Below are positions 1 to 64,000 of a stretch of 64,000 bases of DNA, piece after piece. The position numbers and the translations under genes are program-made. The stretch is from Escherichia phage REP5. The notes below the pieces were generated by a model. That model had not been told where the DNA came from and searched no databases. It worked only from the letters and a program-made list of their open reading frames with translations. How positions within the stretch are numbered: the stretch's first letter is position 1; every line of letters starts with the position of its first letter. The stretch lies in the sequence record OQ174504.1; one strand, given 5' to 3'.

Positions 1-6
1 ATGTCT

Positions 7-81
7 GGTACAGGTGGAGGGAATTGAACCCATCGTCTTACTGATTAAGAGTCAGCCGCATAACCATTTTGCTACACCTGC
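7..81 (-). tRNA. tRNA, anticodon CUU by hand fold (Lys?)
   Basis: Reverse complement folds as cloverleaf: acceptor GCAGGTG/CACCTGT, T-arm GGTTCAATTCC, anticodon loop CUCUUAA, CCA encoded. Confidence 0.55.
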
Positions 82-88
82 ATTAATT

Positions 89-166
89 TGGTAGGAGACA
101 AGGGATTCGAACCCTCAAACATCTCGTTCTAAGCGAGATAGGTTTACCAATTACCGTCAATCTCCC
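89..166 (-). tRNA. tRNA, isotype unresolved (anticodon loop CUUAGAA, UAG?)
   Basis: Acceptor GGGAGAT/GTCTCCT, T-arm GAGGGTTCGAATCCCTT, CCA encoded; D-arm poorly paired by eye. Confidence 0.5.
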
Positions 167-421
167 ATTAAGTCTTTTTAGAGAACTTCTAAGAACCTAA
201 GCAACAAGGTTCCACAACAAGCTGTAATAACCTTAGAAGCCCTCTAAAAAGACCTAAAAAGGTCTTTGCATAGTCTTGTTTAATCCGGTGACTAGAACCT
301 TTGGAGAGCTTGATATTATCTCTTCTCCGTGACACCTACTAGGTGTTTTATCAATGTGTACAACAATACACGCGGTATACCAAAGCAACATCCGAATGAA
401 GCTTGGCTTTAAATCTTATTA

Positions 422-508
422 GGCGGTAAGTAAAGGAGTCGAACCCTCACCGTATCTCTACAGTGGCAACTGTTTTCAAGACAGTTTGGCTACCATTAGC
501 CGCTACCT
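422..508 (-). tRNA. tRNA with long variable arm, anticodon UGA (Ser?)
   Basis: Anticodon arm ACTGT-CUUGAAA-ACAGT resembles tRNA-Ser; T-loop TTCGACT; acceptor pairing imperfect. Confidence 0.5.
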
Positions 509-524
509 ACCCCTAATAAGACTT

Positions 525-607
525 TGGCATGGGACGGAGGAGTTGAACCCCTTTGAAACGGTGTTGGAAGCCGTTGCTCATGCCTTAGAGTCTTAACATC
601 GTCCCAT
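525..607 (-). tRNA. tRNA-like element, atypical anticodon arm (9-nt loop), isotype unresolved
   Basis: Acceptor ATGGGAC/GTCCCAT plus CCA, T-arm GGGGTTCAACTCC; stem AACGG/CCGTT encloses a 9-nt loop. Confidence 0.4.
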
Positions 608-749
608 ACTATAATTCGAAGCTTACCGTATTATCTCAACACTGTAAAGCCCCTTCTCAGATTATTTACATGTTCTGGAAAACATGAGATACAGACCACC
701 TCCCTACAGGAAGACCCGCTTAGGTCGTCTAAGTAATCTGCTAACTATT

Positions 750-826
750 TGGCACACCCTACAGGATTCGAACCTGTAACTCAATGATTAGAAGTCATTT
801 GCTCTGTCCAGTTGAACTAAGGGTGC
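750..826 (-). tRNA. tRNA-Arg (anticodon UCU)
   Basis: Acceptor GCACCCT/AGGGTGT, anticodon arm AATGA-CUUCUAA-TCATT, T-arm ACAGGTTCGAATCCTGT, CCA encoded. Confidence 0.6.
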
Positions 827-1073
827 ATTAATCTTTAAAGACTCTCTTAGAAAGCCCTTAAAGATGCCCACCTTATTAATCATACCGTGGGCTAGTACGC
901 CAAATTCTTTGATGAGGGATTGGAAGACCTCACTGGTGTTTAGCCTATCAAGCTACTGCCAGAAAAACATTGTCGTTTGCATTTATTTTAAATTTGCAAA
1001 ATAGACGCTACGCAACGAAAACTAAGGTTACTATAAAGTGGTCACATCTCAGTGTCAACAACTTTATTGAAAT

Positions 1074-1149
1074 TGGTACTGTGAGAAGGATTCGAACCTT
1101 CTGCCTTTCGGTTATCAGCCGAATGCACATCCATATGTGCTTTCACAGC
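1074..1149 (-). tRNA. tRNA-Ile (anticodon GAU)
   Basis: Acceptor GCTGTGA/TCACAGT, D-stem GCAC/GTGC, anticodon arm TTCGG-CUGAUAA-CCGAA, T-arm GAAGGTTCGAATCCTTC. Confidence 0.6.
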
Positions 1150-1151
1150 TT

Positions 1152-1229
1152 TGGAGGTTCAGATGGGAATCGAACCCACATTCATAGGGCTTATGAGACC
1201 CTTGCATTACCTTATCTGCGACTGAACCA
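1152..1229 (-). tRNA. tRNA with CAU anticodon (Met or Ile2)
   Basis: Acceptor GGTTCAG/CTGAACC, anticodon arm AGGGT-CUCAUAA-GCCCT with three G-C pairs, T-arm GTGGGTTCGATTCCCAT. Confidence 0.55.
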
Positions 1230-1232
1230 TTT

Positions 1233-1308
1233 TGGTAGAAGTGGAGGGATTCGAACCCATCGCCTGTCAGATTAAAAGTCTGCCGCATCACCATTCTGCT
1301 ACACTTCC
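1233..1308 (-). tRNA. tRNA-Lys (anticodon UUU)
   Basis: Acceptor GGAAGTG/CACTTCT, anticodon loop CUUUUAA, T-arm GGGTTCGAATCCC, CCA encoded. Confidence 0.55.
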
Positions 1309-1312
1309 ATTA

Positions 1313-1456
1313 AATTATCTTTGTAGATAAGCTACCCAGACTTGCTTAAGGTCTGTAGCGATGTGCCTTGTTGGGTTTAAATCTAGAATTTACCCTTTCA
1401 CCCTTTGTGGTCGCATACTCACAGGTAAGCTTAATAACTTATCTACAAAGATAATT
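1313..1456 (-). ncRNA. Candidate structured small RNA or processing element (19-bp inverted repeat enclosing 106 nt)
   Basis: aattatctttgtagataag at 1313-1331 is the exact reverse complement of 1438-1456; lies between tRNA genes. Confidence 0.3.
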
Positions 1457-1739
1457 ACCAGACCGTTGTTTATCATCTTAAGTGCTACCATTACACCAAC
1501 TCGACATCTGCCGAGTGAAGGAATCGAACCTTCACCTTTTCTTTACCGGAGAAATAGATTGTTTAAGTTTTGCTGTAAACGGTCTTCTGTAAATTTGTTG
1601 AGCCAGACCAAGTTTTAAATTTTTCAAAATTAAATTGGCTTGAAATTTTCATACGTTCTTGCTGTATTTGGTCTTCTGCTCCTTTAAAGAATACTCGTAA
1701 GAACTCTTTAAGGGAGGGGCTAAATAGCCCTCTCAAAAT

Positions 1740-1825
1740 TGGCGGCTACGATGAGACTTGAACTCACATCATCTCCCAATATCCTTTTACGTGGGAGTAT
1801 TTTAACCAAATTAAACTACATAACC
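1740..1825 (-). tRNA. tRNA-like element, 86 nt, anticodon arm unresolved
   Basis: Acceptor GGTTATG/CGTAGCC with G-U pairs, T-arm GTGAGTTCAAGTCTCAT, CCA encoded; central stem CTCCCA/TGGGAG encloses 11-nt loop. Confidence 0.4.
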
Positions 1826-1830
1826 TTTAT

Positions 1831-1918
1831 TGGTGTGCCGTGTAGGAGTCGAACCTACCGAGTCTCAATGACAAGGGATTTACAGTCCCCACCGCTACCA
1901 TCTACGGGATAACGACAC
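1831..1918 (-). tRNA. tRNA-Tyr (anticodon GUA), long variable arm
   Basis: Acceptor GTGTCGT/ACGGCAC, anticodon arm GGGGA-CUGUAAA-TCCCT, variable arm, T-arm TAGGTTCGACTCCTA, CCA encoded. Confidence 0.6.
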
Positions 1919-1929
1919 ATTTAAATTTG

Positions 1930-2003
1930 CGGTTAGTCAGGGATTCGAACCCTGTGCCATTCGCTTAACAGGCGACCGCACATACCTTATGTGCTTCCTA
2001 ACC
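1930..2003 (-). tRNA. tRNA-Asn (anticodon GUU)
   Basis: Acceptor GGTTAG/CTAACC, D-stem GCAC/GTGC, anticodon loop CUGUUAA, T-arm CAGGGTTCGAATCCCTG; CCA not encoded. Confidence 0.55.
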
Positions 2004-2087
2004 ATATTTAGTATTACCAGACCGTATCTTTCAATTTTTTCCGCTAAAAATTTGATAAGTGTTGCTGTAAACGGTCTTCTGTAAAAT

Positions 2088-2163
2088 TGGAGGCGGGTGC
2101 AGGAGTCGAACCTGCCGATACCATGCTAATGAGACATGTGAGACGCCCTTTCTCTATACCCGC
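2088..2163 (-). tRNA. tRNA with CAU anticodon (Met/fMet or Ile2), 1:72 mismatch
   Basis: Anticodon arm CATGT-CUCAUUA-GCATG, T-arm GCAGGTTCGACTCCTGC, acceptor GCGGGT/ACCCGC with unpaired first position. Confidence 0.5.
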
Positions 2164-2255
2164 AATTCTTAATGACCAGACCAAATCTCTTCTTTGTCCG
2201 ATTTACCTTCAGATGAATAAGATTAAGTTTGCTGTAATTGGTCTTCTGTCAAAAC

Positions 2256-2333
2256 TGGCGTTCCAGAAGGGATTTGAACCCTCAGATATCCACTTTGAAA
2301 GAGTGGTGACTATACCATTTTGTCTACTGGAAC
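2256..2333 (-). tRNA. tRNA-Glu (anticodon UUC)
   Basis: Acceptor GTTCCAG/CTGGAAC, anticodon arm CCACT-CUUUCAA-AGTGG, T-arm GAGGGTTCAAATCCCTT, CCA encoded. Confidence 0.6.
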
Positions 2334-2340
2334 ATTAATT

Positions 2341-2420
2341 TGGTCTCCGTTGAAGGATTTGAACCCTCGACCCCTTGCTCCCAAAGCAAGTGCTGCTAAA
2401 CCAAACTGAGCTAAACGGAG
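2341..2420 (-). tRNA. tRNA-Pro (anticodon UGG)
   Basis: Anticodon arm CTTGC-UUUGGGA-GCAAG, T-arm GAGGGTTCAAATCCTTC, acceptor CTCCGTT/AACGGAG, CCA encoded. Confidence 0.6.
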
Positions 2421-2585
2421 ATAAACTTTTCAAACTCTATGTAACCACTTTAACATTATTTTTTAGTGGTTGTCAAGAACTTTTTTAAAATATTTTTCAG
2501 TATCTTAGAAAAGCTCTCATTTCGTTTCTATGTAGAACATATTAAAGGGTATTAAACACATTGTCAATACCCTTTTTAAAACTTT

Positions 2586-4001
2586 TTACCAGATGTAACG
2601 GTCAATCGTTACTGCTTTGAGCATTACGCTGATTGGGTCAAACTTCTCACCACCAAGCAGAGCTTTTAAAGTGGCTGGAGAGAACCCTGATACCATTGCT
2701 ACACCGTTATCCTTAACAGATACTTCGCAAGTACCATTACGGTTTGCTAAGTACCAGAATACCAGTTGTGGCATCTCATATCCAGCTTTTTTGTACTTAC
2801 TCTGAATTGCTTCAAAGTTTGTACGACCGTTAGCTCCATCAACCTGATTGAACTCCATATCGGAGAAGATGATAAGCTTACTTGGCATATCTTTCTGAGT
2901 CAAGTTGTTTCTCTTACCTGTCTCAAGGATGCGGTCAAAAGCTGCTTGTAAGTTAGTTGAACCATATTCAACATGTCGCATCACCTGACGGTGACGGTTC
3001 TTTAAATCGCCACTCAGTTCGATGAAATGAGGGTTTGTTGAATAAACCATTAACTCGTTCTTAAAGCAACCTGTATTGCGTTCTGCTACATACAAGGCAA
3101 GTGATACACCAATATCAAGGGCAGTAATTGAGCCAAAATTCACCCAAGACATTGAACTTGAAACATCAGACATACATAGAATGTTTTCACCCTCTGCCAT
3201 CCAGTTTGGTAGTGCTTTCCACTGCTCATTAGCAACATCTGCATTACCATACTTAACAGATTTAATCACATCGTATGGATAAACAGCACCAGCGTTAATC
3301 TTAGTCTCACCCTTTGATAAGGACTCGATGTAAGCTTTGTAACGCTCTCCATCTTTACGGTTAAACAGTTTTTGGTAACGTGCAGCAGCAAGTGAAGGAA
3401 TCTTACTGTAGTCAATATTACCAAACTCATTAGCAGAGATTTTTTGCTCAACTGTATCAGATAGTGCAGACAATAGTGTGCGGTACTCTTTCTCACTCAA
3501 GTTGGCAAACTTGCAGAAACGTTTTACAAACTGCTTATGACGTGGTTTGACTCGTGGTAACCACTTAGCTGCTAAACCTGCTGTTGCAGGGTCTAGTAAA
3601 GCTGCTTCTAAATGTTTGAAGGCATCTGTCTCGAAACGAGTACCTACAAAGATTTTGAAGTCATCAAAACGACCAAGTTCTGCAATCTTATCCATAATGC
3701 GAAGAACCTGCGTAGGCTCTAAAACTTTATCTTCAATCGCTTGAAGTAAAACAGTTCGGAAAGCTTTACGCTCACCCATACCCTCTCGTACATCTCGCAT
3801 ATGCAGTAAAATACGAACTGCAACATCAACATCCTCATGCAAAGCTTTGTAGAACAAGTCTGGTAAGATTTCTACATTGCTACGGCTAGAACCAGCAGCT
3901 TTGTAAAAGTCCACAAGAGCAGACATTGATGAAGTATGGTTTACAGCACCATTTTCAGTTCGACCTGCATGAAGGTGCGCATGTTTAAATAACTCGCTCA
4001 T
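2586..4001 (-). CDS. vWA-domain protein with MIDAS-like motif (possibly Ro60/TROVE-like or DUF2828-like)
   Basis: 471 aa ORF; DVSSS metal-ion-site motif followed by vWA-like strands; helical N-terminal half; co-oriented with downstream tRNA cluster. Confidence 0.6.
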   Translation of the reverse strand: MSELFKHAHLHAGRTENGAVNHTSSMSALVDFYKAAGSSRSNVEILPDLFYKALHEDVDVAVRILLHMRDVREGMGERKAFRTVLLQAIEDKVLEPTQVLRIMDKIAELGRFDDFKIFVGTRFETDAFKHLEAALLDPATAGLAAKWLPRVKPRHKQFVKRFCKFANLSEKEYRTLLSALSDTVEQKISANEFGNIDYSKIPSLAAARYQKLFNRKDGERYKAYIESLSKGETKINAGAVYPYDVIKSVKYGNADVANEQWKALPNWMAEGENILCMSDVSSSMSWVNFGSITALDIGVSLALYVAERNTGCFKNELMVYSTNPHFIELSGDLKNRHRQVMRHVEYGSTNLQAAFDRILETGKRNNLTQKDMPSKLIIFSDMEFNQVDGANGRTNFEAIQSKYKKAGYEMPQLVFWYLANRNGTCEVSVKDNGVAMVSGFSPATLKALLGGEKFDPISVMLKAVTIDRYIW

Positions 4002-4081
4002 ATTTTACTCTCTTCTCTCATTGTTGTTTGATGTGACAGACTTTAGAGCAACTTTGTAGAGTCTGTCAACACCTTTTAAAA

Positions 4082-4453
4082 TTATTTTTTGAGAGTCGCT
4101 ACAGCAGAGAACGTTGGCTTGTTATCTGTCTGAGACTGACCACCATTATCAGGGGTCTTCTTAGTGTCTGCTGCAATCGCTTTCATCTCACCTGCTGAGT
4201 GAGTCATGATAGTTTTACCAGCCTCCATCATCGACTTCAGGTTTACATCGTCAGTCGTTAAACCGAACTCTGCAAGCTTATCAGCGTCCCTTGTAACAAT
4301 CGCCTCAAACAACTTTGCAGCAAACTCAGCAGAATTATCAATGGTCAGTTGAGCTTTTACGAGTGAGCTTTTGTTACGAGAGCCTTTTGGTCTTCCAGAT
4401 GGGTTTCCAGACTGGCCTTTTTTAAACTGGCCTTTGTTTGTTCTGTTTTTCAT
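4082..4453 (-). CDS. Hypothetical protein with GQSGNPSGRPKG N-terminal motif
   Basis: 123 aa ORF upstream of the vWA gene; basic N-terminus. Confidence 0.55.
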   Translation of the reverse strand: MKNRTNKGQFKKGQSGNPSGRPKGSRNKSSLVKAQLTIDNSAEFAAKLFEAIVTRDADKLAEFGLTTDDVNLKSMMEAGKTIMTHSAGEMKAIAADTKKTPDNGGQSQTDNKPTFSAVATLKK

Positions 4454-4845
4454 TGGTATGCCTCTTATAAGACCTCTTAAAAGGCTTTTAAGATAAAAGA
4501 TAGATATCCAGAAAGATATCTGTTTAAATAGCCTTTTTAGAGGAACCTTTTAAGTAATCTTCTAAGTATTTATAAGCCTACACCTTGTCAAGTACCTTGT
4601 CAACAACTTTTTTAACTTGCAATAGTTCTTGACTTGTTGTATGGATTACTGTACCATCTTACTTAAAGCTGTAGGTCTGCCTTGTTCTACAAAGGAGACT
4701 TAATGAGAAAATCAAATAAACCGAAGAAAGGTAAGAATACCAATCACTGTAAGGAATCAAAAAGGGTAGAATTAATCTACTATTCGTCCTCTGAAATTGG
4801 TCTGTACCTGTTCTTTCAAAATTACAGAAGACAAGAGGATTATCT

Positions 4846-5079
4846 ATGTGTAGTTCCCAATTAGAAATCGCAGATATTATAGATTTATATCAAACTGCAA
4901 AGAGTCATGGCTATATAACCTCAATTGGAAAGAATAGTCACTATGATGCTTTGACTGGAATGTATTTCAGGGCAATGGCTCAATCTAGTGAACAACACTT
5001 AATGGTTTCTTCCAGTGAGTTTACTTCGTTTCTCTATTGCAGCAAAATTATAAACCGCAGGAGAACTGAAAAATGTTAA
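4846..5079 (+). CDS. Hypothetical protein
   Basis: 77 aa ORF with AGAGGA Shine-Dalgarno upstream; first gene of plus-strand block. Confidence 0.4.
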   Translation: MCSSQLEIADIIDLYQTAKSHGYITSIGKNSHYDALTGMYFRAMAQSSEQHLMVSSSEFTSFLYCSKIINRRRTEKC

Positions 5080-5663
5080 CAGTAAGTTTTAATTACAATA
5101 GTGATGGCTCTGTATCAATTAATTCACCATATGCAAATGACCTACTTAAAGAGTTAGTAAACCAGTGTGAAAGAGGTCTTCACTATGTTCAAAATTCTTT
5201 TAAACAGAAAACTATTGCTAATAACTTGATGCGTGTAACAGTGACGACATCGAATCCAAATTATGATATTGATAGTGGAAGCCCTTACTCTTTAGTGGCT
5301 CTTGGAGAGCTAAATCAACTTAAACTTGTATGCCACGACTCAGAAACATTTCTTAAGGTATTTTCCAACCTTATCCATAATAATAAGTACAGCTACGTTG
5401 ATGGTAGTGTAAACTTCTATCCAGCAAACTATACATGCTTGTTGATTGATAATATGGGAAGTGGCAGGATTGAACCTACAGAAATTTCATTTGATGTGAA
5501 CTCTAGTCCAGATGCAGAAACAGGTAAGAACTTTGATATGAGTTACGCATTGTCACTCAGTAAGAAATCCGAGTTCATTGATTATGTCAATGGATTTGGT
5601 TTTAAGTTTGATGAGAGTATGAATCTTAAAAAACTTAAGAACCTACTTAAGACTAAAGCTTAA
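5073..5663 (+). CDS. Hypothetical protein
   Basis: 196 aa ORF, SD caggaga upstream. Confidence 0.6.
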   Translation: MLTVSFNYNSDGSVSINSPYANDLLKELVNQCERGLHYVQNSFKQKTIANNLMRVTVTTSNPNYDIDSGSPYSLVALGELNQLKLVCHDSETFLKVFSNLIHNNKYSYVDGSVNFYPANYTCLLIDNMGSGRIEPTEISFDVNSSPDAETGKNFDMSYALSLSKKSEFIDYVNGFGFKFDESMNLKKLKNLLKTKA

Positions 5664-5855
5664 GTGTGAATAGGGGCTGATGCCCCTTTAATTATTTATA
5701 AGCACACCCTATAAAGGTAAAAGTGTAAAAGACTTTATTGCTCCCACAACTACACATCAATTCCGTGAAATAGTGAAGTGCGTCATTGTTGGTGATGTGT
5801 CCCACTATATAAAGTTTATTTTGAGATTAAACGCACATTTAGAGGATAAAAAGAA

Positions 5856-6737
5856 ATGATTAAAGCAAAGACTTACCCAGACTTCAAAGAGTTTGTAAAA
5901 GGTTTTGTTGCAAATGTAAAGGCTGGTAAGAGATATGATTTTAGAACATATCAAGAGGCTATTTTACCGCTTACCTATAGCTCGTATTGGCCTGAAGCTG
6001 ATATTGCAGAAGTTAAGAAGTTTGACTATAAACCAGACTATAAAGTTCCATTTAGTGATGAGTTGCTTTACAGCATTGGTGCTCAAATGAGAACTTCTGA
6101 CTTCTTCATGGACTTACAATATGCAATTATCAATGGTAAAGACGTTGATACAGTTTATTGTGAATGGCTGGCAAGAGTTAAACCATTCTCAATGTTGAAT
6201 GCTAAGTTGAAGGATGCTGTCAAGACACCAGAAATCACTCAGCAACCAACCAATCAAACAGTAAATGAAGGTGGTACACTTACCCTAAGCATTATTGCAA
6301 CCAATGCAACTGGGTATCAATGGAAGAAAGATGGTTCTGACATTCCTTCGGCTACAGAAGCTACCTATAGCAAGTCTGGCGCACTGCCAGCAGATGCAGG
6401 TTCATACACTTGCGTTGTAACAGGTGCAGGTGGTTCTGTCACTTCCAACCCTGCAACAGTTACTGTGAACGCACTTCCAGTAATCACTCAACAGCCAACC
6501 AATCAAGAAATCAATGAAGGTGAGACCTTAACGCTGAATGTTGTGGCAACAGGTGCAACAGGTTACCAGTGGAAGAAAGGTGAGGAAGACATCCTCAATG
6601 CAACCTCTGCAACTTACACCAAAGAAGGTGCAACTGCTGCTGATTCAGGAAGCTACACCTGTGTAGTTACTGGTGCAGGTGGTTCTGTAACATCTAACGC
6701 AGCAACAGTTACAGTTAATCCAGTAGGAGGGGCATAA
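5856..6737 (+). CDS. Protein with two tandem Ig-like domains at C-terminus
   Basis: 293 aa; two near-identical ~80 aa repeats (ITQQPTNQ..GSYTCVVTGAGGSVTSN..TVTVN); stop overlaps lysozyme start (TAATG). Confidence 0.7.
   Translation: MIKAKTYPDFKEFVKGFVANVKAGKRYDFRTYQEAILPLTYSSYWPEADIAEVKKFDYKPDYKVPFSDELLYSIGAQMRTSDFFMDLQYAIINGKDVDTVYCEWLARVKPFSMLNAKLKDAVKTPEITQQPTNQTVNEGGTLTLSIIATNATGYQWKKDGSDIPSATEATYSKSGALPADAGSYTCVVTGAGGSVTSNPATVTVNALPVITQQPTNQEINEGETLTLNVVATGATGYQWKKGEEDILNATSATYTKEGATAADSGSYTCVVTGAGGSVTSNAATVTVNPVGGA
6237..6722 (+). repeat. Tandem 243-bp coding repeat (two Ig-like domain copies)
   Basis: Direct nucleotide and peptide repeat 6237-6479 / 6480-6722. Confidence 0.7.
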
Positions 6738-7201
6738 TGCAACTCTCAAGAAAAGGTTTAGAAGCTATTAAGTTCTTTGAAGGCATTAAGCTAGAGGCTT
6801 ACGAAGACTCTGCCGGAATCCCAACAATCGGGTATGGTACAATCCGTATTGACGGAAAACCTGTTAAGATGGGTATGAAGATTACCGCTGAACAAGCTGA
6901 ACAGTATCTTCTTGCAGATGTTGAAAAGTTCGTTGCAGCAGTGAACAAAGCCATCAAGGTTCCAACTTCTCAGAATGAGTTTGATGCACTTGTAAGTGAA
7001 ACATACAACATTGGTATCACAGCTATGCAGGACTCTACATTTATCAAGCGCCACAATGCTGGTAATAAGGTCGGTTGTGCAGAAGCTATGCAGTGGTGGA
7101 ACAAGGTTACAGTAAAAGGTAAGAAGGTCACTTCAAACGGCCTGAAAAACAGACGTAGAATGGAAGCTGACATTTATCTTGACAGTGTATATCCAAAGTA
7201 A
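6737..7201 (+). CDS. Lysozyme (T4 e-type, GH24) endolysin
   Basis: 154 aa; EAYEDSAGIPTIGYGT catalytic region typical of T4-type lysozyme. Confidence 0.8.
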   Translation: MQLSRKGLEAIKFFEGIKLEAYEDSAGIPTIGYGTIRIDGKPVKMGMKITAEQAEQYLLADVEKFVAAVNKAIKVPTSQNEFDALVSETYNIGITAMQDSTFIKRHNAGNKVGCAEAMQWWNKVTVKGKKVTSNGLKNRRRMEADIYLDSVYPK

Positions 7202-7206
7202 TATCT

Positions 7207-7236
7207 TCATAGGCTCCTTCGGGAGCCTTTTTTATT
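7207..7236 (+). terminator. Rho-independent terminator
   Basis: Hairpin aggctccttcgggagcct followed by T-run. Confidence 0.6.
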
Positions 7237-7252
7237 TTCTAAGGAGAAAACT

Positions 7253-7651
7253 ATGAAACTTTGGGCTAGTGACTTTGGAACTTTTAAGTACACTCGTAAT
7301 GGCTCGCTTGTACGCATTGTCGGAAACAATGTGGTTTCAAGAGGTGACAAGGTATATACACGGTTTACTGTAGAGCTTGTTGAGCTGTCGCCTATTGAGT
7401 CTGTGAACAATGGACTCTTCAAGTTTGAGACTTACAATGTCAATGAACATGGACAATTCAACCCTCTTGGTGAAAGTGGACTTGATATTATTTCAGAACA
7501 CCCATTGACAAAAGAGCAACTTGCAAGTTATTATAAAACTGTTCTTGAAAGGCAGTTAGCAACACATGAACAAGAAGCTAACTATCATTTACAACATTGT
7601 GAAGCTTTAAGAGCAAAAATCGAACAAGCAGAGAGAGGTTTTTATGAATAA
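7253..7651 (+). CDS. Hypothetical protein
   Basis: 132 aa ORF, SD aaggagaaaa upstream. Confidence 0.6.
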   Translation: MKLWASDFGTFKYTRNGSLVRIVGNNVVSRGDKVYTRFTVELVELSPIESVNNGLFKFETYNVNEHGQFNPLGESGLDIISEHPLTKEQLASYYKTVLERQLATHEQEANYHLQHCEALRAKIEQAERGFYE

Positions 7652-8039
7652 TAGCAGTCATATCCACGTTAAAGTTGATGTCAGTCGTTACAGTGAAAAT
7701 GAAGAATTAGACCTGCAAGATGCTCTTCTCTTTGAGAAGAATGGCAATCTGCATTTGCATTTTGAAGGTACAAACACATATCTCCACAGATGCCGAGATG
7801 ATGCCGATGGTTGTCCTGTTTTTGCTTGGTACAATTTAGAGTTTCCTCTTTATGCAATCCATTATCCAGATGGTGGAGAAGACTGGACAACTCAATCAAT
7901 CTTTGATGAGCTTAATGGTGTTCCAGTTGAGCAAGAAGAGCGAGAGCCTGTTGAACTTACCTTCACCTTTATCAAAGAAGAGAAAGTAGGTGACTTGTCA
8001 GTAACTGAAGCAATTCAAGTCTCACAGGTGATTCGTTAA
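7644..8039 (+). CDS. Hypothetical protein
   Basis: 131 aa ORF overlapping upstream stop. Confidence 0.6.
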   Translation: MNNSSHIHVKVDVSRYSENEELDLQDALLFEKNGNLHLHFEGTNTYLHRCRDDADGCPVFAWYNLEFPLYAIHYPDGGEDWTTQSIFDELNGVPVEQEEREPVELTFTFIKEEKVGDLSVTEAIQVSQVIR

Positions 8040-8332
8040 TGAGTAAAGTACAGGTTATTTTCCCTATTTGTGACTTCTCACTAGAGCGTGAACTTGACCT
8101 GTACGAAGAAATTACTGACGAAATCATCTGGTCTGTTGTAGAAGAGGCTATCAAGAAACTGTATGGTGGCCTCTTAAATCCATCAAGTAAAAAGCTCACT
8201 ACTAAGCAAGTAGCTGATACGTACACTTCATATGATGCCTACAACAAGCCTTTTGAGAACACCTGCTTTGACCTTATGGTAGGTAATAATAAAGTCAACT
8301 ATTTCTTCGTCAGAGAGTTTAACGATGAGTAA
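8039..8332 (+). CDS. Hypothetical protein
   Basis: 97 aa ORF, start overlaps previous stop. Confidence 0.55.
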   Translation: MSKVQVIFPICDFSLERELDLYEEITDEIIWSVVEEAIKKLYGGLLNPSSKKLTTKQVADTYTSYDAYNKPFENTCFDLMVGNNKVNYFFVREFNDE

Positions 8333-8669
8333 GCTCCATGTCACAGTTTACAAAAACTTCTCAGATATTAAAGAGTCTTTAACAAATAAGCTTGACATGC
8401 AACGGAAAAGACTCTTTTTAATGTACGATATCGACAACTACGACCATCCTAAAGAGTTTAACTACAAAGATGGTACAAAGGTTGTTGAATTTGAAGATTC
8501 TGTAACGGTGTATGTCAAGTATGACTTACCAGCGAAGTATATAGGGATGTTAGAGTATTACATATTCAAACATACAGGTATGCGTGGTGAATCTGTCAAG
8601 ATATCTTCTATAGAAGTTTTTGAGAAACCTAACACCCAACTTAAAAAGTATTTAATGAGGAAACTGTAA
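8325..8669 (+). CDS. Hypothetical protein
   Basis: 114 aa ORF. Confidence 0.55.
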   Translation: MSKLHVTVYKNFSDIKESLTNKLDMQRKRLFLMYDIDNYDHPKEFNYKDGTKVVEFEDSVTVYVKYDLPAKYIGMLEYYIFKHTGMRGESVKISSIEVFEKPNTQLKKYLMRKL

Positions 8670-9250
8670 TGTCCGAAGAGCAACAGAATATCACTCCACA
8701 AGTAACACTGGTACAGCATTTTGGAAACATTGAAGGGTGTATTGCACTTTTTCAGCCAAGTATTAACTCTCCCGCAAAAGTTTGTAAGTTGACTATGAAT
8801 GTCAACAATATCAGTGTTTGTCTTGTTGATGAAGTTCAGTACTTCAAGTTCAATGACAGAGAAGTTGATGCAGCTTTGTTGAAGTATCGTGCAAATCTCG
8901 AAAAAGACATTGACCACAAAGAGCTTGTAACACTGTTTGGTGACCTTCACAAGCTTCTTGAAAAGGTTATGAAGCGTACATACTACATGAACAACGGTTC
9001 AATTATCACCACTTTGATTTCACCATGTATTTCAGAGCCAATTTTAACTGATGATGGTGGCTACTACGTGGTAGCATCAGCAGACTCTGATTGGTGGATG
9101 AAGAACACAGCACTTAAAACTGTGATTGAGGCTATCCGTGAACACATACCTTCATTCAGCCCGTGGAAAGGCAAAAGTGATGATTTCATTGCACTATTGA
9201 GTGAAGAGAGTAACAAGCGCAGTGCATTGCTGCCTAAAAAATACTCTTGA
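8669..9250 (+). CDS. Hypothetical protein
   Basis: 193 aa ORF, start overlaps previous stop. Confidence 0.6.
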   Translation: MSEEQQNITPQVTLVQHFGNIEGCIALFQPSINSPAKVCKLTMNVNNISVCLVDEVQYFKFNDREVDAALLKYRANLEKDIDHKELVTLFGDLHKLLEKVMKRTYYMNNGSIITTLISPCISEPILTDDGGYYVVASADSDWWMKNTALKTVIEAIREHIPSFSPWKGKSDDFIALLSEESNKRSALLPKKYS

Positions 9251-9333
9251 CCGAGTATACAACACTGGTTATGATGGGAGCTATCGAGAGGTAGTTCCCT
9301 TTTTAGTTTCTAGATAAGAGACATGGTAAAAGA

Positions 9334-9552
9334 ATGAAAAAACTAACTACAGTTGAAGATTACTACAAACTGTCCCTGTTAGAACAGTATCGTAGGAGCC
9401 AGAATATCAGAAAATGCTATGGTAAACACGCTGAAGGTGACTTTTACCGTTGCTACGATGCAGATTTAAAAGGTGTAACACCTAGAGGGAAAGTCCTGCA
9501 AAGACTTGTTGACCTTGAGTGGAACAAACGATTGAGAGGGGTTGGGAAATGA
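9334..9552 (+). CDS. Hypothetical protein
   Basis: 72 aa ORF. Confidence 0.45.
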   Translation: MKKLTTVEDYYKLSLLEQYRRSQNIRKCYGKHAEGDFYRCYDADLKGVTPRGKVLQRLVDLEWNKRLRGVGK

Positions 9553-10052
9553 TTTACGAAGAAAGATACAAGATAGATTATCAGAAGACTGGTCATCACA
9601 CTTCACTAAGAGTAACCAAACCAAATGGGGATACTGGTATCATAGCACATTTTGGTGGTGATTATTGGTACGGCACAGGTTGCTTTGAAGGCTACACTCA
9701 AGAATACTTAAAAGCTTTCTACAGAGACTTTACAAATGACTACAACAGGGTTGTTGAAGAGAAGAATAAGTGCATTAAGCATGAATACCATGCCAGAGGT
9801 TGTCTGAATATTGTTATGATACTGGTTTTCTTCTTAGCAACATTACTAGCCGTATCAGCAATCAGCTACATAGCTCAAGACTTGACCATTACACAGATTA
9901 CTGCAAAGGTACATGATGTTTGGTACTTGTATGCTGTTCCTTTAGCTGGTATCATCATCTCACTAATGAGGTTCAGAGTTCATAAGAAACGACTTAAGGA
10001 CTCTGAGGTTAAACTTGAAGAGGTAAGTAAAGAATGCAACCTACAATTATAG
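9519..10052 (+). CDS. Hypothetical membrane protein
   Basis: 177 aa ORF with two hydrophobic C-terminal segments; true start may be internal. Confidence 0.55.
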   Translation: MEQTIERGWEMIYEERYKIDYQKTGHHTSLRVTKPNGDTGIIAHFGGDYWYGTGCFEGYTQEYLKAFYRDFTNDYNRVVEEKNKCIKHEYHARGCLNIVMILVFFLATLLAVSAISYIAQDLTITQITAKVHDVWYLYAVPLAGIIISLMRFRVHKKRLKDSEVKLEEVSKECNLQL

Positions 10053-10128
10053 CTGTATGTGTTCGTTTTGCAATCGCTGAAATGATTAACAAGGCAATCT
10101 TAAAAGATGCCTATGGAGAGACTAAGTA

Positions 10129-10353
10129 ATGATTAAGACACCTGTACCAATTTTTGGATTTCCTTCTATAGAAGAGTTTAAAGTTTATCTTGACAAAAAC
10201 TTCTACAATGAGCAGCCTGTTACTCTGCTGAAGAGTGACTTATCAGAGCTTCTTGATATGGTTATCAAGGCAACTCCTGAGAAGGAGCCTGAACAGAAAG
10301 CTGAGAAGAAGACCAGTAAGAAATCTGATAAGAAGACTGAAAAGTCTGAGTAA
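10129..10353 (+). CDS. Hypothetical protein, lysine-rich C-terminus
   Basis: 74 aa ORF. Confidence 0.5.
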   Translation: MIKTPVPIFGFPSIEEFKVYLDKNFYNEQPVTLLKSDLSELLDMVIKATPEKEPEQKAEKKTSKKSDKKTEKSE

Positions 10354-10406
10354 GAACTTGAGGGGTTACTTGATAGCCCCTTTGTAGAAACTTAGAAGGT
10401 AGCGAA

Positions 10407-10835
10407 ATGAAAGAGCATGTAGGTAAAGAGCTTGACATTGTAGATGCAAAGACACAGAGATATATAACTACTGTTAAGTTTCTTGGAATTAGTGATATGA
10501 GTGATTTTTATCCTCTCCACTGCATAGTGCTAGACAAATTTGAGGTTTGTGGTATTAATTTTAATGAGGATAACTTTATAAGCTTTGATAAGGACGGTTT
10601 CTGGCGTGGTAAGAACCACCCTCAAGCAAATGATTTTGATATGCGTCTAGTGATACCACAAAAAGGTAACCAACAAAACGTAAAAGATATCCTTGTAGAA
10701 GCCTATGCAGAAGGTATAATAGATGTTGTGAATGATGTTGAAAAAGCTTTAAAACTCATCATGCCACATTTAGAATCTGGAAAGCTGACTTTAGAGATGC
10801 TTAATAGGGTTATTCGGAGAGCTTATGAAAATTAA
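10407..10835 (+). CDS. Hypothetical protein
   Basis: 142 aa ORF. Confidence 0.6.
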   Translation: MKEHVGKELDIVDAKTQRYITTVKFLGISDMSDFYPLHCIVLDKFEVCGINFNEDNFISFDKDGFWRGKNHPQANDFDMRLVIPQKGNQQNVKDILVEAYAEGIIDVVNDVEKALKLIMPHLESGKLTLEMLNRVIRRAYEN

Positions 10836-11364
10836 AGAAGTTGAAGGTAACTATCTAGTCCTTGATTGGAGTGATGTTCAAGAAGCACTCTCCAAAGAGA
10901 GTCTTAGCATACTAGAGCAACTTATCTTCTCAGTACGGCATATCAGAGAAGTTAAAAATGGTAAAGAGCCACTTGAAGGAATCTTTGTAGAGAAGTCTTA
11001 TCCGTTCTATGAAGACACCTTGCAGAAAGTTAAAATGTACTTTAAACAGAAGAACCGTAAAGTGGTCACTATGGTATCTCTTGGTGGACAGAGTATGTCT
11101 GTGATGGAAGATATCAACCCTAAGAGACCGAGTAAAGGCGTTTGTATAAAAATCACAGGACATGAAGAGTATATCTCAGTGGATGACTTTAGTGCATTCT
11201 GTAATGGGTCTTGTGTCTTTAATGGTTTTCACTATGATATCCGAGTATACCCAATCAAGGGAGATGATATCATGATGCAGGTATTCGATAACAACAATGG
11301 ATTCACTCATTTTTATCAGACAACCAAGTCATCACTGAAGACAGTTCTGGAAACACTGATTTAA
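10825..11364 (+). CDS. Hypothetical protein
   Basis: 179 aa ORF, last gene of plus block. Confidence 0.6.
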   Translation: MKIKEVEGNYLVLDWSDVQEALSKESLSILEQLIFSVRHIREVKNGKEPLEGIFVEKSYPFYEDTLQKVKMYFKQKNRKVVTMVSLGGQSMSVMEDINPKRPSKGVCIKITGHEEYISVDDFSAFCNGSCVFNGFHYDIRVYPIKGDDIMMQVFDNNNGFTHFYQTTKSSLKTVLETLI

Positions 11365-11370
11365 AATATC

Positions 11371-11400
11371 TTAAGAGCCTCCTTAATTGGGGGCTTTTTA
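11371..11400 (+). terminator. Rho-independent terminator
   Basis: Hairpin agcctcc..gggggct followed by ttttt. Confidence 0.5.
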
Positions 11401-11459
11401 TTGAGTAAAATTTACGAAATTTATATTTTTTATAAAATTTTATCGGTTGTCCCAACCTC

Positions 11460-12640
11460 TGGGTCACCATCATATGTGAATAAAAATATCTATCCTTCTT
11501 AACAACCTTCTTAATCTTACTCTCTATATATAGTTATATAGTACTATATAGTATCTTAGTATCTATCTAGTGGTCTTAATAGCCCTCTGTATAAGCCTTC
11601 TAACAAGCCCTCTAACAATCCTTCTAAACACTCTTCTAACAAGCCTTCTTAACAACCTATACAATCACCTTAACCATCTCTCTATACCCTCTTAGAAGCT
11701 CCTATACACCTCTTAATCTCTAGGTTACCTGTGTTACTTAACAGTAACCCATTATGTCAGCTATGTTACCCTCTATAGGTGTTCACTAGGTATTACTAAG
11801 CCTCTATATAGACTGTTTTAACAAACTTAACAGGAATATCTTTACAGACCTTATCTCACAAGGTCTAACACGGTACTAACAAGGTATCTTATAAGCCTGT
11901 TTATGCCTGTATTTTTAAAAGACTGTCTAGGTAATTATTCAGAATTTTAAAATTTTTATAAAATAGGACTATCAAGTCATTTTTTAGGGTCTTTGAAGGA
12001 ACTCAAAAATATCTGTAGAAGATGTATATCTGCTTGGTAGCCCTTAACAGCTCCCTTACAAGTACTTTGCAAAATTTTAAAATATCCTTAACAATCTCTT
12101 AACAACTCTCTCAAGCTTTTAACATCTCTTTAGAGGTCTTAACAGATTCTTAACAGAACTAACAAGGCTGTAACAAGTTCTTAACAGTCAATACATGGTC
12201 TTTACAGAGTCTTAACAGATGACTAACAAGAGCTAACAAGTTAATTTTTAAGAGTTATTTTGTTAAGATAATTAACAAGTTCCTAACAAGTGTTTAATCT
12301 TTTTAACAAGCTATTAACATGGTCACTATCTCTGGTCTTATCGTTCCCTTTCTTTCTTAGTGATTCTCTAAACATACCTCTTAAAAGCCCTCTATAGCTC
12401 TTTGTAAGCTCTTTTAAGCCTCTTCCTAGTAATTACACCCCAACTATACAGACACCTATTTATAAGGCTTTACAGGAGCTTTAAAGGCTATGTCAAAGAC
12501 TCTTACAAGGCTTTTACATGATTTTAACAGAGATTTAACAAGGGGCTAACAAGTCTCTAACAAGTGCCTTAAAAGCATAACTATGTAGGGATTGTTAAGA
12601 AATTGTTAAGAAAATGTTAAGGGGGCTAGCATTTACGTAA
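11460..12640. repeat. Non-coding array of dispersed short repeats, consensus YTAACARG (more than 25 copies)
   Basis: No ORF of 60 aa or more; cttaacag / ctaacaag recurs every 10-40 bp on the plus strand; AT-rich. Confidence 0.7.
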
Positions 12641-13020
12641 CTTTTAAGCTACTTCAAAGTAACTTTATAGCCCCTATAACATACTTTTAAGACACTATCA
12701 AGCCCTTTTTAATAGTTCACAAGATAGCTAACGAGATGATAAAGCTTACACCCTTATAAGGTTCTTTTAAGGCTCTAGAAAGCTCTATAAAGGGCTTTTT
12801 AAAGGGAGTTAATGCAATCCCTTAAGTTGGGTTGATAAGGCTGTTATAGGGCTTTATAGAGCGTTTAAATGGTTGCCCTTCCCTTTCGGGTTATGGGCTT
12901 ATATTTAAGTTGATTTGATAAAAGGCTATAGGGTAGACTATAGAGTTATTGCTTTTTAAGGTCTGATAAGATTCTGGAAAGGAAAGGGAAAGGGTTGTAT
13001 AAGGGATTTGATAAGACGTA

Positions 13021-13045
13021 AAAAAGCCCCTATGAGGGGCTGTAT
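13021..13045 (-). terminator. Rho-independent terminator of minus-strand block
   Basis: Hairpin agcccctcataggggct followed by T-run on minus strand. Confidence 0.5.
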
Positions 13046-13059
13046 AAAGGTATCTGGGG

Positions 13060-13329
13060 CTATTTAGCCCCGTTGCGTCGATTAGTTAGTGCCTTCTTTG
13101 TCGTAGTACAGGGAGACAATTTTTCTCCCCAATAGTGATAAGTATAACCATCCTTGAGAACTTCTTGTTTTGTTTCCTCCCAGAACTTTTCTGAAGGATT
13201 ATAGCCTTTGATAGTCTGACTGATAAGACCTTTCACCATTTCAAAGGCGTTATCAGTTCCTACAATGTCAAATTTAACATCCAGAGAGGAAAAACCGAAC
13301 TCGTTAGCAGTAGCGCGGATAGTTGCCAT
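13060..13329 (-). CDS. Hypothetical protein
   Basis: 89 aa ORF preceded by conserved cassette and RBS TAGGAGA. Confidence 0.6.
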   Translation of the reverse strand: MATIRATANEFGFSSLDVKFDIVGTDNAFEMVKGLISQTIKGYNPSEKFWEETKQEVLKDGYTYHYWGEKLSPCTTTKKALTNRRNGAK

Positions 13330-13397
13330 TTTTGAATCTCCTAGTTTAAGGGTTTTACTTAGTGGGGAAGGTCATTCCCTCCCCGTTGATTGACAAT
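13330..13397 (-). promoter_or_regulatory. Type A regulatory cassette (stem-loop plus conserved RBS)
   Basis: ctcctagtttaagg..ggggaaggtcattccctcccc hairpin immediately 5' of the start codon. Confidence 0.5.
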
Positions 13398-13928
13398 TTA
13401 CAGATTTTTGATTGTCTCGTCAATATCTTTTTCAATATCTTTTAAAGTTTTTTCTAAGTTCTTGATATTGAAAGATAAGCCTTCTCCCAGTGTCTTAGAG
13501 TAACCACTAGGACGTGAGTTATATAATTCGATTTCTTCCACTTCGAAGAGACTAACCAACTCACCGCTTACACTGTAAGCCATAGAAACAGTATTTACAG
13601 GGGCTTTATAGAACTTGTTTAAGGTCTTGATAGAACGCTCATAAGCCATTTTATAACCATTTAAAAGGTTTTTAACATGATTACGAACGTTTTTACACTC
13701 ATCTAAGTAAAGCCCTAAAAACATCGGGAGAAGTTCCGCGACAGCTTGCATAAAGTGAGAGACTACAACAGTAGAAACATTACGACGATGAACGTAATAA
13801 GCCCCGTTTTCTGATTTGGTGATGGTTGCAAAGTGTACACCATTGCAGAGAAATTCGTATGTGTCTTTTACAGGTTTAGACATTACAGCATTTGAACGAA
13901 TGAAGTTGATAGCTTTGAACTTGTTCAT
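13398..13928 (-). CDS. Hypothetical protein
   Basis: 176 aa ORF. Confidence 0.6.
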   Translation of the reverse strand: MNKFKAINFIRSNAVMSKPVKDTYEFLCNGVHFATITKSENGAYYVHRRNVSTVVVSHFMQAVAELLPMFLGLYLDECKNVRNHVKNLLNGYKMAYERSIKTLNKFYKAPVNTVSMAYSVSGELVSLFEVEEIELYNSRPSGYSKTLGEGLSFNIKNLEKTLKDIEKDIDETIKNL

Positions 13929-14000
13929 TTTTGAATCTCCTAGTTTAAGGATTTTATTCAGTGGGGAAGGTCATTCCCTCCCCGTTGATTAGTAATTTAC
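13929..14000 (-). promoter_or_regulatory. Type A regulatory cassette
   Basis: Near-identical copy of the 13330 cassette. Confidence 0.5.
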
Positions 14001-14152
14001 TTGTTTTGATATCTGATTGCAAGCAATTTTTTAAGTTTATCTTTAAAGAAATCTTTTAAGTGAATCCCTTTAAGATAAACCCCCTCGAACAAAGTTACCA
14101 ATGTCAAGAGGGATTGTCAACACTTTTTTAGAAGTTTTTTGTAAGTTCTTGA

Positions 14153-14494
14153 TTAGCTTATAAATATTTTTTCAGGTTTTACGTAGCTGATACGTTGATT
14201 TTTTAGCAGGTCATCCCAGATTAGCGCGGCAATATGAGAATAGCCGGATTCACGTAGAAGCTTCATTGCTTTACATCTCGTTTCAAAGCGGGTTGCATAG
14301 TGCTCACTATTTAAAACCGTTTTAATCCCTTCGTTGTCTGTATGGATAATCTGCATCACTTGGAAGGGGCTTGCTTCCTCGCCTTTATTCCATTGCTCAA
14401 AGTATTTTAGGCACTGCATAGGTGTCATCTTGTCGCTTACTTGGGTTGACCAAGATGAATCCGGTTTATTGGTAATTACAGTTACGTGAGCCAT
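14153..14494 (-). CDS. Hypothetical protein
   Basis: ORF; start chosen at MAHVTV directly after the cassette RBS (longest ORF extends to 14539). Confidence 0.55.
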   Translation of the reverse strand: MAHVTVITNKPDSSWSTQVSDKMTPMQCLKYFEQWNKGEEASPFQVMQIIHTDNEGIKTVLNSEHYATRFETRCKAMKLLRESGYSHIAALIWDDLLKNQRISYVKPEKIFIS

Positions 14495-14575
14495 TTTAGA
14501 ATCTCCTAGTTTAAGGGTTTTATGTAGTGGGGGGGTCATTACCTCCAGTTGATTAGTAATTTACAGATTTTTATC
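14495..14575 (-). promoter_or_regulatory. Type A regulatory cassette (variant)
   Basis: Same cassette with altered stem. Confidence 0.45.
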
Positions 14576-14583
14576 CGGCTTGT

Positions 14584-14817
14584 CTAGTCTTTTTCTATGA
14601 TAATTTCATCTTGTCCGTCAACACTGTCAAAATAAACGCCGTCGCTGTCTTCTGTCTTAAAGTAACACTGAATGTCATCACTGGCGGGGTAGTCTTGTCT
14701 TGCTATCTGGCAAACCTGAATGGCATTTTCTTTACTCCCTGTAAACTCCCCAAGCTCTTCGAAATCACATGAATGGCCATTACAAATAGAAAGGATGAGG
14801 TAAACGGTTGTAAGCAT
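14584..14817 (-). CDS. Hypothetical protein, Cys-containing hydrophobic N-terminus
   Basis: 77 aa ORF. Confidence 0.5.
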   Translation of the reverse strand: MLTTVYLILSICNGHSCDFEELGEFTGSKENAIQVCQIARQDYPASDDIQCYFKTEDSDGVYFDSVDGQDEIIIEKD

Positions 14818-14883
14818 GATTAAAGCCCCCTAAAAGCCCCTACAAGGGGCTGAATAGTGTTTATAAGGTGATTGCATAGGTTT

Positions 14884-15426
14884 TTATAAAAAGCTCTTTA
14901 AATCCTCTTCTGCGATGTTTCCCGTTAGTGTGTCCATGATGTCACAAAAAACCTGAATGCTGTCCGACTGCTGAACACTTTTAGCAAGTAGTTCTAATGT
15001 CTCATCAAGATAATTCATATTTGGGTTATCCAATGAAGGGAGACAAAAAGGCGAAAACATCGCATTAAACTCAGTTACGTAAACCTTTTTAATCCAATTT
15101 AAATCGAAGTATTCCGTAAAACTTGCCACGTTCGCCATATTATCACAAGAATAATCATCATTTAACTCATCTTCTGGAATATCAAGTTCCAAGATAACAA
15201 TATTTTGGGTTTTCATCTGGAAAGCTGCGGTGATGGCGGCATTGCCCAGAGCTTGCTGGATACCTTCAGAGATTATCTCTTCCTCATCGTCGCCATAGAT
15301 TTTATTTTCTGGATAAACGTAAAAATTCCCATCCATATCCGAACAATTCCATGCACCTGATGGCTTATCACCGTTATTAATCAGGTTGCAGAAGTTTTCT
15401 TGAGTAGTACCGTGAAAGCATTTCAT
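14884..15426 (-). CDS. Hypothetical acidic protein
   Basis: 180 aa ORF rich in D/E. Confidence 0.6.
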   Translation of the reverse strand: MKCFHGTTQENFCNLINNGDKPSGAWNCSDMDGNFYVYPENKIYGDDEEEIISEGIQQALGNAAITAAFQMKTQNIVILELDIPEDELNDDYSCDNMANVASFTEYFDLNWIKKVYVTEFNAMFSPFCLPSLDNPNMNYLDETLELLAKSVQQSDSIQVFCDIMDTLTGNIAEEDLKSFL

Positions 15427-15513
15427 TTTTGAATCTCCTAGTTTAAGGATTTAGTGGTAAAGCTCTTTATCTGGGGTTTACTTTATCGAACTATAAACCC
15501 CTTGTAAAGTACT
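15427..15513 (-). promoter_or_regulatory. Type B regulatory cassette (promoter-like TTTACA/TAAAGT, AAAGTACTTT palindrome, stem-loop, RBS)
   Basis: Stem GGGGTTTA/TAAACCCC here versus GGGGCTTA/TAAGCCCC in other copies (compensatory change). Confidence 0.5.
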
Positions 15514-15717
15514 TTATTTGTTATTTTTGACAACTTTTAAAACTGCACGGTAACCTAAGCAATACGAATCACCGAAGAGAGACCGACCCATGAAGGAGTC
15601 CTCTGTAATATCTTTCGCCGTGACGGTTTTTTCTACGCCGTGAAAGAGAACTACATCACCAACTTTAATATCTTTGATGTGCGTTGTTTCAATGGTTAAA
15701 CCGTTAATAATAGCCAT
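15514..15717 (-). CDS. Hypothetical protein
   Basis: 67 aa ORF. Confidence 0.5.
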   Translation of the reverse strand: MAIINGLTIETTHIKDIKVGDVVLFHGVEKTVTAKDITEDSFMGRSLFGDSYCLGYRAVLKVVKNNK

Positions 15718-15790
15718 TTTTGAATCTCCTAGTTTAAGGGTTTTTATTTAGTGGGGAAGTCATTTCCTCCCCGTTGATGTGTAATTTAAT
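15718..15790 (-). promoter_or_regulatory. Type A regulatory cassette
   Basis: Hairpin ggggaagtcatttcctcccc plus conserved RBS. Confidence 0.5.
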
Positions 15791-15819
15791 CTATCTAAAA
15801 ACCAGTGTCAAGAAAATTT

Positions 15820-16224
15820 TTAAAGTTCTGCATAAATTGCATCGCAGATATTACGGAAATCGTGATTTGGCAAATTACGCTGCAACCAAGTGGCGAAAAA
15901 GTCAGCGATTGCATAATTAGCATCATACTCAACGGATAGCCATACTTTCACGGCGAATCTAAACATTTTTAAATCAAGCTCTTTATTCATTACCTTAGAT
16001 TTGCCCAACATGTCGGCCATTTCGTATTGTGCACCGTCTAGCGTGATACCTGCTGCAACGTCAGCCAGTGAGTTTTTTACGCTTTCAACGTCTAAGATAA
16101 CACTTTGAATCTTCCCAATAATGTTGTGCAATGTTTCATCTGGTGCTGATGACGTAATAACATTAATCCGGTTAACGGTCAAACGTGCTTTTAAGATTGA
16201 TAATTCACGGTTATTAATAGCCAT
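15820..16224 (-). CDS. Hypothetical protein
   Basis: 134 aa ORF. Confidence 0.6.
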   Translation of the reverse strand: MAINNRELSILKARLTVNRINVITSSAPDETLHNIIGKIQSVILDVESVKNSLADVAAGITLDGAQYEMADMLGKSKVMNKELDLKMFRFAVKVWLSVEYDANYAIADFFATWLQRNLPNHDFRNICDAIYAEL

Positions 16225-16309
16225 TTTTGAATCTCCAATTTAGGATTTAGTGGTAAAGCTCTTTATCTGTGGATTAAGGTAACAACTTTTAAACCCCTTG
16301 TAAAGTACT
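16225..16309 (-). promoter_or_regulatory. Type B regulatory cassette
   Basis: Copy of type B unit. Confidence 0.45.
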
Positions 16310-16582
16310 TTACACTAAATGCAGCTTTTTACCTTTTACCATGATGTAACTTGATGCGCTATTGCTGTAAACATCCTGATAAATTCTGCGCAAACGTCCT
16401 TCGTAGTATACTTTCCAACTAGTTGGAATCTTTTTACCGTATCCGGTAGCAGTTTTTTGGAATCCTGCAAGTTGCCAATCCAAAATATGCTGTTCAGCTT
16501 GTAAATCCTCGAAGTGCATTACACCGTTCACGTAGTGGCGTAGGGTTACGTTTAAGGTGCGACCGTTGTTAGTAGTATGCAT
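16310..16582 (-). CDS. Hypothetical protein
   Basis: 90 aa ORF. Confidence 0.55.
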   Translation of the reverse strand: MHTTNNGRTLNVTLRHYVNGVMHFEDLQAEQHILDWQLAGFQKTATGYGKKIPTSWKVYYEGRLRRIYQDVYSNSASSYIMVKGKKLHLV

Positions 16583-16660
16583 TTTGAATCTCCTAGTTTA
16601 AGAGCTTTATGTAGTGGGAGGTGATGACCTCCCGTTGATTAGTAATTTACTTGTTTTTAA
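16583..16660 (-). promoter_or_regulatory. Type A regulatory cassette (compensatory stem variant)
   Basis: Hairpin gggaggtgatgacctccc replaces ggggaagg..ccctcccc, preserving pairing. Confidence 0.5.
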
Positions 16661-16668
16661 AATCAAAA

Positions 16669-17001
16669 TCAAGAAAAATTTTTTCGTTTGTTCAGTTCTT
16701 GAACAATTACAGCGTAGTAGTCTTTTAAGTCACTGATATTTAAAGCATTTATCAGGGAATTATAATCATCGACTAACTGAAAATCCTCTTTGAAGATGTC
16801 ACTAATCTGGTAGGTTTTCGCTTTAAATCTGAAGCTCATTTCTAGCCGCTTTATTTGCTCATCACTGAGGCGCCCTAGAAAGCTTTCTACAAGGTTATTG
16901 CTAACCTGCTGTGTGATTGCCTTACTTGCCAGATTATAGGCTTTATATGCCTTATATAGTGCCAGAATGGCTATGATTGCGGTGATGCCAGTCATTAGCA
17001 T
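16669..17001 (-). CDS. Hypothetical membrane-anchored protein
   Basis: 110 aa ORF with N-terminal hydrophobic helix. Confidence 0.55.
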   Translation of the reverse strand: MLMTGITAIIAILALYKAYKAYNLASKAITQQVSNNLVESFLGRLSDEQIKRLEMSFRFKAKTYQISDIFKEDFQLVDDYNSLINALNISDLKDYYAVIVQELNKRKNFS

Positions 17002-17291
17002 GGTGTTACCTCTTTTTGTGAGATTTTGCCATTTACAGTTATCTCATAGGATTCTAATAAGTCACTTTTAGACTTTACTGGACTTTTAAAAGTATTATCG
17101 TAAATATTGACTTGCAATACAGGTTTTTTATACTCCCTGCAACTATTCCATAAACAAATCACTACACGACGGCCTTTTATTTTGCCGTGTAACCATTCCA
17201 TAACATCATGATTATTTCTTGATGTTTCAATGAAATCAATTTTGTTGAGTAACTTGCTTAGATTTTCACGGACTTTATTTGATAATTTCAT
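16995..17291 (-). CDS. Hypothetical protein
   Basis: 98 aa ORF. Confidence 0.55.
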   Translation of the reverse strand: MKLSNKVRENLSKLLNKIDFIETSRNNHDVMEWLHGKIKGRRVVICLWNSCREYKKPVLQVNIYDNTFKSPVKSKSDLLESYEITVNGKISQKEVTPC

Positions 17292-17379
17292 TTTAGAATC
17301 TCCAGTTTAGGATTTAGTGGTAAAGCTCTTTATCTGGGGCTTAAGATATCAGCTTTTAAGCCCCCTGTAAAGTACTTTA
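17292..17379 (-). promoter_or_regulatory. Type B regulatory cassette
   Basis: Stem GGGGCTTAA/TTAAGCCCC. Confidence 0.5.
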
Positions 17380-17637
17380 TCAGATTAAATTGCCAGTTAA
17401 TGATAAGTGCATTTTATAGCCTTGCTTAGTGAATACGTTCACTTTACCGAGTGTTTCCACACCTTTAAAAAGGTTGTTTGAACTATGTTTTAAGATTAAA
17501 CGTTTATCAACCTTTACGCCCCATCTTACAGCAGATTTTTTCCCGTTGTCAATCACTTTCCCGCATAACTTTTTAGCCATAACGCGAGCGTCATCACGAG
17601 TTTTTGCAGAAATTACAACGTTTTTGATAATAGCCAT
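17380..17637 (-). CDS. Hypothetical protein
   Basis: 85 aa ORF. Confidence 0.55.
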   Translation of the reverse strand: MAIIKNVVISAKTRDDARVMAKKLCGKVIDNGKKSAVRWGVKVDKRLILKHSSNNLFKGVETLGKVNVFTKQGYKMHLSLTGNLI

Positions 17638-17725
17638 TTTTGAATCTCCAATTTAGGATTTAGTGGTAAAGCTCTTTATCTGGGGCTTACTTTATCGAAC
17701 TATAAGCCCCTTGTAAAGTACTTTA
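17638..17725 (-). promoter_or_regulatory. Type B regulatory cassette
   Basis: Copy of type B unit. Confidence 0.5.
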
Positions 17726-18106
17726 TTAGTTAATTTTGAAAATTGTCACATAACCATCACTGCCGATTATTTGAGACACTCCAGCTTTTTCCACTTGATA
17801 GCCCATATTTTCAAGATGATAAACAGCATCATCGTAACCATATGCGCCGCCCTGATAACGTCTCTTATTGCATTTTATCAGGTTTTTACCACGTCCAGCA
17901 AGCGCATTCAGTACGGCTTTTTCACTTGAAAGAGTACCGTCTAACATGGTTGCCGTGTAATGGTTAATCCTGTTACCATTTACGTCATATTTAAAATTGA
18001 ATGCGTGAACAACAATCAATTTGCCGTTAAATTTTTCATCAAGTGACTTCTCCAGTGCGTTGCGGAAGTTGTCTTTGTTGATGAATTTCGGTGCACGATA
18101 AGCCAT
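17726..18106 (-). CDS. Hypothetical protein
   Basis: 126 aa ORF. Confidence 0.6.
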   Translation of the reverse strand: MAYRAPKFINKDNFRNALEKSLDEKFNGKLIVVHAFNFKYDVNGNRINHYTATMLDGTLSSEKAVLNALAGRGKNLIKCNKRRYQGGAYGYDDAVYHLENMGYQVEKAGVSQIIGSDGYVTIFKIN

Positions 18107-18195
18107 TTTTGAATCTCCTAGTTTAAGGTTAGTTAATAAAGCTCTTTATCTGGGGCTTAAGATACCAACTTTTAAGCCCCCTGTAAAGTACTTTA
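18107..18195 (-). promoter_or_regulatory. Type B regulatory cassette
   Basis: Copy of type B unit. Confidence 0.5.
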
Positions 18196-18402
18196 TTAGA
18201 TTTCGTAGTAGTAAACTGCTGTCTGTCTTATGTGCTTTCTTGTGATTCTCGTAAGGTAGCAATTAGAATTTATAGCCGTTTCTACATGGTTGCAATAGTC
18301 AGTTTCTGATATCCTAGTCCATACGTCACAAATTTTCATGTAGAAACGTTTTACATCTGTATCAACGTTGGTTGTAACCATCAATTCACGGCAGTAAGTC
18401 AT
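18196..18402 (-). CDS. Hypothetical protein
   Basis: 68 aa ORF, first gene after promoter at 18453-18481. Confidence 0.5.
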   Translation of the reverse strand: MTYCRELMVTTNVDTDVKRFYMKICDVWTRISETDYCNHVETAINSNCYLTRITRKHIRQTAVYYYEI

Positions 18403-18452
18403 TTTTCAGTTCTCCAGTTTAGGAAGTGGGCTTGTCGCCCCGTCTGATGCAG

Positions 18453-18481
18453 ATACTATAAAAACCCGTTCAAGGAGTCAA
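18453..18481 (-). promoter_or_regulatory. Sigma70-like promoter (-35 TTGACT, 17 bp spacer, -10 TAGTAT)
   Basis: Read on minus strand: TTGACTccttgaacgggtttttaTAGTAT, AT-rich upstream. Confidence 0.5.
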
Positions 18482-18653
18482 TAAAAATTTTAAAAATATT
18501 TTTGGCAAAAATGTAATGAAACGGGCGCACGCGACTACCACAAAACAGAACTACAATCAAGAATTATTTTTCAATCCGCTACAAATTTTTATGTTGACTT
18601 TTCTTTTCAGATGTGGTAGCCTCGTGAGAAATGGCGACATCCCCACCTACACC

Positions 18654-18841
18654 CACCTACCTGCACAATTCTAAAATGATTTTTCTTGCCCGACCTGATT
18701 TTTATCTGCACGTTTTGAAAATGAAAAAGCTCTTTGGAGATTACCTGCACAGTTTGAAAATGAATTTTCTCTTTGGAGTTCAAAATTCTCTCTACAGATT
18801 TCTCTATAGAAATCTACCTGCACAATCCTGAAATGAAAAAG
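18654..18841. repeat. Four direct repeats of about 22 bp (consensus TACCTGCACARTTYTRAAAATGA), iteron-like
   Basis: Copies at about 18654, 18704, 18745 and 18815 in a non-coding interval upstream of the promoter. Confidence 0.6.
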
Positions 18842-18909
18842 CCCTCCTTACCTGAAAAATTTACCAGATAAGAAAGGCTTAACCTATTGTGAATATCCTA
18901 CAGAGTTTC

Positions 18910-19695
18910 TTAGTTATTTGCGTCTAAGAAGGTAACTTCTGGTGAAGAGAAGATTGCCCCAATATCCTCATCAGTTCTTGCATAGATGTAGGCATCTGCA
19001 TCACTGCCAAATGTTACTGCAATCCTGTGATTGCTCTTCGACAGGTGGGTAACTAGAGCGTTACTTAGAGACATCTTTTCAACCGGAGGGTTACTTTGAT
19101 GTACCTTACCTTTTCTTCGTCTGAAGAGGGTAACTGCATTATCTGAGAACACTGCTACGCCTGCAAAGTATTCTGGTTCACAGTAGTTCTTCCAACCTGA
19201 GTGTAACTCATTATACATTTTTGCTTCATAGACATACAGATAAACATCTACACTCTTCATTGCCTGATTAATGATAACTGTGACAGCTTGAGGGTCAAGT
19301 CCACCGATACCTGCGCCAATCATAGGTAACCCAACTTTCTTCAACTGATTAACTTCACAGTATCTGTTAAGTTGCTTCAAAGATGACTCTAAAGCACTGT
19401 AACGGGCATCTTTACCAGTCTTAAGCTGAGTGTAAAGATTAGCTATACGACCTTGTTTTAAACGCGCTACAGAGAAATTACCTAGTAAATTTTCACAGGG
19501 TTTGTGGCCTATACCACCTGCATACAGATAAACTTCTGTATCGGTCTCATATGCTTTTGGGTAAAGTTTAGAAATCTTAGCAGCGATACCTGCACCCATT
19601 AAGTTCATACAGTTGCAACCGTGACCAATGATATCAAACTTACCCTTATCAAATGCGGAGAAGATATCCCCATTGATGATTTTTACAATACCCAT
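18910..19695 (-). CDS. Macro-domain protein (ADP-ribose binding/processing) with C-terminal extension
   Basis: 261 aa; INGDIF..DIIGHGCNCMNLMGAGIA and GLPMIGAGIGGLDP resemble macro-domain glycine-rich motifs. Confidence 0.6.
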   Translation of the reverse strand: MGIVKIINGDIFSAFDKGKFDIIGHGCNCMNLMGAGIAAKISKLYPKAYETDTEVYLYAGGIGHKPCENLLGNFSVARLKQGRIANLYTQLKTGKDARYSALESSLKQLNRYCEVNQLKKVGLPMIGAGIGGLDPQAVTVIINQAMKSVDVYLYVYEAKMYNELHSGWKNYCEPEYFAGVAVFSDNAVTLFRRRKGKVHQSNPPVEKMSLSNALVTHLSKSNHRIAVTFGSDADAYIYARTDEDIGAIFSSPEVTFLDANN

Positions 19696-19896
19696 TTAGC
19701 ATCTCTCCCAAGATTCTTTATCTTCTGAAGGTTTTACACGTTGCCCTTCGTGGTCTACCCAGATACATCCACAACCTTCACAAATTACTGGCATTGCATA
19801 GCCAGCTTTAAAGTCATCTTCAGTGATAAGACCTTTTAAGTCACCTGTATCACGTCCGAACATTTCAATAGAACAGTCTTTGCAGAAGTCAGCCAT
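19696..19896 (-). CDS. Small Cys-rich zinc-binding protein
   Basis: 66 aa; CxxC..CEGCGC. Confidence 0.5.
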   Translation of the reverse strand: MADFCKDCSIEMFGRDTGDLKGLITEDDFKAGYAMPVICEGCGCIWVDHEGQRVKPSEDKESWERC

Positions 19897-19908
19897 ATAA
19901 TATATACC

Positions 19909-20136
19909 TTATAGTTCAGTTTCTCGTAATTCTTTACCTTCATCATAGAAGCATTTATAGAATGTGTCTATAGAGATTCTGGCAAAGGTAAGGTCTTCAA
20001 AGTATTCTTCTGGAGTTATCCCTGTAAAGCTAAAACTACCGAGACTGTAAAATGGTATCACTGTGTCGTGACTCACGAAAACACATGCTGACGTGACTTC
20101 TCCAGTATCTTTGTCAATTACCTCTAGAGCTTTCAT
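19909..20136 (-). CDS. Hypothetical protein
   Basis: 75 aa ORF. Confidence 0.45.
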   Translation of the reverse strand: MKALEVIDKDTGEVTSACVFVSHDTVIPFYSLGSFSFTGITPEEYFEDLTFARISIDTFYKCFYDEGKELRETEL

Positions 20137-20437
20137 AGCTTACCTTTTCGGTTAGTTCATATAAATCAACATGCTCAATACTGTCAATGTTGATATCAAT
20201 CTTTTTGAAACGCTCCATCACTTCGTTGTCAGTCATCCATATCAGACACCAATGATTCTGGATGGATTCTTCAAGAAGGTCAACACAATCTTTAAAGGTT
20301 TTTGTATCACTTCTTGTCCCTACTACTGCGATTGTTCCATATAGCCACTTACCATTGCCATAGGTTACCTGTGCTACACCAACTTCTTTATCGTTCTCAT
20401 AGTAAACGGCTACAAAGTCTCTTCCATTAATCTGCAT
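20114..20437 (-). CDS. Hypothetical protein
   Basis: 107 aa ORF. Confidence 0.5.
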   Translation of the reverse strand: MQINGRDFVAVYYENDKEVGVAQVTYGNGKWLYGTIAVVGTRSDTKTFKDCVDLLEESIQNHWCLIWMTDNEVMERFKKIDINIDSIEHVDLYELTEKVSYESSRGN

Positions 20438-20439
20438 AG

Positions 20440-20709
20440 TTACTTCCTCGTTTTTAGAACTGCTAAGATTTCTTTAGAGTCTGGTAAGAACCATGTGTAG
20501 TGATTCTCTTTGATTTCTGGATGAGTGTCAACCTTTATTTTGCACTCTTTACCAACATGCTTAAGCTGTGCTGTGACACCTTGCATAAAGATATGACACA
20601 TCACATTATCCATAACGGTTGGTGAAAAATCAAACCGCATATAAGTTTCTTTTGGTCGTGGTAGCAGTAAGTACCCTTCTACATAGAAAGTGTCTTCATT
20701 CTCTGTCAT
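20440..20709 (-). CDS. Hypothetical protein
   Basis: 89 aa ORF. Confidence 0.5.
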   Translation of the reverse strand: MTENEDTFYVEGYLLLPRPKETYMRFDFSPTVMDNVMCHIFMQGVTAQLKHVGKECKIKVDTHPEIKENHYTWFLPDSKEILAVLKTRK

Positions 20710-20975
20710 TGCTGTTTGTTTCCTAATAAAATCATATCAATAAGGTTATTAGCTTTGATTGTGCACTGGTAAAAACCATCACGATAAAACTCAAGGGCTG
20801 CTGCTACATCACTGCCTGTGCTCCCTTTGATAGTATACCGTGATTCTTCTTGAGTGTACTTATCACTCTCACTTACTTGGGAGTTTTTGAATGTACTGTT
20901 CACTTTGTTCGTTGAACACCCTGACATAATTATCAGTAACACAAACATTATAAAATTCTGGCTTAGTTTTTTCAT
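20706..20975 (-). CDS. Lipoprotein, candidate outer-membrane spanin (Rz1-like)
   Basis: Signal peptide with lipobox LIIMSGC; overlaps 3' end of upstream gene in a different frame. Confidence 0.5.
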   Translation of the reverse strand: MKKLSQNFIMFVLLIIMSGCSTNKVNSTFKNSQVSESDKYTQEESRYTIKGSTGSDVAAALEFYRDGFYQCTIKANNLIDMILLGNKQQ

Positions 20976-21216
20976 ATGTTAGTACCTCTTTTGTATGCTT
21001 ATTCTTAGCAAGCACATCTTTCAAATCATTTTTGTAATTGGTGCTCAGTGTGACTAAACCTTCCTGATAAGCATCTTTAGCAACACTTATTAGCTTCTCA
21101 TTATTTAGCTCAGCTTCAGCAACTTGATAGTCTCTGTAAGAGTATCCTCCCCAGACACCTGCTCCAACTAAGAAAACAATTATGAAAGTAGCTTGACAAA
21201 ACTCTTTAAATGTCAT
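20869..21216 (-). CDS. Candidate inner-membrane spanin (Rz-like)
   Basis: 115 aa; N-terminal transmembrane helix then charged periplasmic region; overlaps the lipoprotein gene. Confidence 0.5.
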   Translation of the reverse strand: MTFKEFCQATFIIVFLVGAGVWGGYSYRDYQVAEAELNNEKLISVAKDAYQEGLVTLSTNYKNDLKDVLAKNKHTKEVLTYEKTKPEFYNVCVTDNYVRVFNEQSEQYIQKLPSK

Positions 21217-21233
21217 TTAACAATCTCCTGAAA

Positions 21234-21258
21234 TGAAAAAAGGCTCCCGAAGGAGCCT
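21234..21258 (-). terminator. Rho-independent terminator
   Basis: Hairpin aggctccttcgggagcct plus T-run on minus strand. Confidence 0.55.
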
Positions 21259-21263
21259 GTGTA

Positions 21264-22076
21264 TTATTCTTGACTGTAATAGTTGACAAGTGAAATCGCT
21301 TGATTCATCAACAACTTATCAGCCTGTGCTCCGCGACCAGCTTGTAATGCCAGTTGGTATACCTCTGTAACATATTTGTTAGACATACCTTCACAGTAGT
21401 CATTATAGTCTTCCCAAAAGGAAAATGCAGCATCACCATATAGGCGTAGTGTAATTAACATTGCTGCACGAATCCCAGAAGAATATTTCCGTTTTGCGTT
21501 TACTACACCTTTAAGCTGTACTTCAAGAGAATCAATTTGTTCCAGCTCATTTTTAAAGTCGTTAAGATATTTAACTGTTTCAGTGTTAGATACTTGTTGT
21601 ACACCGTAGTATGCAGCAACATACTTAATAGCAGTTGCCCAAGATGCTTTCATCAGTTCTGACTCTGGGTTGAAAGAAATCATCTTCATATTTCCGTAAT
21701 AAACTTCTGAAGGTTTTTCTCTTGCTAACTCAGAGTCAAAATGAGTGTACAAATCTGTGACATCCAATATGGAGTTCACATGGTATATAACTACAATCAA
21801 GTTTTCTGGTCGTGTCAGGTTACCAACTTTCCATGCCTCTCGACGTGAGTGCCCATCAATGATGAACAGTGAACTGCCGAACTTAGCCACATGGACTACT
21901 GTTTGGTCTGGTGATACGTCACCATTAAGGTGTTTACTTTTCAGACGCTTAAGTGTATTTCGTTGACGAGGGTTTTCTTTGTAACGTTTTTCATTAAGAA
22001 AATCCTCGACACTGATAATCTTAGTGTGAATTTTAACAACCTTGCCATTCAGTGCTACATTGATGCTGTTTGCCAT
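21264..22076 (-). CDS. ParB/sulfiredoxin-like domain protein
   Basis: 270 aa; IIDGHSRREAW resembles the ParB-like nuclease domain motif. Confidence 0.5.
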   Translation of the reverse strand: MANSINVALNGKVVKIHTKIISVEDFLNEKRYKENPRQRNTLKRLKSKHLNGDVSPDQTVVHVAKFGSSLFIIDGHSRREAWKVGNLTRPENLIVVIYHVNSILDVTDLYTHFDSELAREKPSEVYYGNMKMISFNPESELMKASWATAIKYVAAYYGVQQVSNTETVKYLNDFKNELEQIDSLEVQLKGVVNAKRKYSSGIRAAMLITLRLYGDAAFSFWEDYNDYCEGMSNKYVTEVYQLALQAGRGAQADKLLMNQAISLVNYYSQE

Positions 22077-22087
22077 AACTTGATACC

Positions 22088-22972
22088 TTAGTTGTGGATA
22101 ATTACTTCGTTAATATCTTTGCTTCTCTGTGCATGTATTGTGTATGAATGGCTAACCTCTGTCAAGTTAAAATTTTCAGGAATTAGTTTTGCCCATCCAT
22201 CCCACTGAGAGTTTGACATCAAAACTTTAGAGCCTAACTCCCCCCAAGAAATCATATCTTCGCATAATTTTACAGACATCTCAATGTCAAACTTTGCACC
22301 ATATTTCTGGTTGGTGTTGATATACGGGGGGTCACAGTAAATAACTGTGCCTTCTCCATGTTTTATGTCAACCCTGTCATAAGGTTCACTGCTAAGTATT
22401 ACCCTCTCATCAGTGATAAAACTGTAGAACGCGGATAGTGATTCTTTAGTTTTTGTGAAGAAAATCTCTTCTTCCAGTAAATACCCACAAGGTGTTGCAT
22501 AGTGACCTTTCATCTCTTTAGTAGTCTGCCATACACCACCAAAACTTAGTTTTTGAAGGAAAAACTGTCTGGCGTAGTACCTGTAGTCATATGCTCCCTC
22601 TTCACCAAGCAAAAGAAGTTCCTCTCTTACACTGTAATACATTTTATAGCGTAGACGGTTATGACGCTGGCCTTTCACGGCATACTCTTCCTGCATAGGT
22701 AAGGCTAAGTACCTCTTTGACAAGTACTCAAATTCTTCCATGAAGTTCTCATAGTCATCTCTGAAAGTTGTGTAAAGACCTATAATATGTTTATTTATCT
22801 CATTAATAAACACTTTTGCCTCTGGATATCTGTTATAAGCCCATATAGCTACTGAACCACCACCTGAAAACAGGTCATAGAAGTTTGTACAGTTGTCTGG
22901 AAAGACACCTAAACGCTCATACTCTTTTAATATTCTTGTTTTACCACCAAGATATTTGAACATCGGCTTCAT
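22088..22972 (-). CDS. dam: DNA adenine methyltransferase (Dam family)
   Basis: 294 aa; YLGGK N-terminus, FSGGGS SAM motif, DPPY catalytic motif. Confidence 0.8.
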   Translation of the reverse strand: MKPMFKYLGGKTRILKEYERLGVFPDNCTNFYDLFSGGGSVAIWAYNRYPEAKVFINEINKHIIGLYTTFRDDYENFMEEFEYLSKRYLALPMQEEYAVKGQRHNRLRYKMYYSVREELLLLGEEGAYDYRYYARQFFLQKLSFGGVWQTTKEMKGHYATPCGYLLEEEIFFTKTKESLSAFYSFITDERVILSSEPYDRVDIKHGEGTVIYCDPPYINTNQKYGAKFDIEMSVKLCEDMISWGELGSKVLMSNSQWDGWAKLIPENFNLTEVSHSYTIHAQRSKDINEVIIHN

Positions 22973-22990
22973 TAATACTCCTTGAAATTT

Positions 22991-23012
22991 AAAAAGGCTC
23001 CCGAAGGAGCCT
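22991..23012 (-). terminator. Rho-independent terminator
   Basis: Hairpin ggctcccgaaggagcc with flanking A/T runs. Confidence 0.5.
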
Positions 23013-23023
23013 GTATCTTAACC

Positions 23024-23488
23024 TTAACCGAGGACTTTAGCAAGGATATTCGCAGCCATCGAAGAAGCTTTTGCAGCAGCAACTACGCCAGCTTTGACAG
23101 TGCTATCCTTAATAGCAGATACCGTTGCAGCATCAGTAAAGAGATAAGTGATTGTTTTAGAACCACTTGTAAAGGAAAGCATAAGAGTAGTTTCCAGATT
23201 GAAAGAGCGATACGGAGCACCTTCTTTAACGATACCTTCAGCACCTAACTCTGAAGCCTTACCCATATCATAGATAGTCATCAGGTTTTCTTTGTGTGCA
23301 GTCGTTGAACCAGCACCTTTTACGTGTTTTTTAACATTCAACAATGCACGATATTCACGAATGCTGCCATCAGCTTTTACATTAACAGCACGGAAGATTT
23401 TACCCTCAAAGTTGCTCTTGATAATGTTACGAACTACTTCAGATTTGTTTTCCGTAACGTCCAGTGCTACCGTAATGATATTGTTCAT
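23024..23488 (-). CDS. Hypothetical protein
   Basis: 154 aa ORF. Confidence 0.6.
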   Translation of the reverse strand: MNNIITVALDVTENKSEVVRNIIKSNFEGKIFRAVNVKADGSIREYRALLNVKKHVKGAGSTTAHKENLMTIYDMGKASELGAEGIVKEGAPYRSFNLETTLMLSFTSGSKTITYLFTDAATVSAIKDSTVKAGVVAAAKASSMAANILAKVLG

Positions 23489-23497
23489 AAGTTTCTC

Positions 23498-24193
23498 TCA
23501 ATGTTTAACTAACATGGTTTTGATGTGTGGAAGGATTCTGTTAACCTTCTGAACATTCTTCTCTGTATCTTCTATAAAACATACTATATTAAAGTAAGGA
23601 AGAATGCAAGACTGAATCATCCTAACCTTTAAACTTTCTGCACTTAGGGAATTTGTTCCAAAGCCACGCATAAAAAGCAAGTAATCATGCTCTATATTGT
23701 GTCTTAAAAACATCTCAGTAGGTATTCTCTGAGTCTCACCTCTTGCTGTCAAGAACCCAACGGCTGCATGATTTGCAATTGCATCAATGATGTGGAAAAC
23801 ATATGTTGGTTTTGCTCTTACAGCATCAAGTAAGTTGGTGTACTGTGAAAATGACCCATCAGTCAACTCTGCTGAGTAAGCTTCGTGATTAAAATATGTT
23901 AGAACACCATCAATATCTGCTAGGATAAGATTTCCTTTCTCTACAAGGTCTTTATTGACTATGACTAGGCTATCACGTCTTACACCTATGGCTTTCCCAG
24001 TCTCTTTATCGACAACATTCACAATTGGCTCCGGTGTGTGGAACTCTTCGAGTGAACATACAACTTCTCTTGCAGTGTCTTCAAAATCCCTACACTGTTC
24101 TGGAGTCCATACACAGGAATCAAGACCTAACTCATGAGGATGTAAGTCGTAAGCATGACACAGTACTTCATCAGACTTTTTTAATTTTTTCAT
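23498..24193 (-). CDS. HAD-like hydrolase domain protein (possible nucleotidase/phosphatase)
   Basis: 231 aa; LILADIDGVLT resembles HAD motif I. Confidence 0.5.
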   Translation of the reverse strand: MKKLKKSDEVLCHAYDLHPHELGLDSCVWTPEQCRDFEDTAREVVCSLEEFHTPEPIVNVVDKETGKAIGVRRDSLVIVNKDLVEKGNLILADIDGVLTYFNHEAYSAELTDGSFSQYTNLLDAVRAKPTYVFHIIDAIANHAAVGFLTARGETQRIPTEMFLRHNIEHDYLLFMRGFGTNSLSAESLKVRMIQSCILPYFNIVCFIEDTEKNVQKVNRILPHIKTMLVKH

Positions 24194-24719
24194 GGTTTAC
24201 CTTAGAAATGTTTGTTGCAAATTCACATTGAGCAATGACTTTCATGTTGTTATAGACATCTTGAGAATATTTCTTAGCTTTAGGGATTTTGTACGAATAC
24301 CCAGCATTATATGATGCTAAAACTTTTTGTAAAGTCTTCTTTGACTTTGGCTGACCATGCACCTTTGTCCAAAACTCAAGCTCTTTGTGAGTTTCCTTCG
24401 CAGCATAATCAAAGTCTCTTAAGAGTTTCTTTTTAGCCACATTAGGGCTAATTTTGTTACGCTTTACAACAGTCTTCAAGTGATTCTGGAAAATACCATA
24501 ATCATGTGTCTTTTTATTCTCTACCTTCAGACCTAACTCTGACTCTTGTAAGGCTATAGCAGCTAGAGTGATACCCCAACCTTTACCCATGTTGTTCTCA
24601 CCATACTGGTAAGCTTTTAACATGTTTACTTTTTGGCTAATTGATAGCTCTGGGCAGTCAACTGCATAAGATAAGTGTGCTGTAAACATTAAGCACAAAC
24701 CTAGAATCAATTTCTTCAT
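24171..24719 (-). CDS. Secreted lytic transglycosylase-like protein
   Basis: 182 aa; signal peptide; ALQESELG, YGIFQ and SYNAGYS resemble SLT-domain motifs. Confidence 0.6.
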   Translation of the reverse strand: MKKLILGLCLMFTAHLSYAVDCPELSISQKVNMLKAYQYGENNMGKGWGITLAAIALQESELGLKVENKKTHDYGIFQNHLKTVVKRNKISPNVAKKKLLRDFDYAAKETHKELEFWTKVHGQPKSKKTLQKVLASYNAGYSYKIPKAKKYSQDVYNNMKVIAQCEFATNISKVNHEKIKKV

Positions 24720-24780
24720 TGGTTCTCCTGTTTAGTTTATCGTGACAACAATTATACAGCACTCTGCACAAAATACAAAT

Positions 24781-24802
24781 AAAAAAGGCCGCCGAAGCAG
24801 CC
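24781..24802 (-). terminator. Terminator-like hairpin
   Basis: ggccgccgaagcagcc hairpin flanked by A and T runs. Confidence 0.45.
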
Positions 24803-24819
24803 TTTTAAGAAATTACTTA

Positions 24820-25929
24820 TTAGATTTCACGTTTACGCTGAGAGATAAGTTCACCAGCAGTGCCAACGATGACATGCAAAGCTTCAGTCTTGCCATCCCA
24901 TGCTTTCAGTACTTTACGTTGATTATCAACGATTGCTGCAACTTCATAACGAGACGAGCGCATCTTCATATCGTTGTAATCAGTTGGTACGGATACAACG
25001 TCTCGTGGATGGACACGAACCTTCAGAATTGTATCACCTGAGAAGTAACGAACATAATCCCAAGCACCAACGTGAAGACCTTGAGAGCAAGTCACGTTAC
25101 GGTTATTATCAACCATCCAACGTGGCATTTCTACAATGTTACCCAAATCATTAGGTACTTTGCAGGTGCGGGAGTCAACCAGCTTGCCTTCACGAGTAGA
25201 GACTTTCTTCCAACCAATGATGTAGCCTTCTTCATCAATTTCAACATCAAGGTGAGATATGAATCCCCAAAGTTGTTCTACAGAATCTTTAGATGGGTTT
25301 TCCATCAGTTTTTCGAAGAACATTACAAGTCGTTCAAAACCTTTATCACCAGTCTTCATCATGTGAAGTATACGGTCAACCAGAGTAGAACGCATCTCAA
25401 CAGCACCGTAGAATAGCTTATCACCTTTGATTGTGATAGCTCCCTGCGTGAAGTTTTCGATAGACTTACGAATGTTCATCAGTTCAAAGGCTTTCTTGAA
25501 CTCACCTTTCACAACATGAACTACAATCTCTTGATAGTTCGGATGAGTAGACTCAACAATTTCAGATTCTGAACCGTAAGTCATAATTACAGAGTCACCA
25601 GTAATCATGTACTCAATCTTGTCATCTTTCTGCATAGCTTCGTGCAGTTTATTTACTGGAGCTTTCTGTACAGAATCTTTAACAACCTTTTCAACTGGTT
25701 TGTCAGCTTTCTTTTTAAAGGTCTTAGCAACTTGCTTCAAAGTCTTCGTAGCTGGTGTAGAAGTTACCTTCTTATTCCCTTTTAATGTTGCTTCATGACG
25801 CTCTACAGCACGACCGACTGAACGGGTTGAAGTATTAAATTTCTGTGCAATAGCTGTTTTAGTCAGCTTACCTTCTTTAACCAGTTTGTAAATTTCTGCG
25901 TCAATCTGTGCTTTAGTTTTAGTAGTCAT
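24820..25929 (-). CDS. rIIB: rIIB-like protein
   Basis: 369 aa, immediately downstream of the rIIA-like gene; assignment by position and size. Confidence 0.5.
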   Translation of the reverse strand: MTTKTKAQIDAEIYKLVKEGKLTKTAIAQKFNTSTRSVGRAVERHEATLKGNKKVTSTPATKTLKQVAKTFKKKADKPVEKVVKDSVQKAPVNKLHEAMQKDDKIEYMITGDSVIMTYGSESEIVESTHPNYQEIVVHVVKGEFKKAFELMNIRKSIENFTQGAITIKGDKLFYGAVEMRSTLVDRILHMMKTGDKGFERLVMFFEKLMENPSKDSVEQLWGFISHLDVEIDEEGYIIGWKKVSTREGKLVDSRTCKVPNDLGNIVEMPRWMVDNNRNVTCSQGLHVGAWDYVRYFSGDTILKVRVHPRDVVSVPTDYNDMKMRSSRYEVAAIVDNQRKVLKAWDGKTEALHVIVGTAGELISQRKREI

Positions 25930-26008
25930 CTTATTACTCTCTCTTGTTAGTTAATAAATCATTTTGTGAGGATATTCTAAGGGGCTTTGAAGCCCCTTGT
26001 CAAACACT

Positions 26009-28375
26009 TTAATCGTAAATTGTAGTCCCTTCTGGAACACACTTCACATCAAAGCCCAAGAACTTGCTCACTTCGATGGGTGACACTTTATTCCAATCTA
26101 AATGAGAAAGCAAGAAGTTTTCTTGTTTTCTTTTTGAAAGATAGTTTGTCACCTTAATAACCATACGGTCACCAGCTTTTTTGATTTTCTTGTACAGCTT
26201 TGTATCGTTGTCAAGGCATTCTTTCAAAGTTTGCAACCTGCTAACAGTGTAAGTGTATGCAAACGGTGCAGCAACGTATTGGATTTTACCAAACATTGCC
26301 TCAACAGCATCTTCATTACCTTCTAAGAAGATAGTTTTATTTGTGTCTCGTGAATAGCAATAACCACGAGAAATCTTCCTGTTATTGAACGTAAAGTTTC
26401 TGGCAATAATCCAATTGCTTGTAAGGTCAAGGACACCATTCATATAGATACGTGTCATATACCTGTTATGGTTAATCCAGTGAACATCAGTTAAGCTGTC
26501 GTTCAAGAGCTTCTCATCTACTTCAATCCAGTCTTCTGGTATCTTTTTCCAATTTGCTTTTCGGAAAACATATACTGTCTTTCCAATGACATTGGCAACT
26601 GACTTAGCTACATCTTCTGGAGATGAGCAAAAACATTCGCCATCAACTGTGTCGCCTACTGCCTTAATATAAAGCTGAGGCTCTTCAATCGTATCTAAGT
26701 CTTCTGACACCTCTTTGTATGAAGCTACACCTTCTGCTGGAACAGCTTTCCAAAGTTTTACAACACCTCTTACAGCTTCTTTACGCTGATAATGATGTTC
26801 ATTATCAGACATCTTAACAATCTTTAACAAGCTTTTATCAAGTTTGTGCAGATTGATTAAGTCGTCTAACTCTTTCTCTGTAGAGAATACAAAGACAATA
26901 CCATTATATCTGTGAAACATACTCGACTCACTGGCATAGTCTCGACATGCACCACGCAAGATTTGATTGCGTCCTACAGTCTTCTCAGTACCGTTTTTAT
27001 TGCGACGGTCATTGATAACAAACAAAAACTGTTCAATTTGGCTTTTGCGCATTGCACCAAAGATATTGAACATACTTGCCTCTTGAGTGTAGGAAAGTGA
27101 TGTTGCACGAATCTTACTCTCTAAAGAGTTGAACTTGACATAAGCAACTGGGTCATAAAGATAATCTACTTTAGGGATGTTGTTTCCGTTCCTATCAACC
27201 TTAATATTACCTTTACCGTCACGTTCATAAATGACTGAGCCGTCTTCTGCGTAGATAATTCCACGACGAATGTTTAGTAATTCTTCTTCCAGAGAATCAA
27301 GCTTAACACCTCCCCACTCTAACTTTGGACACACAGCATTAAACATCTCTCGTGAGTTCAAACGTAACTCAGCATAAGCCTGTGCAGCATCCATGAGTGT
27401 AGGTTGACTGTTAACTTTCTTGATAACATCCTTTGTAATTGCTTCAGTTATCTTTTTAGTAGCCTCGATGATAACATTTTTTGTCGTGTCATTCATCTGC
27501 AATGCTTCACGAGAAGCTGCAATAGCAACTGAACCAATAGGCATGTAGATGTTTACAAGGTCTACGCTCCTACGGAAAAACTCTGGCAAGACTTTGAAGA
27601 AATCATCACCAAGTAACGCTTCCATGTTAACTGGATAGGCAATATTACCCATCACCACATTGAATTCTGTCCTGTTACTACTAGAGCGCCAGCTTTGCTT
27701 ATGAATCATGGCATCATAAACACCTTCTTCACGGGCAATGACATTCATATCTGCTAATACATCATCGTATACAATGTTGCTTTCTGGTTTTACAGTGAAG
27801 TATGAGTATACGTTACCAGCTTCTTCAAAGAACTTTGAAATACGGTGGTCAGCAACTGCTACACGTACAGCTAAACCATTAGGCTCTTTTGTTGGGTTAG
27901 TGGTCAGCTTAGTTACTTGAGGGATACCATTCTCAAGATAAACAGAGTACTTGTTAACAACACCATCAACATAGCTAGACACTGTGAATGACTGAGCAAT
28001 TGCAAATGGAGATTTTGAACCAATACCCATTGCACCAATGTAGTCATTAGAGTCATTCTTCGTAGAAGCCCCGTAATTTAGATACAAACTCATAACTTTA
28101 TCATGAGTCAATCCAGTTCCAAAATCACGAACTTCGAAGTAAGGCTCAAAACGAGTAGGTAAATGCACATGGAATGGGATGTTCTCTTTTCCAGCTTCTT
28201 TCTGAGCATCTACTGCGTTACATGACAGTTCACGAATAACTGCCCTTTCTTTAAAGGTATACACACCAGAACTCAAAAGGCTGAACATTTCAGGTGTCAT
28301 TGTAATCTGTGCTTGAGACGTCTCTAAAGAAGTTGAACTCTTAATCACTTCTGCGTGGTTGTTTACCATGCGCAT
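26009..28375 (-). CDS. rIIA: rIIA-like protein with GHKL ATPase domain
   Basis: 788 aa; ELSCNAVDA, VRDFGTGL, GAMGIGSKSPF match GHKL ATPase boxes. Confidence 0.75.
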   Translation of the reverse strand: MRMVNNHAEVIKSSTSLETSQAQITMTPEMFSLLSSGVYTFKERAVIRELSCNAVDAQKEAGKENIPFHVHLPTRFEPYFEVRDFGTGLTHDKVMSLYLNYGASTKNDSNDYIGAMGIGSKSPFAIAQSFTVSSYVDGVVNKYSVYLENGIPQVTKLTTNPTKEPNGLAVRVAVADHRISKFFEEAGNVYSYFTVKPESNIVYDDVLADMNVIAREEGVYDAMIHKQSWRSSSNRTEFNVVMGNIAYPVNMEALLGDDFFKVLPEFFRRSVDLVNIYMPIGSVAIAASREALQMNDTTKNVIIEATKKITEAITKDVIKKVNSQPTLMDAAQAYAELRLNSREMFNAVCPKLEWGGVKLDSLEEELLNIRRGIIYAEDGSVIYERDGKGNIKVDRNGNNIPKVDYLYDPVAYVKFNSLESKIRATSLSYTQEASMFNIFGAMRKSQIEQFLFVINDRRNKNGTEKTVGRNQILRGACRDYASESSMFHRYNGIVFVFSTEKELDDLINLHKLDKSLLKIVKMSDNEHHYQRKEAVRGVVKLWKAVPAEGVASYKEVSEDLDTIEEPQLYIKAVGDTVDGECFCSSPEDVAKSVANVIGKTVYVFRKANWKKIPEDWIEVDEKLLNDSLTDVHWINHNRYMTRIYMNGVLDLTSNWIIARNFTFNNRKISRGYCYSRDTNKTIFLEGNEDAVEAMFGKIQYVAAPFAYTYTVSRLQTLKECLDNDTKLYKKIKKAGDRMVIKVTNYLSKRKQENFLLSHLDWNKVSPIEVSKFLGFDVKCVPEGTTIYD

Positions 28376-28404
28376 AATACTTTCCTCTTAGTTTACTGTT
28401 AAAT

Positions 28405-28578
28405 TACTTATTAAACATTTTACCAGAACCACCACAAATAGGGCAACAACCTGCTCTTGTATACCCTTCTCCGTTACAGTAGTCACACTTTTTGTGTTCT
28501 GCAAAGTACTTACAAAGAAGGCAAACAAATATTGCTACACTACCAAGTGACAGTAAAATTTCTATCCAATATGCTTGC
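28405..28578 (-). CDS. Small membrane-anchored zinc-ribbon protein
   Basis: 57 aa ORF not in supplied track; hydrophobic helix then CDYC..CPICGGSG. Confidence 0.3.
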
Positions 28579-28897
28579 ATGACTCACCTCTCATGTTTTT
28601 GTAAAGGATAAAGCTTCTGTCATGAACGATACTTGTAGATACTGCAAAGTTACTTTCAAGCATCTGTTTATTTGGATTGTAGAAGCTTTCTTTGAACTCG
28701 TCAAGTGCAAATTGGTGATTGTCTGGAAGACCTTTTACACAGACCTTTATTGTGATTGCTGCTGCAATCTTACCAGTCAGTTCTTCTTTAGCCGCTACTA
28801 AAATTTTGTTAAGGAACTTATGACCATCTTCAGGCTTCTTGATGTTCTCCCAACGTTCTTCTAAGACAATGTTGATGTTCATCTCTTTGATTTTCAT
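28562..28897 (-). CDS. Hypothetical protein
   Basis: 111 aa ORF. Confidence 0.55.
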   Translation of the reverse strand: MKIKEMNINIVLEERWENIKKPEDGHKFLNKILVAAKEELTGKIAAAITIKVCVKGLPDNHQFALDEFKESFYNPNKQMLESNFAVSTSIVHDRSFILYKNMRGESCKHIG

Positions 28898-28913
28898 AGT
28901 TTTCTCCAGAAAT

Positions 28914-28935
28914 TAAAAAGGCTCCCGTAGGAGCC
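28914..28935 (-). terminator. Rho-independent terminator
   Basis: Hairpin ggctcctacgggagcc plus T-run on minus strand. Confidence 0.55.
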
Positions 28936-28950
28936 TCTTATCATATACTT

Positions 28951-30732
28951 TTAAAGCTGCTTGTCAATATTATTTCGAATATCACCAAGAGTTGTGTAGC
29001 CGAACTGCTCAGAGTCGCTAAAGACTAGACGTAAAGCACAAGCTGGATGTTCAAGTGCATCTGCAAAGCTCTGGAACCCATAGCCATCTACAGCTTTCAG
29101 ATTTTCACCATCCCACATAGGTGCTACACCACCAAAAGCAGACTTCTTAACACCGCTATCTGTTTTAGGGTCTTTTGCAAGCATAATCTCTTTACCACCA
29201 ATGCTTGCAAGAGTTGCTTTGACAGCAAATGCAAAGGTATCACGAGTCATGTACTGGTAAGTGTAAGAACCCACACCAAACACTACGTTAGAGCTTGCAA
29301 AACCCATTTCATACAAACGCTTCAGGATTTCGTTTGCACGTTCCAACGTGATAGAGTCACCATAAATAAGGCCAATGTGTTCATCCAGTACCTTAAAACC
29401 TTTAGAGTTGATAGTCCCTCCAAAGATGTTATACAAGGTCTTAATAGCCCCATCAATCTCTGCTACAGGACGTGTTACAACGTTTGCAGAACCAACCATA
29501 TAAGCGTTTTTCAACATCACTGTATCAGCAACTTCAAAGTCTTCTCTGTCAACAACCATTTCGTAGCCTTCTGACAGTAGCCATCCAGCAATACCATAAT
29601 TGATGTTTTCAAGCTTCATGTTCAGGACGGTGCTCAGCATTGTATCACTAGCTTCCAGCTTGCTAAGATGTTCGTAATAAGCCTTTTTAGCACACTCTAA
29701 ATGGATTGCTTTGTATCCTGTGACAATATGTACAGGGTCTCCAGAGTCAGGACGAATTACCAGTTTACCATCACGTTCCATAATCTCTTTACGGAGTTCT
29801 GGTAATATAACTGATACAGTTCTCCAGAAGTTATAAGTATCTGAAACAACACTTGCAATACCAGTTGGGTAAGTTTCTGTTAAGAAACGACGGAAGGTTT
29901 GTAACTCACCTTTAAAACGTCTTTCTTCTTCAATCAACTCATTACCACCTTCCCAAGCAATGTTTGCACACATTACAGAGTGTTCAGTGGCTGGTACAGA
30001 GCTACCAATATCAGAGATTGGGTAGGACTGTCCATAGATTCGTTTAGCCGTGTATACAGCAGGGAAGCTATCAGTCCCTTTAAAGCTGGTTAAGTGACCT
30101 ACAGCATTAAATGCGTCATCAGTAAAGCCAGACATACCACGCATAGCAAAGTCATGGCACTGATAAGGCAAATGTAAGTCATTGTCACAAGTAAGGTCAG
30201 ACCACTTCTTACAAATACGTTTGTAGTGCAATGCAATAGTTGCAATGGTACAAGCCTTCCAAATCTCAGCAGAGAAAGCATCTTCCAGATAACCTGCTAC
30301 CCAATGGAAACCTGAAACAGTGTTCTGGAAGACAATCATTGGTACACGCATCGGAACAACTGTACCTTCTTCTACAGCGTATACTTCAACTGGTAGATAA
30401 CCTAAGTCGTGAAGTGCTTCCCAATGCTCTCGACCGATAGCATCTTTACCTAGAACACCATTCATGACTTCTAAGATTTCGTCAACGGCTTCTTTTTTAT
30501 CACGTTCAAAGAAAGTGGCGTTCCAGTGGTCTATCAAGTAATCTTTAACAAAACGTTGAATACCAAAAGCTACTACACCGTCAATTGCTAAAGGACTGTT
30601 AAACCATTTATCACTACGTGGTGTCAGGTTCAACATAAGATATTGCGTAGCATCTGGATACTGATATATATGTGATGCCTTGTAAGCATCTGCATTAAGA
30701 CCTGCTGGTACTGCATAAAGTGATTTAGTCAT
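28951..30732 (-). CDS. nadV: Nicotinamide phosphoribosyltransferase (NAMPT/NadV)
   Basis: 593 aa; N-terminal DAYKASHIYQYP matches the NAMPT signature. Confidence 0.85.
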   Translation of the reverse strand: MTKSLYAVPAGLNADAYKASHIYQYPDATQYLMLNLTPRSDKWFNSPLAIDGVVAFGIQRFVKDYLIDHWNATFFERDKKEAVDEILEVMNGVLGKDAIGREHWEALHDLGYLPVEVYAVEEGTVVPMRVPMIVFQNTVSGFHWVAGYLEDAFSAEIWKACTIATIALHYKRICKKWSDLTCDNDLHLPYQCHDFAMRGMSGFTDDAFNAVGHLTSFKGTDSFPAVYTAKRIYGQSYPISDIGSSVPATEHSVMCANIAWEGGNELIEEERRFKGELQTFRRFLTETYPTGIASVVSDTYNFWRTVSVILPELRKEIMERDGKLVIRPDSGDPVHIVTGYKAIHLECAKKAYYEHLSKLEASDTMLSTVLNMKLENINYGIAGWLLSEGYEMVVDREDFEVADTVMLKNAYMVGSANVVTRPVAEIDGAIKTLYNIFGGTINSKGFKVLDEHIGLIYGDSITLERANEILKRLYEMGFASSNVVFGVGSYTYQYMTRDTFAFAVKATLASIGGKEIMLAKDPKTDSGVKKSAFGGVAPMWDGENLKAVDGYGFQSFADALEHPACALRLVFSDSEQFGYTTLGDIRNNIDKQL

Positions 30733-30777
30733 CTTTTAATCTCTCTCAAAATGGGGCTTTTAAGCCCCTATAAACTT

Positions 30778-31677
30778 TCAATCAAGGTTTGCTACAGTAA
30801 CTTGACTATAATGTGTTAAGCTACGGTCTTTAGCTTCTCCTAAAGAGTTTGTAGTGTAGATGTGGTCAATACCATTGTCAAGTAAGTTTTCAACACCTTT
30901 AGAGAAAATACCATGAGTTACATAGAGTTCCACACGTTTTGCACCTGCTTCACGTAGGTGTTTAGCTGCCTCTACGAAGGTTCGACCACCATCACAGATA
31001 TCATCAAGAATCATAACAGTTTTATCTGTCAAATCAACATCATCAAGGATTCGCATACCAGTAATTTCACCAGTCTTAAGGTTACGTACTTTAGACATTG
31101 TGATATATGGTTTATCCACCTCTTTAGCAGTCTCTGCAATCTTCTTAGAAGCACCTGCATCTGGGGCTACTAAGTAATCAACCAGTGGGTCATTTGCATA
31201 GTGGACTGCAATTTCCTTTTGAGAAATACTCTGGAAGCAGTTAAACAGGTTATCTGATACATAACTGTGAGGGTCAACGGCACAGACTGCATCAAAACCC
31301 ATTGCATTAACCTGTTGTGCAAACACTTTCAAAGCTGCTGCATCACCTTTAAACATGTGACGGTCATAACGTGCATTTGGCAAATAGTAAAAGATAGCAG
31401 TCTTCATAGCAAACTTATGAGGTACTAAATCATCAATTGCCTCTTTAGCAAGTGCCACAGCAAATAATGTGTCCTTGTCATAACCTTTCACAATCATAAT
31501 CACATTGTTGATAGACGATGCTGCATAAGCAGTAAAATCAACAAGCTCTTGTGAAAAATGTCCACCAATCTCACCAGAAGGGAATTGGATGATGTTAAAC
31601 TCTTCTTCATGAGTTCCTTTAGTCGGTGAATGAACTGTAACACGGATAGATGTTTTCATAGTTTCTCTCTTAGTCAA
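30778..31677 (-). CDS. prs: Ribose-phosphate pyrophosphokinase (PRPP synthetase)
   Basis: 299 aa; VMILDDICDGGRT PRPP-binding motif, FPSGEI N-terminal motif. Confidence 0.75.
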   Translation of the reverse strand: MTKRETMKTSIRVTVHSPTKGTHEEEFNIIQFPSGEIGGHFSQELVDFTAYAASSINNVIMIVKGYDKDTLFAVALAKEAIDDLVPHKFAMKTAIFYYLPNARYDRHMFKGDAAALKVFAQQVNAMGFDAVCAVDPHSYVSDNLFNCFQSISQKEIAVHYANDPLVDYLVAPDAGASKKIAETAKEVDKPYITMSKVRNLKTGEITGMRILDDVDLTDKTVMILDDICDGGRTFVEAAKHLREAGAKRVELYVTHGIFSKGVENLLDNGIDHIYTTNSLGEAKDRSLTHYSQVTVANLD

Positions 31678-31948
31678 AAGTTACGTTTGTTACTGCCATT
31701 GCAGATTTGCATTTTGCAGGGTCTACAACGTGATAAAGTACACTACAGTTACCTGTGCTGTCTGGTACAGGCTTTACCCATTGATGCTTTATAGTTGGCT
31801 CTCCTAAGTCTTTGTAAGAACCATCTGTAAAGTTGTTTACCATCTCAAGTGCAATTGGTTCTGGAACATGACCACGTATCATGTACATTTCACAACCATT
31901 ACCGCCTTCACTGACTAATGGTAAAATCTCCCACTTCTCTTTAGCCAT
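31670..31948 (-). CDS. Hypothetical protein
   Basis: 92 aa ORF. Confidence 0.55.
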   Translation of the reverse strand: MAKEKWEILPLVSEGGNGCEMYMIRGHVPEPIALEMVNNFTDGSYKDLGEPTIKHQWVKPVPDSTGNCSVLYHVVDPAKCKSAMAVTNVTFD

Positions 31949-32456
31949 TGTAAGTTGCCCTATAAACTGTCTCGAACTTCAACAGGAGAGATATTGCCAA
32001 ATCTGTATAGTTGTTGTCAAGCACATCTGGCATATTATTTTTGATATATTTCTCTTGTTCTTCATAGGTCATCTTAGGGATACTTAGGAGGCTATCCCCT
32101 TGCTTCTGGTTATCAAGTTTAGTCTGAATAAACCAGTTTGCACAGTGATGCTCACCACCCTTTGTAACAGGTTTGTAGTGGCCTAATGTGAAGGATTGAC
32201 TACCTGTGTATCTGCAAAGTTTATTGAGTACCGTAATGGTGTTCTTCACAACAAAACATTCATACAGGTTGTCTATGGTGTAGTGTGGGTAATATCGGAA
32301 TAGTGCTCTTTCACGAGTACTCTCACGATTCCAGAGAACCATATGATTAGAGTTAGAAGGGTCGTATTGGTGGGAGTCAATGAACTCTTGACGTTCCTCA
32401 AAGCTAAGTCTTAACACTGACATTGCAGCAGAACGTTTTAGGTTTGACAGATACAT
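31941..32456 (-). CDS. Hypothetical protein
   Basis: 171 aa ORF. Confidence 0.55.
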   Translation of the reverse strand: MYLSNLKRSAAMSVLRLSFEERQEFIDSHQYDPSNSNHMVLWNRESTRERALFRYYPHYTIDNLYECFVVKNTITVLNKLCRYTGSQSFTLGHYKPVTKGGEHHCANWFIQTKLDNQKQGDSLLSIPKMTYEEQEKYIKNNMPDVLDNNYTDLAISLLLKFETVYRATYNG

Positions 32457-32507
32457 TTTATCTCCAAAATAAAAAGGGAACCTTTACAGTTCCCCTATAG
32501 TATCTGT

Positions 32508-32828
32508 TTACTGAGCTACTTTCAAGATACTTGTGAATGAAATCTCACTCTCATCCATAAACTCTTTTGCTTCTCCAGTAACTTTTACAAAGTTATCTAG
32601 GCAGATAATCTTCTTATCTTTCTTGCTGTAGGTTAGCTTAACCTTTTCAATATCTTTCTTAGAGCTTTCCTCTCCATTGAAGAGTTTTACAGCCTCTTTG
32701 AATGGTAGATATGAGCCGTCATTATCACTAATGAACCCTGTGCCACAATAGTAGTAGTTATACTCTTTAGCCATAAACTTGCACAGTACGAAAATCTGTA
32801 ATTTACGAGTGTTATAAACTTTGCTCAT
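32508..32828 (-). CDS. Hypothetical protein
   Basis: 106 aa ORF. Confidence 0.55.
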   Translation of the reverse strand: MSKVYNTRKLQIFVLCKFMAKEYNYYYCGTGFISDNDGSYLPFKEAVKLFNGEESSKKDIEKVKLTYSKKDKKIICLDNFVKVTGEAKEFMDESEISFTSILKVAQ

Positions 32829-32830
32829 GA

Positions 32831-33088
32831 TTATTTAGCCTTCTTGTTACGTTTACGGTTACGAGCTTTCTTAGCTGCTCGTTTAATAGCTGCTGCACCA
32901 GACGGACGGTGGGCTTGTTTCTTACCACCTTTGCCACGGCCTACATAGATACTTTTCATAATCTCATTAGCCAGCTTCTCATCCATCTTAAAGTTCTGCA
33001 TAAGATGAGTCACATCAACACCAGTGAGCATACCTAGTGATGCCAGTGCTGCTTTTACTTTTGATTTAAAACTGTTCCAGAGTCCCAT
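32831..33088 (-). CDS. Hypothetical protein with basic C-terminus
   Basis: 85 aa ORF. Confidence 0.5.
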   Translation of the reverse strand: MGLWNSFKSKVKAALASLGMLTGVDVTHLMQNFKMDEKLANEIMKSIYVGRGKGGKKQAHRPSGAAAIKRAAKKARNRKRNKKAK

Positions 33089-33360
33089 TTCGTATCTCTC
33101 TCAATCTTTTCACAAAATGTTTTAAGTTCTTCTTCAGTGACACCAACAATACTATCACCGACGTTTAAATTTGTTTTGTAGAATATTGTGTAATGGCCTT
33201 TGCCAACAACTTCGAATGTTCCAGCTTTCTCAATCTCTGCTAAAGCTTCCATTCCAACATTACCGAAGAGTGAGTTTGTATACTTTTTCCACTCATCGAG
33301 GAGTTCGGTCTTAACCTTATAAGTGCCTAACAAAGCACTGTTAAAAGAGATAATCATCAT
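33055..33360 (-). CDS. Hypothetical protein
   Basis: ORF trimmed to internal Met after the nrdG stop; longest ORF overlaps nrdG. Confidence 0.4.
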   Translation of the reverse strand: MMIISFNSALLGTYKVKTELLDEWKKYTNSLFGNVGMEALAEIEKAGTFEVVGKGHYTIFYKTNLNVGDSIVGVTEEELKTFCEKIERDTKWDSGTVLNQK

Positions 33361-33394
33361 CTCACCCTTTCCGTAGCCAATTTTACGACGAGAT

Positions 33395-33880
33395 TTACTC
33401 TGCTCGCCACTGACAATCACCTTGCCACCCATACTCTTTTCTCCAGAGGTTTTGGTTATCAGAACCACGATATGGTTTAACTGTTGGTTTAGATGAATCA
33501 TACTTACCATCAATCACCACGTCAACATATTTCATTACATCTAGGTGAATTTTTTCGTGTAACTGAAAACCTGTCCAGAGCCATATAGTCTTCTCTGGGT
33601 AAACAGTTTTAACACGTTTGCATATGTCTGTAACCTCTTGAATATTTCTATCATCCAGAGGTTCTCCACCAAGTATTGACAAACCACTGACAGCATTATC
33701 ACCCATTAGCTGGATGATTCCGTAGAGGTTTGCATAAGTGAACACTTTACCAGCATTAAACTTCCAAGACTCCCTGTTAAAGCAACCTTCACAGTGATGT
33801 TTACAGCCAGCTACGAAGAGGCTTACACGAACCCCTTCACCATTAGCTGTGTCAAATGGTCTAATCTCCATGTAATTCAT
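33395..33880 (-). CDS. nrdG: Anaerobic ribonucleotide reductase activating protein (radical SAM)
   Basis: 161 aa; CKHHCEGCFN radical SAM cluster motif. Confidence 0.8.
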   Translation of the reverse strand: MNYMEIRPFDTANGEGVRVSLFVAGCKHHCEGCFNRESWKFNAGKVFTYANLYGIIQLMGDNAVSGLSILGGEPLDDRNIQEVTDICKRVKTVYPEKTIWLWTGFQLHEKIHLDVMKYVDVVIDGKYDSSKPTVKPYRGSDNQNLWRKEYGWQGDCQWRAE

Positions 33881-33889
33881 CTAGTTACC

Positions 33890-34189
33890 TCACCAATACA
33901 TATAAGTGTTCTTAGCGGCTTTCTTTGGAGACTTGCTATCAATGTCAAAGTCTTCATCTAAGAAGGATGTCTTAGAAAGCTGCCTGATTTGTGTTCTTGT
34001 AAGACGTTTAGTAGCCTTCTTAATCTCTCTACAAGGCTGACTTGTGAAGTCGTAAGAGCCACCTTTTCTGGACATCATATCAGAGTGGTAGTAGACCTCT
34101 GAAGCATTTTCTCTGTTACGTACCTCATTTCTCCACTCATAGAGTCCATGAACGTTCTTTAAACCTTTTCTTCGAATTGTTTTACTCAT
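33890..34189 (-). CDS. Hypothetical protein
   Basis: 99 aa ORF. Confidence 0.5.
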   Translation of the reverse strand: MSKTIRRKGLKNVHGLYEWRNEVRNRENASEVYYHSDMMSRKGGSYDFTSQPCREIKKATKRLTRTQIRQLSKTSFLDEDFDIDSKSPKKAAKNTYMYW

Positions 34190-34581
34190 TCAAACACCAC
34201 CTGACAAGGAACCTGTTTAGTAATAAATTCTTCACAGTGTTCTTTAATGAAGTTTTGTAATGGTACACAGTCTTGTGCACAAGTCATTAGCATAATGTAC
34301 TCTGGATTCATAATATTTTCAAGACTGTAGAAGACAACATCGTTAGATAGTTCATGACCGTCTTCTTCAGACCAAGTTCCAGTGACTACAGCTAATTTGT
34401 CAAGCAATTCATTAGGTAATGCTACACCATCTTCTACAGAATCACTTAGAACATTGTCACTGATGTACAATGTGAAGACCGTGTGGAATGTTGAGTACCT
34501 TACGTGATTCTTTTCGCAAGAGCCACACTCTGAGGCGTAATCTTTAAGCCACTCTAACTGTTTTTGGTTTAACTTCATCAT
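34186..34581 (-). CDS. Hypothetical protein
   Basis: 131 aa ORF. Confidence 0.55.
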   Translation of the reverse strand: MMKLNQKQLEWLKDYASECGSCEKNHVRYSTFHTVFTLYISDNVLSDSVEDGVALPNELLDKLAVVTGTWSEEDGHELSNDVVFYSLENIMNPEYIMLMTCAQDCVPLQNFIKEHCEEFITKQVPCQVVFE

Positions 34582-34793
34582 AATTTCACCTTAGTTGGTA
34601 ATGCACTGAATGCTATAGCTAACCCTAAAAATGGTTTGAAACATGACCATAAATCCATCTGACCATGATATGAGAAACTCCATTGTGGGTCTGAAAAACC
34701 CCATACCATAATGCTAACCCCAAAGAAGAAGACTGTTATATGTAGTATGGGTATCAATACTTTTAAGAGTGTTGTCATTGTTAATTCCACCAT
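34578..34793 (-). CDS. Small membrane protein
   Basis: 71 aa, hydrophobic. Confidence 0.45.
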   Translation of the reverse strand: MVELTMTTLLKVLIPILHITVFFFGVSIMVWGFSDPQWSFSYHGQMDLWSCFKPFLGLAIAFSALPTKVKL

Positions 34794-35167
34794 ATAGTTT
34801 TACCATTATCACATGTGTAAAGATACTCTACAGAAGTTTGTGGGACAAGTATAGTGGTGCTACCACTAAGTACACTCACAAAATGAGTAACCTCACGATG
34901 CTGATGAGTTTTTACACAATTGTTTGCCTCCATCCATATCACAGTTTTGTATGAATAGAATACCGCCAAGACACAAAGTGTAATAACTCCAACTATCATG
35001 GCAAACTCAGGCAAAAAATCTGACTGTATGATGTCTCTAAATCGCATTATTCCAAGAATAAATAAGATTATCAGACATACAATCCCACAAACTGCTACAT
35101 AAAGCCACAAGTCCATAATGTAACTCCAAATAAAAAGGTGATGTAAGCCTATCAAGACCCACATCAC
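34781..35167 (-). CDS. Membrane protein
   Basis: 128 aa, multiple hydrophobic segments. Confidence 0.5.
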   Translation of the reverse strand: MMWVLIGLHHLFIWSYIMDLWLYVAVCGIVCLIILFILGIMRFRDIIQSDFLPEFAMIVGVITLCVLAVFYSYKTVIWMEANNCVKTHQHREVTHFVSVLSGSTTILVPQTSVEYLYTCDNGKTIWWN

Positions 35168-35178
35168 CTTGTCAAGTT

Positions 35179-36045
35179 TTACATAGAAACCCTATCCTTA
35201 ATTTCTGCCATCTTAGCGTCATTCATTCGAGACTGACCTTTAATTTTTGTGAATGACAAGTACCCACACACCCTGTTAATCACAGAGATATCATGTGAAT
35301 GGCAAACCTCACATTCTTCAACATCAGCCTTTGGTCTGTGACCACAATGTTCACAGATTGCTAAGTCAAAGTTAAGTCCTTGATAAAAACCTTTCAACAT
35401 CCCTCTTGTAATACAACTTTTAAGTGCTGATAAGTTTTCTGGATTAGCTACCCTTACATACTGGATTCTTCCGCCTCTACAGATATGGAAGAAGGGTTCT
35501 TCTAAGTCCTGCTTCTCAAATGGTGTAATATCTGCTGCAACATTCATATGGAAACTGTTTGTAAAGTATTCCTTATCAGAAACACCTTTGATAACACCAA
35601 ACATATCTCTGAACTGTTTTAGCTGAGTCCCACAAAGTGATTCTGCTGGAGTGCCATAGACTGCATATAAGAAACCGTCTTCATTTTTAAACTCTTCAGT
35701 TTTCATGTTGATGTATTCCAGAACATCGTATGCAAAACTACAGCTTCCAACTTCATGAAGTCGTTTACCTTCAGCAAGAACAGATAGCTCATCAAGCGCA
35801 GTAACCCCAAAAGAAGCTGTGAAGGACTTCACAATATCCCAACCAACCCTGTCAGTAGGCTTCTTAGTTCCTTTATACAGACCACCTTGTGTAAATGCAA
35901 GAGGGTTAGAACTTGCTGGCATATTAGCAATCATTTCGTAACGTTTCTTGTGGAAGTTGCGAATCATCTCTAGGTACTTATCAAGCTCTTTCCAGAAATC
36001 TAAACCATTCTCTTTAGAGTACTGGTAAATCATTGGCAAGTTCAA
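35179..36045 (-). CDS. nrdD: Anaerobic ribonucleoside-triphosphate reductase, C-terminal exon
   Basis: Zn ribbon CEHCGHRP..CEVCH and glycyl-radical motif RVCGYL; true exon start lies upstream of the first Met. Confidence 0.75.
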   Translation of the reverse strand: MNLPMIYQYSKENGLDFWKELDKYLEMIRNFHKKRYEMIANMPASSNPLAFTQGGLYKGTKKPTDRVGWDIVKSFTASFGVTALDELSVLAEGKRLHEVGSCSFAYDVLEYINMKTEEFKNEDGFLYAVYGTPAESLCGTQLKQFRDMFGVIKGVSDKEYFTNSFHMNVAADITPFEKQDLEEPFFHICRGGRIQYVRVANPENLSALKSCITRGMLKGFYQGLNFDLAICEHCGHRPKADVEECEVCHSHDISVINRVCGYLSFTKIKGQSRMNDAKMAEIKDRVSM

Positions 36046-36439
36046 AGATACAGCACCAATGTTGGCACGACCTACATAAAACTCTTCACCATATTCGTTA
36101 TGGTATGGTGATAAAAATGCTCTACACTTGTTGTTCAGGTAAGTTCGCTAAGCTTACCCCGCTTTATTCAAGCTGCTTACTGTCGCCAGTAAGTCCAGAC
36201 TATATCTTCTACTTATTTCTAAGTAGCGTACCATTTCGAGTCGCTTGACCCTACACCGCTACATTCATCACGGTTAGTCGTTCGGCATTTAGATGTATTC
36301 AAACTCATATTCGAAGTTATTTGGCATGTAAGACCCCTATGTTGTATAGTTTCTTACATCGTACATCATTTAGCACAGGATTGTCTACATCTGTAGAGTT
36401 TCCCTGTTTAGGCACGTTTTAGATGAGCTATAGAGCTTG
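36046..36439 (-). other. Putative group I intron in nrdD (boundaries approximate)
   Basis: About 394 nt between the two nrdD ORFs; on minus strand P-like CAGGGAAAC, Q-like AATCCTGTGC, R-like GAACGACTAAC and S-like GATATAGTC occur in canonical order. Confidence 0.5.
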
Positions 36440-37639
36440 TTAACCCATCGGCGAAATAACCTTGCCAGAACGCTCAAAAGCTTCTGCTACAGCACCATGA
36501 CCAGATACACTTAAGAAGTCTGGATACATTGCTTTAGAACAACACTCAATAGCTTTACTGTACAGGTGGCCTTGACAGATATTCTCATTGTGTCTCTTCT
36601 GGTCATAAATATAAACCAGTTTAGGGAATACAACAGGCTTCTTGCTCTTACCTTGTCCATTCATACGAACATCTAGGAGAGTACTTGCAATCATGTATTG
36701 CAGTCGGTTGTCTTCATTAGACATGTCTGAGTCAAGTAACCCAAATGTCAAAGTTGTGAATGCAAAATCCCCACGACTACAAGGTACAGTATTTAGTTTC
36801 ATTTCAAGTGACTGGAAACCTTGAGTTAGCTCAATCTGTAGCTGCTCCATGACATAATTGTGGTGATGTTCTTTAGGAATACCATAAGATGCTGCTTTCT
36901 CAGCATGATAGCGTAGAGACTTCTTAGCATACGGTACAAGTACCTTATCAATCTCTGCTAAAGTAAAGCCACCAAATTGCTGTGCAGTTGCTGAAAGTAC
37001 TACGTCACCAATAACCTGTAAGGCTGATAGTACAGATTTAGGTTCACAGTATTCAATGCCAGACATTTCAAAGCCACCTTTCAGTACTTTACCAATGTCA
37101 AACAGGCAACAGTTGATACCACCAAAAATTAGGTCTCTTAAATCATGGATATAGATAAACCCTTTTTCAATGGCTTCCAATTCCTCTGGTGTTAAATGGT
37201 ACTGTTTAAAGATTTCTTTAGTCAGGTAACCACGGATAATTGAACCTTTCGTAGAAATTAAACTGCTGTCAAAGTTAGCATTTTCACGGTCACCTAAGAA
37301 GAGTGTATCTTTAGTCTTCTGGTAGAGTTCATCCCAGTTTTGAGCAACCTCTTTACGGTAATTTCTATATGTTGAGTAAGACTCATAAATCTCGTGATTG
37401 ACTTCTGCCAAAGCACCCTCAACAATACTGTGAATATCATTTACTGAAACGAGTAAATTATTCTGCTTAGTAGATTTTACCAGAATCCTCATAAATGCTG
37501 ACTCAAGAGCTTGAGTAACATCTGGTGGAAGCTCTTTATAACCAACTCTGTTAGCTGACTTTGTGACTGCTGCTAAAACTTTTTTGATATCAGGTTCTTC
37601 AAGTGAGCCATTCTTTTTAATAATCTGTACTTTGTTCAT
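36440..37639 (-). CDS. nrdD: Anaerobic ribonucleoside-triphosphate reductase, N-terminal exon
   Basis: 399 aa ORF with ATP-cone-like N-terminus; continues into 35179-36045 after the intervening sequence. Confidence 0.75.
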   Translation of the reverse strand: MNKVQIIKKNGSLEEPDIKKVLAAVTKSANRVGYKELPPDVTQALESAFMRILVKSTKQNNLLVSVNDIHSIVEGALAEVNHEIYESYSTYRNYRKEVAQNWDELYQKTKDTLFLGDRENANFDSSLISTKGSIIRGYLTKEIFKQYHLTPEELEAIEKGFIYIHDLRDLIFGGINCCLFDIGKVLKGGFEMSGIEYCEPKSVLSALQVIGDVVLSATAQQFGGFTLAEIDKVLVPYAKKSLRYHAEKAASYGIPKEHHHNYVMEQLQIELTQGFQSLEMKLNTVPCSRGDFAFTTLTFGLLDSDMSNEDNRLQYMIASTLLDVRMNGQGKSKKPVVFPKLVYIYDQKRHNENICQGHLYSKAIECCSKAMYPDFLSVSGHGAVAEAFERSGKVISPMG

Positions 37640-37658
37640 TATTGCCCCTTTACATGCT

Positions 37659-37680
37659 AAAAAGGTCTCCGAAGAGACCC
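37659..37680 (-). terminator. Rho-independent terminator
   Basis: Hairpin gggtctcttcggagacc plus T-run on minus strand. Confidence 0.5.
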
Positions 37681-37687
37681 TTTCATT

Positions 37688-37894
37688 TTAAATCTTTTTA
37701 GAAAACTTCGCAAAGAGTTCTCTTAGTTTTTCAGTGATGCCAAGATGTATCTCTAGGATTTCAAATATAACCCATAGTAACATGACTCCAAACAACAAAC
37801 CTTGTTTAAAGTCAGTAAATAGGTTAGCAATAAGCATACCAATTACAATAACTGGTGCATCAATAACCAAACCTTCCCAAAGGCGTTTAAGCAT
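37688..37894 (-). CDS. Small membrane protein
   Basis: 68 aa with two hydrophobic helices. Confidence 0.5.
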   Translation of the reverse strand: MLKRLWEGLVIDAPVIVIGMLIANLFTDFKQGLLFGVMLLWVIFEILEIHLGITEKLRELFAKFSKKI

Positions 37895-38129
37895 TATTCA
37901 CCTCTGCCATAAAATTCTGTAGCGTCCCAACAGGTTTTAGGTTTTGTCCATCAGTTTTCATGATGAATGGCATCTGACGAACTGGCATCTGTGCAATGTC
38001 CATTAGTTCCGATAGCTCATAGTCCTGCCCTAACATTCTCACAACATGGTCAATACCACGAGCTTTTGCAAAATTCTTTGCAGTCTCACACTGAGGGCAT
38101 CCAGTTTTGGAGTAAATTACATAAGTCAT
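37887..38129 (-). CDS. Glutaredoxin/NrdH-like redoxin
   Basis: 80 aa; CPQC active site. Confidence 0.75.
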   Translation of the reverse strand: MTYVIYSKTGCPQCETAKNFAKARGIDHVVRMLGQDYELSELMDIAQMPVRQMPFIMKTDGQNLKPVGTLQNFMAEVNNA

Positions 38130-39202
38130 TAAGGAACCTCTAAAAATCCACTATTCAAATCATCTACAACAGTATTCAATAGGTACGCACCGTTCTGTTG
38201 CTCCTGATTAGCATTCTGCTCTTTATCAATTTCCATCTTCTTAATCATGTACTTCAAAGGTGGTTCTTTAGGAGCTACAAAATCTCTGGGAATGCCAAAC
38301 ATATCATACAGTGGGGCAGCATTATAGTAAACCCACTCATGAAGAAGCTTTGTATTTAAGCCAACTACAGCACGTCCTTCGGAGAAGATATAATACGACC
38401 ATTTCTCTTCACTTTCAACTACTTCATCCAAGATTACTTTAATCTCTGGAAGAATTTGTTGAAAAGCTTTCTGCCACTCATCATCTCTCAAAGTTTCTTT
38501 TAAAACTTCAATATCAATTTTAGTGTGGAGGATTTCATCAAGCATAATCTTCTGCACAGCTTGAGCAATACCCTGAAATTTATCTTGAGCATCAAGTGCA
38601 AAAGTACATGCAAAGGATGCCATAAAAGATATACCTTCCAGTGCAGTCACTGCAAATAGACCTTTCAGAATCACTTTATGGAAGTGTAAAGGGTCTTTGT
38701 CCAGAAGTGAATCACGGACATAACTCAGACGGTAGTTTATACCTTCATCCAGTAATTCTTCAAGAACACGATTCACAGTTTTTAATCGGTCTTGCACAGC
38801 AACATTCTGGTTAATCTCATCTAAGATTGTTTCAGGGTTTTTAATACATTGCCTTACAATCTCTGAGTAAGTAAGAGCATGTAGGTTTTCAATCTCAGAC
38901 TGCTTCATGATTGCAGTTGCATAAATGTCATCAGAGATAAAGGGTGCAAAGGCAAATGCCAAGCTCTTAGCAACTTGAGTATCTGCTTCCCACTGCCACT
39001 TAAGAATCTCAAGCATTACACCTGACATTGATGCTGGGACACTCTCAAAATCAAGACGTGATTGTTCAAAAGGGAACTCATCTTCTGACCAGTCTTGTGC
39101 TTTTTGTTGTTTATAAAGTTCAAAGATTTTTGGGTAGTGTTTATTAAGTGAGTCAAAAGTTTTTCTCTCACCACCTAAAAAGATTGGGTGCTGGTTAATC
39201 AT
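38129..39202 (-). CDS. nrdB: Ribonucleotide reductase small subunit (class Ia)
   Basis: 357 aa ferritin-like ORF adjacent to nrdA. Confidence 0.8.
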   Translation of the reverse strand: MINQHPIFLGGERKTFDSLNKHYPKIFELYKQQKAQDWSEDEFPFEQSRLDFESVPASMSGVMLEILKWQWEADTQVAKSLAFAFAPFISDDIYATAIMKQSEIENLHALTYSEIVRQCIKNPETILDEINQNVAVQDRLKTVNRVLEELLDEGINYRLSYVRDSLLDKDPLHFHKVILKGLFAVTALEGISFMASFACTFALDAQDKFQGIAQAVQKIMLDEILHTKIDIEVLKETLRDDEWQKAFQQILPEIKVILDEVVESEEKWSYYIFSEGRAVVGLNTKLLHEWVYYNAAPLYDMFGIPRDFVAPKEPPLKYMIKKMEIDKEQNANQEQQNGAYLLNTVVDDLNSGFLEVP

Positions 39203-39456
39203 AGCGTGATTTCTCCTTTCTTTATCATTTCTAAGGCTTGTTTTCTGTCTAAAACTTCCCAGTTTTCTTTGTTAAACATCTCATAAGGTCTTGCGTAGAT
39301 TTTACCATCTGCTGTAGAGATGTAAGAGGCTCCAGTGACCCATAAATCATCATTCTGCTTTATCATGATACCTGTGCTGCTCACATAGTACAATGTTTTG
39401 CGGGGTTTGTAGAGCAAGTATATTGGTCGCTCATGTTTTTCTATTAAATCTTTCAT
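39199..39456 (-). CDS. Hypothetical protein
   Basis: Start chosen at MKDLIEK after the nrdA stop, with GGAGAGA RBS. Confidence 0.4.
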   Translation of the reverse strand: MKDLIEKHERPIYLLYKPRKTLYYVSSTGIMIKQNDDLWVTGASYISTADGKIYARPYEMFNKENWEVLDRKQALEMIKKGEITL

Positions 39457-39511
39457 GGTCTCTCCAAAGTTATTTTTAGAGGGTCTTTTACGACCCTCAT
39501 AGTTGTTAAAA

Positions 39512-41746
39512 CTAAACACCACAACCCTCGCAATAAGCATCTTGCAGTGCAGATTTACCTACACCAATGCGACTGTTAAGGTAGTACATGGTTTTCATAC
39601 CTACCGAGTTGGCATAAATCATGTACTTCAAAGCTTGAGCCAATGATACCTTCTTAGACTTTGCGTAGTCAACATAGAAATCTGAAGAGATAGCTTGACC
39701 AGTGAACTTTTGAACAATTGCATAACAATCAATCAGGTCAAAGGTGTCAATACCCCAAGCAATTTCATATACATACTTTAACTCTTCATAATCTGGAACA
39801 ATAAACAGTACGTTACCAGTTGCAGACTTTTTAGTTAGAATAAAGTCACGGATTGGATACAAGCCATTTGTCGTATTAGTTGCCAGTGAAGAACTCTCAT
39901 TAGGCATATAAGCTTCTAATACAGAGTTTCGGATTCCACCATTTTCTTTGATACGTTGTGCTAAGTCATCCCAATCATATCGTAGTTTTGCATCATGCTT
40001 TTCATCAATCTTCTTATTGGCTGTCTTTGGAGGAACCCAGCCTTCAGGATACTTAGTGAACTTCATATACTCAGGTACACCACGTTCTTTAGCAAGTCTC
40101 AAAGAAGCTTCGTGTAAGTAGTAAGAGTGCATTTCAGCAAGCTCATGAAGCTTCGTCTTACCTGCTCTTGAAGAATAGTTCACGTAGTTCTTCGCAAGGT
40201 AATGAGCCACATTTGTAAGGCCAATCCCAACAGAACGACGCTTCTGAACATGGTTACGCATCGACGGATACGGATAATCCATAAGGTCAATAACGGAGTC
40301 AACCATTGCAAGAGCATAATAAGCCACGTCAGCGTATTCATCTTCTGAAATTCTCCCTGCAACCAAACTAGCTAGGAAGCAAAGAGCCACCTCACCATCC
40401 TCTTTCACAGCATCGTCTCTGTAAAGGTCTGTCTCTTTCTCAAAACCATACACTGGCAATACAATTTCCATACAAAGATTTGACATCTTCAATGGTTCTT
40501 TAAATGGTGTATGTGTGTTTGCATTGTTAGTGAAGAATGGATACACACGACCTGTAGCATAACGCTGTTGAATAAACAGCTTAGCAATTTCACGAGCCTT
40601 TACCCGTCTGTGCTTAACACCTGAATGTACTGCGTGACCAACTGCCATAGCAAACTCATCAGCAGATGCTGTGTAGAACATGTCATAGAGTTTTGGTGCA
40701 TCTTTGTAAGAGAATAGCAACCAATCTGTATCATACTGGACACACTGCCAGAAATAATCGTTTGTGCCGAATGAGTAGTCCATCTCATTAATACGTTTAG
40801 AAGGAACCGTTGTAGGGTGCTTCAAACGCAGTAAGTCCTCAATCTGTGGGTCTAGAGCAGTGTAGAAGTTATTAGCTGAACCACCACGACTCTTCTGTTT
40901 ATTTGCCTCTACAGATGAACGTACAAGCTTGTAATAAGGTAGCTTACCCATGTGCTCAATAGTATTTTGACGGATACCATCACCAATAGTACGTGTCTCC
41001 ATCAGCATACCGATACCAGCTTGCTTTGTAGTCATATCATAAGCAACCTTTGCAGCAATACCGAGAGATTCAGCGGTATCATTCGCCTTAATCAAACAGC
41101 ATGACGCATAACCTGATTTAGTAGCTCTTAAACCGTTTAAATAAGGCGTAGGAGCGTTAATCTTCAGGTCAGATAGGTAAGTGTACAGCTTGATAACATC
41201 TTGCAGTCTACGGTGCTTTGGTTGCTTCTCAAAGGCTTTCATAGCCATACCCATAAACATAAATTGTGGTGACTCAAAAAGTCTTCCAGTTTTAATATCA
41301 CGGATACCATACTTGTCTCTGAACTGTTTCAATACTGCATAGCCGTAAGAGATATCTTTTGAGTGTACGATGTAACCTTGCAGATATTCAAGCTCTTCCT
41401 GTGAATAATCCATCTTCTCCCAAAGTCCTGCTCTCTCCATATTTTTAACGAAGGTAATCAGCGTAGGAACCTTAGTAAAGCCTCCAAAGGCTTCTTTGTA
41501 GATAATACCCAAAAGCAGTCGTCCAGCCATGTCTGAGTACTCTTGAGTTTGTTTATCAACACAAACATCAATCATGGCTTGGTGCATCTCTTTTGTAGTG
41601 CAACCCTCGTAGACACGCTTCATGGCTTCCATAGTGACTTCTGACCAGATAATTCCACGCTTGTCTGCCCATGATGCCCACTTATTCAGTCTTTCTGGGT
41701 CAAAGCTTACTACTGTACCGTTTGATTTTTTAATTGTCTTAATCAT
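39512..41746 (-). CDS. nrdA: Ribonucleotide reductase large subunit (class Ia)
   Basis: 744 aa; ATP-cone N-terminus, C-terminal CEGCG redox cysteines. Confidence 0.85.
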   Translation of the reverse strand: MIKTIKKSNGTVVSFDPERLNKWASWADKRGIIWSEVTMEAMKRVYEGCTTKEMHQAMIDVCVDKQTQEYSDMAGRLLLGIIYKEAFGGFTKVPTLITFVKNMERAGLWEKMDYSQEELEYLQGYIVHSKDISYGYAVLKQFRDKYGIRDIKTGRLFESPQFMFMGMAMKAFEKQPKHRRLQDVIKLYTYLSDLKINAPTPYLNGLRATKSGYASCCLIKANDTAESLGIAAKVAYDMTTKQAGIGMLMETRTIGDGIRQNTIEHMGKLPYYKLVRSSVEANKQKSRGGSANNFYTALDPQIEDLLRLKHPTTVPSKRINEMDYSFGTNDYFWQCVQYDTDWLLFSYKDAPKLYDMFYTASADEFAMAVGHAVHSGVKHRRVKAREIAKLFIQQRYATGRVYPFFTNNANTHTPFKEPLKMSNLCMEIVLPVYGFEKETDLYRDDAVKEDGEVALCFLASLVAGRISEDEYADVAYYALAMVDSVIDLMDYPYPSMRNHVQKRRSVGIGLTNVAHYLAKNYVNYSSRAGKTKLHELAEMHSYYLHEASLRLAKERGVPEYMKFTKYPEGWVPPKTANKKIDEKHDAKLRYDWDDLAQRIKENGGIRNSVLEAYMPNESSSLATNTTNGLYPIRDFILTKKSATGNVLFIVPDYEELKYVYEIAWGIDTFDLIDCYAIVQKFTGQAISSDFYVDYAKSKKVSLAQALKYMIYANSVGMKTMYYLNSRIGVGKSALQDAYCEGCGV

Positions 41747-41764
41747 TTTTAAATCCTACAGGTG

Positions 41765-41786
41765 AAAAGAGCCTCCGAAGAGGCTC
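41765..41786 (-). terminator. Rho-independent terminator
   Basis: Hairpin gagcctcttcggaggctc plus T-run on minus strand. Confidence 0.5.
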
Positions 41787-41792
41787 CCTAGT

Positions 41793-42131
41793 TTAAATCT
41801 TGAAAATTTGCTCATTCTGCCACATATCGTAAAACTTATCACTTACTTTTGTAACTGAAGAAGTGTGCATACAATTCAGGAAGAACCATGATGATGTATT
41901 ATTCTCCATAAGTGTTTCAAGTTTTTGTGTAACGTTCACATCCATGTCTGCAACAACGTAATTACCTCGCATCTTGCAAACAATTCTTCCAAACAAGATT
42001 GCACTTCTCCCTCTTCGGTCATCACAGTACATAACTGTGTCCCCGTGCTTAACATCTTGTCCGATACTATCAACACCTAATTTAGCACCTGAGATAATGT
42101 CATCATAAGATAGCTTTTTTGCTTTAGACAC
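41793..42131 (-). CDS. Hypothetical protein
   Basis: 112 aa ORF. Confidence 0.55.
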   Translation of the reverse strand: MSKAKKLSYDDIISGAKLGVDSIGQDVKHGDTVMYCDDRRGRSAILFGRIVCKMRGNYVVADMDVNVTQKLETLMENNTSSWFFLNCMHTSSVTKVSDKFYDMWQNEQIFKI

Positions 42132-42456
42132 GGTATTTCTCCAAGTTTCTTTTTAGATATAACCAACCGTAGTCAGTCCTTTCTACACCCATAAAGAGTG
42201 GAGCCATCACGACTTTACCAAAAGTATTCCTGTGTTGGCAGATTTCAAAGGAATACTCTTTCTCAATATCAATCCCATATTTGTACAGGACTGCTTTTAA
42301 AACTTGTTCATTATCCAGAAGTGTATCTGGAGTCTCACCATACTTCTCAAGTAACGGGTCATACATAAACACCGTCATAGAAATATTATAGTTTGAGAAG
42401 TGGCTCTTCTGAGCCACACCTTCTTTATTAATGTTCTGTGAATCCATTATAACCAA
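42124..42456 (-). CDS. Hypothetical protein
   Basis: 110 aa ORF. Confidence 0.55.
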   Translation of the reverse strand: MVIMDSQNINKEGVAQKSHFSNYNISMTVFMYDPLLEKYGETPDTLLDNEQVLKAVLYKYGIDIEKEYSFEICQHRNTFGKVVMAPLFMGVERTDYGWLYLKRNLEKYRV

Positions 42457-43183
42457 CCCCTTTTAACCAGCACTTCAGGTTATTAGCATCATAATTCAGT
42501 TTCGGGTATGAGGTTACATGGAACTGCTCACCATCATAGTAGACAATATCTGCAATCCATAGTCCATTCTCTTTACAGAAGTCTTTATCTGCTTTAGAGG
42601 TAATTGGATTAACTTCTACAAAACCATCTACACCCAAATCCTTTAAGCTACCTACAATACCTTTGCAGATAACGCATGTCTCAGATACTACCACAAAAAG
42701 TTCTTGGCTTTCAAGTTCTACAATGTATTCACCAAGCTGTACTTTAGGGAGATTTGATTGCTTCATAATCTTCCCATCGGCTGCACGAACAATCGCATAC
42801 CACTCTTTACCATCAACTACTGACATTCTGATAATACACTCTTGACCAGTACGCTTTTCAATGTCTGCAAGACGTTTTAAAGCTTCTTCATAGTCATCTG
42901 TGTACTTCAGGTCATTATTATGGCAAACAGCTTTCATAGCACCGTTATGGTCATGTTGTGACAGATAAATCAAACCGTCAAGAACATATTGCAAATCCGC
43001 CTGAGCATCCAGTGTCTCAATGGGGTCTTTCTCTTCAATTGCTTTTACAAGCTCTTTTGCTTCTTCAAGCATACACAGGGATTGAGATTTTAAAGATTCC
43101 CAATACTCATTACTGTAAGGTTGCTTTTGAGTGTTTCCACAACGAAGGTTCCAGTTTTTTACTGATTCTCTTGAGTTAAACAT
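42428..43183 (-). CDS. MazG-like nucleotide pyrophosphohydrolase domain protein
   Basis: 251 aa; N-terminal EEAKELVKAIEE..ETLDAQADLQYVLD resembles the MazG EExxE/D motif. Confidence 0.5.
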   Translation of the reverse strand: MFNSRESVKNWNLRCGNTQKQPYSNEYWESLKSQSLCMLEEAKELVKAIEEKDPIETLDAQADLQYVLDGLIYLSQHDHNGAMKAVCHNNDLKYTDDYEEALKRLADIEKRTGQECIIRMSVVDGKEWYAIVRAADGKIMKQSNLPKVQLGEYIVELESQELFVVVSETCVICKGIVGSLKDLGVDGFVEVNPITSKADKDFCKENGLWIADIVYYDGEQFHVTSYPKLNYDANNLKCWLKGVGYNGFTEH

Positions 43184-43422
43184 TCGGACTCCTTAAAATA
43201 TCTGTTAACTTTTAGCTCTCGTGTTTCAATATATTCTAGATGCTCACGTAGCTCTTGACGTTTAAGCATGAGGTGCTGCATTTGAGATTCAACAGCTTCA
43301 ACTTCTTTAATTATTGACTCTTTAGCATTTGCAAGGATGCGCTCAAGTTCCTCAATCTTGCTGTCAACTTTTGCTACATGACTCACAGCTTTACTTTTGT
43401 TAAACATTTTATTCTCTCTCAA
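43159..43422 (-). CDS. Hypothetical coiled-coil protein
   Basis: 87 aa ORF. Confidence 0.5.
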   Translation of the reverse strand: MRENKMFNKSKAVSHVAKVDSKIEELERILANAKESIIKEVEAVESQMQHLMLKRQELREHLEYIETRELKVNRYFKESECLTQENQ

Positions 43423-43428
43423 TAGTTA

Positions 43429-43926
43429 TCAAGCACAATTTGCTTTCATTACCTTATGGATTCTTTTTTCAGCATCTTCATAAGTTTCTTTAGTAATAAA
43501 CTTAATTGCTGCAATATTGGCATTGTAGAAGAGTCTGAGCTTCGAGTCAATCCTTTTTGTCATTACATCGAATTTATGTTGAAGGTTTGCTTCACCATAA
43601 ACTAGGCCACCTTTTGTGTAGTAGGTCTGAATAATGTAAAAGTCAAAAAATTCTTTTCCAAAGCTCTCAATATCTTTTTTAATATACTCAGAAGAAGTCT
43701 CATAAGTCATCCAATCACTCTCCTTAGTGACTACCTTCTTCCGAGTCTTGCCAGCAACTTTTCTTTTGGTCACACTATTAAGCTGTTTCTTTCCAATATA
43801 GTATTGTCCGGTTTTCTTACAGTGTACTAAATAGACAAAACCAAAATGTTTAGTGGGGTCAACTTCCCCACATAAAGATACCCAATGACCATAGGTAGGA
43901 CAATTACCAAAGCCTTTAATCTTCAT
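43429..43926 (-). CDS. GIY-YIG-like nuclease (possible free-standing homing endonuclease)
   Basis: 165 aa; FGFVYLVHCKKTGQYYIGKK resembles the GIY-YIG motif. Confidence 0.45.
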   Translation of the reverse strand: MKIKGFGNCPTYGHWVSLCGEVDPTKHFGFVYLVHCKKTGQYYIGKKQLNSVTKRKVAGKTRKKVVTKESDWMTYETSSEYIKKDIESFGKEFFDFYIIQTYYTKGGLVYGEANLQHKFDVMTKRIDSKLRLFYNANIAAIKFITKETYEDAEKRIHKVMKANCA

Positions 43927-44956
43927 TCATACACGGCTCCCAATTATATTTCTTAAAAGAGAAATTATCTTTCTTGTTTCTTTCCTGATAAGCTAAGAAA
44001 AAGTGTTGCTGCATTAACTCTAAAGGTGTTCTGGTAATTGTTTGACCATCCCATGATACATAAGTGTATGACTCTTTCTTAGCATAAAGTTCATAGATAG
44101 CATCAAGACACTCTTTATAAGTATTTTTACCTTCAAGGGCTTTCATTACAGCAACCTTACCAACGCCCTTTAAACCAAAATAATTATCAGCATTATCACC
44201 AGCCACAGCTTGGTAACAAAGAAATTTAAAACCTACCCCAACTGTCTTCTTAGCTTTTGGTGTCGATTTTATTGGACAATCCCAAATTTCACCAACGTTG
44301 TTATCAGCAATAAAAATCAAAGGCGACTTTTCATAGGTCATATCAATGCAGTAAGTACCTTCAGCTTGTCGAAGGTCTTTATCAATACTCATTAAGGCAG
44401 CCTTTTTACCCATCTTTTCAGCTTTAGCAATTACGATAGAGTCAGCTTCAAATCCATCAAGAATCAGCTTGAACTCTGGTCTTGACAGAAGATACTCACG
44501 ACAAGCAACTAAGTGTGTTGGTGTGACAGCATCTTTGCGGTTACCTTGATATTGGTGCTCAAGACCTTTAATGTCTTTATGTTTATGCACACCTTTCTCT
44601 GTTAAATAACCTACCCAAGTTCTTTCTTTACCAACAACCTTAAGCCATTCCTGAAGCACCTGTTGAGTAGCCATGATAGCTTCTTTTTCACTCTTAGCTT
44701 CTTTCCAAGTCTGTCTTTCCCATTCATCTTCATCAAATGTCAGGCCAAGTTCTTCCACAAGGATTCTCTGGTCTGCTAACCATCTTGCAGCATCTTTTGC
44801 ATTATCAAATGGTTCAGATTCTTCTGCTGTGAGTTTATTGACGTATTTATATTTTGCTTTCTCAACTACACAAGCACCTTTATAGGCAATACTGTCAGAG
44901 TCAATAAAGACATGTGTAACTGAATCGGGAAGTTTTGTTAATGTGTACTTCTCCAT
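43916..44956 (-). CDS. Flap endonuclease / 5'-3' exonuclease
   Basis: 346 aa; PIN-like acidic residues (FIDSDS, SIDKD) and H3TH motif AGDNADNYFGLKGVGKV. Confidence 0.8.
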   Translation of the reverse strand: MEKYTLTKLPDSVTHVFIDSDSIAYKGACVVEKAKYKYVNKLTAEESEPFDNAKDAARWLADQRILVEELGLTFDEDEWERQTWKEAKSEKEAIMATQQVLQEWLKVVGKERTWVGYLTEKGVHKHKDIKGLEHQYQGNRKDAVTPTHLVACREYLLSRPEFKLILDGFEADSIVIAKAEKMGKKAALMSIDKDLRQAEGTYCIDMTYEKSPLIFIADNNVGEIWDCPIKSTPKAKKTVGVGFKFLCYQAVAGDNADNYFGLKGVGKVAVMKALEGKNTYKECLDAIYELYAKKESYTYVSWDGQTITRTPLELMQQHFFLAYQERNKKDNFSFKKYNWEPCMNED

Positions 44957-45018
44957 TATGGCTCTCCATATGAAAAAGCCCCATACTAAGTACAGGGCTT
45001 TAAAGTAACTTTTAGAGA

Positions 45019-45876
45019 TTAGTCTTCTGTATCGAAGTCTTCATCTTCTTCGTCATCTGGGTCTGGCAAGTCTTCATCATCACCATCATCAGAATCGTTC
45101 GAAGGTTTGTGGTCTTTTGCGTCTTCTTCAGTGATTTCACCGTTATCTTCAACACCATCAAGACCAAGCATAGCCAGTTCATCTTCATCCAGTTCAGGTT
45201 CACCATTAGCACCGTTACCACCAGTGTAAGGTACAAGAGTATCAATGATAAACTGTTCCTGAATAGGTTTTGTCAGAACATTGTTCTCAAAAGTGTAGAA
45301 GTGAGTAGAAAGAATCACACTACCAAAAGAACCGTTACCAACTGCAATATCTGGATGAATTACATCATAGTTCTTGTCATCTTCATGTTTATCAGATGCT
45401 TGAGCTTTGATTTTCTTCATCGGCTGTTTAACAGCTACACGCTTACCATTTACTTCTTCAATCAGCATCACAGGGAATGACTGTTTAGCTGTCCATACAG
45501 CACCATCTTTATAAGCTGCTGCACGACTTACTTTCAAGATGTAGTAAGTGTCTGCTTCAAAAGGTGGTTTACAACCAAACTTCTCTTCGAAGTCGTCTGC
45601 ATCAACTGCTTCAGTAGTAACTTTATCCCATCCTTCTGGATTTTTCTTAGACTTAGTAAACTCTTTAAACAGTTTGTTACCGTCTTCTGCCAGAATTGAT
45701 ACGCTGTAGTTACAATCTTTTCCTGGGAATTTCTTATCAATAGACTTACCTTTTCCCGGACGTGGTGAAGTATTCAGGTAATAAAACCAGACATCTTTCA
45801 GCAGGTAACGCAGAGTTTGACGTTCAGTACCATTGTACTTCTCTACCGGAGCTTTCATTTTAACAACTTTAGACAT
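45019..45876 (-). CDS. Putative ssDNA-binding protein with acidic C-terminal tail
   Basis: 285 aa; last ~60 residues dominated by D/E ending DEDFDTED. Confidence 0.5.
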   Translation of the reverse strand: MSKVVKMKAPVEKYNGTERQTLRYLLKDVWFYYLNTSPRPGKGKSIDKKFPGKDCNYSVSILAEDGNKLFKEFTKSKKNPEGWDKVTTEAVDADDFEEKFGCKPPFEADTYYILKVSRAAAYKDGAVWTAKQSFPVMLIEEVNGKRVAVKQPMKKIKAQASDKHEDDKNYDVIHPDIAVGNGSFGSVILSTHFYTFENNVLTKPIQEQFIIDTLVPYTGGNGANGEPELDEDELAMLGLDGVEDNGEITEEDAKDHKPSNDSDDGDDEDLPDPDDEEDEDFDTED

Positions 45877-45946
45877 TATTTAAACCTCTATCTCAATTTA
45901 TGAAGAGTACCAATTCTAATTTGTTGATACTCTATTGTCAAACATT

Positions 45947-46097
45947 AATTACTGGAAGTTGTGCTTATCTTTAGAAGCTGCTTTACGTGCAGTTTTTCCA
46001 GTTCTTACACGTTTTTCTTCATAGTATTTTGCTGGTTTTCCAGCAGTGGCTTTTAAAGAGTCCCCAAAAACTTTTTCAAATGCTTTAGAGTGTTTCA
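45947..46097 (-). CDS. Small basic protein
   Basis: 49 aa ORF not in supplied track; GGAGA RBS 8 nt upstream. Confidence 0.35.
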
Positions 46098-46350
46098 TGA
46101 TATTCTCCGATATACTTGATATTCAAACACATTTTCTTTCATTATAAACAGCCAACCAATATTATGCTGAGGCAGTGTAATGATGACTGTAATCATACTT
46201 TGATGGAACTGTTGTTCTATTTCAACTTCTCCATCGCATTTCATGTGGAGCATTCTATAGAACCTATCAATCTTTGTCAAACACTCTTCATGAAATTTAT
46301 TTAAGCTTTTTTCTTCAAAGAAGGGTGTGAACCCCTCTCTTTTATAGCTA

Positions 46351-48342
46351 TCACTCAGTTTCGAACGGGCAGTCATCTGCATCCTCACTTAATACAGGTG
46401 GAATCGTTGAACTTTGACGCTGTTCTTCAGTATAGACTTCACCAGTCTCACGGTCAAACACTTCATCCTCATAATGAGGTAAAGAGTCATCATAATGGTC
46501 TTCAGCTTCACCAATACCAAACTGCTGGCGAATATTTTCTGCTGCACCATCAATATCAACACCACATCCAGAAGCTTTGATAAGACGTCCTGTATCTGGA
46601 TTGTACCAAGTATGACCAGCAATACCTGTTGACTTACCATGACGACGACACTTAGTTAACTTGATTTTTGTCAAGTTTTTCTTAACAGGGTCTGGGTCAA
46701 CCTTGTTACGCATTAACAGGATGTTATTCATAGAAATCTGGAAATACGCACCAGAACCTTTGATATCCTCTTCAGAGATGTCTCCACCTTCAGAGTTGGC
46801 TTTCTGACCACCTGCACTCTTACGAACGTGACATACGTTTACCTGTGCATACTGGTAGCGTTTGCAACGACGCAATAGCTCAGACAAGACTTCCTCTTCA
46901 TCCGTATCAGAACGTGACAGAGCCAACGTAATAGGGTCAAGAATAATAATCTTACAGTCTAAACTGTTAACAAGGTAGTCAACAAACTCTAGCAGGTTAT
47001 CTTGGTCAATTGCCCCTTGATGGTCAACGATATGGATACGACGACCTTTAGACAGTTCTGCATGTGCTCCTTTTAATTCATCCCAATCCCGTTCATCATA
47101 AGGAATCTCAGAAATCTGTTTACTCAGGTGGATTGCACAGAGCATCTCCATCAACTCTTCATAGGTATCTTCTACAGGAATTACACCGATATTATAGTCA
47201 GTTTCTTTCCAAGCTGAATAAATCATCTCACGAGTGTAAGCTGACTTACCTACTGAAGATGGTGCTGCAATAGTTGTAATCTCACCTAAACCATAACCAC
47301 CATAAGTCAGCCTGTTCAAATCTCCGAAAGACTCTGGGAAAGGAATCAATGGAATCTGACCACGATTCTTCATTGCCTCAAAACCGTCTGCAAAGTTCTT
47401 GATACCAGCAGGGCAGTAACGAGGTGCGTTATAGATACGCTGCTTGAATCCTTCCAGAACTGTATCTTTCTCTTTATAGAACTTTGTCCACCATTCATTA
47501 AGGTCTTTTACACCTTCTGGATACTGGAATAAACGAACCTTCTCAATCGGAAGGATACCAGCAGCCTCTTTGGTAGCTTTAGCACCTGCTTCATCGTTAT
47601 CAAAGCACAAGTAAATCTCATCAAATGATGTGATGTACTGATAGTTGTCTTTGATAGATTTAATGTTTGCACCTGATGGGACAGATACGTGACAGTAATT
47701 CTTACGACGAGACTTATCTTTAATCGCCAAAGAAGTCATATAGATTGCTGTCGCACATTCCATCTCACCTTCCCAGATGAATAGACGGTTACCACCTTCT
47801 GGAGCAATCCATGAACCGAACATTGCCAGTTCACCTTTAATGTCTCCAACACCACCAGAAAAGTCTTTTAACTTACCTCGTAGGTGCTCTTTTGGATGGT
47901 CTTCTGGGTAACGGTGACGAACACGGTAGCCAACATGCTCTAGCTTGCCATCTTCATTGCGTTTGTAAGTTGGGTAGAAATGCGCGTCAATTTCACCATC
48001 ACTGTCAATGTCGACCTTGATACCCAAACGCTCAAGAACTTTTGCAGGAATCTTCCTGCCCTTTAAGTCCATTGCTTCAAGGTTTTCTTTCACATCGTCT
48101 AAATCCATTCCACGGAAAGTACGGTTTTTATTGTCTGAACCAGTAGAATAAGTGCTCACGATTTGTCCTTTATCAAAATCCCACTCTGGGAAACCTTTGT
48201 TACAACTAAAGCAAGTCATTGAATAAGAGCCATCGTCATGATGATAGATTGAACCAGCATCTGATGAACCACAACGTGGACATGCGCAATGACCAACAAA
48301 CTGACCAGCCTCTTTCAATTTACGACCTTTAGACATTAGCAC
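46351..48342 (-). CDS. Bifunctional DNA primase-helicase (T7 gp4-like)
   Basis: 663 aa; N-terminal Zn ribbon CPRCGSSD..CFSCNKG, TOPRIM DNDEAG, Walker A APSSVGKS, Walker B IIILD. Confidence 0.8.
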   Translation of the reverse strand: MLMSKGRKLKEAGQFVGHCACPRCGSSDAGSIYHHDDGSYSMTCFSCNKGFPEWDFDKGQIVSTYSTGSDNKNRTFRGMDLDDVKENLEAMDLKGRKIPAKVLERLGIKVDIDSDGEIDAHFYPTYKRNEDGKLEHVGYRVRHRYPEDHPKEHLRGKLKDFSGGVGDIKGELAMFGSWIAPEGGNRLFIWEGEMECATAIYMTSLAIKDKSRRKNYCHVSVPSGANIKSIKDNYQYITSFDEIYLCFDNDEAGAKATKEAAGILPIEKVRLFQYPEGVKDLNEWWTKFYKEKDTVLEGFKQRIYNAPRYCPAGIKNFADGFEAMKNRGQIPLIPFPESFGDLNRLTYGGYGLGEITTIAAPSSVGKSAYTREMIYSAWKETDYNIGVIPVEDTYEELMEMLCAIHLSKQISEIPYDERDWDELKGAHAELSKGRRIHIVDHQGAIDQDNLLEFVDYLVNSLDCKIIILDPITLALSRSDTDEEEVLSELLRRCKRYQYAQVNVCHVRKSAGGQKANSEGGDISEEDIKGSGAYFQISMNNILLMRNKVDPDPVKKNLTKIKLTKCRRHGKSTGIAGHTWYNPDTGRLIKASGCGVDIDGAAENIRQQFGIGEAEDHYDDSLPHYEDEVFDRETGEVYTEEQRQSSTIPPVLSEDADDCPFETE

Positions 48343-48529
48343 CTCTTCGTTGTAGTTCTGCCTTCAATCCATTTTCAATCTTGTCCAGTTCATGAATTTC
48401 ATCTGCAATCTCTTTCCTTCGTGATTCAACTCTCTTAAGACGTTCAATCATTACCTCATTGGAAAGAGATGAGAGTTCCACTAAACGGTGGTCAATAACT
48501 TTAAAATTGTCTTTTACTCTCATCTTCAT
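48329..48529 (-). CDS. Hypothetical coiled-coil protein
   Basis: 66 aa ORF. Confidence 0.45.
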   Translation of the reverse strand: MKMRVKDNFKVIDHRLVELSSLSNEVMIERLKRVESRRKEIADEIHELDKIENGLKAELQRRGANV

Positions 48530-48537
48530 TCTCTCTT

Positions 48538-49281
48538 TTAAACTTTAATGATGGCTCTTAGCTTGTTCTCAAGGTCTGCAAGAGTACCATTATTATGAAT
48601 AATGTCACGCTCATATTTTGTAGAAATCCCATTTTCTGAAACATGTGATGAAACTTTGTCCACATTGTCTCTTTTTACTTCAATAGTTTGGTGTGCAAAT
48701 CTACTCAGCCATTCAGCTTCAGAGTCAAATCTTAAATCACTGATTAAGACAAAACCATATTGGTTTCTAAGTGAGCACATTTCATGGAATCTAACCATTC
48801 TTTTTTCAAGGTCTTTAGACCAGAACTTGTCGCCCATTACTTTACGGACAACTTCAGTACCCCAAATCTGTTGAATTTGTCTTGATGAGAATTTATACTT
48901 TTTACTAAACCCCAGACGTGTCAATAGAGTCGGTTTAGCAACCTTCTTAAGCTCCATGATTAATCGTCCGGTTAACTCTGACATAAGCTTGAAGTCCATA
49001 TGGTAACGTTCATCTCTGAAGGTGAACTCCATAGCTTCCGTAACTTTAAACATCAGTTCAGGATATGATAAGTCAAAAACCTGCGGAGTCTCTTTAGTTT
49101 CACCGTACAGGTCATTCCAAGTCAAGTCAAATATCTTTGATGCAGATAGTTTAAGGTTGTCTGCAAAGGCCATTACAGCAACATTGTAGCCATACTCATC
49201 CTCTAAGATGTTCTTCACAACAGAACATGAGGTATCTTTTCCAGAACGTGCCTTTCCAGTAAATGCAATAATATTACTCAT
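48538..49281 (-). CDS. Deoxynucleoside monophosphate kinase
   Basis: 247 aa; N-terminal IIAFTGKARSGKDT P-loop as in T4 gp1. Confidence 0.7.
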   Translation of the reverse strand: MSNIIAFTGKARSGKDTSCSVVKNILEDEYGYNVAVMAFADNLKLSASKIFDLTWNDLYGETKETPQVFDLSYPELMFKVTEAMEFTFRDERYHMDFKLMSELTGRLIMELKKVAKPTLLTRLGFSKKYKFSSRQIQQIWGTEVVRKVMGDKFWSKDLEKRMVRFHEMCSLRNQYGFVLISDLRFDSEAEWLSRFAHQTIEVKRDNVDKVSSHVSENGISTKYERDIIHNNGTLADLENKLRAIIKV

Positions 49282-49342
49282 TTTATCTCCCTTAATTACT
49301 AAAAAGCCCCCAACTAAGGAGGCTTGTAAGATTTATAAAGAC

Positions 49343-50143
49343 TTAGTGCAGTTGGTCAGCATACTCTTTTTCAGCCATAGCTGAGATTTGCTTCACAAAA
49401 TCATCACCGAAGTTAATGCGTAGCTTCTCTTCAATGATTGAAGCACCAATATTCACCAAAACATCATTGATTGCTTGCATACTAACGCCACCAGTCATTT
49501 CCTCAATGAACTCAATACTCACACCCATCATCTGTGACAGTTGGATTAGTGCAACGATATTCATCATCGTAGAGATAGCTGGAATCATCAGTGCAACTTT
49601 CACCTGAAGTGGTTCAATGTCAGCTACAGAGTCATTTTCAACAGCTTCTTCCAAAGATTCTTTAGTTTGCTGGATAATCTCTTTGATTCGTGGGTTTAAT
49701 TCTTCTACGCCCCAATCAAGTTTTTCATATCGTGAAAGTTTCTCTTCCATACGCTTCTCAAGAACAGCCATAACAGCACTCGTTGATGAGATAAGCGTAT
49801 CAATAATGAAATCAGTGTCCTTAGTCAGCAACAGTTCCTTATCTTCGTCTGACATCCTGATATAGTCATTCTTTTGCATTTCATAAAAAATGAACTCAGC
49901 AAGTGCATCAACACCAACCGCAATAGATGCCAGAGCAAGTGTAGTGTCTGTCAACATCATATTAACCTGTTCTGCAAAAGCACCGTTATCAGACTTGTCT
50001 TCAGGCAAGTTATAGCTTGCAGGCATAAACCGTTCTGTGTAGTTATTACCACGAAGAATCATAGCCATGCTTTCTACGGCATTGATTAAGAATGCTTCAT
50101 CAACACCTTTCTCTTCAAGCATCTTTTCTACATCGATATTCAT
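49343..50143 (-). CDS. Hypothetical acidic protein
   Basis: 266 aa ORF. Confidence 0.6.
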   Translation of the reverse strand: MNIDVEKMLEEKGVDEAFLINAVESMAMILRGNNYTERFMPASYNLPEDKSDNGAFAEQVNMMLTDTTLALASIAVGVDALAEFIFYEMQKNDYIRMSDEDKELLLTKDTDFIIDTLISSTSAVMAVLEKRMEEKLSRYEKLDWGVEELNPRIKEIIQQTKESLEEAVENDSVADIEPLQVKVALMIPAISTMMNIVALIQLSQMMGVSIEFIEEMTGGVSMQAINDVLVNIGASIIEEKLRINFGDDFVKQISAMAEKEYADQLH

Positions 50144-50144
50144 A

Positions 50145-50567
50145 TTATTTCTCTCTCAGTTGGTTAAGTTTCTTTCTAGAACATTTTAAGTTTTCTGATG
50201 AAGAAAAGTCAAGTGTCTTTTCAGAACGTGGATAGTAGTGTCTATCCCAAGAAGTTTCGACATCGTTAATCAGTGATGCTAGATTACACAGGTCTGTACC
50301 ACTTTGCAATCTCTTTTTAAGAGAATCTAGTAAAGCAACTGTGTCTTTGGCTTTACGTCTAGCTGTAGCAACATCTTTCATATGCTCAAAGACAGAGCAT
50401 TTTAAGTCATCTTCATAGTTTTCAGACAACTCTATTTCATGTTGTATATCAACCATTCTCCTGTGATGGTGAGCATATTCCCGTTGAGCAGCAATGTCAA
50501 GTTCTTCCAACTTCTGCAAAGCCCTAACAAAGTCAGCTATGTCTGGGTGAACAAACATTTTCTGCAT
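50145..50567 (-). CDS. Hypothetical protein
   Basis: 140 aa ORF, first gene of minus-strand block. Confidence 0.55.
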   Translation of the reverse strand: MQKMFVHPDIADFVRALQKLEELDIAAQREYAHHHRRMVDIQHEIELSENYEDDLKCSVFEHMKDVATARRKAKDTVALLDSLKKRLQSGTDLCNLASLINDVETSWDRHYYPRSEKTLDFSSSENLKCSRKKLNQLREK

Positions 50568-50824
50568 GTAAGCCTCTTTTAAGTAACTATTAAGTTTTAA
50601 TCTTTTATCTTAACGTATTCTATACGTTATACTTTAAAGCTTTTTAAAAGCTATTAAATAATCTTTTAAGAGTTTTAAAGTATCTGTATAGTTAAACTGT
50701 TAAGTAACCTTTTAAGTAAAAACCCACTTCGCAAAGATTAACACCTTGTCAAGTGCATTGTCAACTTGCTTTTTATAATTTTTTGCAGTAATGTATGAGG
50801 TTAATGATTTTAGAGGGAGTAAAA

Positions 50825-52967
50825 ATGGAAAACGTAGATTTTAAAAACTTACATTTAGTTGGTGATACAGAAACTGATGGTTTACTCCTTGAGTTCACTA
50901 AAGTGCACGTAATGGCTTTCGCAGACTATAAATCTGACGATGAAGAGCCACCTGTATGGGTCTTTACAGATGAGCCTATCCTCGGTCACAAGTACACTAA
51001 GTACATCAAGGGTGGTTTACGTGAAGGTGTTGAGTTTGCGTTAAAGGCAAAACGACTTTGCATCCATAACGGCCTCGGTTATGACTGGTGGGTTTTCAAT
51101 CACATTGCACCTGATTTATGGAACTTTGATAATCCAAAGTGTAAACCGTGGAGTAATTTCTTTCAGGATTCTCTTATCCAGTCTCGTGTTCAGTGGATGG
51201 ATAGACCAACTCCAAAGGGTTATAAAGGTGCTCATGGTTTGGCTGCATGGGGTGCTCGTGTTGGTGTTCGTAAACCAGAGATTGAACATTGGGGTGTGTG
51301 GAATGCAGAAATCTTCACTCGTGTTGTAGAAGATATCCGTATTAACGCCAAAACTAAACGGGCACTTGATAATGAATATCTCAAGCTTAAGAAGTGTGGC
51401 ATAGATACTTATGAAACCTACATGCGAGCTAAAGAAACATCTTTCTGGATGAGTCAACAAGCTATCAATGGCTGGAAAGCTGATAAAGAGCTTATGGAGT
51501 TCCATGTAAAGGAACTTGACAAGTTGACTAATGAGCTTGCTTCAGAAGTTGAACCACACCTTCCACCAACTATTAAGACCAAAGGTAAAGTCACTGGAGA
51601 AGAATTTGCAAAAGCTTGGAATGAGTATGTTGAAGCATTCGGTCATGCAGATGGACTGAAGAGGATTACCAAGTACCCTAAGACAAAGTATCGTCAGCAG
51701 GTACGTAATGGTGAGATGCAGACATATGAAATCAAGCCATTTGGTAAGCCAACTACAAAGATTTTTAACATTGAAAAAAGGAATTGCTATACACCAACCA
51801 ACTCTGTAACTGGTGAAGAGTACAAGGAAGGTTTTGTAGCAATGAAGGATGCTCGTGCAATTTGCAATGAGTTGAACGCAAAGATTGGTAAGAAATGCAA
51901 AGACTGGAAGCCAGTAAAAACAGTCAAAACTGTGAAGTACTATAACAGCCACGTTGTTAACCACTTTGAACTTGAGTCAAGTCGCTACACGGGTTTGATT
52001 GATGCACCATATACACCAATTGAGTTTGAAGTTTCTCGTATGACTCAGGTAGCAGTTGTTAAAGACTACTTGAAATCAGTTGGTTGGATTCCAGATGACT
52101 GGAACTACAAGAAAGACTCAGACGGTCGCCCTGTCAAAGTTTGTCGTTTCAAAGACAATAAAAAGATGATTACAAAGCATCCTAAGTGGCAGGAGATGGT
52201 AGAGCGGTGTGGTTTGAGCTATGTTGAGCATGAAGGTGTACAGTACATTGAGCATAACTGGTCTGTGAAGAAGTACACAGATTTGCTTGAGCCTTGCTTA
52301 ATCCGTACTTCACCAAAGCTTACTGAGTCATCTTATGATACGATTGAAGGTGAACTTGGACAGAAGATTGCTAAGTACTATACTTTGATGCACAGACGCA
52401 GAACTATTGAGAACTCAAAGGATGATGAAAAAGGTTGGTTGAACCAGATTCGTCCTGATGGTCGCCTTAGTGCTGGCGCAATGGTGTTTGGTACTTCAAC
52501 TGGACGCATGACACAATATGGCATTGTAAACGTACCGTCTGGTGCTGCTGTCTATGGAGCACCGATGAGGGAAGTGTGGATTTGCGAGGAAGGGACTAAT
52601 ATCGTTTCAGTTGACCAGAACTCAGCCCAGCTAGTTCTCCTTTGTAACTTTATGGGTGATAAAGAGTTCACTAAAGCGGTAACTGAAGGTAAAGAGTCAG
52701 TAGAATTTACTAAGCAAGATGATGGGAGATATTATTGCAAACATCTTGACAAGTATCTTAACCCAGAAACTGACAAGTATCTGCGTTATGATGCTGAAAA
52801 TGACCTCTATGAAGTCTACACAGGTACTGATGCACATACACTGAATAGTATTTACTTTGGTCTGAACAAGGAAGAAGATATTGTTCGTTGTAGGGAGACA
52901 CAGGATGAGGAACTTCTCCACGAGATTACAAAAGGTCGTAAGAAAGCCAAAAATGGCATTTATGCGT
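50825..52967 (+). CDS. Family A DNA polymerase, exon 1 (3' boundary approximate)
   Basis: Start at MENVDFKN after RBS gagggag; 3'-5' exonuclease motif VGDTETDGL; motif A-like VSVDQNSAQLVLL; motif B begins RKKAKNGIYA. Confidence 0.8.
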
Positions 52968-53235
52968 CAGTGGCGCATGTAAAACGTTGTGAATTGCTGG
53001 AAGCCTAAGTCTGAGAAGATACGGTAATCAGCAGCGAAGCCTCTTAAGAGGAACGTTCAGAGACTATCGAAAAGCATACTTAACGTATGAACTGAGTAGA
53101 GTAGGGTGGTAAGCTAATGACCATCCCCAAGTGCAACGGTAGCACCACTGCTACGTGATATAGTCCGACACTCCGTAGAAATGCGGAGAAGTTCATAAGA
53201 GAACTGGTACACCTTGCGAGTGTATTGACCAGATG
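52968..53235 (+). other. Group I intron in DNA polymerase gene (boundaries approximate)
   Basis: P-like AATTGCTGGAAG 52992-53003, Q-like AATCAGCAGC 53026-53035, R-like GTTCAGAGACTA 53055-53066, S-like GATATAGTCC 53157-53166; interrupts motif B. Confidence 0.65.
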
Positions 53236-53792
53236 TATTGTTCGGGGCTGGAGACGAGAAGTTTGCAAAAACTATCAAGGCATCATCTACGGAAGAAGGT
53301 GCATTGACTAAACAAACTTACTATATGCGTCTGCCAAAGATTAAGAAGTTACTTGATAGCTTAGAAGCCGATTTTAAGGCGTCTAAAAAGGCTCTGGAAG
53401 AGGTTTTTGGGAAGAATTCTTCAATTGCTAAAGGTGGTTATATCAGGGTCGCTGGAGCATGGATATGGTGCAAATCTCCACATAAACTGCTGAACTACCT
53501 TCTGATGAGTTCTGAAGCACAGATTCAGAATGAGGCCATCAACCTAGCAGCAAGAAAAGCCTGTGAAGATGGTCTGACAAAACTGAATGCTCGAAAACCA
53601 GCTATCGGAGCAAGGTTACTTCTGGCATATCACGATGAAAATAGTTGGGAATGCCCAGAGAATATGACACATGATATGAAAGCAATTGCTGACTGGATGT
53701 ATGGACAAGCTTCAAAAAACTTAGGTTTGAGGAAAGAAACACTTGTAACTGGTACAGCAAAGGTTGGTAAGAGCTGGTATGAGGTACACTGA
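53236..53792 (+). CDS. Family A DNA polymerase, exon 2
   Basis: Continues motif B (LFGAGDEKFAKTI) and carries motif C (LLAYHDEN). Confidence 0.8.
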
Positions 53793-53795
53793 TTG

Positions 53796-54329
53796 ATGGA
53801 TTTTATTTCACAAAAACGTTTAAAGGAGCTACTACACTATGACCCCGAAACAGGGGTCTTTACTTGGCTTCGTAGAGAAGGTAAATCAAGAGCTGTTAGT
53901 GTTTTTAACAGTAACTATGCAGGAAAGGTAGCAGGTAATGTTCAGACAGATTCAACTGGTCATAAACAGATTAGTATCTATTTTGACAAGAAAGCACATA
54001 AAGCACACAGACTCGCATGGCTTTATGTATATGGTAAGATGCCAAAAGGTATCATTGACCATATCAACGGAGACTCTCTTGACAACAGGATTGCAAACTT
54101 AAGGGAAGCAGATGACTTCCAAAGTGCTTGGAATAAAGGTAAACTAGCCACCAATAAATCTGGGTACAAGGGTGTAAGCCTTAAGAAGAAGTCTGGTAAG
54201 TGGGTCGCACAGATAAGTTATAAAGGTAAGAAGATGTTTTTAGGTTACCATGACACGCCTGAAGAAGCCCATAAAGCTTACTGTGAAGCTGCTATGAAAC
54301 TCCACGGAGAGTTTGCAAAACTAAGTTGA
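53796..54329 (+). CDS. HNH endonuclease with AP2 DNA-binding domain
   Basis: HINGDSLDNRIANLR HNH motif; GYKGVSLKKKSGKWVAQISYKGKKMFLGYHDTPEEAHKAY AP2-like. Confidence 0.75.
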   Translation: MDFISQKRLKELLHYDPETGVFTWLRREGKSRAVSVFNSNYAGKVAGNVQTDSTGHKQISIYFDKKAHKAHRLAWLYVYGKMPKGIIDHINGDSLDNRIANLREADDFQSAWNKGKLATNKSGYKGVSLKKKSGKWVAQISYKGKKMFLGYHDTPEEAHKAYCEAAMKLHGEFAKLS

Positions 54330-54380
54330 CAAGGTGCTCATGGAAGAGTACCTTATACTACATCTTGTATAGGAGGGCTT

Positions 54381-54590
54381 ATGAGCCACCGTGGAAGAAC
54401 CCATGCAGCGATGATGAAAGGTGCTTCAAAGGAAACCATCAAGAATCGTAAGCAGAAGTTGTTTGAGAGAATGAACAGGCTAATTGATAATTCATCTCTT
54501 TCAGGTTCTGAGAAGGTTTTCTTGAAAGGTAATCTGAAAAGCATTGCACAAGAGCTTATAGACATTGAATATTGGAGACATCAAAAATGA
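54381..54590 (+). CDS. Hypothetical protein
   Basis: 69 aa ORF. Confidence 0.5.
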   Translation: MSHRGRTHAAMMKGASKETIKNRKQKLFERMNRLIDNSSLSGSEKVFLKGNLKSIAQELIDIEYWRHQK

Positions 54591-54805
54591 CACTTGCAGA
54601 CGTTATTCAGCAACTTCATGATAACTGCTATACTCCAGAGCTGATTCAGGAGATGTGCATTGTAGTCATGCCTAGTAGGTTCGTAAAAACCTTTAACAGT
54701 GACACTTTAAGGTCTGCACACATTCTTATTGTTGAAGGTAAGATTGCAAAAGACCGTACAGGTGTTCTTAAGGGTGAACGTATTGATATCTTGGGATTGT
54801 TATGA
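54572..54805 (+). CDS. Hypothetical protein
   Basis: 77 aa ORF. Confidence 0.5.
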   Translation: METSKMTLADVIQQLHDNCYTPELIQEMCIVVMPSRFVKTFNSDTLRSAHILIVEGKIAKDRTGVLKGERIDILGLL

Positions 54806-54962
54806 ATAAGTTATATAGTCTCTGGGGAAGGATGGGTAAAGATTCTGACTGGAATCTGCTCAAAACAAATGTAAAAAGTAATGAGATAGCGTACTACAAA
54901 ATTCATTACTACAAAACTTTCAGAGAGCTTGAGTATCGTGAACAACAGACAGGAGAAGTATT

Positions 54963-55199
54963 ATGTGGAAATCAGTAATTGTGCTTGGTGTTATTTTTCT
55001 ATCTGGCTGCAACCCTTCTTATGAAGATAAAAATGCTTCTTATAGTCTCCCACCAGAGATGCAAGATTGTAAAGTCTATAAGCTGAATGGGGATGCAATA
55101 AGCACAGATATTGTTGTTGTAAGATGTCCAAACTCTCAAACGACAACATCTTATCGTTATGGTAAAAATAGTCAATCACACACTACTGTTATTGAGTGA
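54963..55199 (+). CDS. Small lipoprotein
   Basis: 78 aa; signal peptide with lipobox FLSGC. Confidence 0.55.
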   Translation: MWKSVIVLGVIFLSGCNPSYEDKNASYSLPPEMQDCKVYKLNGDAISTDIVVVRCPNSQTTTSYRYGKNSQSHTTVIE

Positions 55200-55417
55200 G
55201 GTTTTTCAAGATGCAAGTCTTAGTAAACTATATCTACCGTTATGATACTGTTCACTCCACTACAACCATAGCTCAACGTAACCCAATCGTACCGCGAGAA
55301 GGTGAATTGGTTCGCATTGAGGGTTGGACTTACACTGTGGAAAACATCATTCATAAGTTTGATGTTGCTGGTGATGTTCAAGTTATTGACGTAGAGATTG
55401 GTGGTAAGAGAAAATGA
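55196..55417 (+). CDS. Hypothetical protein
   Basis: 73 aa ORF. Confidence 0.5.
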   Translation: MRFFKMQVLVNYIYRYDTVHSTTTIAQRNPIVPREGELVRIEGWTYTVENIIHKFDVAGDVQVIDVEIGGKRK

Positions 55418-55605
55418 ACAAAGAAGATAAGCATAAAAATGCTGTACGAACTCCTGATGGGAAGATTCAATCATTCACCCTGACAGTTGGTGGAAAGCCA
55501 TTCCGTTGCCACTGCGGAGCAAACTGCTTTCATAAACCAGATAAAAATGACTTAGAGCTTTACGCATGTAATGCTTGCAATACTTGGTATCATTCAGAGG
55601 AATAA
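55414..55605 (+). CDS. Small zinc-finger protein
   Basis: 63 aa; CHCGANC..CNAC. Confidence 0.5.
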   Translation: MNKEDKHKNAVRTPDGKIQSFTLTVGGKPFRCHCGANCFHKPDKNDLELYACNACNTWYHSEE

Positions 55606-55606
55606 A

Positions 55607-56707
55607 ATGACAATTCTATACAAACAAAATAAAGATGGTTCTTTCAACGTCTGGTCATGTGCTGCTGTAGGTGACAAAGTTATTACAACCTACGGTAAAG
55701 AAAATGGCAAGATGATGTTTGAAGAGTATACAGCAGAACCTAAAAACATCGGTAAAAAGAATGAGCGTAACGCTGAACAGCAAGCTCTCTTTGAAGTTGC
55801 TGCTAAGTATAAAAAGCAAGTTGACCGTAAAGGTTATGCTTACACAAAAGAGTCTGCACAGAATACTGAAAAGGTAGGTGTACAGCTTGCTCATGATGCT
55901 GCAAAGGTTAGCCATGCAAAGTATCTGAAGTTCCCTGCTGATGCTCAACCAAAACTGGATGGTGTACGTTGTAGAATTTCAAGAGATGATGATTCAGTTA
56001 GCTTCACAGCTTATTCTCGTGAGAATACTGTTTACAACGTTCCAGCAGAACTAATCCCAGATTTGCTTTTGTTGCTTAAATTACACCCGCAAGTTGAAGA
56101 CTTTGATGGCGAGATTTATGCTCATGGTTGGGACTTAGAAGACATTGTGTCTATGATTAAGAATGCTGACAATCCAGAACGTCACCTTCTTAAATTCTAC
56201 TGGTATGATATCTGTGACAATTCAAAATCTTGGCCTGAGCGTCGTGAAGTTATTGATAACTCACCTATTGTTGAGCTTGGGGATACCTGTAGGGTTGTTC
56301 CTGTACAGACTATCCGTGTAAATTCTTGGGAAGAGTTTGATGAAGCTCATGATAAGTGGGTTGAAGCTAAGTTTGAAGGTGCAATGTACCGTTCAATCTC
56401 TGAAGACTCCTTCTATGAGTGTTGTCACCGTTCATACTTCTTGATTAAGCACAAGAAGATGCACACTGAAGAGTTTAAAGTGACTGGTGTAAAGACCGAT
56501 AAGCGTGGTCATGGTAAGTTCGTTGTAGAGACTCTTCCTAACGTCTTTGTAGATGTTTCATGGAAAACTACACACGAGAAGAAACAGTATCTTGCTGAAC
56601 ATCCTGAAGAGTTTATCGGGAAACCTTTAACTGTTCAGTTCCAGAAGATGACTCGTAAGGGTTCTTTACAGTTTCCTGTAGGGCTAGTTATTAGGGATTA
56701 TGAATAA
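55607..56707 (+). CDS. ATP-dependent DNA ligase
   Basis: Adenylation motif I KLDGVRC; start at MTILYKQ (longest ORF begins at 55571). Confidence 0.8.
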   Translation: MTILYKQNKDGSFNVWSCAAVGDKVITTYGKENGKMMFEEYTAEPKNIGKKNERNAEQQALFEVAAKYKKQVDRKGYAYTKESAQNTEKVGVQLAHDAAKVSHAKYLKFPADAQPKLDGVRCRISRDDDSVSFTAYSRENTVYNVPAELIPDLLLLLKLHPQVEDFDGEIYAHGWDLEDIVSMIKNADNPERHLLKFYWYDICDNSKSWPERREVIDNSPIVELGDTCRVVPVQTIRVNSWEEFDEAHDKWVEAKFEGAMYRSISEDSFYECCHRSYFLIKHKKMHTEEFKVTGVKTDKRGHGKFVVETLPNVFVDVSWKTTHEKKQYLAEHPEEFIGKPLTVQFQKMTRKGSLQFPVGLVIRDYE

Positions 56708-56710
56708 ACT

Positions 56711-56857
56711 ATGTTCAGTACAGTCATTCTGTTTATACTGGTTGTCTTTGTATTGTCATACGTTGCAAGTAAGCTTTTGGACACATCTTTTGCAATGGGT
56801 GTCTTGTTTACAATCTTTTGTTTCGTGACACATATAGCTATCAGAACTTTTTTATAA
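56711..56857 (+). CDS. Small two-helix membrane protein
   Basis: 48 aa ORF not in supplied track. Confidence 0.3.
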   Translation: MFSTVILFILVVFVLSYVASKLLDTSFAMGVLFTIFCFVTHIAIRTFL

Positions 56858-56924
56858 AAGTTGTTGACATAGAAAATTTGGTGAGTATACTGAGCAGCAT
56901 AAACCAACAGGTACTCACCAGCAT

Positions 56925-57853
<929 letters not shown>

Positions 57854-57855
57854 TT

Positions 57856-58296
57856 ATGAATACAAAAGCATTAGCAGCAAAGTTTAGTTACGGTGACACT
57901 GTATCACATTCTGAGATGGACACCTTCTTAGGTATTGTGAAGCCAACTTATCAAGGTGACATTGTTAAGTACGAAGATGAAATGAAGGCTTATGCGCTTA
58001 CACGTCTAAACCGACTTGAGAAGTTTATTGAGAAGCTTCTTAAAGAAGAGAAGATTTATCTGGTTGCTTCAATGGGTGTTGGTTATCGTGTGGTTGAACC
58101 TAAGCATCAAGCAACTATTGCAAAACGTAAAATGTCTGGTAAGATTGGTCGCGCTTTAAAGCAAGCCACTCAAGCAATTGAGAATGTGAACACTATGGCA
58201 CTTAGTCATCAAGAACGCTCACGACTGATTGAACAGCAAAACCATTTAGCTGCTATGAAAGCTAACATTAACAAGCAACGTAGAAAACCTTTCTAA
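57856..58296 (+). CDS. Hypothetical protein
   Basis: 146 aa ORF, coupled to upstream gene. Confidence 0.6.
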   Translation: MNTKALAAKFSYGDTVSHSEMDTFLGIVKPTYQGDIVKYEDEMKAYALTRLNRLEKFIEKLLKEEKIYLVASMGVGYRVVEPKHQATIAKRKMSGKIGRALKQATQAIENVNTMALSHQERSRLIEQQNHLAAMKANINKQRRKPF

Positions 58297-58302
58297 GTTG
58301 AC

Positions 58303-58330
58303 TAGGTAGCCTCTTAGGAGGCTCCTTTTT
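58303..58330 (+). terminator. Rho-independent terminator
   Basis: Hairpin tagcctcttaggaggct followed by ttttt. Confidence 0.55.
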
Positions 58331-58735
58331 AAAAGGTCTTTAAGAGGGTCTTTTAATGAGGTTTGGTATGGTCAGGTATGGTGTGGTGTTGTAAGGTTTG
58401 GTGCGGTCAGGTTAGGCTTGGTATGGGTAGTTAATCGGAGCTACATAAAAATCCGATTACATCACTTAAGAGTCTTCTAAGAGGGTTTTTAAGTGGTGTT
58501 TGGTAGGATAGAGTAAGGTAAGTTAAGGTAGGGTGAGGTCTGGTATGGTAAGGTAATGTATGGGTAGTTAGTCTCAGCTACATTAAAATGAGACTTACCT
58601 TTTTAAAAGGTCTTTTAAGAGGGTCTTTTAACAAGGTATTGTATGGTGTAGTTTGGTTAGGTATGGTTAGGTGTGGTAAGGTAAGGTAAGGTATGGAAGG
58701 ATGGCAGTAGCCTTATAAAAAATCTGCCAAATAAG
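58331..58735. repeat. GT-rich repeat array B (three units, each ending in a hairpin)
   Basis: Hairpins at about 58427-58458 (AATCGGA/TCCGATT), 58567-58600 (AGTCTCA/TGAGACT), 58697-58730 (GGCAG/CTGCC) with conserved A-rich loop. Confidence 0.65.
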
Positions 58736-58776
58736 CTATAAAATCTGTTGACAAGTCAGGTGTTATAGCTTATTTT
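58732..58776 (+). promoter_or_regulatory. Promoter-like element with flanking inverted repeat
   Basis: TTGACA at 58748-58753, 17 bp spacer, TATTTT; bracketed by ataagctata / tatagcttat. Confidence 0.45.
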
Positions 58777-58820
58777 TACACTCAATGTAATACAAAATTT
58801 AATATAACTTTGAGGTCATT

Positions 58821-59204
58821 ATGAAAAAGATTTTATTAGCTGCTGCAATGGTTATGGCAATGAATTTACCAGTCAATGCAACAGAACTTCCAAATGTGGA
58901 CTTATCGGGTGTTCCAGAAGACACTTGCCAGATTGTTAAAGGTGTTGCTCTATCTAATGGTGAGTTACTTAAACCAATCTCTGAAGAGTCTTTGACAGAG
59001 ATGACCGATAAGGTGACTGACTATCAGTATCGTGTTCTTGCAGAGTATTTCCTGCAATCTGCAAATATTAAAGAGAAGCACCATGATGATGTTGATGTAC
59101 AGGCTATGCTCAATCATCGTATCCAGTTTAAAGAAGATTTGATGCAAAAAGCTATGTATGGTGTTGAGTATTTCTTAGAAAACAGAAGCTGCACAGGTAT
59201 TTGA
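58821..59204 (+). CDS. Secreted/periplasmic protein
   Basis: 127 aa; N-terminal signal peptide MKKILLAAAMVMAMNLPVNA. Confidence 0.55.
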   Translation: MKKILLAAAMVMAMNLPVNATELPNVDLSGVPEDTCQIVKGVALSNGELLKPISEESLTEMTDKVTDYQYRVLAEYFLQSANIKEKHHDDVDVQAMLNHRIQFKEDLMQKAMYGVEYFLENRSCTGI

Positions 59205-59205
59205 T

Positions 59206-59418
59206 ATGGCTCTTAAAAAGTTACATCCCAGAAGCGGTTATGGTAAGATAATTGACGATACAGACGGCTTTACAGTCTTTACAGTTATCTGTCAAGATGA
59301 TTCACAGATTGAAAAGGCTCTTGATGATTATCTTAACGATGAACGTGAAAAGGTTAGGGCTACAAACATAGATTCATTGATTGACATTTCACGCAAACGG
59401 AAGAAGAAAGATGAATGA
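59206..59418 (+). CDS. Hypothetical protein
   Basis: 70 aa ORF. Confidence 0.5.
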   Translation: MALKKLHPRSGYGKIIDDTDGFTVFTVICQDDSQIEKALDDYLNDEREKVRATNIDSLIDISRKRKKKDE

Positions 59419-59710
59419 GGTTTTTGACCCTTATGCCCCACAAGATGATTGGGAGGCTGATAGAGAGGCTGAAATGGAGAGTTATATTTGTCCAATGGAT
59501 GTAGACGAAATGAGAGATTTCGTTGCACATCGTTTTAAGAGAGAGGTTAAATCCAGAGGTCTTTCTCAAGAGCAAGTTGCTAAAATTTGTGGTATCTCTC
59601 AGGCTCGTGTATCCAACATAATCCATCTCACTGGTAACGTCTCCCTTGAGTATATGTTGGAAGTGTGTGAAAAATTTGGTGTTAATTTCAATTTAAGGTT
59701 GGCAGATTAA
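59381..59710 (+). CDS. Helix-turn-helix DNA-binding protein
   Basis: 109 aa; C-terminal LSQEQVAKICGISQARVSNI resembles an XRE-type HTH. Confidence 0.55.
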   Translation: MTFHANGRRKMNEVFDPYAPQDDWEADREAEMESYICPMDVDEMRDFVAHRFKREVKSRGLSQEQVAKICGISQARVSNIIHLTGNVSLEYMLEVCEKFGVNFNLRLAD

Positions 59711-59711
59711 T

Positions 59712-60071
59712 ATGAAACGTGAAAACATTATCCACTCTGAAAACTTCGCATTAGGCTTTTATGGTGTACCTACTCACCTTGAAAAGTATTATGGTGTAAA
59801 GATTCTTTCCAATCTCATTATGGCTTACAAAGATGGTAAGATTAAGCATACTGAGAAGAAACGTGTCATGGGTTATATGGCTGTAGGTTCAGCAATCTCG
59901 AACATTAAGCTGGAAACAACTAGTAGTCAGATTGTGAAAGACCACTTCATCAAAGAGCTTTACCACAATCTTGATGGTGTAGATGTTCAGGCTGTTTGGT
60001 TGGATGTTGATGGTCACAACTACACAAGTTTCGTTTTCAAAAACGATGACATTAAGTGTCTGTTCCCATAA
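59712..60071 (+). CDS. Hypothetical protein
   Basis: 119 aa ORF. Confidence 0.55.
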   Translation: MKRENIIHSENFALGFYGVPTHLEKYYGVKILSNLIMAYKDGKIKHTEKKRVMGYMAVGSAISNIKLETTSSQIVKDHFIKELYHNLDGVDVQAVWLDVDGHNYTSFVFKNDDIKCLFP

Positions 60072-60084
60072 TAGGTGGTTAACG

Positions 60085-60600
60085 ATGATTGATATCTACT
60101 TACAAGATGCTCATGCAGATTTCCTTAAAGTGATGCTTAAAAAGTTTATGGCTTCACAGTATGAGAATGAAGCATCTTTTAAAATAGTTACATGTGGCGA
60201 CGAAGCTGGCTTTGTTGAGATTGAACATGAAGGTACTGGAAAGACTGTTTGTAAGCTACCTGATAGTATGTTCTCTAGCACGTTCTTAACAAAGACGAGT
60301 ATAAATGTTAAACTTGTTCCTCAGATTGAAACATACTCTGGTACAGATTACCCTAAAGGTTTTAAGTCATTGATGAAGTACTTCTTAGATGACTTTGTGA
60401 GTAATCTTCTGAGAGAGGTAAAAGAAAGCCGTACAGTGTTGACTGTAGAGAATATGGGAGGCACTATTAGAATTACTTCTGACTGCTTTGTTATGAGCCT
60501 CTTCGACTTCGTTCCTAAGAACTTTGATGGTATTCTGGATGAAGAAGATGACTGTGTAGACTTTATATTGGTTCTTGAGCCAGTTTTTGAGGTTAAATAA
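60085..60600 (+). CDS. Hypothetical protein
   Basis: Start at MIDIYLQ after RBS aggtgg (longest ORF begins at 59983). Confidence 0.55.
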   Translation: MIDIYLQDAHADFLKVMLKKFMASQYENEASFKIVTCGDEAGFVEIEHEGTGKTVCKLPDSMFSSTFLTKTSINVKLVPQIETYSGTDYPKGFKSLMKYFLDDFVSNLLREVKESRTVLTVENMGGTIRITSDCFVMSLFDFVPKNFDGILDEEDDCVDFILVLEPVFEVK

Positions 60601-60861
60601 ATGAAAATTGAACACTGCTATGAGTCTGATGGAACACCTATCCGATGTCCACATTGTGGGTGTACAGACTTACAAGGCGAGGTAAGTGAAATAGTCAACG
60701 GTCATATTGCTGAAGAAAGTACCCGATGCACAGGGTGTAATGAAATTATCGCTTTCTGGGCTTATGGTTCATACCAACCATCTCCACATTTTATCTACCA
60801 TCGTAGTAAAGTTGTGAAGAGTGTCATTAACTGGTTCATTAAGAAAGGGTTTACAAAATGA
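60601..60861 (+). CDS. Small zinc-ribbon protein
   Basis: 86 aa; CPHCGC..CTGC. Confidence 0.5.
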   Translation: MKIEHCYESDGTPIRCPHCGCTDLQGEVSEIVNGHIAEESTRCTGCNEIIAFWAYGSYQPSPHFIYHRSKVVKSVINWFIKKGFTK

Positions 60862-61403
60862 TTAAATTAATCTTTGCAAGTGGTGAAAATGGTGAGTTTG
60901 GTACTCCAACTGGTATGCCGTGGCCTCGACATAAACAGGACATGCAAGAGTTCAAGAGGCTCACTAAAGATAATTTAGTAGTTATGGGTAATGAGACTTT
61001 TAAGACTCTGGGTAGTAAACCATTACCAGAACGTACAAACCTCGTCTTAACGAACTCTGTTCCATATTTGGGTATAGACTTTGACAAAGACGATGTAATG
61101 TATGCTAAGGCTAGTAAAGAGTCCTTTGGAGCATTTTTGAAGTATCTTGATAGCTCTATTGATGAAGATGTCTTTGTAATTGGTGGTGCAGGTGTTCTTG
61201 TCGATGCTTTGCCGTATGCTGGTGTAGTTTTCCATACAGTTTTCCATAAAGTTACTGAAGAGGCCACTGTGTATTTACCTTTTGAAAACTTCTTCGATAA
61301 ACTGTATGATAACCGTGTATTTGCAAAGGTACAGTCAAAACCATCAGAGGATGGTAAAGCAACTTTTGAAATTTATGTTCCACAAGTAAAAGGGCACTTT
61401 TAA
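60858..61403 (+). CDS. Dihydrofolate reductase
   Basis: 181 aa; GMPWP, VVMGNETFKTLG, NLVLTNS resemble DHFR motifs. Confidence 0.7.
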   Translation: MIKLIFASGENGEFGTPTGMPWPRHKQDMQEFKRLTKDNLVVMGNETFKTLGSKPLPERTNLVLTNSVPYLGIDFDKDDVMYAKASKESFGAFLKYLDSSIDEDVFVIGGAGVLVDALPYAGVVFHTVFHKVTEEATVYLPFENFFDKLYDNRVFAKVQSKPSEDGKATFEIYVPQVKGHF

Positions 61404-61404
61404 T

Positions 61405-62304
61405 ATGTCACAAGCAGATTCAAGTTACAAAAATATCCTGAACCATGTTTTATCAGTTGGTGAACTGCGTACTACACGAACTGGAGATGTTATCTCTGCA
61501 TTTGCTCCACCTCAGTTTCGTTTTGATATGCGAACTGGTTTCCCACTCTTAACATCTAAACAGGTGTTTACACGGCAAGTTATTGGGGAAGCTTTATGGT
61601 TCCTGAATGGTGAGAATAAACTTGGCGAACTTCGTTACCGCACTTGGGGTGAAAATGATGGAGAGCGTTGGACAATATGGTCAGATGATTTTAAACGCTG
61701 GTTAAGTTCTAATTATTCTTCTGAACAAGATTGGTTAGAAGATGCAGGTGGAAGAATCTACGGGGTTCAGTGGAGAAACTTTGAAGGTCATAATGGTTGT
61801 GTTGTAGACCAGTTAGAGACCTTAGTAACGAAGATGAAGGGTGATATTACAGACCGCTACATGCTTGTTAATGCTTGGAATGCAGCAGATATTGCAGCAA
61901 ATTCAATGGCTTTAGCACCTTGTCATGTTCTGTTTCAGATTTATATCACTAACGAAGGTGAAGTAGATTTGCAATGGTATCAGCGTTCTGTAGACACCTT
62001 TTTAGGACTTCCATTTAACATTGCGTCTTATGGTTTTATTCTGGAAGTTCTTTGTAAGATGACTGGATATACTCCACGGTACTTGATAGGTGTCTTTGGA
62101 GATACTCAGATTTATCAGAATCATATGAAGCAGGTTTATGAACTGATGAACAATGAAGAGTTCCATGCACCAACTTTTGATATTGGTTTACCACTTAATA
62201 CTTTAAGTGACTTAAAACATCTCACTGCAAGTGATTTTATCGGTGGAATTAACAACTACCAACATGCAGGAAAGATTGAAGCACCTTTATCAGTAGGCAA
62301 GTAA
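61405..62304 (+). CDS. thyA: Thymidylate synthase
   Basis: 299 aa; active-site region ALAPCHVLFQIY; adjacent to DHFR. Confidence 0.85.
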   Translation: MSQADSSYKNILNHVLSVGELRTTRTGDVISAFAPPQFRFDMRTGFPLLTSKQVFTRQVIGEALWFLNGENKLGELRYRTWGENDGERWTIWSDDFKRWLSSNYSSEQDWLEDAGGRIYGVQWRNFEGHNGCVVDQLETLVTKMKGDITDRYMLVNAWNAADIAANSMALAPCHVLFQIYITNEGEVDLQWYQRSVDTFLGLPFNIASYGFILEVLCKMTGYTPRYLIGVFGDTQIYQNHMKQVYELMNNEEFHAPTFDIGLPLNTLSDLKHLTASDFIGGINNYQHAGKIEAPLSVGK

Positions 62305-62307
62305 AAC

Positions 62308-62335
62308 AAAAAAGGCTCCTTTTTACGGGAGCCTT
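62308..62335. terminator. Bidirectional terminator hairpin
   Basis: ggctcctttttacgggagcc flanked by A/T runs between convergent genes. Confidence 0.55.
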
Positions 62336-62340
62336 AAATT

Positions 62341-62712
62341 TTATTTTCCAGTATTCTTTGTGTTCTTTTCAGTAATAGCTTGCAAGGCTGATACCGATTG
62401 AGCCAGATTGTTCACACTGTCAGAGAATTTATCAAGAGTTTTAGTAAGTTTTGCATTCTCACCCTTAACATTCTCTAACTGAACTTTCTGGTTCTCCATC
62501 CCTAACTGAAGCAATCTCATGTCAGACTGTAAATCACGAATAGCTGAGTAATTAGATTTACTGTAATTATCTAGCTGCTGTAATTTTGTTGTGATAGACA
62601 CCTCTTGCTTACCATCCGAAACTTGCATGGTGGTATACATTCCAATAACACTAAAAATACCAACTACAATTGCACCAATATTATTTTTAAAAGCTTCCTC
62701 TAGCCACCTCAT
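62341..62712 (-). CDS. Membrane-anchored coiled-coil protein
   Basis: 123 aa; N-terminal hydrophobic helix. Confidence 0.5.
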   Translation of the reverse strand: MRWLEEAFKNNIGAIVVGIFSVIGMYTTMQVSDGKQEVSITTKLQQLDNYSKSNYSAIRDLQSDMRLLQLGMENQKVQLENVKGENAKLTKTLDKFSDSVNNLAQSVSALQAITEKNTKNTGK

Positions 62713-62907
62713 TTATTTCTCCCCCTTAAAAGCTTTTTCTAAGTTATCTACGAACTCATCATCAATAGGTGTGTCTGTTTTACTCGCAAGGTATCTTGCA
62801 AGCCTAAAGAACACTTTCTCAATCATGTATTCACTTAGAAGGGATAAAATAAGTTTCCAGAAGAAGCTACCTAGATTTTTTAGAAGAATTGCTAGGATTG
62901 TAGGCAT
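62713..62907 (-). CDS. Small membrane protein
   Basis: 64 aa ORF. Confidence 0.45.
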   Translation of the reverse strand: MPTILAILLKNLGSFFWKLILSLLSEYMIEKVFFRLARYLASKTDTPIDDEFVDNLEKAFKGEK

Positions 62908-62986
62908 TTAATCACCTCATCAGCCAAGATGGTGAGAATACCCATAAAGAATATTAACACCATCTTAACAATCAGTCAACAAGGGA

Positions 62987-64000
62987 TTAAGCAGTTCTTA
63001 CCCAAGCCATTAGCTTGTAGAACTGGTTAGTAACACTAAATGCTGAACCAGAACCTGTACCACCAGTGTTACCACTAACTGTGTGGCTGTGAGCACCAAT
63101 ACCTACAGAGTGGGAATGGTCACCAGCACCACTAGTACCAAAAGAGAAAGTATGACTGTGGTCCCCTGCTGCATTAGTATAACTCCCACCCGACCTGTAT
63201 GATACGGCATATGATGACATATTATCACCACCTCTACCAGTACCATTCCACGCCTCAATGTAGTGAGTGTGCCCACCATTTGTGCTAGTAGAACCACTAC
63301 CAGAGTGTGTGTGGCCACCAGTAGTATTAGTTCCCTTCGTACCATAATCAAAAGATGAAGTGGTAGCAGAGAAACTGTGAGTGTGTGATGGTAAGTTACC
63401 AACAGATAGCGTCACAGAATCTGAACCACCAGTTGTAGCAACATCTGAACCATTTGCTGCTGCAATTCTAATAGTTCTACCAACACCATTATTCAGGTAC
63501 GTCCAAGTTAACCCAGGAAGTGCTGTATTAGGGTTAACGTTACTGTTAAACCACGTTACAATACCTACTGGATAGATTTTATTAAGGTCTGTAGAGTCAC
63601 TAATTGCTGTTGCAATTTTCTGGTCAGTTTCAGCTTTAGTGTATGCACCAATCTCTGAAGGGGTTGGTTTTTGTGCTTCCGTGTAAACTTTAGACCAGTT
63701 AACTTCGAAGCCATAGGCATCTCTTGATGTCCTATACCACATCCCACCATTTTTGTACTCAAATCTTAATTGTGCAGATGGTGTGGAAGGACCAACCCCC
63801 ACATACATGTGAGACACAAGGAAAGAAGCCTCAGCAGTTTTGTTAACAACCTGATACAGACCTGTTTTTGCATTCCATGCAACACCATCACCATCCTTCT
63901 CAGAAGCTTTATCAGTGGTACTTGCAAGCATATACCTTGAGTCAGCGGTAGATTGTGTATAATATCTAGCATCTAAGTTAGAGAAGTCAGAAGGTTGAAC
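62987..64000 (-). CDS. Tail fibre protein, C-terminal part (gene continues beyond window)
   Basis: Frame open to the window edge; Gly/Ser/Thr-rich with repeated HxH motifs (SHTHS, GHTHS, DHSHT, AHSHT). Confidence 0.65.

What the first reader, a model, noticed from the sequence alone, without database searches (positions are those of the whole stretch)
525..1825. tRNA cluster includes tRNA-like elements with atypical anticodon arms and structured spacers
Elements at 525-607 and 1740-1825 have a clear acceptor stem, T-arm and CCA but their central regions fold into stems with 9-11 nt loops. The spacer at 1309-1739 holds a perfect 19-bp inverted repeat (1313-1331 with 1438-1456) and a T-arm-like hairpin without an acceptor stem (about 1509-1570). 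These may be non-canonical tRNAs, small stable RNAs or processing signals.
Basis: seen in the sequence. Interest (0 to 1): 0.5.

Follow-up and report, generated by a model that had tools for sequence, protein, structure and literature searches.

The report
Phage Y RNAs hidden between tRNAs
In this Felix O1-like phage, the odd pieces of the tRNA cluster are an unannotated tryptophan tRNA with six extra bases, an aspartate tRNA with a wrecked anticodon loop, and spacer RNAs that look like the Y RNA partners of the Ro60-like protein encoded next door.

Summary
The window is a Felixounavirus, identical to Escherichia phage REP6. Its tRNA operon is on the minus strand.

- **Element A (525-607).** A conserved, covarying tRNA-Trp(CCA) with a 6-nt insertion between the acceptor and D stems and a C31·A39 mismatch. 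tRNA finders miss it. It fills the only Trp slot of the cluster.
- **Element B (1740-1825).** A rare allele of tRNA-Asp(GTC), found in 9 phages. The 7-nt anticodon loop is replaced by 15 nt, so it probably cannot decode.
- **The "structured spacers".** These hold four copies of one module: a helix, then ACAGCAA, a variable interior, and the return strand followed by G.
  - One copy (1454-1595) contains V, T, acceptor-like and D arms, which is the architecture of bacterial YrlA Y RNAs.

The gene directly upstream (2586-4001) folds like Ro60 and is 97% identical to Bas63 gp130. The helix+ACAGCAA module recurs next to Ro60-like genes in distant phages, with heavy covariation.

I read this as a new variant of the Ro60-Y RNA system, released by tRNA processing. 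Binding and expression are untested.

The parts
525..607 (-). Element A: an 83-nt non-canonical tRNA-Trp(CCA). Acceptor stem 601-607 with 529-535, then G73 and CCA. A 10-nt connector at 591-600 replaces the usual 2 nt. D stem CTC/GAG, anticodon CCA at 565-567, C31·A39 mismatch, T loop TTCAACT.
   Evidence: 19 pairs are 99.4% paired and 8 pairs show compensatory changes. Deleting 6 nt in silico gives an ARAGORN tRNA-Trp call. It is mutually exclusive with an ordinary tRNA-Trp at the same site.
1740..1825 (-). Element B: a tRNA-Asp-derived gene in which the anticodon loop CTGTCAC is replaced by the 15-nt loop ACGTAAAAGGATATT (1778-1792). The rest of the cloverleaf is intact.
2173..2252 (-). Y-like module 1, short type. 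Helix AGACCAA (2238-2244) with TTGGTCT (2178-2184), motif TTACAGCAA, and an outer 4-bp stem. It starts right after tRNA-Glu.
2014..2085 (-). Y-like module 2, short type. Helix AGACCGT (2071-2077) with ACGGTCT (2019-2025), motif TTACAGCAA. It lies between tRNA-Met and tRNA-Asn.
1600..1682 (-). Y-like module 3, short type. Helix AGACCAA (1668-1674) with TTGGTCT (1605-1611), motif ATACAGCAA.
1454..1595 (-). Y-like module 4, a YrlA-type tRNA mimic. Closing helix 1579-1585 with 1460-1466, ACAGCAA at 1570-1576, V stem-loop 1538-1554, T arm 1517-1533, capped acceptor-like stem 1499-1516, U8-G9, and D arm 1481-1497.
   Evidence: The acceptor-like stem covaries across three lineages. The element occurs in 247 phage records.
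1311..1458 (-). It contains an inner hairpin, AGAC CUUAAGCAAG GUCU, that looks like a minimal copy of the module.
   Evidence: There are 4 compensated pairs, and the G·U pairs exist only on the minus-strand RNA.
1679..1735 (-). Two small stable hairpins directly after element B. Function unknown; they may be processing sites.
   Evidence: z = -4.0.
2586..4001 (-). Gene for a 471-aa Ro60-like protein (Pfam DUF2828 + DUF7788). It has a helical-repeat N-terminal part and a vWA domain with a DxSxS MIDAS motif. It is 97% identical to Bas63 gp130.
2447..2567 (-). Two sigma-70-like promoter matches between the Ro60-like gene and the first tRNA. They are possible operon promoters.
   Evidence: These are consensus matches only, and their number is not above the shuffled expectation.

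Best explanation
The region is the start of a phage tRNA operon, transcribed leftward from just downstream of a Ro60-like gene.

**Spacers.** Between the tRNAs lie five RNAs built on one plan. A helix of about 7 bp is followed, after 2-3 nt, by single-stranded ACAGCAA. A variable interior comes next, then the return strand and a G.
- In module 4 the interior is a permuted tRNA shape with V, T, capped acceptor and D arms, as in bacterial YrlA Y RNAs.
- Modules 1-3 have short interiors, like YrlB and other short Y RNAs.
- I infer that RNase P and the 3' tRNA-processing enzymes cut out the flanking tRNAs and so release these spacers.
- I also infer that the helix+ACAGCAA site is bound by the Ro60-like protein. 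The resulting RNP would act on host or phage RNA metabolism, including the anti-defence role reported for Bas63 gp130.

**Element A** is the phage's tRNA-Trp. It is an ordinary cloverleaf apart from a conserved 6-nt expansion of the acceptor-D connector and a C31·A39 mismatch.

**Element B** is a tRNA-Asp allele, chimeric between two common alleles, whose anticodon loop was replaced by 15 nt. It most likely no longer decodes and is tolerated because tRNA-Asp is dispensable in this family.

**Shown here:** the sequences, folds, conservation, covariation, gene linkage and protein fold.

**Inferred:** transcription, processing, protein binding, aminoacylation and biological role.
For: **Identity and strand**
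- The window is 100% identical to REP6, and the tRNAs are on the minus strand.

**Modules in this window**
- The 20-nt motif CAGAAGACCNNNTACAGCAA occurs exactly 4 times. All four lie in the 1 kb downstream of the gene, against 0.22 expected.
- The motif is conserved in 35 related loci.

**Module 4**
- The consensus fold gives V, T, acceptor-like and D arms.
- The acceptor-like stem reads ACUCGGC/GUCGAGU, ACACG/CGUGU or ACCCUUC/GAAGGGU in three lineages.
- The Rfam tRNA model aligns the V arm, T arm and the first strand of the acceptor-like stem like the 3' two-thirds of a tRNA.

**Protein**
- The AlphaFold model has pLDDT 86.
- Its 11 best PDB matches are all full-length Ro60/TROVE structures, with TM up to 0.64 and E down to 5e-8. 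They include a phage Ro60.
- It is 97% identical to Bas63 gp130, and Bas63 carries the same modules.

**Generality, tested on 79 loci whose proteins are 29-47% identical**
- ACAGCAA occurs 133 times on the gene strand and 50 times on the opposite strand, and is concentrated within 1 kb of the gene.
- 47 of 82 near-gene motifs have an exact 7-nt complement of the bases just 5' of the motif, 20-210 nt downstream. The figure is 133 of 1640 for random positions (p = 5e-30).
- The helices use 40 distinct 6-mers among 54.
- Full T/acceptor/D mimics with the same motif occur in L121, L110, L090 and L070.
- A model built only from Felix-like sequences scores 49 and 40 bits on two of them.
- At least 25 loci have modules but no tRNA within 2.5 kb.

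**Element A**
- 8 of 19 pairs show compensatory changes, and 0 of 500 shuffles reach the observed values.
- Deleting any 6 nt within positions 9-18 makes ARAGORN call tRNA-Trp(cca).
- wV8-type phages carry an ordinary tRNA-Trp plus an HNH gene at the same site, and the two alleles never co-occur.
- The tRNA-Trp of an Erwinia relative has the same CGGC-CUCCAAA-ACCG arm.

**Element B**
- Relatives have tRNA-Asp(GTC) at this site.
- The long loop is identical in 9 phages from three studies.
- tRNA-Asp is deleted in HY02 and SP2.
Against: - No expression, processing or binding data exist for any of these RNAs.
- The protein is Ro60-like by predicted fold only. Sequence and profile searches against PDB find nothing, and Pfam calls DUF2828, not TROVE.
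- The 5' motif of known YrlA RNAs, GNCGAAN0-1G, is absent. No Rfam family other than tRNA matches.
- Only about half of the distant loci (39 of 79) show a strict module.
- Modules 1-3 are not unusually stable as folds, with z between -0.6 and -1.6.
- The covariation in module 5 rests on only two lineages.
- A tRNA with a 10-nt acceptor-D connector may not fold into an L-shape or be charged.
- In the Yersinia copy of A the acceptor stem has a bulge.
- The few substitutions in B are all structure-compatible. That could mean B is still under selection.
Confidence: 0.6

Rival explanations
1. The spacer structures are only cis-acting signals of the tRNA operon. They would be RNase III/E/P processing sites, terminators or attenuators, with no dedicated protein partner and no life as stable RNAs.
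For: - They sit exactly between tRNAs. Modules 1 and 2 begin at the 3' end of a tRNA.
- Module 5 is a 22-24-bp duplex, a typical RNase III substrate.
- Modules 1-3 are not unusually stable.
Against: - The same helix+ACAGCAA module follows the Ro60-like gene in at least 25 distant loci that have no tRNA within 2.5 kb.
- The single-stranded ACAGCAA is conserved between phages whose proteins are only 29% identical, while the helix sequence changes freely.
- Module 4 keeps a complete tRNA mimic, which a cleavage site does not need.
Confidence: 0.15
2. Element B is a functional non-decoding tRNA-like RNA. It could be a decoy for a host anticodon nuclease or another tRNA-binding defence factor, or a client of the Ro60-like RNP, rather than a broken gene.
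For: - The 15-nt loop is identical in 9 phages from different studies.
- The four substitutions elsewhere in B all keep pairing: C-G to U·G, and U·G to U-A.
- Phage tRNAs are proposed to evade anticodon nucleases through loop changes (PMC10264068; abstract seen, paper not read).
Against: - The allele is rare. It is absent from IMG/VR and from the other roughly 240 relatives.
- The divergence among carriers is too small to show selection.
- tRNA-Asp is simply deleted in some relatives.
- No source or motif was found for the loop.
Confidence: 0.2
3. Element A is a decaying tRNA pseudogene, not a working tRNA-Trp.
For: - No tRNA finder accepts it.
- It has a 10-nt connector, a 3-bp D stem, an A49·C65 mismatch and a C31·A39 mismatch.
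- The Yersinia copy has a bulged acceptor stem.
Against: - All four helices are kept, with 8 compensated pairs, across Felixounavirus, Citrobacter, Shigella and Yersinia phages. The insertion itself is invariant.
- It is the only CCA-anticodon gene in these genomes. Where it is missing, an ordinary tRNA-Trp replaces it.
Confidence: 0.1
4. The repeats act at the DNA level, as promoters or operators, homing-endonuclease targets, or a miniature inverted-repeat mobile element (1313-1456).
For: - HNH endonuclease genes are scattered through this cluster in relatives.
- Inverted repeats at the DNA level also keep their complementarity.
Against: - The helices contain G·U pairs that exist only on the minus-strand transcript.
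- The partner strand lies at variable distance, 44-125 nt away, and the motif is strand-specific.
- No relative was seen with a clean empty site for the 1311-1458 hairpin. Distant relatives have a diverged copy at the same place.
Confidence: 0.05

Closest known systems
YrlA / YrlB Y RNAs with bacterial Ro60 (Rsr), including mycobacteriophage examples (Chen et al. 2014, PMC4201824)
   Same: - The RNA genes lie next to a Ro60-type gene, and there are several RNAs per locus.
- One RNA has V, T, capped acceptor-like and D stem-loops enclosed by a 5'/3' stem.
- The T and D arms are conserved in sequence, and the acceptor-like stem is conserved only in pairing.
   Different: - The protein is DUF2828, recognisable as Ro60 only by fold.
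- The presumed binding motif is helix+ACAGCAA, not GNCGAAN0-1G.
- No Rfam match was found.
- The RNAs are interleaved with real tRNAs in one operon.
Thermus phage phiLo Ro60 with Yrl1/Yrl2 (PMC12135203, PDB 9KOP/9L5Y)
   Same: - A phage-encoded Ro60 with adjacent Y-like RNAs of stem-bulge-stem form.
- The phiLo protein is among the best structural matches.
   Different: - The phiLo RNAs carry the CGAA motif, lie upstream of the gene, and are not in a tRNA cluster.
- Sequence identity to the phiLo protein is about 14-15%.
Bas63 (JohannRWettstein) gp130, PhageMaP preprint (PMC11482910)
   Same: - It is the same gene, 97% identical.
- It was reported as structurally Ro60-like and as a counter of the Ppl defence.
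   Different: - The authors only guessed that some annotated tRNA genes might be Y RNAs.
- Here the candidates are the unannotated spacers, not the tRNAs. They are defined by a motif shared with distant phages.
T4 tRNA-cluster stable RNAs (species 1 and 2, RNA C and D). This comparison is from my own memory and was not checked here.
   Same: Small structured RNAs encoded inside a phage tRNA operon and released by tRNA-processing enzymes.
   Different: - No Ro60-like gene is known beside them.
- No sequence similarity was tested.
Canonical tRNA-Trp(CCA), and structurally unusual tRNAs such as those with 8/4 acceptor/T stems
   Same: - A has A1-U72, G73, CCA, the loop YUCCAAM and a T loop.
- G8 could pair with C65 to give an 8/4 arrangement (direct reading of the sequences).
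   Different: - It has a 6-nt insertion in the acceptor-D connector, a 3-bp D stem and a C31·A39 mismatch.
- I know of no described tRNA class with this connector.

Membership tests
YrlA-type Y RNA | Encoded next to a Ro60/TROVE gene | tested here: met
   Module 4 lies about 1 kb downstream of a gene whose model matches only Ro60 structures over its full length. Pfam does not call TROVE, so this holds at fold level only.
YrlA-type Y RNA | T-like and D-like stem-loops carrying tRNA-conserved bases, separated by an acceptor-like stem-loop that is conserved in pairing but not in sequence | tested here: met
   The arms are GAAGG-UUCGAUU-CCUUC and GUGU-AAUGGUA-GCAC, joined through U8-G9. The acceptor-like stem covaries in three lineages. 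The same arrangement occurs in L121 and L110.
YrlA-type Y RNA | A less conserved V stem-loop upstream of the T arm | tested here: met
   UUUCU-CCGGUAA-AGAAA at 1538-1554. A variant form is present in Michonne.
YrlA-type Y RNA | The 5' motif GNCGAAN0-1G, the presumed Ro60 contact | tested here: not met
   The 5' side reads ACAGAAGACCGUUUACAGCAA. The motif conserved across distant phages is ACAGCAA.
YrlA-type Y RNA | Match to a curated covariance model | tested here: not met
   The Rfam 15 scan at E up to 10 on 1440-1610 returns only a partial tRNA hit of 22.9 bits. I did not confirm which Y RNA families Rfam 15 holds.
YrlA-type Y RNA | Binds Ro60; modified by TruB and DusA | not testable with these tools
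   Needs immunoprecipitation, gel shift and modification mapping.
Ro60 / TROVE protein | A ring of helical repeats plus a C-terminal vWA domain with a MIDAS motif | tested here: met
   Foldseek gives TM 0.53-0.64 to 2I91, 1YVP, 2NVO and 9L5Y over about 520-570 columns. D279-x-S281-x-S283, T349 and D381 are invariant in 30 homologs.
Ro60 / TROVE protein | Sequence-level membership (Pfam TROVE, or profile hits to Ro60) | tested here: not met
   Pfam gives DUF2828 + DUF7788. phmmer and an HMM profile against PDB give no Ro60 hit.
Canonical tRNA (element A) | 7-bp acceptor stem, discriminator, CCA, and a T arm with a T loop | tested here: met
   ATGGGAC/GTCCCAT, G73, CCA, and GGGG-TTCAACT-CCTC. 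The pairs covary.
Canonical tRNA (element A) | 2-nt acceptor-D connector, 7-nt anticodon loop, and recognition by ARAGORN or the Rfam tRNA model | tested here: not met
   The connector is 10 nt. C31·A39 leaves a 9-nt loop. There is no call from either finder. The element is called tRNA-Trp only after 6 nt are deleted in silico.
Canonical tRNA (element A) | Aminoacylation with Trp and use in translation | not testable with these tools
   A1-U72, G73 and the CCA anticodon fit what I recall of E. coli TrpRS identity elements. This is from memory and was not tested.
Canonical tRNA (element B) | Cloverleaf scoring above the Rfam gathering threshold | tested here: met
   44.3 bits against a threshold of 29.
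Canonical tRNA (element B) | 7-nt anticodon loop with U33 and a readable anticodon | tested here: not met
   The loop is the 15-nt ACGUAAAAGGAUAUU. Annotators disagree on the identity: OTHER, Thr or Tyr, and ARAGORN with relaxed options gives Ile or Tyr.

The most novel reading that the evidence does not exclude
DUF2828 proteins and their helix+ACAGCAA RNAs are a distinct, widespread class of phage Ro60-Y RNA particles.

- Their RNAs are made as by-products of tRNA-operon processing.
- They use tRNA mimicry to disarm RNA- or tRNA-directed host defences. The reported anti-Ppl activity of Bas63 gp130 would then depend on these RNAs.
- The odd tRNAs of the cluster (A, B, and the SsrA-tag-like element at 885-995) would belong to the same translation and RNA-surveillance counter-defence toolkit.
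Probability: 0.25. Interest if true: 0.85.

Novelty: new variant of a known kind. Interest (0 to 1): 0.64.

Why it matters
**A large protein family gains candidate RNA partners.** Until now these proteins had no known RNA partner. One member already has a phenotype, countering a defence system in Bas63. The candidate partner RNAs and a short conserved binding motif make that system directly testable by immunoprecipitation, gel shifts and motif mutants.

**Annotation of phage tRNA clusters is incomplete.**
- tRNA-cluster "spacers" can be genes. 247 GenBank phages carry the YrlA-like RNA, either unannotated or covered by spurious ORFs.
- Standard tRNA finders miss a conserved tRNA-Trp, so tRNA repertoires of Felix O1-like therapeutic phages are under-counted.

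Tried and rejected
- **ARAGORN with introns or lowered thresholds** gives inconsistent calls for A and B (Pyl, Tyr, or Ile with a 6-nt intron). I do not trust them.
- **The REP6 GenBank feature "tRNA-Thr_GGT", 131 nt (window 1509-1639),** is an artefact. It stitches the V and T arms of module 4 to upstream sequence.
- **Small ORFs across the spacers.** These include the 85-aa ORF at 1361-1618 on the plus strand, and bas63_0137 and bas63_0138. They overlap the conserved RNA structures on the opposite strand, and I treat them as spurious.
- **Sequence-level tests for Ro60 homology** failed. PADLOC gave nothing.
- **Search for a donor of B's 15-nt loop** found nothing, either in the window or in IMG/VR.
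- **My first stem test for the modules,** any helix of 6 bp or more allowing G·U, was uninformative because 77% of random positions passed. I replaced it with an exact 7-mer test.
- **ARAGORN's "permuted tmRNA" in Moogle** is a chance combination of the T arm of module 4, a tRNA-Lys D arm and the tag-like element.
- **A manual multi-family alignment** of the YrlA-like RNAs could not be fed to the pair-counting tool. That covariation is therefore reported from direct reading only.
Full report
**Context**

Bases 1-2600 of the window are 100% identical to Escherichia phage REP6 and REP7. They are 92-97% identical to many Felix O1-like phages (genus Felixounavirus). All tRNA genes are on the minus strand. 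ARAGORN finds 12 of them in 1-2420. Directly upstream in the direction of transcription lies a 471-codon gene at 2586-4001, annotated "RNA-binding protein" or "vWFA protein".

**Checking the observation**

The coordinates are right.

- Element A (525-607) and element B (1740-1825) both have a 7-bp acceptor stem, a T arm and an encoded CCA.
- ARAGORN calls neither of them.
- The Rfam tRNA model misses A but scores B at 44.3 bits, with a 15-nt insertion where the 7-nt anticodon loop should be.
B's loop is 15 nt, not 9-11.
- The 19-bp perfect inverted repeat is real. It extends to 22 nt at 95% complementarity.
- The "T-arm-like hairpin" is real too, but it does have an acceptor-like partner (see the spacers below).

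**Element A is a tRNA-Trp with an insertion**

The element is 83-100% identical in all 28 relatives in which it was then found; it was later found in 33 of 38 loci. No record annotates it as a tRNA; where a feature overlaps it, the feature is a protein-coding ORF.

Its features, read from the sequences:

- A1-U72 (G1·U72 in some relatives), G73 and CCA.
- The T loop TTCAACT.
- An anticodon loop YUCCAAM with CCA in the anticodon position.
- Flanking bases C31 and A39 that cannot pair. This is why the loop reads as 9 nt.

On nine distinct sequences, from Felix O1 to Citrobacter, Shigella and Yersinia phages, my four-helix model gave these results:

| Measure | Result |
|---|---|
| Cells forming a standard pair | 99.4% |
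| Pairs with changes on both sides | 8 of 19 |
| Shuffles reaching the observed values | 0 of 500 |
| Covariation when partners are slid by 1-3 columns | close to none (0 compensated pairs; score at most 0.054 against 0.327) |

As an example, the anticodon stem is AACGG/CCGTT here and GTAAG/CTTAC in Michonne.

The only gross departure from a cloverleaf is a 10-nt connector between the acceptor and D stems (GATGTTAAGA). It is invariant even in the Yersinia phage. Deleting any 6 nt within positions 9-18 in silico makes ARAGORN call a 77-nt tRNA-Trp(cca).

Three facts make a tryptophan role likely:

- No other Trp tRNA exists in these clusters.
- wV8-type phages lack A. At exactly that site they carry an ordinary 71-nt tRNA-Trp(cca) followed by an HNH endonuclease gene.
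- Across 38 loci the two alleles never co-occur, and only one locus has neither.

The tRNA-Trp of an Erwinia relative has the same CGGC-CUCCAAA-ACCG arm, including the C·A mismatch. Charging and decoding remain untested.

**Element B is a rare tRNA-Asp allele with a replaced anticodon loop**

At this position relatives have a normal 77-78-nt tRNA-Asp with the loop CTGTCAC. In REP6 the loop is ACGTAAAAGGATATT (1778-1792).

- The 5' half equals the skuden-type allele and the 3' half equals the Felix O1-type allele. B is therefore a chimera joined at the loop.
- The same loop occurs, base for base, in nine GenBank phages: REP6 to REP12, Shigella phage Tf and Salmonella phage FGS030. Annotators call it OTHER, Thr or Tyr.
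- It is absent from IMG/VR, and no donor sequence was found.
- REP6 has no other tRNA-Asp. HY02 and SP2 lack the gene altogether, so losing it is tolerated.
- In other relatives an HNH endonuclease gene sits between tRNA-Tyr and tRNA-Asp. This makes break-and-repair a plausible origin, though that is inference.

I rate B as most likely non-decoding and possibly neutral. A decoy role cannot be excluded.

**The spacers carry a repeated RNA module**

On the minus strand the 20-mer CAGAAGACCNNNTACAGCAA occurs four times, at 2229-2248, 2062-2081, 1659-1678 and 1570-1589. It occurs nowhere else in the 64 kb without mismatches, against 0.22 expected.

Each copy folds the same way:

- An outer 4-bp stem.
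- A small internal loop.
- A 7-bp helix, AGACCRW pairing with WYGGUCU.
- Single-stranded (U)ACAGCAA.
- A variable interior.
- The return strand, followed by G.

Modules 1 and 2 begin at the 3' ends of tRNA-Glu and tRNA-Met.

Module 4 (1454-1595) has a long interior. It holds a V stem-loop, a T arm (GAAGG-UUCGAUU-CCUUC), a 7-bp acceptor-like stem capped by AGAU, then U-G and a D arm (GUGU-AAUGGUA-GCAC).

- The T and D arms are invariant in relatives.
- The acceptor-like stem changes completely while keeping its pairing.

This V, T, acceptor-stem, D order inside a 5'/3' stem is what Chen et al. describe for YrlA Y RNAs. Module 4 occurs in 247 phage records and is never annotated as RNA.

**The neighbouring gene is Ro60-like**

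- Pfam sees only DUF2828 and DUF7788.
- Sequence searches of PDB find nothing.
- An AlphaFold model with pLDDT 86 has Ro60/TROVE structures as its 11 best Foldseek matches, over the full length. They include Xenopus Ro60, Deinococcus Rsr and the Ro60 of Thermus phage phiLo. The next matches are isolated vWA domains.
- The vWA MIDAS residues are invariant in 30 homologs.
- The protein is 97% identical to Bas63 gp130. A 2024 preprint calls gp130 structurally Ro60-like and a counter of the Ppl defence. [quoted passage not shown]
- Bas63 carries the same modules.

**The link between gene and RNA holds in distant phages**

A Yersinia phage whose protein is 53% identical has at least four modules. 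Their helix covaries (GGACUG/CAGUCC) and they carry the same UUACAGCAA. Loci at 40% and 29% identity show the same plan.

I then tested 79 diverse loci:

| Test | Result |
|---|---|
| ACAGCAA on the gene strand versus the opposite strand | 133 versus 50, concentrated within 1 kb of the gene |
| Near-gene motifs with an exact 7-nt complement of the bases just 5' of the motif, 20-210 nt downstream | 47 of 82 |
| Same test at random positions | 133 of 1640 (p = 5e-30) |
| Same test on the opposite strand | 5 of 50 |
| Distinct helix 6-mers | 40 among 54 |
| Usual spacer before the motif | 2 nt |
| Loci with modules but no tRNA within 2.5 kb | at least 25 |

The last row shows that the module follows the gene, not the tRNAs.

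Complete T/acceptor/D mimics with the same motif occur in L121, L110, L090 and L070. A model built only from Felix-like sequences scores two of them at 49 and 40 bits.

**The inverted repeat**

The Moogle, Michonne and SUSP group has a diverged copy at the same place. It shows four compensated pairs and several G·U pairs that exist only on the minus-strand RNA. An inner hairpin, AGAC-CUUAAGCAAG-GUCU, resembles a minimal module. Two further small hairpins follow B at 1679-1735.

**Mechanism**

*Shown:*
- A family of covarying RNA structures with a conserved single-stranded motif.
- These structures are genetically linked to a Ro60-fold protein.

*Inferred:*
- The operon transcript is cut by RNase P and the 3' processing enzymes at the tRNAs, which frees the spacers.
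- The Ro60-like ring binds helix+ACAGCAA.
- The tRNA-like domain of module 4 recruits tRNA-binding factors, as proposed for YrlA.
- The particle modulates RNA decay or counters host defence.

**Comparison and novelty**

Ro60-Y RNA pairs are known in bacteria and in some phages: mycobacteriophages, CcrColossus, Bacillus phage G and phiLo. This case differs in four ways:

- The protein clade is Ro60-like by fold only.
- The conserved RNA motif is ACAGCAA rather than GNCGAAG.
- No Rfam model matches.
- The RNAs are embedded in a tRNA operon.

I file it as a new variant of a known kind.

A is an undescribed structural variant of tRNA-Trp. B is an oddity of low weight.

Noticed in passing
window 885-995, minus strand (between tRNA-Ile 1074-1149 and tRNA-Arg 750-826): A conserved element found in 595 phage records from several families: Felixounavirus, Kolesnikvirus, Kuttervirus, 46-kb Klebsiella phages and a lambdoid Enterobacter phage.

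- The Rfam tmRNA models align weakly, exactly at a tag-like reading frame. AUAAAU GCA AAC GAC AAU GUU UUU CUG GCA GUA GCU UGA encodes ANDNVFLAVA-stop. The E. coli SsrA tag, from memory, is ANDENYALAA.
- Other phages keep the frame with synonymous or conservative changes: ANDDQFLAVA, ANDNTFLAVA, ANEEMYLAVA and ANDAQFLAVA.
- The stop codon sits in a hairpin loop, and the next hairpin covaries.
- No tRNA-like domain was found beside it.
- An 11-of-12 sigma-70-like promoter lies just upstream at 1030-1058.

   Followed up: partly
L007 9394-9880 (phage wV8); also L013 and L022: An alternative cassette at the site of element A: a compact 71-nt tRNA-Trp(cca) followed by an HNH endonuclease ORF. It looks like an endonuclease-linked allele replacement.
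   Followed up: partly
L042 498-579 (phage REP8), at the site of tRNA-Arg(TCT): An 82-nt "tRNA-OTHER". It has an acceptor stem, a T arm and a UCU anticodon arm, but only about 7 nt where the D arm should be, and a long variable region. It is another non-canonical tRNA allele in this family.
   Followed up: no
L003 1621-2142; L014; L004: In BPS15S6 an HNH homing endonuclease gene lies between tRNA-Tyr and tRNA-Asp. In HY02 and SP2 tRNA-Asp is deleted entirely.
   Followed up: partly
L024 / L025 (Michonne, Moogle), module 4: The loop capping the acceptor-like stem begins with GCCA (ACCCUUC-GCCA-AACA-GAAGGGU). A cut in the loop would therefore leave a tRNA-like 3' end. The Felix group has AGAU instead.
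   Followed up: no
window 1509-1639; L127 2449-2723 and 3150-3290: Annotation artefacts caused by these RNAs:
- REP6 lists a 131-nt "tRNA-Thr_GGT".
- Bas63 lists the hypothetical proteins bas63_0137 and bas63_0138 on the opposite strand over modules 3-5.
- Bas63 also lists bas63_0142 over the tag-like element.

   Followed up: yes
window 168-257 and 608-749: Other spacers also hold strong hairpins, for example 26-nt arms at 168-193 and 232-257 that are 88% complementary. The 608-749 spacer is 93-100% conserved in most relatives. No ACAGCAA module is present there.
   Followed up: no
window 36176-36557 (-) and 52905-53188 (+): Two group I introns score above the Rfam gathering threshold.
   Followed up: no

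What the first reader, a model, noticed from the sequence alone, without database searches (positions are those of the whole stretch)
2586..4001. vWA/MIDAS protein co-transcribed toward the tRNA cluster
A 471 aa protein with a helical N-terminal half and a C-terminal vWA domain carrying DVSSS lies immediately upstream of, and in the same orientation as, the tRNA array. That architecture resembles Ro60/TROVE proteins, which bind tRNA-like Y RNAs. The family assignment (TROVE versus DUF2828-like) is not resolved here.
Basis: inference. Interest (0 to 1): 0.5.

Follow-up and report, generated by a model that had tools for sequence, protein, structure and literature searches.

The report
Phage Ro60-like protein with partner RNAs
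The gene encodes a ring-shaped, Ro60-like RNA-binding protein whose near-identical relative is already known to defeat a bacterial anti-phage defence, and just downstream, hidden among the tRNA genes, are four unannotated small RNAs that look like its partner RNAs and share their signature with an enigmatic RNA class of social amoebae.

Summary

New here: four unannotated RNA units lie in the first 1 kb of the tRNA array. All share one frame: a terminal stem, (U)UACAGCAA after the 5' strand, and CUG after the 3' strand. Three are short hairpins. One carries a permuted tRNA-like module of YrlA design, with covariation. The same frame lies beside DUF2828 genes in most of 155 diverse viral and bacterial loci, strand-specifically, and within phage tRNA arrays. 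It equals the Rfam consensus of Dictyostelium Class I RNAs, though scores stay below Rfam thresholds.

Best reading: a divergent Ro60/Y-RNA-type particle. RNA binding is inferred, not shown, and the anti-Ppl activity does not need phage RNAs.

The parts
2586..4001 (-). Gene for a 471-aa Ro60-like protein: helical HEAT-type ring plus a C-terminal vWA domain with a complete MIDAS. Family DUF2828+DUF7788, PHROG 850. Ortholog of Bas63 gp130.
4040..4069 (-). Promoter-like site (TTGACA-18-TAAAGT) upstream of the ORF
   Evidence: consensus match only
2539..2567 (-). Promoter-like site (TTGACA-17-TAATAT) 19 nt after the ORF stop, lying inside a hairpin. Invariant in three genera.
2447..2476 (-). Second promoter-like site (TTGACA-18-TAAAGT) just before tRNA-Pro. 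Conserved in three genera.
2177..2244 (-). RNA unit 1: short hairpin RNA with the frame AGACCAA / UUACAGCAA / UUGGUCU-G. It lies between tRNA-Glu and tRNA-Met with gaps of about 11-12 nt on each side.
2018..2077 (-). RNA unit 2: short hairpin RNA with the frame AGACCGU / UUACAGCAA / ACGGUCU-G and an outer UUAC/GUAA helix. It lies between tRNA-Met and tRNA-Asn.
1604..1674 (-). RNA unit 3: short hairpin RNA with the frame AGACCAA / AUACAGCAA / UUGGUCU-G
1455..1589 (-). RNA unit 4: the same frame enclosing a circularly permuted, closed tRNA-like module in YrlA-like order: anticodon/V-like hairpin, T-arm GAAGGUUCGAUUCCUUC, 7-bp acceptor-like stem closed by a tetraloop, D-arm GUGUAAUGGUAGCAC. Part of it is annotated in GenBank as a 131-nt 'tRNA-Thr'.
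6..2420 (-). tRNA array (12 ARAGORN tRNAs plus one tRNA-like element at 1743-1825) in which the four units are embedded. The array continues beyond the window start.
4082..4453 (-). Conserved upstream neighbour: 123-aa DUF5681 / phrog_4114 protein, present in the same position in all Ounavirinae examined. Role unknown, and its membership of the system is uncertain.

Best explanation
The ORF encodes a divergent Ro60-type RNA-binding ring: a HEAT-repeat toroid closed by a vWA/MIDAS domain. It is the REP6 ortholog of Bas63 gp130, a phage counter-defence protein. I propose it forms a Ro60/Y-RNA-type particle with four small RNAs encoded within 1.2 kb downstream on the same strand. These RNAs are transcribed with the tRNA array from conserved promoters placed just after the ORF. 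They are released when RNase P and the 3' tRNA-processing enzymes cut out the flanking tRNAs. All four share one frame: a terminal stem with invariant outer A-U and G-C pairs, the single-stranded motif (U)UACAGCAA directly after the 5' strand, and CUG after the 3' strand. This frame would be the protein-binding site, in the way that the conserved terminal helix of Y RNAs is the Ro60-binding site. The variable interior is the cargo. It is short in units 1-3 and a permuted tRNA mimic in unit 4, and it would recruit or occupy tRNA-recognising host factors, such as nucleases, modification or repair enzymes, or PNPase as in known Ro60 particles. SHOWN here: the fold, the family, the orthology, the existence, conservation and covariation of the RNAs, and their strand-specific linkage to this gene family and to tRNA arrays. 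SHOWN by others for the 97%-identical ortholog: it counters the Ppl defence and can do so when moved into T7. INFERRED: that the protein binds these RNAs, how they are processed, and what the particle does.
Against: No binding data exist. gp130 alone rescues T7, which has none of these RNAs, on Ppl, so the one known activity does not need phage-encoded RNA. Ten of 14 well-framed units found by pattern have no DUF2828 gene within the stored stretch, and 8 of those sit in tRNA arrays, so the RNAs could have a life of their own. Rfam YrlA does not reach E<=10 on unit 4, and the published Ro-binding motif GNCGAAN0-1G is absent. The Vibrio ValKK3 and mycobacteriophage loci show no convincing unit. 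The covariation table for the frame stem is partly circular, because units were selected for pairing. Bas63 has only 2 of the 4 units.
Confidence: 0.6

Rival explanations
1. Protein-only counter-defence. The Ro60-like protein inhibits Ppl directly, for example through its MIDAS face or by sequestering a host nucleic acid that Ppl senses. The neighbouring RNA units are unrelated residents of the tRNA array, and the gene merely tends to sit beside such arrays.
For: gp130 expressed alone from a plasmid, or inserted in T7, restores plaquing on Ppl. MIDAS sites in vWA domains classically bind protein ligands, and the role of the MIDAS in Ro60 is unknown. Most pattern-selected framed units are in tRNA arrays with no gene in the visible stretch.
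Against: Many gene loci have framed units directly abutting the gene with no tRNA within 4 kb (L022, L033, L042, L052, L054, L066, L071, L077). 59 of 69 bacterial loci have the motif within 700 nt upstream, always on the gene strand. An intact full-length Ro60 RNA-binding fold would be surprising for a pure protein inhibitor.
Confidence: 0.2
2. The units are autonomous tRNA-array small RNAs, such as tRNA mimics or decoys for anticodon nucleases, or processing punctuation. They act without the Ro60-like protein. The shared frame serves RNase processing or stability.
For: Units 1 and 2 lie about 10-14 nt from flanking tRNAs. The L210 unit is flush between two tRNAs. Cargo is often tRNA-like.
Against: This does not explain the invariant single-stranded UACAGCAA. 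It does not explain units next to the gene in loci without tRNAs, or units in the 5' leader of the gene itself in Campylobacter and Vibrio phages.
Confidence: 0.13
3. The conserved motif works at the DNA level or in cis: a promoter or operator, or a 5'-leader regulatory or autoregulatory element of the DUF2828 mRNA, and not a free small RNA.
For: In bacterial loci the units lie mostly 0-250 nt upstream of the gene. In ValKK3 the motif lies between a good sigma-70 promoter and the Shine-Dalgarno sequence. 'TTGAC' often precedes the motif.
Against: The position matrix shows no conserved -35 or -10. 'TTGAC' is often just the CUUG end of the previous tandem unit. In the window and in many viral loci the units are downstream of the gene. 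The stems covary, which is an RNA-level constraint. Autoregulation would in any case still mean that the protein binds this RNA.
Confidence: 0.04
4. It is a canonical Ro60/TROVE ortholog that binds canonical YrlA-type Y RNAs or the tRNAs themselves.
For: Ro60 fold. tRNA-like unit 4 lies within 1.2 kb on the same strand.
Against: No TROVE profile match in 68 family members at E<=10. No PDB sequence match. Rfam YrlA and Y_RNA do not match in the window. The published Ro-binding motif is replaced by a different frame.
Confidence: 0.03

Closest known systems
Bas63 (Escherichia phage JohannRWettstein) gp130, PhageMaP preprint PMC11482910
   Same: Ortholog: 97% identical, 471 aa, with the same neighbours (DUF5681 gene upstream, tRNA-Pro/Glu/Met downstream). 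The authors already noted 'high structural similarity to Ro60' and its position upstream of the tRNAs, and guessed that some tRNA genes might be Y RNAs. They showed that it counters the Ppl defence and that this activity transfers to T7.
   Different: They did not identify any RNA. The candidate RNAs found here are unannotated units between the tRNAs, not the annotated tRNAs. Bas63 has 2 of them and REP6 has 4. In Bas63 the tRNA-like unit lies under the tiny opposite-strand ORF bas63_0137.
Ro60 (TROVE2) / Rsr with Y RNAs, including bacterial YrlA/YrlB and Thermus phage phiRo60 with Yrl1/Yrl2
   Same: The same overall fold: HEAT ring closed by a vWA domain with MIDAS. Small RNA genes lie next to the protein gene on the same strand. 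The RNAs are modular, with a conserved terminal stem plus variable cargo, and one cargo is a tRNA mimic ordered T-arm / closed stem / D-arm exactly as in YrlA. A phage precedent exists for the RNP and for capture of a host nuclease.
   Different: No detectable sequence similarity to TROVE. The protein is 471 aa, against about 530 for animal Ro60. The RNA frame is AG-stem/UACAGCAA/stem-CUG, not the GGUCCGA or GNCGAA bulged helix. Rfam YrlA scores are below threshold or absent.
Dictyostelium Class I RNAs (Rfam RF01414; Kjellin et al. 2021, PMC7919456)
   Same: A short stem joining the 5' and 3' ends, the motif CUUACAGCAA directly after the 5' strand, a variable interior, a CUG(U) 3' end and a length of about 60 nt. 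The Rfam consensus GaUcuC-CUUACAGCAAUu...GagAuC-UG compares with the phage unit GGUUU-CUUACAGCAAUU...GAAACC-UG. Eight full-length matches to the model were found (17.9-30.7 bits), including window units 1 and 2 with the exact boundaries derived independently.
   Different: All scores are below Rfam's 41.5-bit cutoff. Class I RNAs are eukaryotic, have their own DUSE promoter and were reported as unique to dictyostelids. Their only proven direct binder is the RRM protein Rnp1A/CIBP. Whether dictyostelids have a DUF2828 protein could not be tested here.
Mycobacteriophage 'Ro-like RNA binding protein' (cluster L, e.g. Rumpelstiltskin gp54) and 'RNA-binding protein' annotations from PHROG 850
   Same: The same protein family: full-length homologs at about 33% identity. 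The annotation reflects the same remote Ro60 resemblance.
   Different: The label is by inference only. No unit of the kind described here was detected next to the Rumpelstiltskin gene at the sensitivity used.

Membership tests
Pfam DUF2828 (PF11443) + DUF7788 (PF25043) / PHROG 850 | Profile match above the curated cutoff | tested here: met
   DUF7788 148.9 bits (cutoff 27.1). DUF2828 102.5 bits (cutoff 29). phrog_850 4e-183 over the full length. All 68 aligned relatives match both Pfam models.
Ro60 / TROVE (protein) | Sequence match to the TROVE domain profile (PF05731) | tested here: not met
   No TROVE hit at E<=1 for the protein or at E<=10 for any of 68 relatives. No PDB sequence hit with the single sequence or the profile.
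Ro60 / TROVE (protein) | Fold: alpha-helical HEAT-repeat ring closed by a C-terminal vWA domain | tested here: met
Ro60 / TROVE (protein) | vWA domain with a MIDAS motif (DxSxS...T...D) | tested here: met
   D279, S281, S283, T349 and D381 are invariant. 16 of 68 relatives weakly hit Pfam vWA_Ro60 (best 1.7e-4).
Ro60 / TROVE (protein) | Binds Y RNA on the outer surface and misfolded RNA ends in the central cavity | not testable with these tools
   Needs RIP/CLIP, EMSA or a structure.
Bas63 gp130-type anti-Ppl counter-defence protein | Orthology to the experimentally tested protein | tested here: met
   457 of 471 residues identical, no gaps, same gene order.
Bas63 gp130-type anti-Ppl counter-defence protein | Restores plaquing on a Ppl-expressing host | not testable with these tools
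   Shown for Bas63 gp130 only.
YrlA-type bacterial Y RNA (Rfam RF02553), for unit 4 (1455-1589) | Module order: T-arm, then an acceptor-like stem closed by a loop, then the D-arm, all enclosed by a stem formed by the RNA's two ends | tested here: met
   MFE and RNAalifold structures. The design is described in Chen et al. 2014.
YrlA-type bacterial Y RNA (Rfam RF02553), for unit 4 (1455-1589) | Covariance-model score at or above Rfam's gathering score (69 bits) | tested here: not met
   No YrlA match at E<=10 in 1309-1745 or 1450-2260. Related units in FBKp34 and L034 reach 39 bits.
YrlA-type bacterial Y RNA (Rfam RF02553), for unit 4 (1455-1589) | GNCGAAN0-1G Ro-binding motif near the 5' end | tested here: not met
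   The 5' part reads UUACAGAAGACCGUUUACAGCAA, which has no such motif. A different conserved frame takes its place.
YrlA-type bacterial Y RNA (Rfam RF02553), for unit 4 (1455-1589) | Encoded within 4 kb of the Ro60-type gene on the same strand | tested here: met
   About 1.0 kb downstream of the ORF stop, minus strand.
Dictyostelium Class I RNA (Rfam RF01414), for units 1-3 | Short stem joining the 5' and 3' ends, the conserved motif (CC)UUACAGCAA adjacent to the 5' strand, a variable interior and a CUG(U) 3' end | tested here: met
   Units 1-3 read AGACCnn-(U/A)UACAGCAA-...-nnGGUCU-G. The Rfam consensus is shown, and the published description is.
Dictyostelium Class I RNA (Rfam RF01414), for units 1-3 | Covariance-model score at or above the gathering score (41.5 bits) | tested here: not met
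   Unit 1 scores 19.7 bits and unit 2 scores 17.9 bits, both matching the full model length. The best phage unit elsewhere scores 30.7 bits.
Dictyostelium Class I RNA (Rfam RF01414), for units 1-3 | Dictyostelid origin with a DUSE promoter about 60 nt upstream | tested here: not met
   This is a phage locus with sigma-70-type promoter-like sites.

The most novel reading that the evidence does not exclude
RNAs with the Class I signature (terminal stem + UACAGCAA + CUG) are the dedicated partner RNAs, in effect the 'Y RNAs', of the DUF2828 branch of Ro60-like proteins, from phages and bacteria to dictyostelid amoebae. On this reading the abundant Dictyostelium Class I RNAs, thought unique to social amoebae and of unknown mechanism, would be the eukaryotic members of this RNP family. 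[quoted passage not shown] In phages the particle would carry tRNA-mimic cargo to disarm RNA- or tRNA-directed immunity.
Probability: 0.25. Interest if true: 0.9.

Novelty: new variant of a known kind. Interest (0 to 1): 0.68.

Why it matters
The protein itself is not news. Its Ro60-like fold and anti-Ppl role were reported for the Bas63 ortholog. What matters is that concrete, testable partner RNAs now exist for a protein family found in about 1.4% of sequenced phages (709 of 50,697 records) and in many bacterial genomes. This would define a second Ro60/Y-RNA-type system, unrelated in sequence, built on a different RNA recognition frame. It gives a handle on how gp130-type proteins work in counter-defence, and it flags unannotated small RNAs inside phage tRNA arrays. 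It also offers an unexpected and cheap test of a 20-year-old question: what the abundant Class I RNAs of Dictyostelium bind and do.

Tried and rejected
1. TROVE membership by sequence. Pfam at E<=10 on 68 relatives, and PDB sequence and profile searches, all came back negative.
2. Rfam Y_RNA or YrlA in the window. None was found.
3. The idea that the annotated tRNAs are the Y RNAs. They are ordinary tRNAs by ARAGORN and Rfam. The odd 131-nt 'tRNA-Thr' of the GenBank record is instead unit 4.
4. Coding-strand composition as the cause of the motif enrichment. Rejected, because the motif is 6-fold denser outside ORFs.
5. The motif as a promoter. Rejected, because there is no conserved -35 or -10 and the stems covary.
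6. My first stem criterion (any stem of at least 6 bp within 170 nt). It was too permissive, with 42% of random sites passing, and was replaced by a strict frame.
7. Covariance model R1 inside the window. It did not discriminate, because the window's units have long interiors: unit 1 scored 20.3 bits at E 0.019, alongside two likely false hits.
8. A reverse search by pattern alone. Most of the 120 hits were chance matches inside ORFs, and only the framed subset was informative.
9. Fold search of AFDB for eukaryotic relatives. The library was unavailable.
10. PhageMaP supplementary fitness data for g137, which overlaps the Bas63 tRNA-like unit. The files are not held.
11. Avesson 2011 and Aspegren 2004. 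Neither is held. DDB_G0281243 is not described elsewhere in the library.
12. Literature on DUF2828, on YrlA in such phages, on the Ppl mechanism and on the motif string. Nothing relevant was found.
Full report
**1. The observation**

The ORF listing gives an ATG-initiated ORF of 471 aa at 2586..4001 on the minus strand. ARAGORN finds 12 tRNA genes at 6..2420, all on the minus strand, so they are immediately downstream in the same orientation. Rfam adds a tRNA-like element at 1743-1825. DVSSS is at residues 279-283. In an alignment of 68 homologs that go down to about 41% identity, D279, S281, S283, T349 and D381, a complete MIDAS, are invariant.

**2. Where the window comes from**

The first 6 kb are 100% identical to Escherichia phages REP6 and REP7 (Felixounavirus, Ounavirinae). 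The gene is annotated 'RNA-binding protein', 'vWFA protein' or 'hypothetical' in different records.

**3. Family and fold of the protein**

- **Sequence family.** Pfam assigns DUF7788 (1.7e-43) and DUF2828 (3.1e-29). PHROGs assigns phrog_850 'RNA-binding protein' at 4e-183 over the full length. NCBIfam assigns nothing.
- **No TROVE match.** There is no TROVE match for the protein, or for any of 68 relatives at E<=10. 16 of the 68 weakly match Pfam 'Ro60 vWA domain'. Sequence and profile searches of the PDB find nothing.
- **Fold.** The AlphaFold2 model is confident (pLDDT 90, pTM 0.89). The 12 best Foldseek matches in the PDB are all full-length Ro60 structures: Thermus phage phiLo Ro60, Xenopus and human Ro60 with and without RNA, and D. 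radiodurans Rsr (E 8e-9 to 9e-7). Isolated vWA domains follow at E>=2e-3.

By sequence the protein is DUF2828/DUF7788, and by fold it is a Ro60 look-alike.

**4. What is already known**

A 2024 preprint (PhageMaP, PMC11482910) mapped gene essentiality in Bas63, a Felixounavirus. It reports the following:
- g130 counters the Ppl defence system (an ATPase + PHP-domain protein).
- Deleting g130 gives tiny plaques on Ppl hosts, and complementation restores them.
- gp130 from a plasmid, or inserted into T7, restores T7 plaquing on Ppl.
- gp130 has 'high structural similarity to Ro60' and lies upstream of the tRNAs, 'some' of which 'are possibly Y RNAs'.

bas63_0130 is 471 aa, is 97% identical to the window ORF and has the same neighbours. 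The protein-level interpretation is therefore published and comes with a phenotype. No mechanism for Ppl, and no functional literature on DUF2828, was found.

The family is widespread. tblastn finds it in 709 of 50,697 phage records, including large myoviruses of Vibrio, Listeria, Staphylococcus, Enterococcus, Bacillus and Campylobacter. It also finds 95 mycobacteriophages, where it is annotated 'Ro-like RNA binding protein'.

**5. Is it co-transcribed with the tRNAs?**

Between the stop codon and tRNA-Pro lie two promoter-like sites: TTGACA-17-TAATAT at 2567-2539 and TTGACA-18-TAAAGT at 2476-2447. As a set, consensus promoter matches are not more frequent than in shuffles. This 165-nt spacer, however, is 91% identical across Felixounavirus, Suspvirus and Mooglevirus, with both elements invariant. 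The array most probably has its own promoters. Read-through from the ORF is possible but not needed.

**6. Four unannotated RNA units in the array**

- **The repeat.** Reading the minus strand showed a repeat in the spacers. The motif CAGAAGACCNNNTACAGCAA occurs exactly 4 times in 64 kb (0.02 expected), all on the minus strand at 1570-2248. Each copy is followed 60-120 nt later by nnGGUCUGG, which pairs with AGACCnn.
- **Units 1-3.** These (2244-2177, 2077-2018, 1674-1604) are short hairpins.
- **Unit 4.** This unit (1589-1455) folds (−34.5 kcal/mol, z −2.4) into an outer UUAC/GUAA helix, a small internal loop and an 8-bp helix AGACCGUU/AACGGUCU. These enclose a four-way junction. The junction holds an anticodon/V-like hairpin, a canonical T-arm (GAAGG-UUCGAUU-CCUUC), a 7-bp acceptor-like stem closed by a tetraloop, and a D-arm (GUGU-AAUGGUA-GCAC).
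- **Comparison with YrlA.** That is a circularly permuted, closed tRNA, which is the design of bacterial YrlA Y RNAs. REP6's GenBank record calls part of it a 131-nt 'tRNA-Thr'.
- **Conservation.** Unit 4 is conserved in 252 phage records, nearly all Ounavirinae hosts, and mostly unannotated. Across three genera, RNAalifold predicts 31 pairs. The closed stem has 3 pairs with compensatory double changes (CUCGGC/GUCGAG, CACG/CGUG, CCCUUC/GAAGGG) and none broken. The T and D arms are invariant.
- **Release.** Units 1 and 2 lie about 10-14 nt from the flanking tRNAs, so ordinary tRNA 5' and 3' processing would release them. This step is an inference.

**7. The same RNA frame accompanies the gene family elsewhere**

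- **Klebsiella phage FBKp34** (Stephanstirmvirinae; protein 52% identical). Three tandem units lie between the gene and a tRNA array: GAAGAU-UUACAGCAA…AUCUUC-UG, AGAAGAA-AUACAGCAA…UUCUUCU-G and AGAAGCU-UUACAGCAA…[T-arm, closed stem, D-arm]…AGCUUCU-G. Rfam scores the third as YrlA over the full model (39.6 bits, E 2.9e-5).
- **Campylobacter phage Los1.** A unit ends 22 nt before the start codon, next to unannotated tRNAs.
- **Vibrio phage ValKK3.** The motif lies in the 5' leader of the gene.
- **Listeria phage LP-083-2.** The gene lies between a tRNA array and an RtcB / RNA-ligase / HD-phosphohydrolase cluster. This recalls the bacterial rsr-yrlBA-rtcBA operon.

**8. Statistics on loci chosen only for the gene**

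| Measure | 75 diverse viral loci (39-47% identity, 640 kb) | 80 bacterial/MAG loci (33-42% identity, 505 kb) |
|---|---|---|
| TACAGCAA, gene strand vs other strand | 71 vs 14 | 75 vs 8 |
| ACAGCAA, gene strand vs other strand | 118 vs 44 | 225 vs 39 |
| Full frame passing, gene strand vs other strand | 39/118 vs 0/44 | 51/225 vs 2/39 |
| Full frame expected by chance | 0.36 | 1.05 |
| Covariance-model R1 hits at E<=1 | 34, all on the gene strand | 8, all on the gene strand |
| Motif density outside vs inside ORFs, per kb | 0.51 vs 0.08 | 1.18 vs 0.19 |

- The full frame is AG+N5 pairing with N5+CU, then G or UG.
- In the bacterial set, 59 of 69 loci with enough sequence have the core motif within 700 nt upstream of the gene, peaking in the first 250 nt.
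- Chance density of the motif would be about 0.06 per kb.
- No conserved -35 or -10 accompanies the motif.
- In the window, 20 ACAGCAA sites exist and exactly the four units pass.
- Cargo varies: about 25 nt of unstructured sequence, permuted tRNA-like modules, tRNA-like modules in normal order, and other conserved inserts.
- tRNAs flank the gene in 19 of 60 viral loci, and all 110 of those tRNAs are on the gene strand. Many loci with units have no tRNA.

**9. Reverse test**

I searched the viral collection for AAAGGN{4,5}TACAGCAAT alone, which gave 121 sites in 120 stretches.
- 107 sites lack the frame. 85 of them lie inside long ORFs, so they are chance matches, and 1 has the gene nearby.
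- 14 sites have the frame. 12 are non-coding, and 4 have a DUF2828 gene in the same stretch on the same strand.
- Of the 10 framed units without a visible gene, 8 lie inside tRNA arrays of 6-19 tRNAs on the same strand.

So the gene is almost always near such RNAs, but the RNAs are also ordinary residents of phage tRNA arrays. Whether those phages carry the gene elsewhere could not be seen. This keeps an 'autonomous RNA' rival alive.

**10. The Class I connection**

Rfam has no family for these units except weak, full-length matches to RF01414, 'Class I RNA from Dictyostelium'. The matches are two FBKp34 units (25.2 and 23.6 bits), L052 (30.7), L111 (28.1), L134 (26.7) and window units 1 and 2 (19.7 and 17.9), the last two with exactly the boundaries I had derived. 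All are below the 41.5-bit cutoff.

The printed alignment shows why they match. The Rfam consensus is GaUcuC-CUUACAGCAAUu…GagAuC-UG, and the phage unit reads GGUUU-CUUACAGCAAUU…GAAACC-UG.

The published definition of Class I RNAs fits feature by feature. It specifies 42-65 nt, a short stem joining the ends, a conserved 11-nt motif adjacent to the 5' strand with T3, C6, C9, A10 and A11 nearly invariant, a variable rest, and a conserved CUGU 3' end. Those authors found no such RNA outside dictyostelids.

[quoted passage not shown] I could not obtain that protein's sequence or domains. The resemblance is therefore a strong lead, not a demonstrated homology.

**11. Mechanism**

The best-supported reading is a divergent Ro60/Y-RNA-type particle. 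The ring protein binds the conserved frame, and the cargo engages other factors, with a tRNA mimic in unit 4. The closest precedent is phage phiRo60, which binds two adjacent phage Y-like RNAs and captures host PNPase. Comparative genomics had already linked TROVE proteins in large phages to RNA repair with a tRNA-like partner.

The caveat is important. gp130 alone protects T7 from Ppl, so the known activity needs no phage RNA. Either host RNAs substitute, or the RNP serves a different purpose such as tRNA-directed defences or RNA quality control during infection.

- **Shown:** fold, family, orthology, the RNA elements and their covariation, and the linkage statistics.
- **Inferred:** binding, processing and function.

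**12. Verdict**

The finding as written is correct but largely already known: it is a new member of the gp130 / DUF2828 Ro60-like family. Following it up uncovers a previously undescribed, widespread class of small RNAs tied to this protein family and to phage tRNA arrays. That class has an unexpected identity of design with Dictyostelium Class I RNAs. This is what raises the interest.

Noticed in passing
window 1743-1825 (minus strand): A tRNA-like element scores 44 bits with Rfam tRNA but is not called by ARAGORN. REP6's GenBank record calls it 'tRNA-OTHER', and the same position is tRNA-Asp(GTC) in Bas63. In REP6 the anticodon loop region looks enlarged (…CUCCCACGUAAAAGGAUAUUGGGAG…), so the tRNA is possibly disrupted or carries an insertion.
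   Followed up: partly
L012:3429-3980 (Listeria phage LP-083-2, NC_024383): A ROOL RNA (Rfam RF03087, 87.4 bits, E 3e-16, just under the 99.1-bit cutoff) lies between the tRNA array and the DUF2828-type gene. Downstream is an RNA-repair cluster (RtcB-like ligase, RNA ligase, HD phosphohydrolase, 'tRNA amidotransferase').
   Followed up: no
L111:1007-1068 (Micavibrio sp. MAG contig): A bona fide 'freshwater-1' RNA (RF02979, 82.7 bits, above the 72-bit cutoff) sits among tRNAs and Class-I-like units about 270 nt upstream of the DUF2828-type gene. This gives a possible genomic context for an orphan Rfam motif.
   Followed up: no
L010:7003-7113; L141:1855-1963; L111:796-904: 'Long tRNAs' of about 110 nt have an insertion of 35-51 nt in the anticodon region that contains the (U)UACAGCA(A) motif. 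The same motif is thus grafted into otherwise normal-order tRNA scaffolds.
   Followed up: no
L020:3276-3371, L021:3133-3233, L025:149-282, L029:1265-1375, L039:3734-3829: A second conserved cargo type sits inside framed units: …aaccuuucuggaggggaaagcaaaaacucgcc… It is shared by several unrelated viral contigs, and its fold and role are unknown.
   Followed up: no
L128 and L134 (Chloroflexi MAG contigs): Very large tRNA arrays (about 25-30 tRNAs within 7 kb, all on one strand) surround the DUF2828-type gene and its framed units.
   Followed up: no
window 2544-2575 and 2447-2480 (minus strand): Each promoter-like element downstream of the ORF is embedded in an inverted repeat (AAGGGUAUUGACA…AAUACCCUU; AACCACU…AGUGGUU), followed by a conserved (C/U)UACAUAG. 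The same arrangement precedes the RNA units of Klebsiella phage FBKp34 (AGGGGUUGACA…CCCCU…ACAUAG). It may be a shared early-promoter architecture.
   Followed up: partly
L002:22749-22901 (Bas63, bas63_0137) and window about 1361-1618 (plus-strand ORFs): Small 'hypothetical protein' ORFs annotated, or callable, on the opposite strand overlap the tRNA-like unit 4. They are most likely annotation artefacts lying over an RNA gene.
   Followed up: partly
L041:257-707 and L261:2976-3383: Phage-encoded tmRNA genes occur in the same tRNA/small-RNA neighbourhoods as the DUF2828 gene or the framed units.
   Followed up: no
window 5856-6737 (plus strand): A 293-aa protein has two near-identical tandem Ig-like repeats (…ITQQPTNQ…GATGYQWKK…GSYTCVVTGAGGSVTSN…). 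It is annotated as a tail or Ig-like domain protein and is followed by the endolysin at 6737-7201. It is ordinary, but its length varies between relatives (1,383 nt in Bas63).
   Followed up: no

Follow-up and report, generated by a model that had tools for sequence, protein, structure and literature searches.

Three copies of a doubled TTGTCAA motif in the window (the whole 64,000-nucleotide stretch of Escherichia phage REP5 that was analysed) probably form, judging from their letters and from those of related phages, the cores of leftward promoter cassettes of the sigma-70 type, which host RNA polymerase would read on the minus strand. The motif belongs to these predicted promoters, upstream of ORF41, ORF97 and ORF22, and not to the plus-strand blocks. 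In kind the cassette is ordinary; what is unusual is its doubled -35 box, which is strictly conserved. The genome paper states explicitly that the organisation and timing of transcription in Felix O1-like phages are unknown, and these phages are widely used in Salmonella typing, biocontrol and therapy; of the four transcription blocks, our analysis assigns a probable leftward promoter to two, and it locates another for one internal unit.

Occurrence and strand of the motif

The doubled motif is real and its occurrence is non-random. The window is a Felixounavirus genome, near-identical to Escherichia phage REP7 (the match starts at REP7 position 24,906), and contains exact copies at 4585-4603 (site 1; ACCTTGTCAAGTACCTTGTCAAC at 4583-4605) and 50746-50764 (site 2; ACCTTGTCAAGTGCATTGTCAAC at 50743-50765), together with a looser copy at 14102-14120 (site 3; CAATGTCAAGAGGGATTGTCAAC at 14099-14121), in which the linker is longer by one base and the first half-site is ATGTCAA. 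A search for TTGTCAA-N3-6-TTGTCAA returned two matches against 0.01 expected (at least two in 0 of 100 shuffles), and TGTCAA-N3-8-TGTCAA returned three against 0.28 expected (at least three in 0 of 100 shuffles). When the whole REP7 genome (88,978 bp) was scanned for heptamer pairs, sites 1 to 3 were the only non-coding sites with zero or one mismatch, so that a genome-wide search yields three sites in about 89 kb, where chance would give about 0.01 to 0.3. The original prediction of a repeated motif at two loci with a related third copy is thus borne out by direct reading of the sequence and by shuffle-tested pattern searches alike; its coordinates were right in substance and off by a few bases.

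That prediction also placed the motif at the heads of the plus-strand blocks. Sites 1 and 2 do precede the first plus-strand genes (the ATG at 4703 lies 98 nt beyond site 1, and that of the DNA polymerase gene, at 50825, 59 nt beyond site 2), but both lie in divergent intergenic regions and are equally upstream of the first minus-strand genes, and site 3 is flanked by two minus-strand genes and has no plus-strand gene downstream. The minus-strand genes start at 4453, 50567 and 13928, that is, 115-160 nt downstream of the sites and co-oriented with them. Reverse-complemented, the motif reads GTTGACAA-N4/5-CTTGACAA and contains two perfect sigma-70 -35 hexamers (TTGACA). The earlier idea that the TTGTCA half-sites are a common regulator site or promoter element therefore holds as to the promoter element and fails as to regulator half-sites heading plus-strand blocks, because the minus strand carries the exact TTGACA.

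Downstream of the distal hexamer (the one farther from the gene), a TAnnnT hexamer occurs at 17-18 bp in 12 of 12 instances from five genomes (the window, Felix O1, Michonne, mistaenkt and SarahDanielle) in four Ounavirinae lineages, against a random-position background of 4-5%; the compared genomes are mostly close kin, and the independent observations number about three sites in two to four lineages, fewer than the raw counts. Over the window as a whole, 20 of 83 TTGACA hexamers have TAnnnT at 17 or 18 bp (background 4.8%). The -10 candidates (Table 1) each match TATAAT at three of six positions, and at the internal -10 positions none of the three bases matches TATAAT in any tandem promoter at the orthologous sites. 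A simple consensus promoter scanner left sites 1 to 3 uncalled, because it demands at least 4/6 in the -10. A-tracts (AAAAAAGTT, AAAAAGCAA and AAAAAAGTG) stop 1-3 nt ahead of the distal hexamer and resemble the consensus of the UP-element proximal subsite, AAAAAARNR, with the register shifted by 1-2 nt. The same combination of A-tract, TTGACA, 16-18 bp and TAnnnT is found at about ten single-hexamer intergenic promoter candidates in the window, each facing the same way as the genes downstream of it; single-hexamer candidates with the same A-tract stand at 2476, 2567, 4069, 15811 and 56864. Site 3 lies between minus-strand genes, the distal TTGACA is accompanied by an A-tract and TAnnnT, and the minus-strand -10 is kept; we therefore assign the motif to leftward promoters.

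Table 1. Predicted features of the three leftward cassettes and of two rightward promoter candidates, in window coordinates
Feature	Positions	Strand	Basis or remark
Site 1, distal TTGACA, proposed -35	4598..4603	-	Pattern search, heptamer-pair scan; invariant in 27/27 IMG/VR contigs
Site 1, proximal TTGACA, inside spacer (~-23 to -18)	4586..4591	-	Invariant; no TAnnnT 15-19 bp downstream
Site 1, -10 candidate TAGGCT	4575..4580	-	17 bp past distal hexamer; predicted start ~4567-4569
Site 1, A-tract TTAAAAAAGTTG	4604..4616	-	Sequence likeness to proximal UP-element subsite
Site 1, leader motif ACTTAAAAGGTT	4544..4555	-	Copies at 50706-50717 and 14050-14061
Site 2, distal TTGACA, proposed -35	50759..50764	-	Invariant in 21/21 IMG/VR contigs and in Felix O1, Michonne, mistaenkt and SarahDanielle
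Site 2, proximal TTGACA, inside spacer	50747..50752	-	Pattern search, conservation
Site 2, -10 candidate TAATCT	50735..50740	-	18 bp past distal hexamer; predicted start ~50728
Site 2, A-tract TATAAAAAGCAAG, UP-like	50765..50778	-	Sequence likeness
Site 3, distal TTGACA, proposed -35 of internal leftward promoter	14115..14120	-	Invariant in 17/17 IMG/VR contigs
Site 3, proximal TTGACA	14102..14107	-	13 bp start to start from distal; pattern search, conservation
Site 3, -10 candidate TAACTT	14092..14097	-	17 bp past distal hexamer; predicted start ~14085
Site 3, A-tract TCTAAAAAAGTG, UP-like	14121..14133	-	Sequence likeness
Rightward promoter candidate for ORF40 block, TTGACT-17-TACCAT	4629..4657	+	Conserved in Felix O1 and Michonne
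Rightward promoter candidate for DNA polymerase, TTGCTT-17-TAATGT	50766..50794	+	Back to back with site 2

Each cassette would thus consist of a UP-like A-tract, the distal TTGACA, a 17-18 bp spacer that holds the second TTGACA, a minimal TAnnnT and a leader of 115-160 nt. RNA polymerase would dock by binding the A-tract through its alpha-CTD and the distal hexamer through sigma region 4, and melting at the weak -10 would give starts near 4568, 50728 and 14085. The site 1 candidate precedes the ORF41 homologue (4082-4453), followed by an RNA-binding protein gene, the tRNA cluster and structural genes; site 2 precedes the ORF97 homologue (50145-50567) and a block of about 37 kb for replication, nucleotide metabolism and rII; and site 3 precedes the ORF22 homologue (13398-13928). 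The units driven would accordingly be ORF41 with the tRNA and structural genes, the block from ORF97 to rII, and ORF22-23.

Conservation in related phages and the plus-strand alternative

Both hexamers and the T1, A2 and T6 positions of the -10 are unchanged in all 65 IMG/VR metagenomic contigs (a raw count: 27, 21 and 17 at sites 1, 2 and 3), whereas the linker between the hexamers is hypervariable and the three internal bases of the -10 also vary. At site 1 the 6-nt linker ahead of the proximal hexamer has six different sequences among its contigs, and the -10 appears as TAGGCT, TAGCCT, TAAGTT, TAGTGT or TACTCT, with T1, A2 and T6 fixed and the internal bases free. Among the 21 contigs, the 62-nt core of site 2 is polymorphic only in the linker, except that a single contig departs from the rest at the far downstream limit of the core; at this site the window shares its -10, TAATCT, with Felix O1 and mistaenkt, Michonne has TAGTCT, and SarahDanielle has TAATGT, the last at 17 bp. 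The 7-nt linker of site 3 takes seven different sequences among 17 contigs, and its -10 is TAACTT in 15 and TAATGT in 2. The distance between the hexamers is 10, 11, 12 or 13 bp, start to start, while that from the distal hexamer to the -10 is constant at 17-18 bp. The tandem hexamers are kept at two sites in Hafnia phage SarahDanielle, and an independent tandem, TTGACA-N6-TTGACA, occurs in phiEa104, where TAAAGT (4/6) stands 17 bp past the distal hexamer. The divergent genomes were drawn from GenBank records; a search for relatives of the ORF97 protein gave only loci of 99-100% identity.

These comparisons bear directly on whether the motif might instead be an element of plus-strand promoters, either as Pho-box-like TGTCA repeats (PhoB/OmpR-type) about 10 bp before a -10 or with TTGTCA as a 5/6 -35. 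Pho boxes, in which direct repeats bound by PhoB replace the -35, likewise contain TGTCA (consensus CTGTCATAWAWCTGTCAY), and on the plus strand the motif shares with them TGTCA direct repeats about one helical turn apart. A -10-like hexamer does stand 10 bp after the second TGTCA, TATAAT at site 2 and TAACTT at site 1, and at site 1 a score of 9/12 is reached by TTGTCA-18-AATAGT, which has a TG upstream. However, Michonne and mistaenkt have TGAAGA or TGAAAC in place of the TATAAT of site 2, and in Michonne TTAGTT replaces the TAACTT of site 1; the minus-strand TAnnnT, by contrast, is kept everywhere. Furthermore, the spacing of the repeats varies from 10 to 13 bp with no fixed value of 11, the linkers (GGTAC, TGCAC, TCCCTC) are G+C-rich and hypervariable and not A/T-rich, and the third site lacks a plus-strand gene. 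The plus-strand blocks also have separate conserved -35/-10 pairs (Table 1): the counterpart of the ORF40-block candidate in the Hafnia phage is TTGACA-17-TAGTAT, and equivalents of the DNA polymerase candidate are TTGCTT-17-TAATGT in mistaenkt, TTGCTT-17-TAGGGT in Michonne and TTGCAA-17-TACTAT in SarahDanielle. The plus-strand promoter or Pho-box reading is largely refuted by conservation, spacing and the context of site 3, and we consider it very unlikely.

The proximal hexamer

A hexamer at the proximal position cannot touch polymerase in the canonical open complex, although selection on it is strong; that the canonical model gives it no role counts against our reading. One use for it would be as the -35 box of a second leftward promoter overlapping the first, with starts 10-13 nt apart: both hexamers are perfect, and bacterial and phage genes often have overlapping promoters in tandem. 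Against this, the proximal hexamer is followed by TAnnnT at 15-19 bp in none of the 12 instances, and the region after it is not conserved between genera; lacking a -10 there, the second promoter was rejected as scarcely credible.

It is also conceivable, if rather improbable, that the TTGACAA/TTGTCAA repeats are the operator of a phage or host DNA-binding regulator controlling the divergent regions, with the -35 likeness secondary, which comes close to the regulator proposed in the original prediction. Just one of the two hexamers can act as a -35, yet both are invariant; TTGnCAA forms a short palindrome; repressors classically bind within promoter spacers; and a gene for an HTH_3 regulator is present in the phage at 59411-59710. 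A shift in repeat spacing from 10 to 13 bp between lineages is nevertheless hard to square with a protein that touches both repeats, the seventh base (A) varies where the sigma-70 hexamer does not, and the distal hexamer matches the generic promoter design of the phage. The HTH_3 regulator as cognate binder is weakened further, in that no homologue was found in SarahDanielle, which keeps the motif, either by tblastn to E=100 or by Pfam on syntenic ORFs. An operator role for the proximal hexamer alone is possible, and the factor bound might then be one for shut-off.

Within the leftward cassettes, our speculative best guess is that sigma-70 region 4 would be re-engaged by the proximal hexamer once polymerase has moved on by about a helical turn, which would tune escape or cause an early pause at promoters that depend strongly on the -35. 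More generally, we put forward as a tentative and somewhat doubtful suggestion that the second TTGACA is a dedicated regulatory device of the Ounavirinae, either a recapture site for sigma-70 region 4, which would set the timing of escape or pausing at promoters wholly reliant on -35/UP contacts, or the operator of a shut-off protein of the phage with a mimic of sigma region 4, perhaps working with arrays in the leader. A duplicated, strictly conserved -35 box with a minimal -10 makes a small, clean puzzle of promoter mechanics in an otherwise ordinary host-type promoter.

Known promoters, expression and leaders

With canonical Escherichia coli sigma-70 promoters that have UP elements (in coliphages, for example, T7 A1-A3, T5 and T4 early), the cassettes share the exact TTGACA, a 17-18 bp spacer, the A (position 2) and T (position 6) of the -10, an A-tract upstream of the -35 and co-oriented genes; they differ in having a second, equally conserved TTGACA in the spacer and always a minimal -10 (3/6). 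The phage lacks an RNA polymerase of its own, and no proteins that modify polymerase specificity were reported by Whichard et al. (PMC3185647). The cassettes do not match a T4-type middle promoter (MotA/AsiA), which has a MotA box (TGCTT core, at about -30) in place of the -35: their -35 and spacer element are both TTGACA.

Site 1 is the locus at which Whichard et al. (2010) predicted the Felix O1 promoter 'P41' (TTGACA-N15-TATAGG, 21515-21541; PMC3185647), and the first hexamer of P41 is the distal hexamer of site 1 (start 21515); a minus-strand 'promoter' feature of phage vB_EcoM_ASO1A coincides with the same site. Both annotations set the -10 at 15 bp and leave the second hexamer unremarked. 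Whichard et al. found no further homologous sequences in the 40-41 or 96-97 regions (PMC3185647); contrary to this, we find the same cassette at 96/97 and at 21/22. Our analysis also corrects the strand assignment and groups the sites into a single family, which the original analysis had overlooked. For Felixounavirus, Ounavirinae and Bas63, the literature searched on transcription starts and promoter motifs contained consensus-scan predictions only, and for no Felixounavirus did it report mapped transcription starts or in vitro transcription.

A resemblance in principle only exists to lambdoid late promoters, in which sigma region 4 engages an extra -35-like hexamer after about a helical turn, an offset similar to the 10-13 bp of the cassette. 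At phage 82 PR', binding of sigma-70 region 4 to a -35-like element makes polymerase pause once more early on, at +14/+15 (PMC3326312, citing Perdue & Roberts 2010). In the cassettes, inspection by eye shows neither TAnnnT nor any -10-like pause element, a mark of PR'-type promoters along with a Q antiterminator, over the ~25 nt that follow the predicted starts.

By RT-PCR in Felix O1, ORF41, 42, 97 and 98 are maximal at 25 min and not at 5 min, and the label 'immediate early' is therefore unsupported for them; ORF22 peaks at 5 min. The RT-PCR timing as a whole lacks the resolution for placing genes in temporal classes.

An Rfam gathering search of the window returned tRNAs and two group I introns only, with no family at sites 1 to 3. 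Common to all three cassettes is a leader that opens with ACTTAAAAGGTT-type repeats, about 10-45 nt past the predicted start, and site 1 of the Hafnia phage retains this motif as TACTTAAAAGAC. Arrays of CTTAACAG/CTTAAAAG phased at 11 bp fill the cassette leaders and also a gene-free region of 1.7 kb at 11433-13060.

Occurrence, strand and setting of the tandem motif

The repeated TTGTCA motif that had been noticed at the heads of the plus-strand blocks is present as noted and far above chance: the pattern TTGTCAA-N3-6-TTGTCAA matches twice against 0.01 expected, and the looser TGTCAA-N3-8-TGTCAA three times against 0.28. Over the whole REP7 genome the pair is confined to the three intergenic sites (sites 1 to 3 in the table). 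The reverse complement, GTTGACAA-N4/5-CTTGACAA(GG), holds the sigma-70 -35 hexamer twice, both exact; we refer to the upstream copy as the distal hexamer and to the second as the proximal hexamer. Aligned in minus-strand orientation, the three sites are similar over about 110 nt, spanning an A-tract (TTAAAAAAGTTG, TATAAAAAGCAAG and TCTAAAAAAGTG), the two hexamers and then a common ACTTAAAAGGTT, about 30-40 nt past the proximal hexamer. The minimal -10, TAnnnT (invariant T1, A2 and T6), follows the distal hexamer in the window at 17, 18 and 17 bp (TAGGCT, TAATCT and TAACTT at sites 1, 2 and 3), and no TAnnnT lies 15-19 bp after the proximal hexamer at these sites. By its sequence the motif is a candidate host sigma-70-type phage promoter, a known kind of element, whose architecture is a variant: the spacer contains a second, conserved -35 box, and the -10 is minimal. 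The promoter element of the original prediction stands, its assignment to the plus strand gives way to TTGACA-17/18-TAnnnT on the minus strand, and its dedicated regulator site is disfavored by the variable hexamer spacing.

Megablast places the window in Felixounavirus: its test stretches are 100% identical to Escherichia phages REP6 and REP7, and identity to about 210 Felix O1-like phages is 95-99%. REP7 position 24,906 is window position 1, with a few small indels between the two. The gene layout therefore puts sites 1 and 2 in two divergent intergenic regions (40/41 and 96/97 in Felix O1 numbering); at site 3 both flanking genes, ORF21 and ORF22 of Felix O1, are on the minus strand. Two group I introns, one in the DNA polymerase gene and one in nrdD (anaerobic ribonucleotide reductase large subunit), account for the split ORFs annotated in REP7.

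Features of the window, with promoter orthologues in phage phiEa104
Feature	Position	Strand	Details
Gene block	ends 4453	-	ORF41 homologue, RNA-binding protein, tRNAs, then terminase and structural genes
Gene block	4703-11433	+	tail protein, endolysin, others
Gene-free stretch, 1.7 kb	11433-13060		between convergent plus and minus blocks
Gene block, ~37 kb	13060-50567	-	replication, nucleotide metabolism, rIIA/B, small early genes
Gene block	from 50825	+	DNA polymerase to thymidylate synthase
Site 1	4585-4603	-	-10 in window and four genomes: TAGGCT, TAGCCT, TACTCT
Site 2	50746-50764	-	-10 in window and four genomes: TAATCT, TAGTCT, TAATGT
Site 3 (looser copy)	14102-14120	-	-10 in window and four genomes: TAACTT
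phiEa104 orthologue of site 1			TTGACA-17-TAGAAT
phiEa104 orthologue of site 2			TTGACA-18-TACATT
Own promoter candidate of block from 4703	4629-4657	+	TTGACT-17-TACCAT
Own promoter candidate of block from 50825	50766-50794	+	TTGCTT-17-TAATGT
Single-hexamer sigma-70-type promoter candidates	-35 at 1058, 2476, 2567, 4069, 15811, 26003, 35175, 45941	-	
Single-hexamer sigma-70-type promoter candidates	-35 at 56864, 58748	+	
HTH_3 protein gene	59411-59710	+	99 aa
Group I intron	52905-53188	+	Rfam RF00028, 59.2 bits
Group I intron	36176-36557	-	Rfam RF00028, 53.6 bits
Leaders	4476-4567, 50576-50717, 14025-14079	-	
Leader hairpin, site 2	50612-50628		AACGTAT-TCT-ATACGTT
~125-nt units	58330-58720, also 56973-57121	+	non-coding
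Repeated stem-loop	13960-13990, ~15760-15790		minus-strand leaders
Repeated stem-loop	13365-13385		

Conservation and the plus-strand reading

The comparison genomes were those of Felix O1, Citrobacter phage Michonne (Mooglevirus, about 78% identity), Escherichia phage mistaenkt (Suspvirus) and Hafnia phage SarahDanielle (unclassified Ounavirinae, barely alignable). Two exact TTGACA hexamers occur at the same loci in all four. Their starts are 12, 12 and 13 bp apart in the Felix group, the Hafnia phage has 11 and 10 bp, and TAnnnT follows the distal hexamer at 17-18 bp in 12 of 12 cases (window plus the four genomes). Among IMG/VR contigs that reach upstream of the homologues of ORF41, ORF97 and ORF22 (leaving out three incomplete contigs and two distant non-Ounavirinae homologues), both hexamers and T1, A2 and T6 are kept in 27/27, 21/21 and 17/17, respectively, while the linker takes six, four and seven different sequences at sites 1, 2 and 3; the three internal -10 positions are variable. 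This is the conservation footprint to be expected of a sigma-70 promoter with the distal hexamer as its -35, and it also shows selection on the proximal hexamer itself. In the Erwinia phage phiEa104 (Kolesnikvirus) the orthologues of sites 1 and 2 are single-hexamer promoter candidates. That phage carries an independent tandem at 16494-16540 (TTGACA-N6-TTGACA, then TAAAGT 17 bp past the first hexamer), directly after its last early gene and pointing into its gene-free region.

Read as plus-strand sequence, the repeats look like a Pho box, with a -10-like hexamer 10 bp past them (TATAAT at site 2, TAACTT at site 1). We rejected a Pho-box-like plus-strand promoter on conservation, repeat spacing, linker composition and the context of site 3: these hexamers are not kept in Michonne or mistaenkt, the motif differs from a Pho box in its variable repeat spacing and G+C-rich linkers, site 3 has no plus-strand gene, and separate conserved promoters of the plus-strand blocks adjoin the motif (as equivalents of the one before the DNA polymerase block, Michonne has TTGCTT-17-TAGGGT and the Hafnia phage TTGCAA-17-TACTAT). 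Each divergent region thus holds a back-to-back pair of candidate promoters, and it is to the predicted leftward member of each pair that the motif belongs.

Site 1 is the 'P41' of Felix O1, given as TTGACA-N15-TATAGG at 21515-21541 in a paper that found no other homologous sequences in the 40-41 or 96-97 regions (Whichard et al. 2010, PMC3185647), and phage ASO1A carries a consensus-scan 'promoter' feature at this locus. In the literature searched, neither the three-member family nor the doubled hexamer and its conservation was found described. RT-PCR in Felix O1 shows maxima at 5 min for ORF22 and at 25 min for ORFs 41, 42, 97 and 98, a timing that does not define a temporal class.

Possible regulator binding and the second hexamer

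This virulent phage encodes an HTH_3 protein whose annotation is transcriptional regulator or 'repressor'; the protein has a Sigma70_r4 match below threshold (22 bits versus a cut-off of 24.1) and is found in Felixounavirus, Suspvirus and Mooglevirus. No homologue of it was detected in the Erwinia relative or in the Hafnia phage, where the tandem hexamers are kept. The varying hexamer spacing also speaks against contact of a single protein with both repeats. A factor binding the proximal hexamer alone is possible.

In a canonical open complex, nothing would read the bases at about -25 to -17 as TTGACA. At the three orthologous sites every tandem promoter has as weak a -10 as possible (3/6, without an internal match), from which strong dependence on -35/UP contacts should follow; the -10 of the single-hexamer promoters is mostly 4-5/6. 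For an additional -35-like element at a phage promoter, phage 82 PR' is one precedent: sigma region 4, when bound to such an element, brings about a further pause at +14/+15 (PMC3326312). The 10-13 bp hexamer offset would allow an analogous recapture of sigma region 4 by the proximal hexamer, which might alternatively compete non-productively for sigma region 4 or serve as an operator for a shut-off factor; any of the three may apply, and the evidence here does not rank them.

Candidate single-hexamer promoters and other non-coding features

Listing all exact TTGACA in non-coding DNA gave about 10 more sites, each with a single hexamer and nearly all in the orientation of the gene that follows, with an A-tract like that of the tandem sites before TTGACA and TAnnnT 16-18 bp after it (TATAGT, TAATAT, TAAAGT, TAAATT, TAGAAT and others). 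The distal hexamer of the tandem sites conforms to this design. The ten promoter candidates in the table all share the orientation of their downstream genes, and two of them immediately precede the tRNA cluster. Over the window, TAnnnT stands at 17/18 bp after 20 of 83 TTGACA, versus 4.8% at random positions. Host-type promoters are clearly used by the phage; in agreement, the Felix O1 paper found neither a phage RNA polymerase nor specificity factors (PMC3185647). The -35 of the tRNA-cluster promoter at 2567 is within a hairpin, GGGTATTGACAATGTGTTTAATACCC (~2550-2575), listed in the same paper as bidirectional terminators t42/t43 (PMC3185647).

The leaders downstream of the tandem promoters (115-160 nt) are built of ~12-nt units (for example, ACTTAAAAGGTT, ACTTAACAGTTT and AACTATACAGAT), and in the Hafnia and Erwinia phages the orthologous promoters are followed by similar TTCTnnAnAG arrays. 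The perfect hairpin (palindrome) of the site 2 leader is kept in mistaenkt and in Michonne (TATGTAT-AAC-ATACATA, a C:G to T:A double change).

The gene-free stretch, which may be an origin, a packaging region or a protein-coating region, is dense, on both strands, with short motifs of the types CTTAACAG, CTAACAAG, CTTAAAAG and CTTAACAA (modal spacing 11 bp). Of 70 copies in the window, 28 lie in this stretch; CTTAAAAG by itself occurs 29 times versus 5.7 expected. Felix O1 and Michonne have the highest density of these 8-mers in their equivalent regions (12.5-13.5 kb and 75-76 kb, respectively), followed by the two divergent promoter regions.

Each of three ~125-nt units consists of CTTTTAAGAGGGTCTTTTAA-type motifs, a GGTNN pentamer run (GGTATGGTCAGGTATGGTGTGG...) and a hairpin-like segment (for example, TAGTTAATCGGAGCTACATAAAAATCCGATTACA); the canonical promoter at 58748 comes after them. 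The repeated stem-loop, ATCAACGGGGAGG(G)AATGAC(C)TTCCCC, comes after promoters in the small-early-gene region. T4-type phages have promoter-early stem-loop modules, of which these promoter and stem-loop cassettes are reminiscent.
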